NCBI RefSeq assembly: GCF_004010195.1 | Contig: NC_057758.1 | Span: forward strand, 3,436,750-3,500,749 | DNA from: Chiloscyllium plagiosum | Taxonomy: Eukaryota | Length of the DNA stretch: 64,000 nt | Reading direction: 5' to 3' | Part shown: one piece after another, positions 1 to 64,000 of the stretch | How the letters are laid out: every line of letters starts with the position of its first letter | How positions within the stretch are numbered: position 1 is the stretch's first letter | Translations under genes and position numbers: made by a program | Notes under the pieces: model-generated | What the model was told of the DNA's origin: nothing | Seen by the model: only the letters and a program-made list of their open reading frames with translations | Database searches by the model: none

Positions 1-492
1 GTCATACTATAGGAAGGATGTGGAGGCACTGGAACGTGTGCAGAGGAGGTTTACCAGGATGTTGCCTGGTATGGTAGATAGATCGTATGAGGAAAGGCTG
101 AGGCACTTGGGGTTGTTTTCATTGGAGAAAAGAAGGTTTAGGGGTGACTTGATAGAGGTGTAGAGGATGATTAGGGGTTTAGATAGGGTTGACAGTGAGA
201 ATCTTTTTCCACGTATGGAGTCATCTATTACAAGGGGGCATAGCTTTAAATTGAGGGGGGGTAGGTATAGGACAGATGTTAGGGGTAGGTTCTTTACTCA
301 GCGAGTCGTGAGTTCATGGAATGCCCTGCCAGTAGCAGTGGTGGACTCTCCCTCATTATGGGCATTTAAGCGGGCATTGGATAGGTATATGGAGGATAGT
401 GGGCTAGTGTAGGTTAGGTGGGCTTGGATCGGCGCAATATCGAGGGCCGAAGGGCCTGTACTGCGCTGTATTCTTCTATGTTCTATGTTCTA
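1..492 (+). mobile_element. CR1/HER1-type LINE, 3' end of ORF2 plus 3' UTR and tail (young copy)
   Basis: Encodes the CR1 ORF2 C-terminus (RGHSFKL..RFFTQRVVSSWNALP) and ends in a TTCTATG-repeat tail at ~474-492. Confidence 0.9.
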
Positions 493-2768
493 ATTGATAA
501 CGCCTCCTCCTTACTGACTTCAATCCTTTCTAGTCAAATAGCCTGTATCTCAGTCTTCTCCTCTACAATATTCTCCTTTTCCTGAGTGAAAACACATGAT
601 AAATATTCATTTCGCACCTCTCCGATCTCTACAGGGTCCACCCACGACTTCCTACTTCTGTCTTTGACTGGCCCTATTCCTACCCGAGTCATCCTTTTAT
701 TCCACAAATATTTGTGGAAAGCTTTAGGGTTCTCCTTTATTTGAGAACATAGAACATGAAACATAGATCATAGAACAATGCAGTGCAGAGCAGGCCCTTC
801 GGCCCTCGATATTGCACCGACCCATGAACTATTCTCAGCTCGTCACCCTACACTATCCAACCATCATCCGTGTATTCATCCAAAGATTATTTAGATCTCC
901 CTAATGTGGCTGTGTTAACTACATTGGCAGGTAGGGTATTCCACGCCAATACCACTCTCTGAGTAAAGAACTTGCGTCTGACCACTGTCTGAAATCGCTC
1001 ACCCCTCAATTTGTGCTTATGCCCCCTCATCATCCGAGGAAAAAGACTTTCACTGTCTACCCTATCTAATCCTCTGATCATCTTGTATGTCTCTATCAAA
1101 TCCCCTCTTGACCTTCTTCTTTGCAATGAGAACAGTCTCTCAGCCTTTCCTCGTAAGACCTTTCCTCCAGACCAGGAAACATCTTTGTAAATCTCCTCAG
1201 CACCTTTTTCAATGTTTCCACATCCTTCCTGAAGTATGGCAACCAGAACTGTGTACAATATTCCAAGTGTGGCCGTACTAGAGATTTGTATAAGTGCAGC
1301 ATAATATTGCGGCCCCAGAACTCCATCCCTCCACCAAATGCAACCTAACACACCGTATGCCTTCTTAACAGCACCATCAACCTGGGTGGCAATTTTCAGG
1401 GATCTATGTACATAGCCTTCAAGATCCTTCTGCGTATCCACACTAGCAAGAATCTTTCTATTGACCCTGTCTTCCTGTTATTCTTGTCAAAGTGCATCAC
1501 TGCACATTTAGCTGCATTAAACTCCATTTGCCACCTCTCTGGCCGATCCTGCAGTTTATCTAAATCCGCCTGCAATCAGTAACATTCTTCTAAACGGTCC
1601 ACTATTCCACCGATTTTAGTGTCATCTGCAAATTTACTAATCCATCCACCTATGCCTACGTCTGAGTCATTTACAAAAATAACAAACAGTAGTGGTCCCA
1701 AAACAGATCATTGTGCCACAACACAGGACTCCGGGCTGAATATTTTCCATCAACTATCCATCGCTGCTTTCTTTCAGAAAGCTAGTTTTTAATCCAAACT
1801 GCTAAATTATCGTCAATCACATGCCTCTGCATTTCCTCCAACAGCCTACCATGTGGAGCTTTATCAAAGGCTTCACTGAGGCCCATGTATACCACGTGAA
1901 TTGCCCTACCCTCATCTACATGCTTGGTGATCTTCTCAAAAAACTCAATGAGGTTTGTGAGACACGACCTGCCCTTGACAAAACCATTTGACTATCTGAA
2001 ATCAAAGTGTTGCTTGCTAGATGATTATGAATCTCATCTCTTATAATCCTTTGCAACATCTTTCCGACAACAGAAGTAAGGCTCACTGGTCTATAATTAC
2101 CTCGGTCATCTCTACTGCCCTTCTTGAACAAGGGCACAACATTTGCAATCATCCTGTCCTCTGGTACTAAACCTGTGGTCAATGATGACTGAAATATCAA
2201 AGCCAAAGGCTCTGCTATCTCGTCCGTAGTTTCCCAGAATATCCTCAGATAGATTCCATCCGGCTAGGGGACATGTCTACCTTCACTCCTTCTAGAATTG
2301 ATGCACTTGTTGTAATTGACCTCGATCCTTTCTAGTCTAATATCTCATATCTCATTATTCTCCTTTACAATATTCTCCTTTTCCTGAGTGAAAACCAATG
2401 AGAAATGTTCGTTTAGTACCTCTCAGATCTCCACAGGATCCGCCTTCAACTTCCCACTTCTGTCTTTGACTGGCCCTATTTCTACCCGAGTCATCCTTTT
2501 ATTCCTCACATATCTGTAGAAAGCTTTCGGGTTCTCCTTTATTCTATTTGCTAAAGACTGCTCGTGTCATCTCTTTGCACTTCTTAACTCTCTCTTTAAA
2601 TCCTTCCTAGCTGATCTGTAACTCTCCATCGCCTCATCTGAACCATCTTGCCTCATCAACACATAAGCCTCCTTCTTCTTCTTAACAAGAGATATAATTT
2701 CTGAAGTAAACCACGGTTCCCTTACCTTATCACTTCCTCCTTGCCTGACAGGGACATACCTATCAAGG

Positions 2769-3299
2769 TGTTTTAAAAAATTCTCAAGGTCAAGGACCAG
2801 GCTCGCAGGAAAGTAGTCTGACACAGAACAAACAGCCAAGAGGCGAGTCTGCTAGAATATAAGTGTTTTATTCCCCGCAGCGTCGCCACAACCAGGTCTC
2901 GTACTTACAACGGGTCTGGTTTATACTCACTCTACGTGTTACCGGAACTGGGAGCCATCAGTTCTCTTAGAGCGGTTGCCAACAACCCACGCTCGGCGGT
3001 TAAACGCAACCCCGGAGCAGACTCTACCGAACTGGAGACTTTTCCAGCTGATATACTCTTTTCGAGATCTAAACATTCATGTGAACAGCAGAGCAAGGCT
3101 GAAAAACACATTCCATTCTGGTCACATACAGATAAGAAGATTCACACGGGAAGGTGTGTAATAAGATTCACACGGGACTAAGCGACACCTTCCATTTTCG
3201 GTTAGATTCACACATGTATTGGGACACAATTTTAACCCTTTCACCACATTCCACTGCTTGGCCCATCACACATGTATTGGGACATAATTTTACACCACA
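2769..3299 (-). mobile_element. Solo LTR (531 bp) inserted in a LINE
   Basis: Begins TG and ends CA; imperfect terminal inverted repeats (TGTTTTAAAAAATT / AATTTTACACCACA); 5-bp TSD CAAGG at 2764-2768 and 3300-3304; minus-strand TATAAA (~2920) upstream of AATAAA (~2867). Confidence 0.8.
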
Positions 3300-3444
3300 C
3301 AAGGACACTTCCTCCTTGCCTGACAGGGACATACCTATCAAGGACACACAATATCTGTTCCTCAAACCAGCTCCACAATTCCATTGTCTGCAACCCCGCA
3401 TTTTGCTCACCCATTCTTCCCGATAAAGACTGTTCATGTCCCCT

Positions 3445-3720
3445 CATAGAACATAGAACATAGAAGAATACAGCGCAGTACAGGCCCTTCGACCGTCGAT
3501 GTTGCGCCGATCCAAGCCCACCTAACCTACAGTAGCCCACTATCCTCCATATGCCTATCCAATGCCCGCTTAAATGCCCATAATGAGGGAGAGTCCACCA
3601 CTGCTACTGGCAGGGCATTCCATGAACTCACGACTCGCTGAGTAAATAACCTACCCCTAACATCTGTCCTATACCTACCCCCCCCCCTTAATGTAAAGCT
3701 ATGCCCCCTTGTAATAGCTA
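3445..3720 (-). mobile_element. 5'-truncated young CR1 LINE 3' end
   Basis: Near-identical reverse complement of ~230-490, including the CATAGAA-repeat tail. Confidence 0.88.
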
Positions 3721-5557
3721 AATGCCCTCCTTGCTTTCTGAGCTCTGTCTTTAAATTCTTCCTGTCGAATCTCTAACTCTCCATCACCTCATCTGTACGA
3801 TCTCGTTTCAAGTCCACGTAAGCCTCCCTCTTCCACTGAACAAGTCATACAATTTGTTCTGCAAACCACGGTTCCCTTCTTTGATCACTCCTCCCCACCT
3901 GACAGGGACATACCTAACAAGGACAGGCAATATCTGTTCCTTAAACCAGCTCTACAATTCGAATGTCCACATCCCCTGCATTTTGCTAACCCAGTCTATA
4001 CTTCCGAACTCTTGATTAATCGCATTATATTTGCCCTTGACCAATCTAAAACTCTTGCCCTGTGTCATGTAGCTATCACTTACTATCCTCTTCCAATTCT
4101 TCCAAATTCTTTACTAACTTGAAAATGGCAGATTAGGAAAGATACTAATTTCTAGCAATTGTACAGTCTTTAAAATCAACTGTACGAAATCAACAGCTGA
4201 CAAATTGAGAACACCAACTCCCTCATCTCAACCTGAGACATTATACAAGAATTCCACTGACTTGCAACTGCAGTTTACGAACCCTGCTGCTTACATGCTG
4301 TAAGTGGATTTTAAACTCGTTTCATTTTTAAATATAACATTATTGTTTTCTCTCTATAAACTTTGCAAAACGAATTACCTTTACTTAACAAAAAACATCC
4401 ATTCCAAGTCAACAGACAAGATTGAAATTCAACCACTGAAGAACTTTACGAAGCAATCAAATTAAACTTGCTTATATTCCACAAACAATTAGGGAACGTT
4501 TGCACTTAGGTTTCAATTGTTAATCTTTCCCTCGTCGTAATGTCTTCTCTCCACTCGAGCGCCCCTTCTTTGTTTCCTGGAAGTCACACTTGCACTGCTC
4601 ATGACTTTTCATCCCTGACAATATATTGGACCTCTTTATTACCGATGGACATTTTCTTCGAAAATGCAGCTAACATTTTCACGCTAATTTGTTGTTTCTC
4701 TTTCTCATTCTTCAATTACATAAATAGTTCAGAACGCTGTACTATCACAATTGTCCTTCAACTTTCCATCAATCGCAAAATTGTGACTGTGGTCAAACTA
4801 TGCGTTTCAAAAATGCCCCTTTATAGAATGTTTACATACTGAGAACTGCCAGTTAACAGAGAGCTGATAACTTCCTTAATGTTTCCTTCTGTGGAGAATC
4901 TCATCTTATCCAGTTTGTCGATATGGACACTACAGCCTTAGGTTGTTGTGGAGTATAAGAGCGAAAGACACGGAATTCATAGCAAAAAAATACAGTGTGA
5001 TGTAACTGAAATTATATATCGAAAAAGGCTGTGTTCGTGTCCTTTAATCAAATTGTGAAATGCATTAAACAGCGAGAACAACCAAAACATTTACTGCCTC
5101 TGAAATCTGTGGAGACTCACTTTTTTCACGTCATTTTGTCAACGAATGAAGCAACTCACTTCCAAATCAGCAGTGCAGATTCCATCACTCTGCAACTGAT
5201 TCTATATCAAAAGTTCACTTGGACGAAATCACTGCAACGTGTCAGCATGTATAGCAGAATTTCCTACTCATTGTGCTTGTCTTTGCCAGAGTTTGTTACT
5301 AAGTGTGCTGTCTTGTCCAAAGTAACATGTAATAACACGTTTGCCCTTTCGAAGGTGGTGATGAGCTCACTCACTGAGGCACCGCAGGCGGAGCTGGGGT
5401 AAGCACATGGAGCAGTGTTGTCAGGAAGCAATGGACAAAGTTTGAGCCCCAACATTGTGAGCGAACGGTTATGTAGTTATCTGCATAGAATTGTAGTTTG
5501 CACGTGACCATCAAGGTCTCACTGCATCTGCTGTGCCTTTTATTTTCTTGTTACTAA

Positions 5558-5666
5558 TCATGGCTAGAGAGTGTGCTGCGAAAGGGATCATTGTGAGCAG
5601 AGGCAGTGCTTATTGTACATTCTGCCCCTATGGGGATGGTGCAATCAGTTCTTGTTCAAGTGGTTA
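5558..5666 (+). pseudogene. Possible decayed beta-defensin-like mature-peptide exon
   Basis: With one 1-nt frameshift it reads MARECAAKG(D)HCEQRQCLLYILPLWGWCNQFLFKWL, i.e. C-x6-C-x4-C-x10-C with G two residues before C4; terminal CC absent; polypyrimidine tract upstream; AATAAA at 5786-5791. Confidence 0.4.
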
Positions 5667-6084
5667 ACACATGATTCATCAAACAGCCGACTGTCGCCTC
5701 GGTAGAATCAAGTGTTGATGCTCTAGAATGCCCAGCTTACCTGCTGATGCAACATTAGTGTGTATGTTATTCAGGTTCAGTGAAAAATAAATGGCCCAAC
5801 ACGAAATGGTACTTGTGCAGAATTCAGCGAGGGAAACGTCATTGAACATCAACGTGAGGATGGTGGAGATTGGTTTGATTTTATTTTGTTGCAATTGCAA
5901 CTTTACTGAAGACTGTGTGACATTAAAATCCTTTGCTATTTGTGAGCACAAGTTTGAGTGATCTCTGTGTCATGTTGCGTTTAGACCTACAGTACATACG
6001 CACTAATATGTCTGACTGAAGCTCTTTGCTGGAGTTCCACTTGTGATGGGAGATGGAAAATTAAACAGCTTAAAGACACATCTA

Positions 6085-6900
6085 CGGATACAGTAGATGA
6101 CATTGGTGGAAGTACAGGTAAATAGCTGTCGAATGCAGAAGGATCATTTGGGATCTTAGACGTGAGGGGGAGGTATCAGCGCAGCTTTGTCACCACTTGC
6201 AATGGCAGGCGAGGTGCCAGAAGGGATGGTTGTGTTGGTCAGGGATGTAGACTGGTCTCTCTGAAACACAGACTGGGGGGAGGCAGTTTGGAGGTGGCAG
6301 AAATGGCGGATGATGATGTGGTGCATCTGGAGGTTGGTTGAGTGGAAAGTGAGGACTTGCGGGAGTTTGCCCTTGTTGCGAAATGAGGGTTGAGTTTCAT
6401 GGGCAGGGGTCTGGTAAGTGTAGCAGATGCACGGGGTGGGGGGCGGCATTGTCAACTACATTGTAGCACAAGTTCCTGTCTTCGAAGAAGGAAGTCATTA
6501 GGGATGTTCTATGGTGGAACTAGTTCACCTGCGAGCAGATGCGCTGGAAGCAGAAGATTGAGAATAAGAATAGCCATTTATACCGGAGGCAGGGTGTGGG
6601 GCAGTGTAGTCCAGGTAGCTGCAGGAGTCAGTGTGCCTGTAGTGGATGTCTGTGTTGAGTCGGTCACAGGTAATGGAGTTGCAGAGATCCATGAAGGGTA
6701 TGTATGTGTCTGTGATGGTCCAGATTCACTCCATATGGTCTCCTTTACATTGGGGAGATAGAATGCCATGTTGCATATCGTTTCAGAGAACATTTCTGGG
6801 ACATCTGCAATAAGCAACCCCGCAGCCCCATGGCTGCACAATTTAACTCCTACTCCCACTCCGCCAAGGACATGCAGTTCCTGGGACTGAATCATCGTCA
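6085..6900. mobile_element. Penelope-like retroelement relic (RT C-terminus and GIY-YIG) with internal inversion
   Basis: Minus strand 6730-6085 gives IPFMDL..TDIHYRHTDSCSYLDYT, VLTFHSTN and FTCTSTNVIYCIR; plus strand from ~6735 gives GLLYIGE..RFREH. Confidence 0.8.
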
Positions 6901-6919
6901 AACACTAACCATCCAACGC

Positions 6920-8822
6920 CTTTATTTAACGACCAGGACTGTGACTTTACGTGCCCCAACTTAAAACAGTGGAAATGCCTGAGTACTTTCACTTCCTTTC
7001 CACCCTCTTGGGTTTCTTTTATCACCTGTGGTAAACAATTACCAGTGTTCTCTGCTCTTTATTTTGTAGTGTTGGATCTCCAGTTCTCTCGATTTTTATC
7101 CCTCACAGGATGAAATTCCTGCCACAAACTAATCTTTGCCTTATGCAGCAATGTATGCCTGCCATCACTGCTGCGGTTTTCACTTCCTGAGTTTCCTGTC
7201 TATCCACGTAAATTTGTATCAACTCAGGAAGTGAGTTTTTAAACTCCTCCAGCACAATATTCTCTTTTAGAGTCTAATCTAGTTTAAAGGCCCGCATCCA
7301 CCTATCAAAATGACGATGTTTAATTCTTTCAAACTCAACTTAATTCTGACCTGGTTCCTTCTGTATGTTTCAGAACCGCTGTCTGTACGCTTCTGGTACC
7401 AATTCATAAGCACTCAAAATAGCCTGTTTGACTTCATATTCTCTTAAGTCCTTATCTGACAGCACTACAAATACCTTACCAGCTGTGCCTATCTGTTTAG
7501 TCTGAACTAGAATTACCCACAAGTCTTCTGACTGCTCCATCTGCCTTGCTAACTTTTCAAATCAAATAAAGTAGTCTTCGTCATCTTTCTCATTGAAATG
7601 TGGCAGTGTTTTTTTAACATATTGTATATATCACCACTATCTGTCCTAATTTCCATCCTGTTAACTTGACTTTCCTAAGTCGCACTTCTGAGGTCTAATG
7701 CTTCTCTACATTTCTCCTTCTTTTCTCTTTTTCTCTCTCTATTTCTTCTCCCTCTTTTTGCTCAGCTAATAACATTCGCTCTCTTTCTTTTTTCCCCTCT
7801 CGCTATTTCATTTGCCTCTCTTTCTCTTTCTTCTCTCTCCATTTTTCTTTCTCTCTCCATTTCCTTATCTTCTAAATCCATTTGTTTGTTGCTCTGACAT
7901 TCTGAAGTGTTTGATTAATGCCCTTTCAATTTCAGCTTTAATTTTTTTCCTTGGTTAAACACATTTTTAACCTCATTCCTAATTCTAAAATTATGGTGTT
8001 TTCTTTTGTTTATAAACATTCTTGGCAAATTTGGGAATCATCTTCAAACACGAGAAATTCTTCAGCAATTTTAAGAGCGATTTCTCCCACAGTTAATTTA
8101 ATTAGCTACAAATAACCGAAATTAAAAGCAATACTTCAACTAAACATACAGAAAATCTCACCTCGCCTCATAATCTGCTGAAGAATGAGTGACAAGAGTA
8201 CAAGCAAAATTTCTGTATTTATAGAAAAAGGTAACAGTTTTATTCTCTCACTCCAAAAGAAAGCATTAAACAACAACTAATCGCAACACTAAGCTTCCTT
8301 TATCCTAAACTTTTGTCGTTTTTCTCCCACTTTATACGAATATGCCAAACTGTTAAAGTCCCTATTAACTTTAAAGCAAACCAATTTTGAAACTAATTTG
8401 TCGCCTTCGGGTGTCAACCTTCTTGTGTTTGTCGACTTCATATGGGTCTTTTCAGTCTTCTGCTGCAGAGACGTTTCATATGAGAAAGATACTTTTTACA
8501 GAGAAGGGTTCGCTCTTTGGCTAACTGTCCAAACTGTTTGCTCTGTATACCCCAAAACCAGGATCATCTCATTGTTAAGATGCTGTCAAAGCAATAACAT
8601 TTCAATTTGATATTTCTTAGTTCTTGGGGCATAACTAAAACCAATTTGTTGAATTCGAATTATGGTGAAAACAACTCAGGATCTGAGTTAAAGCTTGAAT
8701 TTTACATCTTCAAATTGTCCAGTACACTTTGTTCATACCGTCAGGCACATGACAGGTGTTTGCCAGCTTTCCAACTTTCACTCTCTCTTAAAGGTACAGG
8801 ACAGGCCTTCAACTTCATAACA
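6920..8822 (-). mobile_element. Gypsy (Gmr1-like) LTR retrotransposon fragment: probable 5' LTR and decayed gag
   Basis: Minus strand reads AILSAYELVPEAYRQRF..FDRWMRA, plus a degenerate zinc knuckle HFHCFKLGHVKSQSW; LTR-like segment ~8190-8822 starts TGTTATG and contains AATAAA. Confidence 0.75.
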
Positions 8823-8950
8823 CCACTGTGCATGCTTCTCACACGCTGAAGTGCCTGTACTGATCATCTGCGGCCTCTCTTCTGCCTCTAAGCGAAAGTG
8901 AAATGCACTGATCCTGAATTGATTTTGCTTCACATTTTTTAAACTCTACT

Positions 8951-9852
8951 TTATTTTTTAAGCAATTTTATTGAGAGTGAAATTGGATACTTGAACACAG
9001 TTTTCATCTGATCCCTGAATTTGCTCAATGTCACGGTATAAATACAAATATTTGTACAGTAACTGGTGAGCTGGCAGATGTATCCAATTTCTGCCACAAA
9101 ATAATGGAGATAGATTGCCTTCAGTCCCAATCGCCACACCCGTTTCCATATTGAATGGAGCATAATGGCTGCCCATGACAGTACAAAATTGGCTGAAATG
9201 AGAAACAACAAGATTATGGATTTACTTCGACTCTCCATTTTTGGGTCTTTGGCATTTTCCCCTCTGCTGAGAGTTTTGAGTCTGTTGCGGGCTCTGTTGG
9301 CCATTAGGATACGCCTGACACAAACAGCATTGAACAGTACAGTCAAAAGAATTGCCAAACATGGGGTTAGAAGATGATGCATGATTTCAAATGTTCCCCA
9401 GAAATGAGACTGTTCAACACCTGATCTTTCCTTACAAAACCAAGGGAGGTTCTTGAGCAGATACTGACTTGTTAACATAAAATACCAAAACATATTCTTT
9501 AAACCGCTCAGTACTGTCACTATTCCTAAAATGACAGATGCAGTTTTCACAGTGCAATATTTACGTTTCAGTTTCTGGCAACAGATGGCCACAAATCGAT
9601 CAAATGTGAAAGCAACAGTGAACCAGACAGAACAGTCCGTGGCTGCATGGACAAGAACAGCATGAATGTTGCACACTGGTATGGACTTCACAAACAGAAA
9701 TTTTGATTTATATACAATTGGAATATGCTTCAGTGTCAGGTCAAGGATGTTGACCAGTAGATCCGCTACTGACATGTAGACCAGATATCGACCGATGCAT
9801 TTTGAGAGACCACACTTAGCCTGAGAAAGGATTCCAGTAGCCAGTACGTTAA
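8951..9852 (-). CDS. GPR139/GPR142-like class A GPCR, exon 2 (end of TM1 to TM7 and stop)
   Basis: Acceptor TCTTTTCTTTTCTTGCAG at 9854-9853, phase 1; reads NVLATGILSQAKCGLSKCIGRYLVYMSVADLL...FTFDRFVAICC...TNICIY..KFR; open to TAA at 8951. Confidence 0.92.
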
Positions 9853-10923
9853 CTGCAAGAAAAGAAAAGAAAAACTACAAATTAACCAGCAGTTGAGAAG
9901 TACACATTACGTTTGAAAGCAGACAGATGAGCAGAGGCCCAGAATAAAGAGGCACTTCTTTGAGATGACATGTGTGGCATCACTCAGTGTTGTGTACCTT
10001 TGATTTCCTTGCACAGATTTCCACATTTAAGTGATACTGGGCTCAACATTTTCACCCTCCTATTCTCCTGAAGAACAGCCATAATAGACTTAAAACAGGT
10101 TTCAGGTAAGAATGTTCCATATGACCAAAGGGGTCCAGAACCGGGAATGGGGTGCTAGGTGTGGTCACAGTACAAGTTTCAGCACAAGACTGAAATGAAA
10201 TGTGAACTCTGTTTCTCTCTCTCTCTCTTTCCACAGATGCTGCCAGACCTGCTGAGCTTCTCCAAGGTTTGTCCTGATATCCTCTGTGTCAATGGCCTGA
10301 GAGGAACACTCACAGAACATCAGTGAACATTTCAATGAAGGCAATGTGCCAACACTTTGCTGATAATTGAAAGAAGACCGACTGGATGAAATAAGACTGG
10401 AACAGAAATGTTGTTGGTCTGGAACAGGATCACAAATGGTGCAGCTAATTCCTTCAGCCCATAACATTATTCCTAAAGTTGGAATAGGTTTCAGATGTAC
10501 AAATGTGGTCTCAATAGAGGCCAAAGCTGAAAAGGCATGAGCCATGTCTGGCTGAAGAAAAAAGGTTATGAATTCTACATATCGATTCTTCAACTCTGTT
10601 AACGTCTGTATAAGATGGGGGTTTTCACCAAACTTGGACTCTCTGTTCTATGAGCTACAACTGAATGTTGGCAGAATGGCCGATGCTCTATCTCAGCTAT
10701 TACTGTGGGAATGACTCAGTTCTGTCGCTCGCTTGATATTCGTGCTATTTGTGAAAGAAGCCCTGGATTGCACCTCTTCATCGAGCTTGCATCCCATCTT
10801 TCGAATTTGTTGAATCCTGCTCTTGATTGTCTCATTTAATAATGATCTAGTCACCTGCTTTAAGCTCGATGTTAGAATGAGCGAAGATCACGCTGCCATG
10901 TCCCATTTGGAGTTTTTATATTT

Positions 10924-13900
10924 AGAACATAGAACAATACAGCGCAGAACAGGCCCTTCAGCTCTCAATGTTGTGCCGACCTGTGAACTATTCTCAGCTT
11001 AGCCCCCTACACTATTCCAAAATCATCCACGTGGTTATCAAAGGATTGTTTAAATCTCCCTAATGTGACTAAGTTAAATACATTAGCAGGTAGGGAGTTC
11101 CACGCCAGTACTACTTTCTGATTAAAGAAACGGCCTCTGAAATCTGTCTTAAATCTATCACTCCTCAATTTGTAATTATGGCCACTCGCACAAGCTGCCG
11201 TCATCATCCTCGGAAAAAAAAACTTTCTCTGTATACCCTATCTAATCCTCTGATCATCTTGTATGTCTCTATCAAATCCCCTCTTAGCCTTGTTCTTTCC
11301 AATCAGAACAGACGTAAGTCTCTCAGACTTTCCACATAAGACCTTCCCTCCAGACCAGGCAACATCCTGGTATATCTCCTCTGAACCTTTTCCAATGCTT
11401 CCACATCCTTCCTGAAATATGGGTATCAGCACTGTGCACAATATTCAAAGTGTGGCCGCACCAGCGTTTTGTAAACTTGCAACATGATATTGCGGCTCCA
11501 GAACTCAGTCCCTCATCAAATGAAACCTAGCACACCGTATGCCTTCTTAACAGCACTATCCATCTGGATGGCAACTTTCAGGAATCTATGTACATGGGCG
11601 ACAAGATCCCTCTGAACATCCACACGACCAAGAATCTTTCCATTGGCCCAGTACTCTGCCTTCCTGTTTTTCGTCCAAAAGTGCATCACCTCACATTTAG
11701 CTGCATTGAACTCCATTTGCCACCTCTCAGCCCAATCCTGCAGTTTATCTAAGTCCCCCTTCCAAACTGTGCACTCCTCTGCAAATTTACTAATCCATCC
11801 ACCTATGTCTGCATCTAAGTCATTTATAAAAATGACAAACATCAGTGGTCCCAAAACAGATCCTTGTGGCACACCACTAGTAACCGGACTCCAGGCTGAA
11901 TATTTTCCATCAACCACAACTCGCTGCCTTCTTTGAGAAAGCCAGTTTCTAAACCAAACTGCTAAATCACCCTCAATTCCATGCCTCTGCATTTTCTCTA
12001 ACAGCCTGCCTTGTGGAACCTTATCAAAGGCGTTACTGAAGCCCATGTATACCACGTGAACTGCCCTACCCTCATCTACATGCTCGGTCACCTTCTCAAA
12101 AAACTCAACGAGGTTTGTGAGACACGATCTGCCCTTGAGGAAACCATGTTGACTATCTGAAATTAAATTGTTTCTTGCTAGATGATTATAAATCTTATCT
12201 CTTACAATCCTTTCCAAAACCTTTCCTCCAAATTAATTAAGGCTCACTCGTCTATAAGACCTGGGTTATCTCTACTGCCCTTCTTGAACAAGGGCACAAT
12301 ATTTGCAATCCTCCAGTCATAGAGTCATAGAGATCTACAGCATTGAAACAGACCCTTTGGTCCAACCTGCCCACGCCGACCAGATATCCCAACCCAATCT
12401 AGTCCCACCTGCCAGCACTGGCCCATATCCCTCCAAACCCTTCCTATTCATATACCCATCCAAATGCCTCACAAATGTTGCAATTGTACCACCACATCCT
12501 CTGACTGCTCATTCCGTAGACGTACCACCCTCTGCGTGAAAAAGTTGCCCCTTAGGTCTCTTTTATATCTTTCCCCTCTCACCCTAAACCTATACCCTCG
12601 AGTTCTGGACTCCCCGATCCCAGGGAAAAAACTTTGTCTATTTATCCTATCCATGCCCCTCACAATTTTGTAAACCTCTATAATGTCCCTCTGGTACTAA
12701 ATCTGCAGAAATTGACGACTCAAATATCAAAGTCAAAGGTTCTGCTACCAGAATCCTCGAGCTTCCCAGAGAATCCTCGGATAAATGCCATCTGACTCAG
12801 GGGATGTGTCTACTTTCACTCCTTCAAGAATTGATGACACCTGTTCGTAACTAACCTCGATCCTTTCTAGTCTAATATCTCATAGCTCAATATTCTCTGC
12901 AATGTTTTCCTTTTCCTGAGTGAAAACTGATGAGAAATGTTCATTTAGTATCTCTCCGATCTTCACAGGGTCCCCACTAAACTTCGCACTTCTGTCTTTG
13001 ACTGGCCTTATTTCTACCCTCGTCATCCATTTATTCCTTACAGACCTATAGAAAGCTTTAGGGTTCTCCTTTGTTCAATTTGCTAAAGACTGCTCGTGTC
13101 CTCTCTTTGCTTTTCTTAACACTCTCTTTAAATCCTTCCTAGCTGATCTATAACTTTCCATCGCCTCATCTGAACCATCTTGCCTCATCAACACATAAGC
13201 CTCCTTCTCCTTCTTAACAAGAGATGCAATTTCTGTAGTAAACCACGGTTCCTTGATCTTATCACTTCCTCCCTGCCTGACAGGTACATACCTATCACGC
13301 AATATTTGTTCCACAAATCTCTACAGCTCCACATTTTCATTGTCTGCATCCCCTGCATTTTGCTATCCCATTCTATGCATCCTAATTCTTGCATAATCGC
13401 ATTATAATTGCCCTTGCCCCATCGATAACTCTTGACCTGTGCCATGTACCTATCCCTTTCCATTGCTAAAATAAACAAAATGAATTATGGTCACTACAAC
13501 GTGCTCACCTACAACTAAATCAAACACCTGGCCTGGTTCATTACCAAGAACAAGATCCATTGTGGCCTCCCCTCTTGTCGGCCCTTCGACATACTGTGTC
13601 AGGAAACCCTCCTGCACACATTGGACAAAAACTGATCCATCCGACTTACGAGAGTTATAGCATTTCCAGTCAATGCTGGGGAAGTTAAAGTCCCCATAAT
13701 GACCACCTTGTTTCTCCTACTCCTGCCCAGAATAATTTTGCTAATCCTCTCTTCCACCTCCCTGGAACTCTACGGAGGCATATAAAAAGCTCCAAGCAGT
13801 GTGACCTCTCCACTCCTGTTTCTAACCTCAGCCCACACTACCTCAGTGGACGAGTCCTCATCAAAAGTTCTCTCAGCCACCGTTTTACTATCCTTGACTA

Positions 13901-14040
13901 ACAAGGCCATGTCTCCCCCTCTTTTACCGCCTTGCCTGTTCTTAATGAAAGATTTAAACCCTGGATCCTGCAACATCCATTCCTCACCCTGCTCTATCCA
14001 TGTCTCCGAAATAGCCACAACATCGAAGTCCCACGTACTC
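10924..14040 (-). mobile_element. Near-complete degraded CR1 LINE ORF2 (APE endonuclease and RT)
   Basis: AISETW endonuclease motif at ~14018; RT motifs QHGFLKGRSCLTNL, AFDKVP and GVPQGSVLGP; tail at 10924. Confidence 0.9.
12318..12683 (-). mobile_element. LINE 3' end nested inside the 10924-14040 LINE
   Basis: ATAGAGTCATAGAG tail; the host LINE sequence (ATCCTCCAGTC...CTCTGGTACTAAA) resumes after it. Confidence 0.8.
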
Positions 14041-14292
14041 TATGTCACCTCCGATTATTAGAATCTCCAAAGGATACATGTGCAACTTTGAAATTGAACA
14101 CTTTTCTTTCCAATATCTCCCCGTCCCTTCTCTTTCTGTGTTTCTCACCTCCCTGCCTCCATTTGCCCAGATGAATAACTACGATAATTAAAACAACAGT
14201 GATGAACTGCTGGGCGTCTGAACCGAAAGCTGAAACGGCTGGAGAAACTCGCCATGTCTGACGGAATCTGGGAAGAGGGGAGCTGAGTTAAT

Positions 14293-14628
14293 GGCGCAGT
14301 GGCTCTATGGTTAGCAGTGTCTCCTCACACCACCAGGGACTCGGGTTTGATTCCTCCCTCATGCAACTGTCTGTGTGCAGTTTGCACATTCTCCCCGTGT
14401 CTGCCTGGGTTTCACCTGAGTGCTCCGGTTTCATCGCACAGTCGAAAGATGCGCAGAATAGGTGAACTGGCCATCCTAAATTAACCACTGTTTTCAGGGG
14501 TGTGTAGGTTAGGTGCATTAGTCTGGGGTAAATGCAGAATAGTGGGGAATAGGTCTGGGTGAGTTACTGTTCAGAGTGTCAGTCTGGACTAGTGGGCCAA
14601 ACGACCTGTTTCCACACTGTAGGGATTG
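14293..14628 (+). mobile_element. HE1-like tRNA-derived V-SINE
   Basis: A/B-box-like head (TGGCTCTATGGTTAG; GGTTTGATTCC), V-domain GTTTGCACATTCTCCCCGTGTCTGC and LINE-derived tail TTTCCACACTGTAGGGATT. Confidence 0.85.
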
Positions 14629-15049
14629 TTTTTTCATGTTTCAAGTCCTGCCTCCCTTCTTCAGAAATTAGTACTGTTATATCCACTCCCGTGTCGTTTA
14701 GAGGATTCAGCTGTCACCGTTTAATCTCTGCTGTTTTTACAAAGAACCTGTGGCGTTCTCTGGGAGAGTCATGCCTCGATTGGGAAGGATGCTGCCTCTA
14801 AGTGGACTGTGAAGAAGAGAAGACATCAGGGAATCTGCACAGCAGGTTCGAAAAATGATATATGTTTGGGGGGCCGGGGGGGGGATCAGATTGACATTTT
14901 GGACACACTGGCTGCATTCACCGATTTAGTAATTCACTGTACCCACATTTGACTGTCTACAGAGTTTAGGCCAAGGCATTTTCACACTGTTCTTATTTAG
15001 CTCTGCAAATGTAATGGCTGTAAAAGAATAACGAAGCACAATGAACAAA

Positions 15050-15975
15050 ATACGAAAAGATAAACTGCACAGGAACAGGCGCTTTGACCGTCCAAGCCCG
15101 CGCTGATCCAGAGTCCCTATCTAACCCTGTCACCTATTTTCTAATTATCTGTATCCCTTTGCTCCATGCCCATTCATGTATCTGTCGAGATACATCTTAA
15201 ATGACGTTATCATGCCTGCTTCTACCATATCCACTGGCAAAGTGTTCGAGGCACCCACCACATTCTGTGTAAAGCATTTTCCATAATATCTCCCTTTAAC
15301 CTTTCCCAACTCACATTGACCTCGTGATCCTTCGTCCCGAGTTCCCCAGTCTGTGAAAAAAAACTTCATGCTATTCACCACGTGTGTATCTCTCAAAAGT
15401 TTGTTTACAGAAATCAATTCCCCCTCAACTTTTGTCTTTCTAAGGAAAGTATTTCCAACATACTTTATCTCTCTTCACAGCCCTTCCCTCGTCAATCAAC
15501 TTTATCAATTCCACAAGTAATTCTATTAAGTTTGTTAGACATTACTTTCCCTCCATTAAACCATGCTGCCGGTTACTAATAAGCCCATTTTCTTGCAAAT
15601 CTAAATAGTTCCTTTGCCTCAGTATGTTCTCCAGCAGCTTCACCGCCGCTGACGTCAGGCTCATTGGTCTATAATTACCTGGACTATCTCTACTAACCTT
15701 CTTAAAAATAGCGACACCAGTCCTTTGGGACTTCAGCCGCGTTCAAGGATGCTGCAGAGATATCTCTGAAGATCCCAGCTCTTGCCACTCTCCCTTCCCT
15801 CATTCTCTTGGGCAAGATCCGATCAGGACCTTGGACTTGTTCGTTTTTATGCGTTTCAGACAACCAACCATTTCCTCCCTATTTATGCCGACTTTACAGA
15901 GTGTAGTCAAACATCCGACCCTAATCTCAACATCCATCATTTCCCTCTCTTTGATGAATACTGAGGCAAAGTACT
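15050..15975 (-). mobile_element. Old CR1 LINE fragments
   Basis: FTQNVVGASNTLP and NYRP-type remnants. Confidence 0.7.
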
Positions 15976-16749
15976 GTAGAGTTCAACCCTGTCAAGTGTG
16001 AGGTTGTCCATTTTGGAAGGACAAATAAGAATGCGGAATACAGGGTTAACGGTAGGGTCCTTAGTAAAGTGGAGGAGCAGAGGGATCTTGGGGTCTATTT
16101 TCATAGCTCTTTGAAAGTTGCCACTCAGGTGGATAGAGCTTGTAAGAAGGCCTATGGTGTATTAGCGTTCATTAGCAGAGGGATTGAATTCAAGAGTCGT
16201 GAAGTGATGTTGCAGCTGTACAGGACCTTGGTTAGGCCACATTTGGAGTACTGTGTGCAGTTCTTGTCGCCTCATTTTAGGAATGATGTGGAAGCTTTGG
16301 AGAGAGTGCAGAGGAGATTTACCAGGATGTTGCCTGGAATGGAGAATAGGTCGTATGAGGATAGGCTGAGAGTGCTAGGCCTTTTCTCATTGGAACAGCG
16401 AAGGATGAGGGGTGACTTGATAGAGGTTTATAAGATTATCAGGGGAATAGATAGAGTAGACAGTCAGAGACTTTTTCCCCGGGTACAACAGAGTGTTACA
16501 AGGGGACATAAATTTAAGGTGAAGGGTGGAAGGTTTGGGGGGATGTCAGGGGTAGTTTCTTTACCCAGAGAGTGGTGGGGGCATGGAATGCACTGCCTGT
16601 GGGAGTGGCAGAGTCAGAATCATTGGTGAGCTTTAAGCGGCAATTGGATAGGTACATGGATAGGTGCTTAAGCTAGGACAAATGTTCGGCGCAACCTCGT
16701 TGGCCGAAGGGCCTGTTCTGTGCTGTATTGTTCTATGTTCTATGTTCTA
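15976..16749 (+). mobile_element. CR1 LINE 3' portion (young)
   Basis: ORF 16069-16629 ([31 protein letters not shown]) followed by a TTCTATG tail. Confidence 0.9.
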
Positions 16750-19700
16750 TAACAATCTCACCCATTTTCTCTGGCTCCATGCATAACTTCCCTCCTTTTT
16801 CTTTGAGTTGCACAACCCTTTCTCGAGTTAGCCTCTTTCCCCTTTTATGCAAGAAAAAGGCTTTGAGATTGTCCTTAATCCTGTTTGCACAAAACATTTC
16901 ATAGTGTCTTTTAAACTTCTTAATTCTTCGTTTCAGATTGGTCCAACTTTCCCGATATTCACCCAAAGCTTCATCTGCTCTCAGTCACCTAGACTTTGAC
17001 TGTACATACTTTTTCCCCTCAGCTAATCTTACAATTTCACTTGTCATCCATAGTTCCTTAATCTTTCCATGTGTATCCGTCATTTTCGCAGGCACCTGTG
17101 TGTCCTGCACTCTCATCAAACTCTCTTGAAAAGCCTCCCACATATCAAATGTGGATTTACACTCTAAAAGCTCCTCCCAGTCCACACACCCAAATCCTGC
17201 TGAATTTGGCTGGAGTTCGCCTTCCCCCAGTTTAGCACTTTTCCTTTTGGACTACTCTCGTCTTTGACCACGAGGATTCTAAAAGTAACAGAAGTGTGAT
17301 CACTATTCCCAAAATAATCCCCAGCTGAATCTTGAACTACCTGGCCAGGCTTGCTCCTCAACATAATTTCCAGTCTGACCCCTTTCCAAGTGGGACTATT
17401 TACATATTGCTTTACAAAACTCTCTTGGATGCTTCCGACAAATTTTGTTCCATCAAGAACTCTAACACAAGTCATTCCCAGTCCATGTTGGGAAAATTAA
17501 AATCTCCCATTTTCACCACTATGTTGCTCCTATATATTTCCATAATCGGTTTATATATTTATACCTCTGTCTCACGCTCGCGTTGGGAGGCCCGTGGTAC
17601 AGCCCCAGCATTTGTTAACCACTGCCCATATTGCCTCACTGCCCGAGTCCTCCATGTGCCCTCCTTCAAAGAAAAGAACAAAGAAAATTTACAGACCTGG
17701 AACAGGTCATTCAGGCCCTCCAAGCCTGAGCCGATCCAAATGTACTGTCGAAACCTGTCTGTCAATTCCTAAGAATCTGTATCCCTCTATTCCCCATCTA
17801 CTCATGCTTTTGTCCAGATGCATCTCAAATGAATCTGCCTTGCCTGCCTCTACCACCTCTGCTGGCAATGCGTTCTAAATGCCCACCACCCTCTGTGTGA
17901 AGTACTTGCTGCGTGTATCCTCCTTAAGCTTTCCACCTCTCACCTTGAAAGCGTGACCTCTCGTTATTGAATCCTTCACCCTGGGAAAAAAGCTTGTCCC
18001 TATCCACCTTGTCTATAAACTTCATGAGTTTGTAAAGCTCAATCAGGTACCCCACAATCTCCTTTTTTCTAATGAAAATAAACCTAACCTACTCAACCTT
18101 TCTTCATAGCTCGCATCTTCCATACCAGGCAACATCCCCGTAAATGTTTTCTGCATCCTCTCCAAAGCGTCCACATCCTTTTGGTAGCTGAAATTTTGTT
18201 GCTGGAAAAGCGCAGCATCCAAGGAACAGGAGAATCGACGTTTCGGGCATAAGCCCTTCTTCAGGAACCTTTTGGTAATGTGGCGACCAGAACTGTACAC
18301 AGTATTCTAAATGCGGCTGAACCAATGACTTGTACAAATTTAATCTGCCTTGCCAGCTCTTATGCTCAATACCCCGTCCAATGCAGGCAAGCATACTATA
18401 GGCCTTCTTGACCACTCTATCAACCTGTGCAGCAACCTTCAGGGTTGGACCTGCACTCCCACATCTCTCTGCCCATCAACGTTTCCCAAGAGTCTTCCAT
18501 TCATTGCATAATTCGCTCGAGAATTAGTCTTGCCTAAATTCATCACCTCACATTGTCTGGATTGAAAACCATCTGCCACTTTTCCGCCCAAGTCTCCAGT
18601 CTATCTATATCCTCCTGTATTCTCTGACAGTCCGTTATGCTTTCTGCTACTCCAGCAATCTTTGTGTTATTTGCAAACTTGCTGATCATACCAACAGTGC
18701 CCTCTTTCAGATCATTTATGTATATTACAAACAACAATGGCCCCAACATTGATCCCTGTGGAACACCACTGGTCACCTTTCTCCATTTCGAGAAACTCCC
18801 TTCAACAACTAATGTCTCTGTCTCCTGTTGCTCAACCAGTTATTTACCCACCTAGCGAGAACACCCTGCACACCATGTGATTTCACTTTCTCCATTAGTC
18901 TACTATCGTGAACGTTATCAAACGCCTTACTAAAGTTCATGTATATGACATCCGCAGCCCTTCCTTCATCTATCAACTTGGTCACTTCCTCGAAGATCTC
19001 TCTAAAGTTGGTAAGGCATGATCTCCCCCAAAAGAAACATGATTCCTATCACTGATAATCCCATTGTTTTCTATATATAAACGGATCCGATCCCTCAGTA
19101 CCTTCTCCAGCAACTTTCCCACCACTGACATCAGGCTCACTGGTCCATAGTTTGCAGGAATATCTCTTCTACCCTTCTTGTACAGGGGGACAACATGTGC
19201 AACCCTCCAGTCGTCCGGCACCTCACCTGGATTTAAGGATGCCAGAAAAATATCTGTCAGGGCCCCAACCATTTCCTCTCTCGCCTCCCTCAGCAAACTA
19301 GGATTGATCCCATCTGGTCCTGGGGATTTGTCCACCTTAATAACCTCTAGCCTACCCAACACGTCTTCCCTACTTATGACAACGCGATCCCAACTAATCA
19401 AACTTCTATCTCTAATCTCAACATTCATCATGTTCCTCTCCTCAGTGAACACGGATGCAAAGTAATCATTCAGAATCTCACCTATTCTCTCAGGTTCGAC
19501 ACACAGCCTTCCTTCGTTATCCATTAGTGGACCAATCCTTTCTCTAGTTAGCCGGTTGCATCTTATATAAGAATAAAATGCTATTGGATTCTCCTTAATT
19601 CTGCTCGCTAAAGCTATTTCATGATCCCTTTTAGACCGCTTGATTCCTCATTTAAGATTTGTCCTACTCTTCCGATATTCTTCCAGGGCCCGTTCTGTTC

Positions 19701-21420
19701 TTAGCTGCCTAGAACTTTTCCTTTTCCTCTTGGCTAGTCGTACAATTTCTTCTGTCATCCACGGTTCACGAATCTTACCCTTCCTATCCTTTGCCTTCAA
19801 CGGGACATGCCTATCCTGCACTATCTTTAACCTATCTTTGAAAGCCTCCCACATCTCAAATGCGGACTTCCCTTCAAATAGCTGTGTCCAATCCATATTT
19901 CCGAGCTCCTGTCTAATTTTGATATACTTGGCCTTGGCCCAGTTTAGTACTCTTCCCTTAGGACCACTCTCTTCTTTGTCTATGAGTATTCTAAAACTTA
20001 CAGAATTGTGTTCGCTGTTCCCAAAGAAATCCCCTACTGCAACTTCTACTACCGGTCCTGGCACGTTCCCCAGTACCAGATCCAATATGACCACTTCCCT
20101 CGTCGGACTATTGACATACTGCTCTAGAAAACTCTCCTGGATGCTTCTTATAAATTCTACCCCATCCAGACTTCTGACATTAAGTGTATCCCAGTCAATG
20201 TTGGGAAAATTAAAATCTCCCATCACCACTACCCTATTGCCTCTACATCTTTCCATAACCTGTTTACCTATTTGTTCTTCTACCTCACACTCATTGTTGG
20301 GAGAGCTGTAACACAGCCTCAATCGTATAACTGCACCATTCTTATTTCTCAGCTCTACCCATTATGCCTCACTACCCAAGACCTCCGTAGTGTGCTCATT
20401 TGACATAGCTATGATATCGTCCTTAATGCAACTCTCCCCCCCCCCCCACCCCTTTTACTTCTCTCCCTGTTCTGTCTAAAGCGTCTATATTCTGGAACAT
20501 TTATTTGCCAGTAATCATGCCCTTCCTTTAACCAAGTCTTTGTGATTGCAATAACGTCATACTCCCAGGCACCTATCCAAACCCTACGTTCATCTGCCTT
20601 ACACACTGTACTCCTTGCATTTAATTGAATGAATTTTAGGCCACCAGCTTTTTTGCGCTCATCTGCTCTTTGCCTATTTTTCCCTTTATTCATGCTATCT
20701 TCATAATTCTTACAGTCTCCAATCTCCACCTCGCTGCCTAATGTATTCTCTTCTGGTTCCAAGTCCCTTGTTTAAAACTTCCAGAACAGCAGTAGCAAAA
20801 ACTCCCCAAGGACATTGGTTCTGGTCTGGTTCAGATGTAGACCATCCATTTTGTAATAGTCTCTGTCATATCCTCTCTGTTCAGTGGTGCAGCTCCTCCA
20901 TGCTTATCCCACCGGATGCCTCTATATCATGGTATATTTATTGCCAGTCTTGCACGATCCTTCAACCAAGTCTCATTACTATCAGTAACATCATACTCTA
21001 AGGTATTAATTCAAGCTCTAAATTCATCTGCCTTAACTTTTACACTTCTCGAATTAATACAAATGCATCTCAGACCACCTGCCCCTTTATGTTAATCATG
21101 TGCTCCCTCCCACCCCCTCACTTAGTCACGCTAACTTCAATATCTCATTCCTTACATGCTTTAGTTACTACCTCTTCATTATCTGCTAACTTCCTCATGT
21201 GGTTCCCACCCCTGGTGTCACATTCATTTAAAGTCTACACAACAGCGTTAGCGAGGTGACACTCAAGGACATTAGCTCCAGTCCAGCCCAGGTGTAGACC
21301 GTCCATTTTGAAATAGTCTCAGCTTCCCCACAACCGGTGCCAATTTTCCAAAAATCTAAACCATCACTCTTGCACCATCTCTCAGCCCTTCGTTCATCTT
21401 GTCTGTCTTTTCATTTCTAC
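16750..21420 (-). mobile_element. CR1 LINE array, including a long copy reaching the ORF1 esterase C-terminus
   Basis: Endonuclease MGDFNFP and LDLVL, RT GVPQGS and KSPGPDG; ORF1 SGNH-esterase motif DGLHL at ~20830 and ~21290. Confidence 0.88.
18187..18267 (-). mobile_element. 81-bp Penelope-derived mini-insertion carrying a minimal hammerhead ribozyme motif
   Basis: 10-bp TSD CCTTTTGGTA at 18177-18186 and 18268-18277; minus strand reads CTGAAGA-A-GGGC-TTAT-GCCC-GAAA-CGTC. Confidence 0.75.
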
Positions 21421-21529
21421 TGTGGCCAGCTATATCAGTGCACTGACCTACCCAGAGCCCACTGGCTGCCGAGGAAAGTCCTTTTTGAGGGAAATTTATC
21501 TTCCCAGCAGACCCCTGCTCCTCGCTGTC

Positions 21530-22110
21530 ATTGCTCCCTCTGCTACTGGAAATGGAGGCTGGGAATTGTGCAATGTATCACTCACTTCCTGAAACTGCCC
21601 AAAGCCCTCTTCACAATCGACACAAGTCAGGATGATAAGGGAATAATCCCCAACTGCACTGTTGGATGAAAATTCAACAACACTCTGGGAATCCATCTTT
21701 ATAGAAGACAAACAGCCAACGACTTTGGCATCACATTCACAAATGTCCACCTAACCAACTAATAACGCGAAAGAGTAATAATATCTGCTCCCTGCAGCAT
21801 GCACTCCAGAACTTTTCGAAAGATACTTAGGCAACACCTTCCAAACTGACAAGCATTTTCTTCTAGAAGGACATCTACAAGTTGACTTCCATGTCACTCA
21901 CCATCGTGACTTGACAATCTATTGGCCTTTCCTTCCGTGTGGCTGGATTAATGCCCGGATCATCTCCCTCAGCGAATTGTGTATTTACCTACAGCATGTG
22001 GACTTGCAACGTTTCAAGAAGGCAGCTCACCAACATCTTCTTAATGGGCAGCTACAGATGAGCAATAAACTTTGCTCTCAACCATTGACATCAACATTCC
22101 ACCAGAGCGG
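21530..22110 (+). mobile_element. Old non-LTR element 3' fragment of a second family (paralog at ~25690-26310)
   Basis: Aligns by eye with 25690-26310 and with the reverse complements of 27060-27450 and 36760-37440. Confidence 0.6.
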
Positions 22111-22265
22111 ACAAAAAAAATCAATAGCGAGATGACTTGGAAAATAGTCTCCAAACGGAAGTTTAAGTTGTATTCAATAATTTTGAAGGAGTGAATAGAA
22201 ACGGGTATGAATCCAACAACATAAAGAGGACTTGGATTCCTGGTAATTATAGTAGAGAATAAGAG

Positions 22266-23298
22266 TTACAGATGACACAAAGATTGCTGGAGCAGCAGGT
22301 AGTGAAGTTAACTGTCAGAGAATGCAGCAAAATATAGATAGTTTGGAGTGTTGGGCAGAGAAATGGCACTTGGAGTTCAATCCGGGCAATGTCAGGTGGA
22401 ACAGTTTGGAAGAGCCAATTCAAAATGAACCATACAGTAAATGGACAGGCTTTCTTCAACAGTGGAAACAGTGGCACAGAAGAATGGTCTCTGTATTTCA
22501 AGCATTAAGACTGATTTCTGTTAACTGATGCTGCCAGACCTGTTGTGTTTTCCCAGTACTTTATGTTTTTGTATCTGATGTCCCAAAATAAGCAATTCTT
22601 CCGTTTTGTTTGGGTCTGTCGGTTGGGCTGTGAGAAGGCCATCAGTAATGACAACAAAGATTGCTAGAGAAACTCAAATTTGCAGGAAGGGGATGACATA
22701 GGTTTGGCAAAGGAATAAGGAGTAAGTCAGTTAGGATTCCAGTTTCTGAAGATGCCAAATGCGTTGGAGTGGCAGAGATGGAAAGGATGGCAAATGACGA
22801 ATAAAGCCAAGAATTCCATTTTGCAGCAAAAGTCAAGAAATGATGCAACATCACACTTGTTTTTCAGGAGAGAGATTTCGACTATTTAAGCACACATCAT
22901 AAAAGGAAGAAGTACAGTTTGTGTGAGTCATTACAATGTCAAATTCCAAACTTCGATCCATGCATTATTCTTATTTACATCTGGAATGTGATCACCTTTG
23001 ATTGTGACAGCATGTTATTACCCTTCTTGACCACTCTATCGACTTACTTTTCCACCTTCAGGGTACAATTGAACTTAAAAATGAGATCTCTCTGGATATC
23101 AGTTTTCCCCAAAGCCTGTCCATTTACTGTATGGTTCATTTTGAATTGGCTCTTCCAAACTGTTCCACCTGACATTGCCCGGATTGAACTCCAAGTGCCA
23201 TTTCTCTGCCCAACACTCCAAACTATCTATATTTTGCTGCATTCTCTGACAGTTAACTTCACTACCTGCTGCTCCAGCAATCTTTGTGTCATCTGTAA
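22266..23298. repeat. Perfect 188-bp inverted repeat (22266-22453 / 23111-23298)
   Basis: Arms are base-for-base reverse complements; ORFs 22247-22501(-) and 22919-23404(+) share the same peptide. Confidence 0.92.
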
Positions 23299-25570
23299 AC
23301 TTGATGATCAGACCACTTCTACATTTATGTATATCACAAACAGCAATGGCAACTACACGGATTCCTGTGGACTACCACTGATCACAGTTCGCCATTTTGC
23401 GTAACTCCCTTCCACTACTAATTTCTGTGTCCTGCTGTCGAGCCAGTTCTTTATCGATATAGCTAGTACACCCAGGAGCCATGCAACTTCACTTTCTCCG
23501 CCACCCTACCATGGGGAAACCGATCAAATAACTCACTGAAGTACATATATATGCAATCTACATACCTTGCCTCATCAATCAACTTTGTCACTTCGTCAAA
23601 GAATTCTATTAAGTTGATATGACGTGAATTTCCTTACACAAAAAGATCTGCCGTTTACTGTTAAGCCCATTTTCGTGCAATCCTAAATGCATCCTATGCC
23701 TCAGTACTTATTCCAGCATTTTCCCCATCACTGACTTTACCTTGAACAGTCTATAATGGTCTGGATTATCTCTGCTACCCTTCACAAACAGAGGAACACC
23801 ATGGTACTCCTCCGAAACTCCCGGACCTCATACATGTTTAAGGATGCTGGAAAGATATCTGTTAAGGCCCCAGCTATTTCCTCCCTCGATTCTCTCTGTA
23901 ACCTGGGATAGAACCCATCAGGGCCTGAGGACAAAAAAAAAAACCTAATGCATTTTGCAAAAGCCAACACTTCATTCCTACTAATGCCGATTGATCTAGA
24001 GTAAACAAACATCTATCTTTAATCTCCACATTCTTAATATCCCTCTCCTCAGCGAATACCGATGCAAAATATTCATAAGATTCCGAATCTTCGCATAACT
24101 GAGTGGGCGAAAACTTTGTTGTGTTACCCTCTTGTTCCTTTAATACAAATATAAAGGTTTGGGATTTTCCTTGATGCTGTTTGCTCATGCTCGCCTTTAG
24201 AACTCTTAATTCCTCATGTAGGTTTTGTGCTGCTTTCCCGATATTATTCCAAAGCATCGCCTGTTTTCAGTCATGTAGACCTTACGTTTGATTCCTTTAT
24301 CCTCTTAGCTCGTCTCACAATTTCACCTGCCATCCATGGCTCCTTCATTTGTTTTCGATTTCTAGTCCTCAATTTCACAGGCACATGTACGTCCTGCACT
24401 CAACTCAATCTCTCTTTAAACATCAGATGTGGATTCACCCTGAAACAGCTGCTCCCAATCCACATTAGCCAACTCTTGCCGAATTTTGCTGCAGGTGGCC
24501 TTCCCACAAAGTATCAGTCTTCCAATAGGACCACTCTCTTCTTTGTTCATGGCTCTTCTGACACCTCCGGAATTGTGATTATTATTCTCAAAATAATCCC
24601 CCACAGAAGGTTCAATCACCTGGACGGGCTCATTCCCCAACACCAATTCCAGTATGGCCCCATCCCGAGTTGGACGATTTGTATACCACTATATAAAACT
24701 CTCTTCGATTCTCCTTACAATTTTGCTTCATCTAAATCTCTAAAACGAAGTGACTCTCAGTCAATGTTGGGAAAATTAAAATCTCTCAATACCACCACAC
24801 TGTTGCTCCTACATCTTTCCATAATTTGTATGTATACTTGTACATCAATCTCACACTACTGTTGGGACACCTTCCATATAGCCCCAACATTGTTACCTCA
24901 CACTTCGTATTTTTAAGCTCTGCCCATATAGCCACACTGCTCCAGTCCTACATATGACGTCCTTCAGCATGGATGTGATGTCTTCTCTGACCAGTAATGA
25001 AAGTCCTCCACTTATTTCAACTTCTTCTCTCTCCTGAATAAATCATCAATATCCTGGGATATCTACATGGCATTCTTGTCCATCCCTCAACTATTAGCAA
25101 TAGCAATACCACGATGCTCCCAGGTACTAATCCAATCTCGAAATTCATCTGCCTTTAACTTTAATGCACTTCTTGAATTAAAACAAATGCCCACTTCAGC
25201 CCACCTGTCCCTTTGCGTTCGTCATATGCTTCCCTTCTCCCCAGCCTTCACCCACCCCATTGGTCAGGTTGACTTCATTATCTCGTTCCTTATATGTTTT
25301 AGTTAGTACTTCCTTACTGTCCATTAATCTTCTCACTTGGTTCCGATCCACTTGCCACATTAATTTAAATAATCCAAAACAGCATAAGCAAAAGCACGCC
25401 CAAGGTCATTGTTTCCAGTCCTGGCGGGTGCCGTCTGTCCAAGTTGTAATAACCCCACCTCCTTCAGAACAAGTCCCAATGTTCCAAAAATCTGATCCCT
25501 TCCCTCCTGCACCATTTGATCAGCCATTCATTCATCCTGCCTACTCTTTAGTTTCTACTCTAACTGATAT
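23020..25570 (-). mobile_element. Highly degraded CR1 LINE
   Basis: Remnants SGPDGFYPRL and VLGNEPVQV..DYFEN. Confidence 0.8.
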
Positions 25571-27891
25571 ATCAGTTTACTCCCTGAACCATACTTTGTA
25601 AAGTGTTATTCGACGGCTCCCGCTTAGTCTTCACTCACATCGCCCCTGCTGCTGCAAAATGGAGGCCACTGACTCCTCAGGTCAGTCCTTTTAGAGAGAA
25701 ATTTACCTTCCCATCAGCCCCCGGTCGTGGCTCACACTGCTCCCACTGTTGCTGAAAATGGCGGCTGGGAATCCTGCAATCACTCGCTGCCCACCTGAAT
25801 CCCCCCCCCCCCCCCCCCCCCAAAGCCCTGTTCACCATCGACAAGGCACAAGTCAGGATTGTAATGGAATGCACCCCAACTATCCTGTTGGATGCAAATT
25901 CAACAACACTCTAGGAATTCAACACCACCAAAGATAAATTGCCCATTTGATTGTCACCACATCCACAAACGTCCACTCCATCTACGGACAATGCTCATCA
26001 TCAAGAATGCGTGCTACCTGCAGGATGCACTACCGCAATTCACAAAAGATTCTTAGACCGCACCTTCCAAGCTCATAAACATTTTCTTCTAGATGGGGAA
26101 AGTCAGCAGATACATCGGAAAAACAGCAGCTGCAAATTCGATTCCATGACACTCACCATCATTGAGTTGGAAATATGTTGGCTGTTCCTTCAGTGTGGCT
26201 GGATCAATGTCCTGGAATCGCACCCCTCAGGGAATTGTGCATCTACCTACAACATGCGGACTTACAGGTTTTCAAGAAGGCAGCTCACCAATTTCTTCTT
26301 TAGGGCCATCATAATGATGACTCGGTCCCTGGAAAATATCGTACAAAATAAACACCTTAAGGTACTTTCCTCAAAATTGCAAGAAGTGGCTTGGAAGACG
26401 TGTCGCTGTATCTGAAACGTTAAGTCGGATTTCTGTTCACTGATGCTGCCAGACGTGTTGTGTTTTTACAGTACTTGCTGCTTATGAATCTGATTTCCAA
26501 AAATCTACAGTTCTTCCGGGTTTTTTTGGTGCTGTACGTTGGTCTGTGAGAAGGCAATCAGTCAGGAGAGCAAAAATTGCTGGAGAAACTAAGGTTTGTA
26601 CGTCCGCCAGCTTATGTGGAGAGAAAGAAGATCGGAATTTATGGGTCCAGTTACCTTTCTTCTGAACTTAGGAGACAAACGCATCCTGTTGCTTGGGGTT
26701 CAATGACAGGCTCAAGTCTCAATCGCTAATTTCACAGGGATTTAACTGGTAAAACAGGCACGTTTTCGGATGGCGCATGTTTTGGCAAAAGAATGAGGAG
26801 TCAGTCAGAGAGGAATCGAGTTTCTGAAGAGCCAATGAGATTGGGGTGGTTGGGAGTGAAAAGGATGGCAAATGGCAAAAACGCCGAGAATTCCTGTTTG
26901 CAGGAAAAATCAAGGAGAAATGATGCAATGTCAAACTTGTTTTTCAGGAGAGAGATTTCGACCATTTAAGCACAGATTATTGAAAGAAGAAGGACACTTC
27001 GTTTGAATCATTACAATGTCAAATTCCAATCTTCGATCCATGCATTATTCTTATTTACTTGTGGGCTGGGAGCATCTTGGTTGTGACAGCATTTTATTGT
27101 GGGTCTCGATTTGACTCCGTGAGAAGGCTGTGGTGAATTGCCTTCTGAAACTCTGCAGTTTGTGGGATGCACAAACATTAATGCCGTTAACGATGGAGTT
27201 CCAAGATTGTGACTCAGTGACAGTGAAGGGATTAGCAATATATTTCCAAAATCAGGATGGTGAATGGCTTGGAGGGGAACTTGCAGCTCGTGCTGCTCCC
27301 ATGTATATGTTGCTCTTGTCCTTTTAGATGTAAGAGGCCATGATATTGGAAGGTGCTGATTAACGACCTTTGTTGCATTTGTGGAGTGAAACTGAGAAGT
27401 GCTAAACGTCGCTGCGTCGAGGCATCGATGTCTGAGGGAGTGAATGTCTGTGTCCTAGCGACAGAGAGTGCAAAAACCAGGATATTAAACATCAAAAGTT
27501 AAATGCTTACGTTTGCTGTAGCTTTTTTTTATGAGCGCAGTTTCAGGTCAAAACTACTTAGGCAGGATGTGGAGCTGGTCTGGAGGATCTTTGGTCAAGA
27601 AGTCAGGGTGGTAATGATATGGATCAGACGTACATGGTCACTTCCCAGAAGAGGAGATTTGATCGCTGTATTGAAACTCAACTTGGTCTTTGTAGGATTG
27701 AACTGACAAGGGGAGAGGTCGGAAAGGTAGGATCATCAAGCGATGTGGGAACTGAAAGCCTGTTGCTCGTGTCAATCTAAGTCACACAAGAGCCCCGCAG
27801 TCAGCGGAGATCACAAAGACAGAAGAAACATCCAAACTACTCAATCTCTCTTTATTTGACAGCCCACTCATCCCCGTATCAAGAGACTTAC

Positions 27892-28126
27892 CCAAGACAC
27901 CAACAGCAGCAAGGAATGGATAGTAAGCGTGTTGAAACAGCAGAAGGATATACCGTATTCGATAGTAGACTGTCATCCAATGTTGATTTCTAATGTAATA
28001 AGCGATTTGTGCAGGGAATCGTCTATCCATATTTGTGGAATTCCAGTCTGCTGTCTCCAGGTTCGGTTCCATTGTTGTAATATTCCAGTGTGTCCTTCTC
28101 AGATTTCGATCACTCCTCTCCCTCAT
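27892..28126 (-). CDS. GPR139/GPR142-like GPCR, exon 1 (N-terminus and start of TM1)
   Basis: ATG at 28126; ...YYPFLAAVGVL then donor G|GTAAGT at 27891, phase 1, joining exon 2 in frame (VGVL-V-NVLA); N-glycosylation sequons NIT and NST. Start could instead be M19 or M33. Confidence 0.85.
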
Positions 28127-28217
28127 TTTTACTGAGGCTGATCGCTCTGCAAGCCACAGCTAAGGGCTCCCTGTGATATCATGAGATGACACTTTAGAGT
28201 TTTGCCCTTATGAAGCG

Positions 28218-28487
28218 AAAAGGGGAAATCTCCGATGATACAATGAGGATCCCTGGGGACTGACATAATTTGTCGTCTCTGAGCAAATAATTGCTGCTGC
28301 CGTCTCTCATTGTAAAATGGCTTGCACTCAGAAAATCACAAAAACAACTTTTGCATTGAAAAGAGGAAATCTCCACTGATACGACGAGGATCCTTGGAGC
28401 CTGACTTCATTTGTCGTCTATGAACAAATAATTTCTACTGACGTCTCTCAGAGCAACACACCTTGGCCTCAGAAAATAACAAAACAT
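28218..28487. repeat. Two-copy ~141-bp tandem duplication in the GPCR upstream region
   Basis: GGAAATCTCC..GAGGATCC..ATTTGTCGTCT..CAAATAATT..CTCAGAAAAT occurs from 28218 and again from 28359. Confidence 0.85.
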
Positions 28488-29145
28488 TAAATTTCCCAGT
28501 GAGATATCGAGAAAACAGGACTACACAAAAAAGAAAAACACACAAACAGCAAAATCTTTCAATTTTATAATTCTGAGCTTTCTTGCTTAATTTGATTGAG
28601 AGGCGGTTATTGAAAAAGTGTACTTCTTAATAAAATAATGGCAATCATAAAACATGTTGGTGCGGGCCTCTCAGAGCAATATCAGAAAGAGTGTGCAGAG
28701 AGGCACAGGACCTTATTACTATAATCCTAACATATTCTTCCAATTTTCCAAAAAATGGAGTCAGAGCTCGCTAAACCCAAATATGTCAAATCTAGACACT
28801 ATGTTAAAATTTTGTGAGAGTAACTGCATCCACCACCGTCTCTGCTAGCACATTACACATTCTAGATGAAAGGAATTTCTCAGATCTCCGCGATGTCCTC
28901 TGGTCTGAGACAGATCTGCCATGGTTTGATATTGATGTATCTGTTACGTATCGTTCAGAATGTAGCAGAGAGGATTGAAGAATCTCACAGCTGAAGGAAG
29001 AATAATGAAGTTCCCAAAAGATGTGGCGAGAAGTGCACAGCAAAATGGAGCGCTTTCGACAGAAGGGACAATATGACCAATGATAAGATTGATGTGACCT
29101 GAACACTTTTCAGTGGATACGCTTTGACAGGCTGCAGTGCGGCTG

Positions 29146-29261
29146 ATGTGATGTGGGCATGTTTTTGCAAACTGGTCTGGAGAGTAGACCCAGAGTGAAA
29201 ATTGGAAGAGACACAACAGGACCCATCGCATGATTTCAGGAATTGTGAACCCTACCTCAGG
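29146..29261 (+). pseudogene. Probable decayed exon 1 of the defensin pseudogene
   Basis: GCTGATGTGATGTGGGCATG resembles the intact start CCTGATGATGTGGACATC; AATTGTGAAC..CTACCTCAGG resembles the exon-1 3' end seen at 33833-33858 and 55662-55636. Confidence 0.4.
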
Positions 29262-32200
29262 AAAATGAAAGGTATGGATCACTCATAGTTAGGTGTAAGA
29301 GAGGCAATAACATGGAAAGTAAACATAATGTGCCTCTGCATGAATTCCATGTAAATGGTAAACAGTGCTGGTGAGATACAGTGGCAGATTTTCATTCCAC
29401 CTGTCCACAGTAGAAAACAAAAATAATGCTGCGGGAGCTTCAAAGTCGGGGTTTCAGTTAGAGCATTACTGGGTGTGTCATTTTACTGGTTATAAAATAT
29501 TCAGGACACATAAGAAAATAAATTAAGGTAATCACCGCATGCTTGGGGGAAGAGACAATAGCGGGTGACCCACAAAGAGAAGAGATTGTGACTATGTGTT
29601 AGGACAGGTCATTGCAGGGAACTGAGACACAGTTTATGATAATGTTCAATTTGGGATAGTACAGTGCAAGCTGTGAATACCCAAGAGAGGTTCAAGATGA
29701 ACGAAGTGAGAAGGCTGTAAAAACTGGACATAGCGTCAATAGAATGTGTTCAATGAAGAATTCATTCAGTCACAATTACCGGAGATATCAGGCAGGAGCA
29801 GACCAAAAGACAATCAGCTCCCTCCAACCTGCTGCATCTTCAAAATTATCATGACTGGTTCTGCTGCCTTTGGAATTTCACGCTGCCATATCCACCTCCA
29901 AATCCTTTCCATTTCTCTGTTAAACTAATCTGTTCACCTCCTGAATAAGGATCCCCATTTCGCACGAAAAGAACGAAAGTTCACATCTGTACTTAGAGAA
30001 AACCATTGTCAACTGGCTCAAAGGTAGAAGACAGAGGATGGTGGTGGAGGGTTGTTTTTCAGGGTGGAAGCCAGCGACCAGTGGAGTGAACAAATTTGGA
30101 CAGCTTCTATCGAGCAAAGCTGGTACAATCAGCTGTTAGATTCAAACATTAACTGTCATCTCACTCTGTCTCACTGTAATGCCCTTATCTTTCTTACTAT
30201 GCCTGTTGGAACATAGAACACAAACCATCAAGCATAGGAAAGTACAGTACAGTACACAATAAATACTTTGGTTGTTTGTCACATGCTCACTGTTGGATGT
30301 GATAGGGCTCAGTTTCGAGTTTCTTTTCAGTTTCTTTATTACTTGCTCAAAAAACTCAATCAAGTTTGTGAGACATGGTTTCCCACGGACAAATGCATGT
30401 TGACTATCCCTAATCAGTCCTTGCCTCTACATCATGTCCCTCAGGATTCCCTCCAACAACTTGCCCACCACCTCCGTCAGTGGGCCCTACAGTTGACTAC
30501 TGATTTTTCTCAGGCAATTTTTCACAATTTTTGCTGTCGTGACCCACTAAGTTCGGAAAGCATGGAAGATAGTGCTGAAATTGGCAACTATGCTACTTTA
30601 AATATCCCTGAAATGTCCCTGGGACAGCAATTTAGCGTCAATGGACGATCCCACAGGAATATCCTCTGCACGTACTGCTGTGTCGGCCCCCCATTCAAAT
30701 CCACCAACACGTCTCCTCTCTTCCGCCTGTTCAATTCTTCCTGTCGCAGTTGTAACCTTGTACAATGAGCTCGCAGTCCTGCCCCTCCCTTACCTGTGTT
30801 TCTGTGGACCCGAGATGAACCAGCTAGACAGATATAGTGTAGTTTCCCTACAACGTGGCATCAGACTCTTCGGCCCAACCAGTCCACACCAACCTACCAA
30901 ACAGTAACTCGCCCAGATCCATTTCCCTCTACATCACTCTATCTTCTGATCCAGCTTTAAATACAAGTCACCAATATGTCACCAACGCTCTAAAAGGTGC
31001 TGGCGAAGGGTCTCTCCGTTCATCACTTCCTCTGAACGTCCATTAGCTCTCCTCTCACTCTCACTCAATTATTCTTCATATTTCCGCTTCGCTGTCTTTC
31101 CTCTCCCTCTTCCTGTTGAGTGTTCTATTGCCTTCTTTCAATCAACCCAGATTCTTATTCCTCCTTGTTCTGAAATGATGTTATGGTGTCATTTTGGATA
31201 ATTTTGCTAATTGTCTACCCACAATAATATCGACCAAGGGGATGTCGTTAGCTGCCTCGTTCACACGTTGAATAGGGAAACGTTTTCAAATTTCATTGAC
31301 CCGCCCCTCGCGATCCCTGCAATATTTTCCATTCTCCACATCATTTCCCGATACCCATAACCCTCTAATTCTTATGCACATACCCCTATAATTCTGAAGA
31401 ATTCCAAGTGATCAGACAGTGTGTCGTTTTTGCGATTTTATTCAGCTGCTTGAGCTTAGGTCTGCGGAATCCCTTCCGTACAAATGCAACCAATGATCTC
31501 AATCAGTCCTCCAAATGAAACACGTTACAAAATTTTCAGGTAAAGTACTCGTATATCTCCTTCTTTTTCTATTTGAAAGAAAACACTGCATACAGAGCTG
31601 GTTGACATATCCATTGGTTAAGTCACACTGGGATCACTGTGCAAAGTTCTGATCCCTGTGTCCTTCCGAGTGACAGTACTTCGAACACTGTTGCAGCAAT
31701 AAGTACGAACTCCTTGATAAGACAACTTGATAACACTGCGAACCGTTTTAGAATCCTTATCACTCAGGTACACGAGAGCACTGTGCGCAGAGATGAACTG
31801 ATTGTCCTTTGGTACAGTCACAGCAGGAGCAATGTGCACATGTCTTATCTGTATATGCCGTATTTGGTCCACACTGGAAGCCCTGTGCATAGGCATTGTT
31901 GTCCTATCCCTTAGTTAGTCTATATTTTGTCCACTGCACCCATAGATATGGTCTAAATCTCCCTTGGTAAGACTATGCTGTACATAGTTCTCGACTCCAC
32001 ATCCCTGAGTTCGACGACAGTGGAACCACAGTGCACAGTCTTTGTCTCACTATGTCTCAGCGACGACATTCTTTTTGTAGAACCCCTACAGTGTTGAAAC
32101 AGGCCCTTCTCCCCAAGAAGTCCACACCAACCCTCCAAAGACGAACTCACTGAGACCCATTAGGAACGTGCAGACAGTTCACGTCTCTATCTCCCTTGAT

Positions 32201-32421
32201 AAGATACCACCGAGAACACTGGGCATTTCTCTCATCTTAACATCCCTTGGAAAGCCTATGTCTGGAGTACTGTGCAAAGTCCTGGCGTCAATCTCTTTCA
32301 TTGGATCAGACTGGCAGCATTGGATACATTTCTGTTCGCCATGCTTCTTGTTCTGATGACACACAGAGGGTAGGTTGTCCTGGCTGGAGACATCATTTAA
32401 GTATTCCTTTCTGTTTTACAG

Positions 32422-32540
32422 GTTTCTGCAACTCTTGTGCACTCCAGAGAGGAACTTGCATGTGATTCCCTTGTCTTACCCATGAAGGCCATTGCAGTGG
32501 GATTTGTGAACTCGGGCTATACTGCTTCACGATAAAATGA
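32422..32540 (+). pseudogene. Beta-defensin-like pseudogene, mature-peptide exon
   Basis: Acceptor CCTTTCTGTTTTACAG, phase 1; (G)FCNSCALQRGTCM*FPCLTHEGHCSGICELGLYCFTIK*; same 119-nt length and C-x6-C-x4-C-x10-C-x5-C spacing as the intact exon; TGA at 32463, last Cys codon reads TTC; AATAAA 32797-32802. Confidence 0.8.
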
Positions 32541-33419
32541 ATGTACATCATTAGTGCCTGAGGCACTAACTGATGCAAATTGTTATTTCTGTAGGTCGAC
32601 TGCGCTCCATTGTGTGGATCCAATGACCCCGATTACAGTTTTCTAAATCGTAACAATATTGTCCATGCCCGGGTTTAGCGATCATTTGATCGTAGGGAGG
32701 GCAGTCACAAAAACAGGCAGAATCATTCACATCTTGCAGTTCCAGCTGTGCCATCCTCATCTGATGGCCTTGTCCTCCACAACGTAAAACAACAGTAATA
32801 AACTGTTGGAGAGGATTGAGTACTCCAATTCCCTTCTGACTTTCGAATTTGAACCGCCTTCACTCTGAAAGTCCAATGGTTATCCAACAACGAATCGAAT
32901 TGATTGATGCTTGCAATCCAAAGTTCCCCTGCAGTTCGTGGCGAGAGAACCTGCAGAAAGGGAAATAATGTCCTTGCCTTCCTTCTAACAAATCTTCATG
33001 CCTCGCACACATCTGTCCACATCACCACTGTCAGAAATGAACACCACACAGTCCTGGCGAAGACAAAATATTCCCGCCACACTGAGGATACAGTTCTGCT
33101 ATTGTGCCAAATAGAGCAGATTCTGGACAGATCTGGAATCTCCAATCTGGGCAGCCATGTGGAGCCAGTGGAGTACAATTTAATCACAATCACGTAAAAC
33201 ACTGTGTCGTATATTCCGAATGCATAAAACCCTCAGATCATCCCCTGAGCAACCTCCAGCAATTCATTTCACTTTGACCTTGTAAAGGTATCGCCAAGGA
33301 GATTTGGTGCATCTGTGAAATTCATCGTGCACATGGTACACATTTTGTTCTCAGCGTCCGTGGTATGGGAGCAGAGTACTTTTTTTGTATGTGACTCCAA
33401 AGCATTAACTCTGTTTTCA

Positions 33420-33655
33420 TAGATTCACGACAGTGTGGAAGCAAACGATTAGACCCACCAAGCCCATACCAAACCTCAGATGAGTATCCCATCCCGACAA
33501 AATCCATTATCCTTTAATGTACATGTCCCATGACAAATCCAATTAACCTACATCGCCCTAAAATCGACGGGCAATTTTGCATGGCCAATTCACCTAAGCT
33601 GTACATCTTTGACTGTGGGAGAAAACCAGGGCACGCAAAGAAAACCCACGCAGCT
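33420..33655 (-). mobile_element. HE1-like SINE, 5'-truncated (a short 3' piece also at ~32075-32160)
   Basis: GCATGGCCAATTCACCTAA..TTTGACTGTGGGAGAAAACC; reverse complement of the 14293 element body. Confidence 0.8.
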
Positions 33656-33784
33656 GCGAGAGTTTTCTGTACGTAGGTGCTGCAAGACCTGCTGAGTTTC
33701 TCTGGTAATTTCTCATTTTGTTAATCTCTGAGCCAGGAAGCCCGATTTCAAATTCTACTGACTTTTGAGCTGATGGAGAAACTC

Positions 33785-33885
33785 TGTGCAATGGATAGAG
33801 CAATGGCTGTCTCCGCGCCCACAATCTCATGCAACTGTGAACGGTATCTACCTGGGAGCTTTTGTGCGTGTCCACAGGGAAAATG
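33785..33885 (+). pseudogene. Relic of a defensin signal/pro exon (additional paralog)
   Basis: AACTGTGAACGGTATCTACCTGGGAG..GTGC..CAGGGAA (GIYLG) aligns with intact AACTGCGAAGCGGCATTTATTTGGGAG|GTCAGTGC..CAGGGAA; donor destroyed and frame broken. Confidence 0.6.
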
Positions 33886-35017
33886 TGAACGTCCTTCAGA
33901 GGCGGCAGGGGAAGCAGTCTCCAGTCCAAATGCTGACCATCATGGGAATGCAACTTTGCATTCACCTTTCATCTTCACTCCCAGCGAGAGGGGAGAAGAT
34001 TCTTAGAGGCTGCTGGAGAGAATGGCAAATGTTGTTTACTCTCAACTATGACCACAAAGATACACACATCTCCACACGTGTCACTTTCTGCCTTTCTGTC
34101 CCCATTCACAATGCCCAGTCAAAAATGTGGGACCCCAACAAGAGCCATCAGTCACCCACTGACCAATGCCTAGACTCTGAGATCAAGGACCCCATTCAGT
34201 TGGCCATCCGGAACAGAAAGATAATGCCTCTCACATCCATTGTTTCAATTTGGCAGATCTTAACATCGTGTGTTCACGCAGATTTCGCTGAATTTATACA
34301 TTTCAAAGTTAGCTTCAAACCCTCAGTTTGTGGTGTGTTGTAGGATGGAGCATGGAATAACAGAACCGTTTGCTCCAACAGATGCCACTTAGAGTCTGGC
34401 AGTCAGAGCTCGAAAAGGTTTCTTAGTGCAAACCAAACCGGGCAGCCTTCACCATGGATACTCAAGTTGGATCAACCGGAGTACATTCTACTCCTTTGCT
34501 GATTTCCCGTGTTTCTTTCAGGCAATCTTTAAATTTACACGCAGAATGACATCGGTGGAATAGATTTTGACATCATGACCCAATGCTAATTGCTTCATCT
34601 TGCTGTGTATTCATTTCTTCAAACGCTCCAACAGCCTCACACCTCACCGACAGTTTATTACTGCCCCAAGACACAGGAAGACAACTCACCCTTCAATTCC
34701 TTATTTTTCGTTTTATCGTTTCTACTGATCTCCCTGTTCACTCATTCACCATCTATTTGCATCTCTCTTTCTCTCCCTAAGTTTCGCTACCTCCCTTTAT
34801 AACTTTCTGCACATCTGCTCACAGGTCTGTCTCTGAATCTCCTTCCCTCTTCTTGTCCTCCCCTTTCCACACCATTTTCCATTTAAAAAATGTTCTCTCT
34901 CTTTCTCAATCCTGAAGTTTCATGATTCTCTGTTTGCTTTCTCATTTTCCCTCTTGCTGTCTCTCAAATGTTTTCTCTTTGCTCCCCCATAAATCCAAAA
35001 GCTTTGGCTAATTAAAT

Positions 35018-36760
35018 AGAGTTATAGAGTTATAGAGATGTACAACACAGAAACAGACCCTTCAGTCCAACTCGTCCGTGCTGATCAGATATCCCAAACC
35101 AATCTCGTCCCACCTGCCAGCACATATCACCCCAAACCCTTCTTATTCTCTATGCCCATCCAGTTGCCTGTTAATTGTTGCAATTGTACTAGCCTCCACC
35201 ACTTCCTCTTGCATCTCATTCCGTACATGTACCACCCTCTGCGTGAAAGTGTTGTCCCTTTGGTCTCTTCTATATCTTTCCCTTTTCAACATCAATCTAT
35301 GCCCTCTACTTATGGACTCCCCTATCCCAGGGAAAAGAATTTGTCTATTTATCCTAAGCATGCCTCTCATGATTTCATAATCCACTACAAGTTCACCTCT
35401 CTGCCTCCGACCCTCCAGGGAAAACAGCCACAGCCTATTCAACCTCTCCCTATAGGTCAAATCCTCCAACCCTGGCAACATCTTCGTAAATCCTTTCCGA
35501 ACCCTTTCAAAGTTCATGAAATCCTTGCCTTAGGAAGGAGATTAGAATTGACCGAATATTCCAGAAGTGGTCCAACCAATGTCCTTATGCCACAACATGT
35601 CTTCCCAAATCCTGTACTCAATACTCTGACCAATGGAGAAAGCATAACGAACGCCGTATTCACTATCCTATCTACCTGCGACTCAACGTTCATGGAGCTA
35701 TGAACGTTCACTCCATTGTCTCTTTGTGGAGCAACACTCCCTAGGACATTACCATTAAGTAAACTAGTCCTGCTAATATTTGCTTTCCCAAAATGCAACA
35801 CCTCGCATTTATGTAACAAACTCCATCTGCCACTTCACAGCACATTGGCCCATCAGATTTAGCAATCGTTGTAATCTGACTGTCCACTGCGCCTCCAAAT
35901 TTTGTGTCACCTGCAAACTTACTAACTATACCTCTTATGCTCACATCCAATCGTTTATATAAATGACTAAGAGTATTGGACACAGCATCGATCCTTGTGG
36001 CACTCCAATGGCCTGTGCCTGCAGTCTGAAAAGCAACCCTCCACCATCGGCCTCTGCCTTCTCTCTTTGAACCAGTTCTGTAACCAAATGGCTAGTTCTA
36101 CCTTTATTCCAGGAGATCTAACCTTGCCAATCAATCTCCCATGGGGAAACTTGTCGAACGCCTCACTGAAATCCATATAAATCACATCTACCTTTCTGCC
36201 CTCATCAATCCTCTTCGTTACTTCTTCAAAAAATTCAATTAAATTGGTGTGACATGGTTTCGCACACACAAAGCCATATTAACTATCCCTAATCAGTCAT
36301 TCCCTTTCCAAATACATGTACATGATATCTCTCAGGATTCCCTCCTTCAACCTGCACAGCTCCGAGAATCAGGCTCACAGACCAATAGTTCCCTGGCTTG
36401 TCCTTACCATCTTTTCTCAGAAGAGGAAACACGTTAGCCAACCTCCTGTCTTCAGGCACTTCACCTATGACTATCGATAGTACGAATATGTCAGCAAAGA
36501 CTCCAGCCATCACTTCCCAGCTGCCCGCAGAGTTCTAGCGTACATGTTTATGCATTTCAAGACGTCCAGCACTTCCCCATCTGGAAAATGGACATTTTTG
36601 AAGATGTCACCATGAACTCACCAACTTTCTATATTTTCCATGCCTTTTTCCACAGTGAACATTGATACAAAATACTTGTTTAGTTCTTTCCCATGTCCTG
36701 CGGCTCCACACAAAGGCTGCCCAATGGATCTTGGAGGGGCCCTATTCTCTATCTAGTCGA
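35018..36760 (-). mobile_element. Degraded CR1 LINE, RT to 3' end
   Basis: TNLIEFFEEVTKRIDEG..YMDFSEAFDK; ATAGAGTT-repeat tail. Confidence 0.88.
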
Positions 36761-37870
36761 TCTGGCATTTAATTTCCCCTTGAGAAGGTAGGCGTGAGCT
36801 TGCTTAGTGAAATGCTATGTTCCATGTGCTGTAGGTACATTCCATGGTGCCATTACAAAGGGAATTCCAAAATTCTGACCATGCAGTCATGAAGGAATGA
36901 CGATATGTTTCCTATTCAGAGTAGCGAGTGGCTTGGAGGTGAAGGTGCAGGGTGGGGTGTTCCCATACATCCGTTATTCTTGTCATTCTATATGAAAGTG
37001 TTAATTTGTTTGGAAGAGTCTGTCTGAGGACCTTTGGATAATGCTTACAGTGTATTTTGCAGTTGATACGCAGTGCTGCTACTGTGCCTTTAAGGTGGAG
37101 GGAGGAACTTTTTTTTATACTTTGCACATGGTGCCAGACGGTAGAGAGTTCCCGCAATTTCACTTTACATTTCCCTCTAACCAACAGGACTGGTTTCAAG
37201 AATGCTTGTTTAATGTGGTGTCAACCAGGCAGGCTGAGTTCTCTATGATAATGTTGACTGTCTAGAGTATTGTTGCATTTTAACCCATTCAGCCAATAAG
37301 ATTGTACTTTATTACATTCCTGATTTCTGTCTAATTGATAGTGGATCGGCTTTAGGGAGAGGTTCAGGAGGTGTACGAAATCATTGCAATAGTCCCAGCC
37401 TCCGATCTGCCCTTATACCGACTCCACTGATGTGGTGAATCAAGTTCAATTTCTGGTCAATGGTAAGCCCCCAGATTTTGAATCGTGAGGGAATTCAATG
37501 ATGGTAATACCATTGAATATCAAGGGACTATCGTCAGATTCCCTCTCAATGTAAGCCCCCAAGATATTACAGTGTGGGCGGCAATCTGTGACGTTTACAC
37601 CATTGAACTTCAACGGGCAATGATTAGATTCTCTTTCAATGGTAATCACCAGCGCTTTAATCGTCAGGGAATTCGATAATTCGGTGATGGTAATCAGGCG
37701 ATTTGCTGTCAATGCTATTCCCCAGGATGTGGATAGATGAGGAGCACGCAGGCAGGCGGAATCAGTCATGGTAACGCCATTGAGTATCAAGAGGCAGTGA
37801 TTCGACAGTGTCTTATTAAGATGGCCTGGCATTTGTATGATGTAAAGGTTCCTTGCCAGTTTTCAGCACA
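36760..37870 (-). mobile_element. Old non-LTR element fragment with internal tandem duplications
   Basis: ORF 37446-37832 repeats a (RE)SN/D..PL.F/LNG.T motif three times. Confidence 0.6.
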
Positions 37871-38094
37871 GGCTACTCCTGTACAGTCATTGGCGGTTTG
37901 TTAAATGTTTACCAATGAAATGAAACTGTCCTGTTTCCAATCACCATCCCCTCTGACATCCTTCAGTAAATTTCAAACAAGTGAGCTGGTGCTGAGTATG
38001 CAGCAATCGCTCATTGTCTGTTTACAGTGACAGTATAGTAGCAGTGGATATTGACTGTTCATTCGCTCTGGATGCTGGGTTCAATATCATGGGT

Positions 38095-40330
38095 TCATAG
38101 AATCACAGAGCCATAGAGTCATAGAGATGTACAGCATGGAAACAGATCCTTCAGTCCAAACCGTCAATGCCGACCAGATATCCCAACCCAATCTAGTCCC
38201 ACATGTCAGCACCCGGCCCATATCCCTCCAAACCCTTCCTATTCATATACCCATCCAAATGCCTCTTAAATGTTGCAACTGTAACTGCCTCCACCACATC
38301 CTCTGGCAGTTCATTCTATCCACGTACCACCCTCTGCGTGAAATTGTTGCTCCTTAGGTATCTTTTATATCTTTCTCCTCTCACACTAAACCTATGCCCT
38401 CCAGTTCTGGACTCCCCGACCCCAGGGAAAAGACTTTGTCTATTTATCCTATCCATGCCCCTCATAATTTTGTAAACCTCTACAAGGTCACCCCTCAGCC
38501 TCCGACGGTCCAGGGAAAACAACCCCAGTCTGTTCAGTCTCTCCCTGTAGCTCAGATCCTCTAAACCTGGCAACATCCTTGTAAATCTTTTCTGAATCCT
38601 TTCAAGGTTTGCAACATCTTTCCGATAGGAAGGAGACCAGAATTGCACACAATATTCCAACAGTGGCCTAAACAATGTCCTGTACAGCTGCAACATGACC
38701 TCCCAACTCCTGTACTCAATACTCTGACCAATAAAGGAAAGCATACCAAACGCCTTCTTCACTATTCTACCTACCTGCGATTCCACTTCAAGGAGCTATG
38801 AACCTGCACTCCAAGGTCTCTTTGTTCAGCAACACTCCCTAGGACCTTACCATTAAGTGAATAAGCCCTGCTAAAATTTGCTTTCCCAAAACGCAGCACC
38901 TCCCATTTATCCGAATTACACTCCATCTGCCACTTCTCAGCCCATTGTCCCATCTGTTCCAGATGCTGTTGTAATCTGAGGTAACCCTCTTCGCTGTCCA
39001 CTACACCCCCAGTTTTGGTGTCATCTGCAAACTTACTAACTGTGTCTCTTATGTTCACATCCAAATCATTTATGTAAATGACAAAAAGTAGAGGGCCCAG
39101 CATCGATCCTTGTGGCACTCCACTGGTCACAGACCTCCACTCTGAAAAACACCCTCCACCACCACCCTCTGTCTTCTACCTTTGAGCTAGTTCTGTATCC
39201 AAATGGCTAGTTCTCCATGTATTCCATGAGATCTAACCTTGCTAATTCGTCTCCCATGGGGAACCTTGTCGAACGCCTTACTGAAGTCCATATAGATCAT
39301 ATCTACTGCTCTGCCCTCATCAATCTTCTTTGTTACTTCTTCAAAAAACTCAATCAAGTTTGTGAGACATGATTTCCCACGCACAAAGCCGTGTTTACTA
39401 TTCCGAATCAGTCCTTGCCTTTCCATATACATGTACATCCTGTCCCTCAGGATTCCCTCCAACAGCTTTCCCACCACAGAGGTCAGTCTCATCGGTTTAT
39501 TGTTCCCTGAGTTGTCTTTACCGCCCTTCCTAAACTGTGGTACCACGTTTGCCAACCTCCAGTCTTCCAGCACCTCACCTGTGACTATCGATGATACAAA
39601 TATCTCAGCAAGAGGCCCAGCAATCACTTCTCCAGCTTCACATAGAGTTCTCGGGTACACCGGATCAGGTCCTAGGGATTTATCAACATTTAACAGTTTC
39701 TCAACGTCCACCACATCCTCTTCTGTAATCTGGACATTTTGCAAGATGTCACCATCTATTTCCCTGCAGTCTATATCTTCCATATCCTTTTCCACAGTAA
39801 ATGCTGATGCAAAATATTCATTTAGTATCACCCCCATTTTCAGCGAAACCACACAAAGGCTGTCTTGCTGATCTTCGAGGGGCCCCATTCTCTCCCGAGT
39901 TACCCTTTTGTCCTTTATATATTTGTAAAAACCCTTTGGGTTCTCCTTCATTCTATTTGCCAAAGCTATCTCATGTCCCATAGAGATGTACAACATGGAA
40001 ACAAACACTTCGGTCCAAATCTTCTTCGGGCAGCTCATTCCAAACATGCAACATCCCGTAGGTAAAAGAAATATTCTATATGTTGTCACTCTCACGTTAA
40101 ACCTATGCTGTCTTGTTTGGGTTCCCAAGTCTGGAGAAAAGGCATTGTCTCAAATCCTCTCCACAGAGCAACATGCCTGTAAATCCTTTCTGAACATTTT
40201 TAAGATTCACAACATTCCTCAGATAGGAAAAAGACAGAACTGCACACCATTTTCCAAAAGTCGCCTGGACAATATAGCCGCAACATGACCTCCCAACTGC
40301 TTTAGTCAATGCATTGACTAATACAGACAC
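38095..40330 (-). mobile_element. CR1 LINE ORF2 (well preserved, 38095-39976) plus an adjacent older 3' fragment
   Basis: ORFs 39187-40128, 38771-39130 (GVPQGS, FADD) and 38316-38786; CATAGAGT-like tail. Confidence 0.92.
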
Positions 40331-41150
40331 GAATTCCAAACGCAGCCCTCACTGTCCTAAAATATCTGCAATTTCAATTCCAAGGTTTAGTTCATTATTA
40401 CTTGTGAAACGTTATGTGCCGGCGTGGCAAGGGAAAGCAGACATGCATGCGCACATTCTCACACAGATATATGTATACGCTCACACAAGAGTACAAAGTG
40501 AAGCGTGAGAGAAAATGGATGATGGAGGCGGGTGTAGGAGGAGACACAACTGGAGATATTAAGGAAAACAGTGAATATAGAAGGAGATGTAGTACATATT
40601 TAATAAGAGGAGGGGAGAGAGGGATTGAGCAACATGGTGGAGAACAGGAACAATCGAAAATACAGCGAAACAGCATCTAGAGTGAGAGAGTGATGAAACT
40701 GAAGAGAGAGTGAGTACGAGAGAGAGAGGGGCAGATGGAGAGAGACAACAGTGAAAAACGAAGGAAGAAGAACAGAAGGTTGAGTATGACCTGGTATCAA
40801 AGACATCCCAGAGTTCTGAGCAAAACAAGTATTTACAAAGCGCTTTCTTTGTTATTGGCAATCGATTTGTACACTGAAAGCTCTCACATTCATCCGAATT
40901 GTAATACGTAGAAGAGCTGTGTTCACTCTCCGACTGACGGGGTAACTACTGGCGCCAAGGCAGTAGGGAGAACTCTGTGACTGCATCACGAGGCGTGGCC
41001 AATCCATAAGAAAGAGGAGATTGTGTGGAAATCTGCAATTCATTGTACCAAGGTGAGCTGAATGTTTCGCAACGACGCAGAATGATGTTCATTTGAGCAC
41101 CTGAAGAGCAACCCATTGAACTGCTCTATTTAAATGACCACAGTTGGAAC

Positions 41151-41268
41151 CCAATCCGCAGAGGGCCTGGGGGACTTTTCATTATAGAATGATCTGAAAT
41201 CTCATATAAAGGGCGACCGCGATCCACTCATCTCACTGCTCATCTGAGGAGGTCAGTGTAAGGTAAGA
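41151..41268 (+). promoter_or_regulatory. Candidate Pol II promoter and short first exon
   Basis: CCAAT 41151-41155, kappaB-like GGGACTTTTC 41171-41180, TATAAA 41205-41210, donor AAG|GTAAGA at 41263. Confidence 0.5.
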
Positions 41269-41689
41269 AAAGCACTGAACTTGATCCTTACAATCTTGAT
41301 GCTGGTGGAAACTTTTATTATCAACATATGATATCATGTTTTTCTTTCACCGGTTACATCTATGAATGCTCAATTTGTTCATGTAATGATTGGCTCAGGC
41401 AGTGCCCATTCCGACCGTCAAACGTGCACTGTCACTAAAGTGGATCGTGGTTGATCTGTGCCTTTGTACCATCAGCAAATTGTAGTTCTCGGATTTGAAA
41501 AAAAAAAACTCTTTCCAGATGGAAAGATATTAAGATGGAAAGATATCGAGTAATATGATAAAATAAATTGCATGATCATTTTGAATAGTGTAACCAAAAC
41601 GACTGCCACCACGATCGATCATTTGTACCCTCGTATCTCTCTCTAACATGTAGCATTTGGGGGATAAATTCCATTAATTCTATACCACG

Positions 41690-42865
41690 GTGTGTGTGTG
41701 GGGATGGATGTGAGTGTGTGGGTGGATGTGTGTATGTTTGTGTGGATGTGTGTGCGTGGGTGTGGGTGTGGGCGTGTAGGGTATGTGGGTGTGTGTGGGG
41801 TGTTTGGGTGTGCTGCGTGTAGGTGTGTGTGTGAATGGTGGTGGATGTATGGGTGTGTTGGGGGTGCGTGCATGGGTGTGTCGGTATGTGTAAGTGAGTG
41901 TGTGGGTGTTTATAAGCGTGTGTGTGGGTGTGAGGCGTTGTAGGTTTGCGTGTTTCTGTGTCAAAAAGTTGCAGTAAAAGTTGTGTGTGTGTGTGTCTAT
42001 GTCTGTGAGTCAATGCTATTAGGAGACTCCCCCCCCCATCCACTCCCCTGAAAGGCAGCAGCAGCAGTAGGCATGTTGTTGGTGTCCAGTCTGGCTGCCC
42101 CAGAGAGGGTATGGGAGCCGATGGGGTGGGAGCCGGGCAGTGTTGGATGGGTATTGGGATGGGGTTTGGAGTCGGGGAGGGGGCAGTGTTGGAAGAGGTT
42201 TCAGGTGGGTGGGGTATGGGGAACAGGAATGGGGGCAGGCAGGGGGCGGTGTTGGACAGGGATTGGGGCAGGCGGGGGACGGTGCTGGATAGGGATTGGG
42301 GCGGGTGGGGGGCGGTGTTGNNNNNNNNNNNNNNNNNNNNNNNNNNNNNNNNNNNNNNNNNNNNNNNNNNNNNNNNNNNNNNNNNNNNNNNNNNNNNNNN
42401 NNNNNNNNNNNNNNNNNNNNNNNNNNNNNNNNNNNNNNNNNNNNNNNNNNNNNNNNNNNNNNNNNNNNNNNNNNNNNNNNNNNNNNNNNNNNNNNNNNNN
42501 NNNNNNNNNNNNNNNNNNNNNNNNNNNNNNNNNNNNNNNNNNNNNNNNNNNNNNNNNNNNNNNNNNNNNNNNNNNNNNNNNNNNNNNNNNNNNNNNNNNN
42601 NNNNNNNNNNNNNNNNNNNNNNNNNNNNNNNTGTCTGTGTCTGTGTATGGGACTGGGTGCGTATGTGCGTGGATGGGCGTGAGTGGGTGTGTATGTGGTG
42701 GTGTGTGCCTGTGTGTGTCTGTTTGTGTGGTTTGTGTGTGCATCTGAATGCGTCTGTCATCTGTGTGTGCGTGTGTGTGTATGTGTGTGTGTGATCATCT
42801 GTGTGTTTGTGTACCTATGTGCGTCTGGGCGTGTGTCTCTATGCGTCTCTGTGTCTGCCTGTGTG
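41690..42865. repeat. TG-rich low-complexity tract with a G-rich ~33-bp minisatellite (42110-42320) and an assembly gap (N 42321-42631)
   Basis: Direct reading; GGTG(T/C)TG recurs at 42248, 42281 and 42314. Confidence 0.9.
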
Positions 42866-44349
42866 CTCATATCCAATCCCTCCACAGATCTGAACATTCA
42901 GGATGGATCAAAAACACTCAGAGACAGAGGGAGAGACCAATTGGCAGACACCGTCCTCAATATTTATTGCCAGTATGGCAGAGGGCAGGATCATAAGGAT
43001 GTACGAGGCTTCAGTATCAAAAGAAGCTGTGTGGAAGGGAAGGATCGGGAGTCTGTGACTGCCATCTCCCCATCCCCATTATATCCATTCCACCGCGTGC
43101 TCACACATGGAAGACGGAGAGCGTCTGGACCATCAGCAGATCTAAAATCACCAACTCCTTCGCCTGGCAACAATGGGTGCCCTGGTAGCACTTGGCTGTG
43201 ATCTTCAGCTCGTCCCCTCGACAGGGCTGCTCTCAGCACAGGCCTCTCACCACCTCGCATTTGCCTCCAGTCTCAGCGAACATAACCAGCGGAGTCAGCT
43301 CACTCGCTCACCACATCGGGATTACCGACGTTGATCGATGGGCATGTCTCACCTGAACAGCCAGGAGGGGGCGTGAATAGGGTCGGAGGGATCACGCATT
43401 TCCAACATTAGTCTCCGCAAACAAACACCCATGCAAAACTTTTGACTCTGTTACTTATTTTCCATTTTCTGACAGAGTGTGGATGTGAGGCATTGGGAAT
43501 CTACCACCACGCCCAGAAAATAAACCTCTAATCCTGCCCCAGAAACCTGTGTCTCCCAATTGCTCTGTTCTCCAGCTTCAACGTAGATATCGAATTCAAT
43601 GATTGCTGTCTATTCACACGGGCTGTGCCTGACCGGCAGGATCTGGCAACATATGTGGGTGCCTACTGGATTGTCACAGAGACTTGTGCTGAGGCACAAG
43701 AGAAAGAGTTTCTTTTTATTATTTTAAAGGCATCAAGGGGTGTGGCGTGCAATTGGGAAATTGATGATAAGTGAGAGGATCAGCTGTCAGCAAACTGAGG
43801 GACTGATCGGCTGAATCCTGCTCTTAGGTAATGTATTTCTGGATCTCACCTTGTGTGTGTGTTTGTGCTTCCCTCTGGCTGGCTGTCCATCTGTTTGCTT
43901 CACTGGTCCTCAAAGGCTCAGTGCCAAGCAAACAGGAGGCTCTGCCAGAGAACGGACTAACAGGGAATGGAGGGTGCCTGGGGCTAGTAGGGTTGTGTGA
44001 AATCAGCTTGGGCCAGCAGTCTCCTTGCAAACTGAGAACCAGCCTCTCAACAAGCCCCCGCACGCCTTATGTGGTGGCGATTCACCTTGGTAGATGAAAT
44101 GCCTCCCTGGCAAAAGGTCGGCCACGGACAGAGACAGGAGTTCAAGGAGGAGGAAGAATACTCCTTTCATCTTCAGGTGAGTTCCTCCGAACCTGGAGAA
44201 AGCAGAGCGAATTTGAAACCGTTTACATTCCCAGTTGCTCTGGAATTGTTTCCAACAGCCCCACGTCAAGGGGCAAGTGAGAGTTAACCCTCCAACCTGT
44301 TATCTGGAGACAGCAGAAAAACATCGGACTGTAAATATTGGCAAAGACT

Positions 44350-45180
44350 CCCAACGCCTATCTTTGTCTCTCACTTTGTTTCTGTCTTGTCCTCATACTC
44401 TCAACCTTATTTCTATTTTGCTTTCACTTCATCAATCTTATGTTTCCCACTCTCTGTCTTTCTCTCACCTTCTGTCTACCTCTTTTCTTGCTCACTCTCC
44501 CTGTCAGTCGCTCTCTTTATCTCTCTGGCTGTGCCTGTACCCCTGTTTCACTGTCTCACACCTTCTCATCTTTCTCACTCTCTCTGTCATTCTATTGTCC
44601 CATTTACTCCCTCACTGCATCTCCCATGTATATCTTACTCTGTTTTTTTTTGTTCCTGTCTCTCGGCCTTTCACTCGCACATTTCTCTCATACTGTCTCC
44701 TCTTTCTCATATATTGCCGAATCTGCCTTTTTCTTTCACTGTCTCTCTGTCATTCTTGCTGACACTCTCATGCCATCTACATCTATATTTATTTATGTAT
44801 GTATATATCATTCTTTCATCTCTTTCGCTATCGCTTCTCACCCTTACTCACACTGACTCACTCATTGTCTCTCGTCTCAGTCTCAGTCACTATGTAACAA
44901 TCGGAGTAACTCCATTTCGCTTACCACCTCCCACTCTCTCTGCCTTCCTTATAGCTGTGAATTTGCGTGTCTCTCATTTTTCCCTGTCGTTTCTCCCTCT
45001 CTCAAAAGTTCTGCCATTCTGTCTCTATCTGTCGTGCTCTCTGCTTCGCTGTCTGCCTCTCTCCGCCTCTCTCACTCTCCACTCCTCTCTATAACGTTCT
45101 CACACACTGTCTCTTGCTCTCAATCTCTCTCTCTCTTTGTCTCTGTCTGTCTCTCACTTTCCCAATGCAGCTGTCTGATT
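44350..45180. repeat. CT-rich low-complexity tract
   Basis: Degenerate (CT)n; similar tracts at 31040-31170, 34720-34990, 40500-40780 (GA) and 53680-54030 (GA). Confidence 0.85.
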
Positions 45181-45442
45181 TCTTTGTCGACACTGTTCGC
45201 TGTTTACACTGATTTGCAGATGTTGATTCCGGATTCTGCTCCCACTGAACTTTCACCAGTAGTTTTTCCTGTGAAACACTTTCCTGACTTAGACGTCCGG
45301 ACTATATCCCCTGCTTCACCTTCTTTCCTCCAAAGTGCACTTCCCTTGTCTGAGGGTTCGTCTTGGGTGTTGCTGTTCAGCGCCGGGATACTGTGAGGAG
45401 CGATTATGTACAAGATCCGTCCGAACTCCTTGGAGCTGTGTT

Positions 45443-45575
45443 TCCTGATTAAGAGCTTTTGCCCGAAACTTCGGTTTTACTGCTCCCCGGATGCTGCCTG
45501 AACTGATGTGCTTTTCCAGCACCACTCAAATCTAGACTCTGATTTCCAGCATCTGCAGTCATTGTTTTTACCTTG
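45443..45575 (+). mobile_element. Penelope-derived short element with degenerate hammerhead motif
   Basis: CTGATTAAGAGC-TTTT-GCCC-GAAACTTC..GGATGCTGCC..GCTTTTCCAGCA; homologous to 18187-18267. Confidence 0.65.
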
Positions 45576-45859
45576 TTCTGAACCGAACATCCCCACAACG
45601 AGACGATTAGACTGTCATCGTTCCTTGGAGTAAGGAACTCGACAGGCTGATTCCATGATTGCTTTAAATCATTCATATCTGTTCTCACCCTATGGTTGCA
45701 CTAGCTCACTGCATCGTCATTTCAGAGACCCGTTCGAAATTTCACCACCCCCATCACTAGCCAATCTGCTGGTCATTTTCTCCAATCTCACAGGGCGTCA
45801 GAGAGACGGCTGTTCGAAGGTATCTGTTTAGAATCCCAATGGTAGAGAAGCAGAATACT

Positions 45860-46760
45860 GAATGGCCTGTACAGCGTGGATGTTGAGAAGATGTTTTCAT
45901 TGGTGGCAGAGACGAGAATCCGAGGCACAGCCTTGAACTAAAGGGTTGACCTTTCAGAACGGAGATAATGAGATCTTCTTTTCAGCCAGATCGTTGTGGA
46001 TCTATGAAATTTGTTGCCATACACGTCTGTAGATGTCAGGTCATTTAATATATTTTATATAGAGATCGATAGCTTTTGAGCATCAAGGGTGTCAAGTGTT
46101 GCGGGGACAAAGCAGGAAATGAGGTAGAGAAACCAATCAGCCAAGAGTGAATGGTAGAGCGAGCTCGGTGGGCTGAATGACCTATCTTCTTCCTCCAAAG
46201 TATTTAACCATTCGGCCTATCGAGTTCACACCGGCGCTCCAAGTAGCATTCCGGTCTATATTTTTGCAGAGATCCAGCCTGCACAACCCTGTGACATTGT
46301 GGGAAAACGTCCCATGGCCAATTCACCCGCCCCTGCACAGCTTTGGACTGTGGGAGGAAACTGGAGCACCGAGAGGAAACCCATGCTCATACAGGGAGAA
46401 TGTGCAAACTCCACACCGACAGTCCCTAGAGACTGGAAATGAACCTATGTGCCTGGCGCTGGAAGGCAGCAGTGCTAACCACTGAGCGAAATTACTACTT
46501 GCGCTCCTGGTAGATAGCGATCCAGAGCACATCTCCCACCACAGGAGCAGAAGTGTCCATTCAGCACATCAAGTCTGTCGTGCCATTTAATGGGACTACA
46601 GCTGATCTGACCAATCTCTCCTGCAGCGTCCCTGTCTTTCCCCCTTAAACCATAATTCCACACTCATTAAAAATCTCTCTCATTCTTAAACTTGGATATA
46701 CTGAATAACCCAGTATTTTCAGCCCTCTGCGGTAAAGAACTAAATAGATTCACGTCCCTC
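45860..46760. mobile_element. Cluster: LINE 3' end (+, ~45860-46190), HE1-like SINE (-, ~46200-46487), LINE 3' end (-, ~46520-46760)
   Basis: SINE V-domain complement GGGAGAATGTGCAAACTCCACAC and head complement GCTAACCACTGAGC. Confidence 0.75.
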
Positions 46761-46769
46761 ACAGCACAA

Positions 46770-49700
46770 TCACTCCAATATTGTGGAGATCCCACAGCAC
46801 TGACACTCTGAGAGTACCTACACCCTCAGCTCTCACCATCTGACAATGCCTATTCCCTCAGCACTGAACCCAAACAGTGCCCATTGCCTCAGCACTGAAC
46901 TTCCAACAGTCCGTCACTCCCTCAGATCTGAACGTCCGATCATGCGGCGCTCCCTCAGCACTGAACATCCAACAGCCCACTCTGACATTGCCCACTCCCT
47001 CAGCACTCAACGTCTAACAGTATGGCACTTCCTTAACACTCCCGCCAACAATGCGGAACTCCCTCAGCACTGAGTGTCTGACAAAAGGGCACACCCTCAG
47101 TACTGAGCCTCCAACAGTAAGGAGCCCTATCTGAACTGAGCCTCTGACAGTGCAGAGTTCCCTCATATCTGAAACTCTGACAGTGCGGCAAATCCTCAGC
47201 TCTGATACTCTGACAGTGTGATACTCCCTCAGCGCTGACAATCTGTCAGTGTGGCACGCCCCCAGCGCTGACCCTTCAACAGTGTGTCATTACCTCAGCA
47301 CAGACGCTCCAACAGTGCGGCACTCCCTACGACAATGTGGAGCTCCATCAGCACTGACACTCCAACACAGCCGAGCGCCCTCAGCCTTACCTTGCATCAG
47401 TGCAGCGCCCCCTCAGCACTGAATCACCGACAGACGAGCGTTTCCTCAGAACTGACCCTCCAACAGTGCAGCGGTCTATCAGCAGTGACCCTCGAAAGTG
47501 TGCTTTCCCTCAGCACTGACCCTCGACAATGCATGCTCCCTAAGCGCTGACCCACAAACAATGCAGCATTCCGTCAGCACTGAGACTCCGAATGCATGGC
47601 ACTGGCTCAGCAATGACCCTCCAGCAGTGCGGATGCCCCGATCGCTAAAGCTCTGGCAGTGCCCACTCCCTTAATACTGACCCTCCAACAGTGTGGCGCT
47701 CACTCTACATGGACCCTTCGACCATGCACAGCTCCATCAGCACTGACCCTCTGATAGCGCGGAGCTCCCCTAGCACTGACCCTCCGATAGTGGAAACTCC
47801 CTCCCACTGACACTCCAATAATGCAACACGCCCTCAGCACTGATCATCTGACCGTGTGTGCCCCGTCAGCACTGGGCCTCGGACAATGTGGAGTTCCCTC
47901 AGCATTGTCCCACCAACGTGGGTCACTTTCTCAGCACTGACCTTCTGGCAGTGCTGTCCTGCCTCAGCGTGATCCCTCATCCTGTGCAATGCTCCCTCAG
48001 CGCTGACCGTCCAACTGTGCCCATTATGTCAGCACAGACCCTCCATCCGTGTGACATTTCTTCAGCACTCATCTTGCGACAGTGAGGCACTCCCTCAGCA
48101 GTGACCCCCGAACGTGTGGTGCTCCCTCACCGCTGACTCTACAAGAGTGCCTACTGATGCAGTTCTGATCCTCCGACCGTGTGGCAATTCAACAGTTCTG
48201 CCCCTGCAACAGTTTGGCCTTCCACAGCGCTGGCACTCTGAAAGTGGAGATACCCTCAGCACATACGCCCTAACAGTGGCCACTCCCACAACGCTCCAGA
48301 AGTCCCACGTTGCCGCAGCACTGACACTGCAACTGTGTGGAGGTGTTCGACAGTGTGGCACTCCCACAGCACTGACCCTACAACAGTGGGACACTCCCTC
48401 CAACAGAGCAGAGTAGCCTGAGCACTGAGGCAATGTCAGATCCACTCTCGCCCTTCACTGACCCAATGACAATGGTGCACATCCTCAGGACTGATCGTCC
48501 AACAGTGCGACACTCCCTCAGCGCTGGCCCTCTGATACAACCGAGCTCCCACAGCCTGAAACTGCGTCAGTACAGCACTCCGTCAGTGCTGAGCCTCGGA
48601 CTGTTTACGTTTCCTCATTACTGACCCACTAACAGTGCAGCGCTCTATCAGCACTCACCTTCCAAACTGCATGCTCCCAATGCACTGACGCTCGACAGTG
48701 TGTTATTCCTCAGCACTGACCCTCTAAGAGTTCCACAATTCCTCAACACTGACAGTGCGGAGCTCCATTAATGCTGACCCTTCGACTGTGTTTTACTTCA
48801 CCAGCACTGACACACCAACGGTGCTGTGCTTCCTCAGCAGTGATCCTCTGACAGCGCGGAGCTCCCTCAGCACTGACCCATCAAATGTGTTGCGCTCCCC
48901 AGCACTGAACCGCCAACAGCGCGGCATTCCCTCAGCACTTACCCACCAACGGTGCTGTGCTTCCTCAGCACTGATCCTCTGACAGCGAGACGCTCTCGCA
49001 GCACTGAACCACCAACAGAGCAGCGCTCTCTCAGCATTGACCTTCTAACAATGCCCACTCCCACATCACTGATCCAGCGACAATGTGGAGCACACTCTGG
49101 TCTGACCATCTGACAATCCAGAGCTCCAACAGCACTACCCCTCTAGCAGTGCGGCACCCATCAGCAATGACGCTCTGAGAGTGCCCACTCCTTCAGCACT
49201 GACCCTCTGACATTGCGGCATTCTCTCAATACTGACTTGTCTTTCCCCAGCATCGACCCTCCAATAGTACTGTTCCCGTTAGCACTGAATCCCTGAGGAT
49301 GCAGAGCTCCTTCGGCACTAAACGCCCAATTTCTCTTCGACAATGTGGAACTCCCTCATCACTGACCCTTTGATAGAAAGACACTTCCTCAACACTGACT
49401 ATCCAAAACTGGGGCACTCCACCAACACTGACTTTCGAGATTTTGGCATTCCCTCAGCACTGACCGTCTGAATATGCCCACTTCGTCAGCGCTAAACCTC
49501 CTATAGAGCCCACACTCACAACTCTGAATGCACAAGTGTGCCCACTCCCACGACACTGTCCATACAACAGTGCTGCACTTCCTCAGCACTGACAGTCCGT
49601 CAGTGTGGAACTCGTTCAACACTGACCCACAAACAGTTTGTGGCTTCCTCAGCACTGACCCTATGACAGGTGCCACTGTCCTTCAACACTGGCATTCGGA

Positions 49701-51895
49701 ACATCAAGAGCTCGCTCAGCCCAGAGACTTCACCAGTGTGACACGACCACAGCACTAAGCCTCCAACACTGTGGCACTCCATCCGCTCTGACCTTGCAAC
49801 AGTGCCACGCTCACTCAGACCTGACACTCCGACAGTGTGGAGCTCTGTCAGCAATCACCCTCCAATAGTACGGAGATCCCTCAACGCTGAAACTCCGACA
49901 ATGTGCGGCTCACCACCGAGTCTTCAACGATGTGGCACTCTCTCAGCATTGACCATCGAACATTGCAGCAAGCCTTCTGAATTGATCTTCCAATAGTGCG
50001 GCACTTCCTCAGCACTTACCCTCTGACAGTACGGCACTCTCTCTGCACTGACCCACCATTAGTGCTGCGCTCCCTCAGCACTGGCCTTTCGAAAGTGTAG
50101 CACGCCATCAGGTGGTCACTCAGCACCAACCCTCCAAATGAGGAAACTCCTTCAGTACTCACACTCCGGCAATACTAGCTCCGTCAAGCTGACTCTGCTA
50201 TAGTTTGGAACTCCCTCCGTGGTGATCATCCAACAGTGTGGCACTCCCTCAACACTTACCCTCCAACAGAGTGTCATTCCCTCAGGCTGACCATCTAACA
50301 GGGCCACACTCCCTCAGGACTGACCCATCAACAGGAGCGAACTCCCTCAGCACTGACCTTTTGACATTATCAGCATGCCCTCACCACAGACCCCCCAACA
50401 GGATAGCATCGCCTTCGTGCTGTCCCCCTGAGAGTGCTGCATTCCCTCAGCATGAACCCTGTGAAAGTCCCTACTCCCTGAATACTGACTCTCTGACAGT
50501 GCGGAGAACCCTCCACACTGATTATCAATCAGTATGGTACTCACATGTCACTGACTCTCTGAAATTCCACACTCCCACAGCACTGAACATGTAACAGAGC
50601 GGCGCTAATTTAGCACTGTGCCTCCGACTGTGGGGTATTCGCTTCAGCGCTGACCGTCCGACAATGCGGCTGCACTGACGTTTCGACAGTGTGGGACTCC
50701 CTCTGCTCTGACCCTCCAACAGTGCGACACTCTAACATTATCAGTTCCCTCAGCACTGACACTCTGACAGTGCGAACTCCCTCTACACTGACCCTTTGAC
50801 TGTTCCTGCTCTTTCAGCACTTACTCTCCGACAGTATGGAATCCCCTCTGCACTGATCCTCCAACAAATAAGCGCCCCACAAGACTGACCCTCCGAAAGT
50901 GCCCGCTCCCGCAGCACCGACGTTCCACCAGTGCATGTGCACTCAGTGCTCTCGCTCCGATAGTGCACGGTCCCCTACTCCAACAATGCAGTGCTCCTTT
51001 CGAACTGGCCCTCGACAGTGCGTCACTCCCTCAGCACTGACCTTCTGACAGTGCAACACACCCTTACTAGTGACCTTACAATGGTGCGGCACATCCTCAG
51101 TGCTGACTTTCCGACAATGCGGCAGTCCATCAGTACAGAACCTCTGACAAAGCCCTTTCTTTCGGCACTGAATCTCCGACAGTGCAGCACCCAGTAAAAA
51201 CTGACTTTCCACAGTGGGGAGCTCCCTCAGCGCTGACACCCCGACTGTGCCCGCTCCACCAGCACTGGCCATCCAACAGTACCCACTGCCTAATCGCTGA
51301 CCCTCCAACAGCGCGACACTCCCGCAGCACTGACCCTCCAATAGTGGTCGCTCCTTCAGCAGTGTCGCTCCATCAATGCCCACTTCCTCAGCACTGATTT
51401 TCAAATAGTACGGCACTCTCTCAATGCTGAACCTCCCACAGTGCAGTGATCCCACAGCACTAACCCTCCAACAATATACTGTATCTGAGCACTGACCCAC
51501 CAACAACACCATCTGCCTCACAACTGAACTTCTAACTGAGCCCATATCCTCAGCACTGATCCTTTGATAGTGCTGTAACACACAGCACTGACCATGTGAC
51601 AGAGCCTGCTTCCCCAGCACTGAGCATCTAAGGGAGACTGCTTCCTCAACACAGTGTGTCTCACAGAGCCGACTCTGTCAACACTGACCCTCTGACAAAG
51701 TCCCCTTCCTCAGCAATGACCATCCAACAGTGCGTTGTTCCATCAGCACTGACCTTCTGACAGTGCTGTGGTCCCTCAGCACTGACACTCCGTCAGAGGC
51801 CGCTCCCCCAACACTGTGCAGCTGACAGTCCTGACTCCCCATCGATTGACTGCCCAACAGTGTGCAGCAGCCTAAACACTGACCTCTGAGAGGCA
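46770..51895. repeat. Diverged ~33-bp satellite array, ~5.1 kb (roughly 150 units)
   Basis: Consensus approximately CCCTCAGCACTGACCCTCCGACAGTGCGGCACT; period 33 (e.g. 47741/47774). Confidence 0.92.
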
Positions 51896-52171
51896 TGAAC
51901 ATCCCCAGACATCATGATGATTGTCTCCATCCTATTCTTCTGGTTGGAGCTGAACAGACTTACAATGGGTGAAGTGGGATTTTGCCACGTTGCGATGGCA
52001 CTGTGATTGTGACCAGGTTGGAGTTATAAGATACCAAAGTACGTCCCCATTTTCTGGCATTCCCCTCCCACTTACCCCACCCAGGCCCCCTAAATCCTGG
52101 TCAGTGTGAGCACACACTATTCCTAACGAGTAATGAGAGACAGACAATACCCAGTGATCAATGCAGTGAAT

Positions 52172-52177
52172 TTTATT
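52172..52177 (-). terminator. Polyadenylation signal of the defensin-like gene
   Basis: AATAAA ~140 nt after the stop codon, followed by GT-rich sequence (GGGTATTGTCTGTCT). Confidence 0.7.
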
Positions 52178-52315
52178 GCCTTGTTTCAGAAAACAGTGGC
52201 TCAGACTATTATCGTGTATACGTCATTAAGCTGAACCCGAATTTCAGAATGGGCGGACAGCATCAGTTGAACCTCAGTCATGCCTCGCCTTGTGACACAT
52301 TTGGTTTTTCCTCCC

Positions 52316-52434
52316 TCAGCTATTCCAACAGCAGTACTTGTTCCCGGCACATATCCCATTGAGAGTAGTCTCACTCTTGTCACACGGCCTTTGTTTACAA
52401 GTTGCACCCAAACTCTTACAATCGCTGAAGAAAC
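52316..52434 (-). CDS. Beta-defensin-like peptide, last coding exon (mature peptide)
   Basis: Acceptor TTTTCTGCTTCCCAG at 52436-52435, phase 1; (G)FFSDCKSLGATCKQRPCDKSETTLNGICAGNKYCCWNS*, i.e. C-x6-C-x4-C-x10-C-x5-CC with GxC. Confidence 0.85.
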
Positions 52435-52589
52435 CTGGGAAGCAGAAAACGCGTTTCATTATTATCAACAGTCAGTGTATACGTAGGGTTCAACCAAGAG
52501 ATTGAGAGAGCTATACTGTGCAGTGTAGTTTCACGGAGGGATAGGGAAAGAAGAGCTATCCAAAGTGCTCAAAGTGTGTTCTAACCGAT

Positions 52590-53060
52590 ACTGAGAACAC
52601 AACTGTGCACTGTGCTAATGTGTGGTGCAATTGAGTGTTTTCAAGCAGAATTGTGCATAATGATTTAGTGTGGTGTAACTGAGAAATATAGATAGCAGAA
52701 TTGTGAACTGTTCTTTACATTTACTGCAGGTGAGTGACATTGTGAGCAGAATTCTGCACTGCGCATTTTATGTGGTACAACTGAGAAATGTTGAGAGCAA
52801 AAATTGCACTGTGCTTTATATTTGGTATAATTGAGAAATATTGCGAGCAGATATGTGCACTGTGCATTATATGGGCTGTATGTGAGGAACATTGCGAGCA
52901 TAATTGTGTATGCTGTTTTCTGTATGGTGTAACTGAGAGATATCGGGAGCAGAATTGTGCACACTTCCTTATATGTGGTGCAATGGATAATTATTTAGAG
53001 AAGAATTGTGCACTGTGTTTTAAGTACGGTAAAAGTGAGGGACACCGAGAACAGAATTAG
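52590..53060. repeat. ~51-bp tandem repeat, 9-10 copies, inside the defensin intron
   Basis: GCAGAATTGTG-like core recurs at 52645, 52695, 52746, 52797, 52847, 52897 and 52949. Confidence 0.88.
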
Positions 53061-54094
53061 GCATCTTGATTTAAGGATATCAGCACTGACACATAAAGTG
53101 GAGATGTACCGTTATGCCAATTGGAAACCAACTTTTCAATCGGCTGAATAAGAAGATTTAGTGTGGAGACGGGGTGACTTTTACCTGAGATGTAATAATC
53201 CATCTGCTATTGCGGCTTCTAAAAGGATGAAATGGTTTATCTAAACTTTGAAATTGCTTCTTCCCAACAGTTCTTGTGCCGTGAAAGAAAACTATTTGCC
53301 TTTTTTGAAATGTCCATGTTCTTCCTGTTAATTGTATACCTGGAACCTTTTCTGAAAATGTCCATGGATAAGCCCCAATGATAAGAGAAACAAAACAATT
53401 TGGCATCTCTGGCCTAACAAGCTAGGTTTCAGTGTGGAACCTTACTTTTCCTGTATGACCACAAGCTGGGATCATTTCAATTTGGAGATCAGAGCGATGC
53501 ACATTTCTCCGAGTGAGGTCAAACGATTGGGAGCAAAATTCTTGGAGAACGGACTAGCTCACATTGAAGCAGGGATGTCAAGAAATCTCCAATGGTGCCT
53601 CACGGGACCATGTGAAACAAACTCTAGCACAGGGCATCAGGCATTGCCTCAACATTATATTGTTTCAAGAAATGGCTTAAAGGCAGAGAGATAGAGAGCG
53701 AGAAATAGACAGCGAGAGACAGAGAGAGAGGAAGAGATAGGCAGAGAGAGGCAGGCAGATAGAGAAGCAGAGACAGAGATAGTGATAGAGGGAAACAAAG
53801 ATTATAAAGAGAAGTTGAGAGAGAGAGGGATAGAGATAGAAAGAAAGAGAGAGAGAAAATGCAGATACGCAGAGACAGAGATAAGGATAGTGATAGAGGG
53901 AAAGCGAGATCATAAAGAGTAGCAGAGACAGAGATAGAGATAGAGAGAAATGGAGAGACAAACGGAGAGACTGAGAGCGACGGAGGCAAAAAAGACAGAG
54001 AAAGAGAGAGGTACAGAAAGAACAAAATGTGTGTGAGAGAGTCAGTGGTGAGGGGAACAGCTTAAAGGAGTTTTAAGGATCATGTTTTCATTGT

Positions 54095-54860
54095 AGTAGC
54101 CCCCTCTCAACGTAAATGCATAGCCTCTCGTATTAGACATTTCAACTCTGGGAAAAAAAAAGATTCTGACCGTTAACTCTATCTATGCATCTAATGATTT
54201 TATAGACTTCGACCAAGTCTGCCCTCAGCCTCCGCCGCTCCAGGGGAAACATTTGATAATGATGTAGAGGTGCCAGTGTTGGACTGGGATAGATAAAGTT
54301 AAAAAGTGGACAACACCAGGTAATAGTCCAAAAGGTTTATTTAGAAGGCTTGCTTTCGAAGCGCTGCTCCTTCATCAGTTCGATGTTGGGTCAGGATCAT
54401 AGGACACATTATGTATCGTAAATGATCTAAGTACTTCCAAATAAAACTGTTGGAGTATAACCCTGTGTTTGTATGATGTTTAACTGAGTTTTCCTGGCCT
54501 CTTCTTTATAGTACATGTCCTCTCATCCAGGCAACATCCGGGTAATCCTCTTCCGCATTCTCTCCATTGCCTTCACATCTTTCAAATAATTGTGGTGATC
54601 CTCATTGAACGCAACATTCAAGCGTTCAAGCAAACTCTTACAAAGCTACAACATGATATCCTGCCTCTGGTACTCATTTACCAGACTAATCAAGGCGATC
54701 CTGCCATATTCATTCTTTCCGACCTAATCTACTGGCATAGCTACTTTCAGGGAGCTATTGACTTGAGTCTCAAGTTCCCACCGTACATCAATGCTGTTTC
54801 AGGTCCCTGTAACACGTCTACTTTACATTTCATCTCCGCAAAAATGCAGCAACTCACGCT
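54095..54860 (-). mobile_element. Degraded LINE 3' fragment interrupted by a Penelope-type relic (~54265-54487) with inverted ends
   Basis: Arms ~54297-54348 and ~54434-54486 are imperfect reverse complements; minus strand reads CTGATGA-A-GGAGC-AGC-GCTTC-GAAAGC at ~54378-54352. Confidence 0.7.
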
Positions 54861-55635
54861 TACCGTCATTCAGTGTGTCGAAGGGTCTGAGATACGGAGA
54901 TCTGAAATCAGGAAATTAATCAGAGGTGTTGCAGAGAGTCCTGAGGGTGGAATAGAAGATGATCTGCTCAGCCATCACCTCCTTCAACAGCGGCACACAC
55001 TGGATGGTCCAAACAGCCTATTTGTATCCCTACACATTATGACCTTAGAAATGTAATGTTCACAGCAGCCTCTCTGGGTGTGTGGGGATGGGAATGGGGG
55101 AGGGAGTGAAGGAGGTCTGATCGGAGTTATAATTCCAATGTCACAGAATCACCCGCAACGCAGAAGGAGGCCGTTCGGCCCGGCTTGTCCATGCCATTTC
55201 GGCAAGTGGGCAGTTCACCCAGCGCCATTCCGCTGCCTCTTCGTCATTTCTTTTCAAATAATCTCTTCCCGGAGGCTTCTGTTCGACCTCCCCAGCTCCC
55301 CATCGGGCAGGACGCTCGTTCCCCAAACCCCTCAGTGCTGGAAGTTTGCCTCCCTCACTCTGTATTTCTGCCTCCTTTACCAATTCCCTGAGCCCTCTAG
55401 TTGTTCAAAATCCTGTTTAAGAAACCGAACACACGGTGACCCAGGAAAGAAGAGCAAGGACGTTTTTGATTGTGCTGCACTTTTTCACCTTAACAGAACC
55501 AACATGAGACGATGCTGAAACAAGCCAAAGCAGCCCTGACCCAAATAAAAGGCAGTACAGGCTGAAAGACGGAATGGCATCCTCGGTTTCTCCCGTTTCC
55601 CCACACCCAGAGTGTTCCCTGCGATTTGCACTGAC

Positions 55636-55732
55636 CTCCCAAATAAATGCCGCTTCGCAGTTCCCTGTCAGCAGTGTTGGGCTGCGCCATCACCAAGGCA
55701 CAAAGAAGCAATATTGGAGATGTCCACATCAT
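55636..55732 (-). CDS. Beta-defensin-like peptide, exon 1 (signal peptide and propiece)
   Basis: MMWTSPILLLCALVMAQPNTADRELRSGIYLG, then donor GAG|GTCAGT at 55635; phase 1 matches the Cys exon; TATA 50 nt upstream of the ATG. Confidence 0.8.
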
Positions 55733-55754
55733 CAGGCTTGCTGCTCCGAGCTAC

Positions 55755-55789
55755 AATGAGCAGGCTGGCACACTGCTGTTGTTTATATG
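55755..55789 (-). promoter_or_regulatory. Core promoter of the defensin-like gene
   Basis: TATAAA 55787-55782; Inr-like TCATT with the A at 55757, 30 nt from the first T of the TATA box. Confidence 0.7.
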
Positions 55790-55839
55790 GAGTCAGAGAG
55801 TCTGCTGTCGTTAATCATCACACATGTATGAACTAATAT

Positions 55840-58800
55840 GCACGCACACGCACGCACAGACACACACACACACAGGCACAGATACACACACGTGCAGACA
55901 CACAGACACACACACACACCAAGACACACACCCCTACAAACACATACACAAGGACACAAACACACACACCACCCCCACAAACACACACACCCCACACAGA
56001 AACACACAGAGAAACACACCGAGAGAACACAGATACACACCCAGACACACACGCTACCCCTCACACGCACACACACGAGCACACAGACACACACCCATGC
56101 ACAGGCACCCACACACATACGCAAACACCCACACCTCCCCCACACACTCACACACACACCACACATACACACCCCACATACACAGCACCCCGCTGTTGTT
56201 TAAAAAGAATCAGTCTCCCGTGGGTAATAATCACACATGTGAATCAGCAGAGCTGTAACTCAGTTCCCCAACCGTCAGGATGGCTTCAACCATGATCTTG
56301 GTTGCTTGTCACACTACAGGTAACCCCACAAGCATGAAATACTCCTCCCATACGCTCTTACAACAATCAAACATGCACACTTACACACTCTCACACTTAC
56401 ACTCACAATTGCACACACACTCACAGTCGTCCTCTCACACACTTTAACTGTCACATTCACACATTCATACACACACTCACCCAATCACACACATATTCAC
56501 ACAGACCCTCCCAAATCCTCACACACTTAAACAGACCCTACATAGACACACTCATATCCTCACACAAAGACACACGTGCTCACGCACACACTCACAAACT
56601 CACAGTCACACTGTCAAAGACACCCACACATTCACACTCGCGCTCACACACGAAAGTACATCCTCACACACGGACACGCACACACAGATACTCAAACACC
56701 CACTCACACAGATGCGCCTCCCACACACTCACACTCACACACAAACACACACACTCGCACTTACACAACAAATTCACAAAAAGTCTTTAAACAGCGCCTT
56801 CCAAACTCACTGCCACCTTCAACTAGAAGGACAATGTCTGCAGGTATTATGGAACACTACCCTCGGCAAGTTCCCCTCCATTTCAATCACAACGCTGACA
56901 CCCAAGTGCCACAAATGAATGAAAAGATCTTCCACCCACACTCACACACAATTGGTACAAACCCTATTTCCACACGTGCGCTTGCACTCACGTACACACT
57001 TACACAGAGGCCCTCCCCCACAGACACTCACACACTTGCATACAGTTTTACACTCTCCCACGCACACTCACATATGCACATGCAAACTTACACAAACCCT
57101 TCTTCTACACACGCATAAACTCAAACACAATAACACACTCTCCCATATAATAACACAAACTGACCGACACTCTCCAACACTCACACACTTGTGCATACTT
57201 ACACAAATTGTCCTCCAACACTCACACACACTCACACACAATTGCGCAGACCCTCTTCCATACACTAACTCACTCAGACCGCTTATTCAGACTCTTTCCC
57301 ACACAGACACTCACATATATACACGCACACAAACTCCTCCCCCACACACTGTCACTCACACACAATAGCACAGATCCTCTCCGACAAACTCACACATGCA
57401 CAGACGCTGACAGAGAACCTTTCCCACACTCTCACCATCACACACTAAGTCAGAAACTCTCCCACACTCACACACACTTACACAGACCCACTCCCACACT
57501 CTCACATTCACTCTTACACANNNNNNNNNNNNNNNNNNNNNNNNNNNNNNNNNNNNNNNNNNNNNNNNNNNNNNNNNNNNNNNNNNNNNNNNNNNNNNNN
57601 NNNNNNNNNNNNNNNNNNNNNNNNNNNNNNNNNNNNNNNNNNNNNNNNNNNNNNNNNNNNNNNNNNNNNNNNNNNNNNNNNNNNNNNNNNNNNNNNNNNN
57701 NNNNNNNNNNNNNNNNNNNNNNNNNNNNNNNNNNNNNNNNNNNTCACACACAACCTCACACACACTCTCACACAAACTCACACACACACACTCACACACA
57801 CTCTCACACACACACTCACACACACGTACATTCTCACACACTCTTGCACATAACCTGTCACACACTCACACTTACAACACACTTGAGCACACTTACATAG
57901 ATCATCCTCCCACAATCACACACTCACACAATCACATACTCAATCACACTTGCATGAAACCCCACCCGCCTCCACATGCACACATACACACACACACTCA
58001 TACACACACACACACACACACACATTCACTCTCTGTCTCAGTCACATTTACACAGACTGTCCTCCGGCAGGTCCATACACAAACTAACACAGAATCTGTT
58101 CCCCTACTCACATATTCAAACACTTACGCAGATCTTCCTCCGATATTCAATCTCACACACACTTAAAGAGACCCTTTCCCAGACATTCACACACAGACAC
58201 TCAAACACGTACACAGACCCTCCAACCACACATACACATGTAGACGTACATGCACTTACACAGACCTTTGCATGCACACACTCAAACACACATATCATTC
58301 ACTTACAGAGCCCCTCTTCCCATGCATTCGCACTCACACATTGGCACACGCTTCCACAGACCCTCTCCAACACGCTCACATCTACATAAAATCATTCACA
58401 CATACTTACACATACAGTTACACAAACTTACACAGACCCTCCTCCAACACTCTCACAATCACACATTGATACATATTTCCACTGCTTCTCACCCAAACAC
58501 TCACAGACACTCACAAATGTTCAAACACACTGGCACACAGAGGGACACACACTTCCACAGACTCTCCTGGCATGCACTCACATTCAGATACACTTACAGA
58601 GCGCTCATGCACATATTTACACTGAAACATTAACTTAAACATACATATTCACTCATGCGTACACTCACACATACACACACCCTCTGCCCACTCTCATGCT
58701 CACGCAGCTACAGAGTCTCTCTCGCACAGAGACACACTAACGTATTGACACACACATACACAAACCCTCCTCCCACACACTCATATTGACACAAAAACAA

Positions 58801-61800
58801 ATCATACAAACTTACACAGAGCTGCCTCCCACGCTCACACAGTTACACAGACTCACACCTGCATAGCCCCATCAGCCACAGACACACTCACACACCTATA
58901 CAGACCCTCTCACACGCACACTCACGCACACTTACACAAACTCACCTCCACTCACACAAATTTACGCACACGTTCCACTCTTACACACTTACACAACCTC
59001 TACCATACACTCAGAATCACACACACTTACACAGGCCCCCGTGCCACACTCACAGATGCACCCACACATTCTTAAACGGATCTTTTCATGTACTGTCACA
59101 TACACACACACACACTTACAAAGATCCTCCAATCATGTGCACTCACATACATGCATGTACAAAGCACACACGCTTGCACAGACCCTCCAACACACTGACA
59201 TTCACCGTCGCCCATAAAACAAACACTTGCTCACACTCACATATACACACAGACTCTCACACATACTCATTGTCTCATACAAACTTTACTGATGCGCCTC
59301 CCACTCACACACACCCTCACACTCATATATACACATGCACGCTGAAACAGTTTCTCCACCCACACACTCATATTCACACACACTGACACATACTGACACA
59401 CACTTCCACCGACCCTCTCCCATGCATTCACACTAACACACACTCCTATGTGTTCACACAAACTCACATACAGTCACGGACACTTACATAGACGCTCCTC
59501 CCACACACTCACATTAACACTCGCATATGCACATGTACACTACTACTGGTCCTCTCACACACACCGAATCACACTAACATATACAGAATTACACAGACTA
59601 TCCTTCCACACATTCTTTCACACTAGCATACCCATACACAGACCCTCCTTCCACAGACATGCACTCACATGCACATTCACACTTGCACAGTCTCTCCTCC
59701 CACACTCACAAGCACTTACACAAATCCTCTCCCACACACACATTTACAATTACACAGGGCCTCCTCTAACAAACACTCAAATCGCACAGAACTTGTTCAC
59801 ATAGTCACTCTACCACACTTAATTATGCAGACCCTCCTCCCACACATGACACACTCACTGACACACACACATATACACTTACACAGACCCTGTCCCACAC
59901 ACACACTCACAATTACACAGGACCGCCTCCCATACACTCACACTCAATTATACAGGCCTTGTTCCCACAGAGACACACTCTCACACACTCACATATATAC
60001 ACATGCACTTACACAGAACTTCCACCATACACTCACACGTGCACACGCACATACAAGCAAACACAATTGCAAAGTCTCTCTCTCACACACACGTACACAC
60101 ACTCGCACACACTTAAGCAGACATTCCTCCCCTACACTCACACACGCTCAAGCACTCATAAGCACATTCAGACACCCTCTCTCACACGCTCACACACACT
60201 TACACAGACCGTCTCACACACACACACACACATAGTCATGTCTACACATATTTGCACGGACCGTCCTCCCACAAGTACGCTCATTTACACAGGCGCTCGC
60301 ATACGCGAATGCACACACACTTACGCATACATACACAAACTTGAACAGACTCTCTTCCACAAACTCGCAGTCACACAGACTACCATGCACACACACTCAC
60401 AGCCTCTGCCCACGCACGCGCACAGTAACACATACATACACACACTCACAGACTTTTTCCCACGAACTCACACTCACTCACATACACACACACTTGCACG
60501 ATTTGTCTCCCACACAAATATACTCACTCACACTCACATATACTCACACAAGCTCCCACTGTCACATAAGATTACACAGATCATCTACTCAAACACTTAC
60601 ACATACACACTCACACACACTTACTCAGACCATTTCCCATACGCACTCAAAAACACGACACGCACTTACACAGTCCCTCCTCCTACAATCACACTCACAA
60701 ACACTGGCACACTTTCACAGACCCTCCTCCCACATACATGCACTCACACAAATTTACGCAGACTTTCCTCTCCTACACACACTTACACAACCTCTACCAT
60801 GCACTCAGACTCACACACACTTACACAGACCCTCGTGCCACACTCACAAATGCACTCACATATTCTTACACGGATCTTTTCATATACTGTCACACACACA
60901 CACACACTTACAAAGATCCTCCTATCATGTGCACTCACGTATATATGCGTGTACAAAGCACACACGCTTGCACAGACCCTCTCCAACACACTGACATTCA
61001 CTCGCATACACCGTCTCCCATAAAACAAACACTTACTCACACTCACATATACACGCAGACTCGCACACATACTCATTGTCTCATACAGACTTTATTGATG
61101 CGCCTCTCATTCACACACACCCTCACACTCACATAAACACATGCTCACTGACACAGTTTCTCCACCCAGACACTCATATTTACACTCACTGACACATACT
61201 GACAGCACTTCCATCGACCCTCTCCCACACATTCACACTCACACACACTCCTATATGCTCACACAAACTCACATACAGTCACAGACACTTACACAGACGC
61301 TCCTCCCACACACTCACATTAACACTCGCCTATGCACATGTACACTACTACTGGCCGTCACGCACACACACACCGAATCATACTAACATATACATGCACA
61401 GAATTACACAGACTATCCTTCCACACATTCTTACACACTAGCATACCCATACACAGACCCTCCGTCCACACACATGCACTCACATGCACATTCACACTTG
61501 CACAGTCTCTCCTCCCACACTCACAAGCACTTACACAAATCCTCTCCCACACACACATTTACAATTACACAGGTCCTCCTCTAACAGACACTCAAATCGT
61601 GCAGAACTTGCTCACATAGTCACACTACCACACTTAATTATGCAGACCATCTTCTCACACATGACACACTCACCGACATACACTTACAAAGGCCCTGTCC
61701 CACACACACGCTCACAATTACACAGGACCTCCTCCCATACACTCACACTCAATTATACAGACCTTGTTCCCACAGAGACACACAGACTCACACACACACT

Positions 61801-64000
61801 CGCATATATACACATGCACTTACACGGAACTTCCACCACACAATCATAGGTACACACGCATATACAAACAAACACAATTGCAAAGACTCTCTCTCACACA
61901 CACACGTACACACACTCACACACACTTAAGCAGACATTCCTCTCCTACACTCACACACACGCTCAAGCACTCATAAACACATTAAGGCACCCTCTCTCAC
62001 ACGCTCAATCACACTTACACAGACCTTCTCCCCCCCTCCCCACACACACACACTCATGTCCACACACATTTGCCGGGACCATCCTCCCACAAGCAAACTC
62101 ACTTACACAGATCCTCGTATACGCGAATGCACACACATTTATGCATACATACACAAACTTGAACAGACTCTCTTCCACAAACTCACAGTCACACAGACTA
62201 CCATACACACACACACTCACAGCCTCTGCCCACGCACGCACACACTAACACATACATACACACACTCACAGACCTTTTCCCACGAACTGACACTCACTCA
62301 CATACACACACACACTTGCACGATTTGTCTCCCACACAAATATACTCGCTCACACTCACATATACTCACACAAGCTCCCACTGTCACATAAGATTACACA
62401 GATCATCCACTCAAACACTTACACATACACACTCACACACATGCTCAGATCATTTCCCATACGCACTCAAAAACACGACACCCACTTACACAGTCCCTCC
62501 TCCTACGATCACACTCACAAACACTGGCACACTTACACAGACCCACCCCTCCCCTCACCTCTCCACACAGACACAGGAACGCAGACTATCACAGATCCTC
62601 CTCCCTCACTCATACATACTTGCACAGAGCCTCTTCTGCAACACTGACACACACTTACGGAGTCCCTACTCGCACACTCGCACATTCGCACATGCACACA
62701 AACACATCTCCCATGAAGACACACATTTATACAAATCCTTCTCTAATACTCACCCTCTCACATACATGCACATGTTTTCTAACACACAGTCAATCACACT
62801 TGCACAGACCTTCGTTCCACATTCGTACACCCATGATCACACAGTGACACACACTTACACGGATCCACTCCCCATACCCAATTCCCCCCCACACGAACTC
62901 ACATAGACACTGTTACACACATTGACACAAATACTCACACACTCACGCGTGATCACTCAGGCCCTCTACATACGCCCACTAACTCACCCTCATACTTGCA
63001 CAGATCATGGGTCAATGTATTTGTGAGTATGTGTGAGTACATGCAAGCGTGTGGGTTAAGGTGCGATGTAAGTGAATATGTGGCATATGTGAGTGTGTTT
63101 GAGTGTGTGTATGTGGGAGAAGTGTGTAAGTGTGCATGTGTACACGTGAATATGCGTGTGGGAGACAGATAGTCTGTGTCTGTGCGTGTGAATGAGTGTA
63201 GGAGGAAGGTTTCTGTAAGTGTTTGTGAATGGGAGAGGAAGGTTTGCGCAAGTGTATATGTGTAAACAGGTGAGTGTGTGTATGGAGCCGGTGTCTGTGC
63301 AAGTGTATATGAGTGCTTCTGGATGGGTGGGATGCCAGTCTGTGTAAATCTGTTTGAGTGTGTGAGTGCGTGTGAACGTCAGTGTTTGGGAGAGGTTCTG
63401 TGTGAGTCTGTGTGAGTGTGAGGTTGTGGGAGGAAGTTCTCTGTAAGTATATATCGATACACTCTCACGCACTCACATTTATATTCGCACATTCTCATAC
63501 ACACATACCCATGTAGACTCTTACACAGAAAGTGCACACACGCACACACTCACGCACATATACATGTCCTCTCCCAAACACACTCACATAATCTAAGGCA
63601 GACCCGCCTTCCTCCCTTGCATCCACACTCACTGCCACTTATACAGACCCTCTCTCTCGCTCACACACAATCACAAAGACACACACAGAAACACTCACAC
63701 CCTAACGCACACCTGCACAGGCCGTCCACCAACGCACTGACATTCACGAACAGTCACATGACTTTGCACAGACGTAGAATCCCTAACCCCCACACGCACT
63801 CTCACAAACTCACTTATGCAAATGCACACCTCACACAGTCATTCTGACACAGAATCTCCATCTACATTTAGATACTCGCACTCACACATCTGTACATGCC
63901 CTCTCTCCCACACACACACTCACCGAGATTCAAACACATTTAGGCAGAACCTCCTCCTGCACTCACACAAATACTTACATTGACTCACGCCCACACACAA
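55840..64000. repeat. CA-rich low-complexity array with higher-order structure; gap N 57521-57743
   Basis: Recurrent CACTTACACAGACCCTC motif; ~1.8-kb tandem duplication 58950-62545; strand-flipped block ~63005-63457. Confidence 0.92.

Follow-up and report, generated by a model that had tools for sequence, protein, structure and literature searches.

Three beta-defensin-type loci, one intact-looking and two broken, beside a GPR139-like receptor gene in the shark Chiloscyllium plagiosum

Introduction

Does a 64,000-nucleotide stretch of Chiloscyllium plagiosum DNA (the window; contig NC_057758.1, positions 3,436,750 to 3,500,749) hold a beta-defensin cluster under birth-and-death evolution, and does the GPR139-like receptor gene within it belong with the peptides? 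The original prediction, drawn from the DNA letters, raised both ideas. Vertebrate beta-defensins carry the spacing C-x6-C-x3/4-C-x9/10-C-x5/6-CC, with disulfide pairing 1-5, 2-4, and 3-6. Tetrapod beta-defensin genes are described as having two coding exons, with exon 1 encoding the leader and exon 2 the six cysteines (PMC6362941), and as clustered and subject to birth-and-death turnover (PMC4255768). In a 2019 review, the section that treats antimicrobial peptides of fish (section 14) lists no cartilaginous-fish defensin (PMC6795676), and no publication on shark defensins was found among the open-access papers searched.

Results

Three paralogous six-cysteine loci

Three real beta-defensin-type loci, A, B, and C, are present in the window, one intact-looking and two broken, each with the spacing C-x6-C-x4-C-x10-C-x5-CC (Table 1). 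Copies A and B possess all six cysteines and copy C five of the six; across the six frames of the window, the strict six-cysteine pattern matches copy A only. The exon-2 peptides are mutual top non-self matches among 4260 six-frame tiles, with pairwise scores of 55, 55, and 50, each reached by 0 of 2000 shuffles. Exon DNA identity between paralogues is 38-43/93, copy A shares 8-11 of 31 residues with the other two, and third-position identity is 6-14/31, which leaves the paralogues too diverged for dN/dS. Copies A and B display the leader-exon layout, a hydrophobic phase-1 first exon with six cysteines in exon 2. In a crude leader scan of the whole window, their first exons account for 3 of 30 rows, most other rows being simple repeats.

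Table 1. Coordinates of the defensin-type, receptor, and candidate features, numbered from the first letter of the window
Feature	Position	Strand	Remarks
Copy A gene	55732-52316	-	intact; 71 codons
TATAAA	55782..55787	-	50 nt upstream of copy A ATG
Copy A exon 1	55636..55732	-	97 nt, phase 1, GT donor; hydrophobic signal-peptide-like stretch, then short pro-piece with R-x-x-R
CT-rich tract in copy A intron	53662..54060	-	
51-nt array, 6.9 copies	52669..53017	-	3' part of copy A intron; decayed homologue in copy C intron
Copy A exon 2	52316..52434	-	C-x6-C-x4-C-x10-C-x5-CC, open, net charge +2; AATAAA at 52177
Copy B gene	44170-43101	-	nonsense codon
Copy B exon 1	44086..44170	-	85 nt, signal-peptide-like, phase-1 GT donor
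Copy B exon 2	43101..43264	-	six Cys intact; premature TGA 43235-43233; AATAAA at 42968
Possible exon-1 relic	33774..33856	+	weak likeness to 3' half of copy A exon 1, no donor
Copy C exon 2	32422..32540	+	TGA 32463-32465; Cys6 codon is TTC; good acceptor; AATAAA at 32797
Copy C intron remnant	31011..32350	+	CT tract 31011-31119, then 31376-32350 homologous to 3' part of copy A intron
Proposed exon 1 of copy C	29146..29279	+	plausible distance from exon 2, no sequence support
GPR139-like receptor exon 1	27892..28072	-	181 nt, phase 1; start codon placed by homology, further in-frame ATGs present
GPR139-like receptor exon 2	8951..9852	-	7tm_1, open
Distant candidate	5558..5666	+	not above background

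Copy A looks intact

Copy A, with an open frame and a two-exon structure, is the intact minus-strand copy that had been predicted. Its hydrophobic stretch and R-x-x-R motif suggest a signal peptide and pro-cleavage, and the upstream TATAAA may be a functional element. The intron spans 3201 nt and contains LINE-like fragments. These fragments, together with the breakage of two of the three copies and the lack of RNA reads on copy A exon 2 in two runs, would accord with a local cluster that is wholly dead or dying, copy A being silent and its lesion yet to come; we regard this as quite improbable, since copy A retains TATAAA, ATG, hydrophobic leader, in-phase GT/AG, six cysteines, stop, and AATAAA despite its low residue sharing with the paralogues (8-11/31), and the RNA runs are thinly sampled, with tissue not stated.

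Copies B and C record deaths of different ages

A candidate previously listed as weak, near 44075, turns out to be exon 1 of a third gene, copy B, whose exon 2 had been overlooked. Strand, phase, and a distance of 821 nt point to the pairing of the two exons, and the exon-2 acceptor is weak (pyrimidines 8/15). A profile search of 1.84 billion proteins returned two matches, the better of which, GCC16467.1 of Chiloscyllium punctatum (chiPu_0020313; UniRef100_A0A401REA7, 'Beta-defensin'), shows 85% identity with copy B across 71 positions; the other, P0003, a 1033-aa repeat protein, was rejected as a chance match of cysteine repeats. GCC16467.1 and copy B have the same cysteine spacing and a 21-residue tail; the core charge of GCC16467.1 is +7, versus the +2 of copy A. 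The C. punctatum frame is open, with an arginine at the position of the copy B stop, which argues that copy B died recently and sets this loss within the time span of the genus. The first 19 residues of GCC16467.1 match the copy B intron, and the database model likely starts inside that intron, without the leader exon. A selenocysteine reading of the TGAs in B and C was dropped, since GCC16467.1 has arginine at the site in B and C is additionally without Cys6.

For copy C, no exon 1 is recognizable. Of the pseudogene proposed at 29146-32540, exon 2 stands, with its stop and the loss of Cys6, but the proposed exon 1 at 29146 is background, being equalled by 124 of 968 background tiles and by 95-321 of 1000 shuffles. 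Copies A and C lie in opposite orientations and share ~46% exon DNA identity, indicative of an old duplication. Their homology extends into ~470 nt of intron (nhmmer, E 1.5e-7; best E on the reversed window, 4.5), as expected of paralogous segments, but this signal runs largely through the 51-nt array, which is maskable. Self-BLAST of the window at E<1e-4 yields LINE-like and tandem repeats only, with no defensin-defensin match. The CT-rich tract said to be common to several copies lies in the introns of A and C, ~1.2-1.3 kb before exon 2 in both, but is absent from that of B (best 65/100); the tracts downstream of doubtful candidates are uninformative, as such tracts are present in 30 of 212 arbitrary 3-kb segments.

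Live and dead paralogues of different ages in one region, namely an intact copy, a recently killed copy with an open relative in C. punctatum, and an older relic, fit the birth-and-death turnover originally proposed.

Two further predicted members fare less well. The candidate at 5558-5666, taken for a distant defensin copy, scores at background level: 21 of 968 tiles score as well when it is read as exon 1 and 161 of 964 when it is read as exon 2, and its frameshift-tolerant profile score of 21.8 is also reached by 4-14 loci per shuffled 82.8 kb. A pattern defined post hoc, C-x4-C-x8-G-x-C, is shared by this candidate and copy A alone and speaks in its favor. The stretch at 33785-33885 ranks 1-11 of ~390 loci against copy A exon 1 under four scorings, its score being reached by 3-31 of 1000 shuffles; a GT donor is missing, and the downstream sequence yielded no exon 2. 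It is a possible exon-1 relic. Another such relic at ~4.5-5.0 kb on the minus strand, suggested by a weak intron match, was rejected, as no cysteine exon lies there.

Cysteine spacing and predicted fold point to beta-defensins

The nearest ESM Atlas clusters are beta-defensins, both for copy A (0.85, with 170 shared features) and for GCC16467.1 (TM 0.62-0.73). An AF2 model of copy A exon 2 built from a four-row alignment (pLDDT 88) predicts a helix and three strands, as in beta-defensins; the single-sequence model is poor (pLDDT 61) and gives no usable fold match. With the alignment-based model, Foldseek puts human beta-defensins 1 and 2 at the top of its list (TM 0.57-0.65). Of 48,161 chains compared by VIA-align, 25 attain Z >= 2; hBD-2 heads them (Z 4.0), and most carry defensin or defensin-like titles. 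The match of the model to these top rows has an rmsd of 2.4 over 36. None of these fold scores attains formal significance (best Foldseek E, 0.63; Z at most 4.0). The spacing and predicted fold are compatible with the 1-5, 2-4, 3-6 pairing.

PF00711 is the only Pfam family matched by B (12.0 bits) and C (11.9 bits), at E 0.2 and below the cut-off of 21, and Pfam returns no match for copy A or GCC16467.1. The C3-C4 loop of 10 and C4-C5 loop of 5 residues account for scores below the cut-off, and the Pfam model, apparently tetrapod-weighted, would have little power to judge a shark peptide. A word-indexed protein search and a PDB sequence search with copy A gave no match. A protein search with the four-row alignment recovered GCC16467.1 alone, itself part of the query and the only relative that the protein databases yielded, and a PDB profile search gave three host-cell-factor peptides and beta-defensin 106 at an uninformative E of 0.4-1.4.

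Chance patterns, or another defensin-fold family of venom type or ovodefensin-like, could be read into these sub-threshold Pfam and fold scores, and platypus defensin-like peptides, crotamine, gallin, and anemone peptides appear among the VIA rows at Z 2.2-3.4, no more than 1-2 below the leading row. Such an origin is extremely improbable: three exons that independently combine one and the same spacing with splice acceptors, polyA signals, and matching leader exons do not arise by chance, and beta-defensins head the rows of every method. The predicted defensin identity is upheld by the cysteine spacing, the mutual best matches, the ESM Atlas clusters, and a predicted fold nearest hBD-1 and hBD-2.

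The receptor is probably an unrelated neighbor

The two exons of the receptor gene are separated by an intron of 18,039 nt, which leaves the receptor N-terminus on an exon of its own. The receptor has 1,716 homologues at E<=1e-20, of which all 120 among the matches listed are from sharks, and is 56-64% identical to shark 'probable GPR139' proteins among those listed. As a single sequence it finds no PDB match at 1e-5; a 16-sequence profile identifies GPR139 (7vug, 9m42) as the nearest solved relative at E 2.8e-10, with neither CCR6 nor a melanocortin receptor among its five PDB matches. Judged by these alignments, the receptor, a class A 7tm_1 protein like GPR139 and the shark 'probable GPR139' family, belongs to a distant paralogue family of GPR139 and is not its orthologue.

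The confirmed defensin loci all lie 5' of the receptor, at 4.4, 15, and 24 kb, so the interleaved arrangement once described, with copies on both sides, is not supported, having rested wholly on the background candidate at 5558. The window holds one intact receptor and no second copy or relic, and self-BLAST finds no duplicated block containing receptor and defensin together, which speaks against the suggested co-duplication. Neighborhood is the only argument for peptide-receptor binding: copy C exon 2 lies 4.35 kb from the receptor start, head to head. Mammalian beta-defensins are reported to act on CCR2 and CCR6 (PMC6362941) and on melanocortin receptors (PMC9599618), a precedent for ligand-receptor cassettes duplicated as units. 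Set against three defensins and one receptor, all on one side, and a nearest solved relative that is GPR139, such cassettes appear highly improbable, and the conjectured ligand-receptor link finds no support; 0 of the 120 homologues listed contain a defensin motif. It would be just as surprising if the window displayed one head-to-head pair of a matched repertoire, in which many low-charge, fast-turning, secreted shark signals of beta-defensin fold are read by equally expanded GPR139-like receptors in an immune or pheromone-like role, the genes of both lying on one chromosome.

Discussion

We consider it likely that the three copies of a six-cysteine gene of predicted beta-defensin fold, one intact-looking and two broken by stops, arose by repeated rounds of duplication and decay, with the receptor a likely unrelated neighbor. 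Copy A would be spliced at phase 1, its leader would route the peptide for secretion, cleavage at or near R-x-x-R would remove the short pro-piece, and three disulfides would form. The released peptide, ~45 residues, may act in epithelial or mucosal host defense, as its family suggests. A net charge of only +2 is low for a membrane-lytic peptide, so chemoattraction or immune modulation may matter as much as membrane killing. New copies would arise by local duplication and be lost through nonsense mutations, a recent loss for B and an old one for C. The receptor belongs to a separately expanded shark family, and repeat-rich, duplication-prone DNA, in which both families build up, is the likely reason that they meet.

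The same genes and birth-and-death history would also serve a live product with a reproductive (epididymal or sperm-coat) or other non-antimicrobial secretory role, which we think unlikely. Sharks fertilize internally, and the +2 charge of copy A counts on this side as well. Some beta-defensins are credited with reproductive and pigmentation roles (PMC4255768), and a fish beta-defensin is reported to be expressed mainly in pituitary and testis (PMC3004800). However, the fish defensins regarded as antimicrobial include those with charges of +1 to +5 (PMC3978493), GCC16467.1 has a core charge of +7, and the expression data point to no tissue.

Compared with tetrapod beta-defensins (PF00711, PF13841; hBD-1 2nlp/2nlb, hBD-2 1fd3, mallard AvBD3 7lzl), the shark copies have the same exon layout, clustering, and turnover, and a similar predicted helix and three strands (TM about 0.6-0.65), but differ in their loop lengths, 22-36% identity, the low charge of A, and a cartilaginous-fish host. 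Teleost beta-defensins (sea bass, cod, grouper, flounder), described with six conserved cysteines, precursors of 60-77 aa, and charges of +1 to +5 (PMC3978493), are akin in all three respects. Their genes, however, are reported to have three exons with short introns and cysteines split over two exons (PMC8231796, PMC3978493), whereas the shark copies resemble the mammalian genes, with a 0.8-3.2 kb intron followed by a single exon that carries all six. If copy A is expressed, beta-defensins with the mammal-like single-exon layout would date to the jawed-vertebrate common ancestor, the teleost split-exon layout would be derived, and copy A would supply a defined peptide for studies of shark innate immunity.

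The human 8p23.1 cluster offers a parallel for the neighborhood: a beta-defensin copy-number-variable region is flanked by duplications containing olfactory receptors, so that a defensin cluster and genes of a large GPCR family adjoin in DNA rich in duplications (PMC4255768). In the shark, an intact gene of a GPR139-like receptor family expanded in sharks takes this place, with no shared duplication unit seen in the window.

Two single-cell RNA runs, sampled at 2% and 6% and with tissue not stated, gave reads on repeats only and none on copy A exon 2 or on B, and an RNA data search with copy A exon 2 and its 3' UTR gave no match; neither result is evidence of silence. Among DNA contigs, one over copy A exon 1 has a depth of 99 and 169 versus ~4-16 on neighboring unique sequence, depth not being copy number, and carries four listed differences, all hydrophobic-to-hydrophobic. 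A 905-nt contig is ~93% like the copy A intron, and these contigs hint at further paralogues.

Three beta-defensin-type loci

A six-frame scan of the window returned a sole strict match to the beta-defensin cysteine pattern, at 52420-52328 (-), within the intact-looking copy A. Joined, its two exons give an open frame of 71 codons, with a TATAAA 50 nt 5' of the ATG and an AATAAA 140 nt 3' of the stop. In the exon 1 product a hydrophobic leader is joined to a short pro-piece bearing R-x-x-R, and exon 2 carries a net charge of +2. A relaxed scan over the same six frames gave three matches: A, exon 2 of copy B and a GT-repeat artefact, which was discarded. The original prediction had listed the ~44075 site as a weak candidate; it is real, being the donor of B's leader exon, but was under-called, as a second exon with A's spacing exists at 43259-43167.

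Exons of the three defensin-type copies and of the GPR139-like receptor gene
Feature	Position	Strand	Description
A exon 1	55732-55636	-	97 nt, phase 1, 3,201 nt upstream of A exon 2
A exon 2	52434-52316	-	pyrimidine-rich AG acceptor; carries the strict cysteine match
B exon 1	donor at ~44075	-	85-nt phase-1 leader exon, 821 nt upstream of B exon 2
B exon 2, cysteine match	43259-43167	-	spacing same as A; in-frame TGA
C exon 2	32422-32540	+	good acceptor; TGA; sixth cysteine lost
Receptor exon 1	28072-27892	-	joins exon 2 in phase
Receptor exon 2	9852-8951	-	18,039 nt from exon 1

Exon-2 pairwise scores among A, B and C are 55, 55 and 50, each reached by 0 of 2000 shuffles; in a comparison with 4260 tiles, each exon 2 matches the two other copies best, itself apart. 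Identity is 38-43/93 in DNA and 8-11/31 in protein; these low values argue that, by sequence, the three are old paralogues rather than a fresh tandem array. The last 716 nt of A's intron match C's intron at 31776-32234 (E 1.5e-7), with two further A-C intron pieces neighbouring it (E<0.001), against a best E of 4.5 in the reversed-window control. The match lies mostly within a 51-nt array; 234 nt of A's intron outside the TRF-called array still reach E 0.0007, that stretch being itself array-like. In A as in C, a CT tract precedes exon 2 by ~1.2-1.3 kb, and the 5' half of A's intron has no match in the sequence upstream of C. The introns of C and A are homologous.

Assignment to the beta-defensins draws on several searches. 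Pfam assigns no family to A; for B and C its sole match is PF00711, with scores under the cut-off. The nearest ESM Atlas clusters are beta-defensins, at 0.85 for A and 0.79 for GCC16467.1 (P0002), a Chiloscyllium punctatum relative of B that compares with these clusters at TM 0.62-0.73, all taken as leads only. AF2 pLDDT for A exon 2 rises from 61 with the single sequence to 88 with three relatives; in Foldseek the top rows for this model are human beta-defensins 1 and 2 (TM 0.57-0.65, E 0.6-1.3). Exhaustive structure comparison places 25 of 48,161 chains at Z 2 or higher, hBD-2 first (Z 4.0), with platypus, crotamine and anemone peptides also among them. Cysteine spacing, gene layout, and structure and feature searches agree on a predicted beta-defensin type, each score alone being below significance. 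The shark copies resemble the mammalian layout, in which all six cysteines lie in exon 2, as PMC6362941 describes, and differ from the teleost layout, as given in PMC8231796 and PMC3978493, in having the six cysteines together in exon 2.

Loss of copy B

A profile built from the three exon-2 peptides (A, B and C), run against 1.84 billion representative proteins, matched two: an unrelated repeat protein, which was set aside, and GCC16467.1, which carries the UniRef label 'Beta-defensin'. B differs from GCC16467.1 at 11 of 71 positions (85% identity). With orthology assumed, B reads as a recently killed gene, because its C. punctatum relative has an Arg at B's stop. A contig from DNA run X3 spans the stop without a difference, though the X3 study may be the assembly's own source. 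Most of the changes that set B (43104-43316, -) apart from GCC16467.1 reduce its charge (two Q>E, one each of N>D, R>T and K>E, and the missing Arg), and core net charge is +2 in B versus +7 in the relative; the gap reflects either a shift before B died or a charge gain in C. punctatum.

The first 19 residues of the GCC16467.1 database model match B's intron, at a place where the C. plagiosum window carries a stop, and the true leader exon is probably missing from that public model. An acceptor-like stretch lies 5' of B's ATG (44180-44230, -), raising the possibility of a non-coding exon at the 5' end of B. A similar short stretch precedes the 33.8-kb candidate (33745-33775, +), its nhmmer likeness to B's not being significant.

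Further candidates, paralogues and reads

An exon 1 of C had been proposed at 29146. Its distance to C exon 2 is plausible (3,142 nt, similar to the 3,201 nt in A), but its sequence scores as background (equalled by 124 of 968 tiles, 459 of 972 end-to-end and 95-321 of 1000 shuffles), and it was rejected. The putative orphan relic at 33774-33856 is similar to A exon 1 over the latter's 3' half, ranking 1-11 of ~390 loci with 3-31 of 1000 shuffles reaching its score, a likeness about equal to what the window's best few loci attain by chance. It stays a candidate only, because of this near-chance score and because it has neither a donor nor an exon 2 downstream. As a defensin copy, 5558-5666 requires a frameshift and misses the final CC. 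Every 82.8 kb of shuffled sequence holds 4-14 loci that attain this candidate's profile score of 21.8. A post-hoc motif, C-x4-C-x8-G-x-C, occurs in this stretch and A only. In our judgement it is rather improbable, if well short of negligible, that 5558-5666 is a real copy.

A exon 1 is covered by a contig with depths of 99 and 169 in two DNA runs, versus ~4-16 on nearby unique sequence, and with four listed differences (L, L, A, M -> I, V, V, L). A 905-nt contig from run X1 lies on A's intron (52532-53484) and is ~93% alike; it shows 60 differences, is shorter by one 51-nt unit, and would stem either from a closely related paralogue or from a divergent haplotype. Together these contigs suggest close paralogues of A elsewhere in the genome, contig depth not being equivalent to copy number. 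A exon 2 is absent from every indexed RNA run. Two single-cell runs labelled with the same species were each sampled at 2-6%. X6 placed no read on the window sequence tested, and X5 placed 345, of which 344 are partial and nearly all on repeats; depth is 0.15 in the A exon 1 bin and zero in the bins covering A exon 2 and B. Because the sample is thin, these reads bear neither on expression nor on silence.

The receptor and the proposed link

The joined receptor exons form an open class A receptor of ~360 residues. Among 3,159 candidates, 1,716 homologues reach E<=1e-20, and the 120 listed are all shark proteins. GPR139 is the nearest solved relative, but even a profile search scores no better than E 2.8e-10; other solved matches are PAF and neuromedin U receptors. 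Judged by titles and the openings of abstracts, no paper found on GPR139 in sharks treats the shark GPR139-like family.

The suggestion that the defensins were interleaved and co-duplicated with this receptor, perhaps as ligands, is unsupported: the window holds no second receptor copy or relic and no duplicated block containing receptor and defensin, a defensin motif occurs in 0 of the 120 listed homologues, and C, B and A all lie on the receptor's 5' side, 4.4, 15 and 24 kb away respectively. The human beta-defensin region is bordered by duplications with olfactory receptor genes (PMC4255768), an ordinary precedent for such adjacency. Since mammalian defensins act on CCR2 and CCR6 (PMC6362941) and on melanocortin receptors (PMC9599618), a ligand-receptor relation would not be absurd, but the window lends it no support.

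Two copies of a 141-nt unit (28217-28484, 80% matches) lie directly 5' of receptor exon 1, within the gene's likely promoter. The 18-kb intron (9853-27891) is 80% covered by window-recurrent repeats, versus 39% in the flanks, and contains a perfect 188-nt inverted repeat (22266-22453 / 23111-23298), either a recent rearrangement or an assembly artefact. Receptor database models P0004, P0005 and P0006 repeat part of the 7TM region and are likely to be Heptranchias tandem copies fused by gene prediction.

Proposed function and setting

Beyond the observed exon structures, lesions, mutual homology and open relative of B, we propose that the A transcript would be spliced and its peptide secreted, trimmed of its pro-piece and disulfide-bonded into a predicted beta-defensin fold. 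The peptide, of low charge, may act in host defence; the main rival role would be reproduction. The cluster probably turns over through duplication, inversion and nonsense decay. Section 14 of PMC6795676, a review text on fish antimicrobial peptides, lists no defensin from sharks, the accessible parts of PMC10707392 and PMC13337447 add none, and no shark defensin paper was found in the openly searchable literature, judged by its records and the openings of abstracts; in UniRef, one shark protein already bears an automatic 'Beta-defensin' label. The shark copies bear on a genuine hole in what is recorded of how vertebrate defensins evolved, and they include a gene loss that can be dated.

The window DNA is vertebrate and repeat-rich, with many reverse-transcriptase-like LINE fragments that are putatively CR1-like by their motifs. 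The all-shark set among the 120 listed receptor homologues and the 85% identity of B to a C. punctatum protein point to a bamboo shark as the likely source. Between A and B, a degenerate 33-nt tandem array spans 5 kb (46770-51860), its very high depth in DNA runs pointing to a dispersed minisatellite. False cysteine-rich frames arise from two N gaps (42321-42631 and 57521-57743) and from the long, CA-rich low-complexity end of the window (55800-64000).
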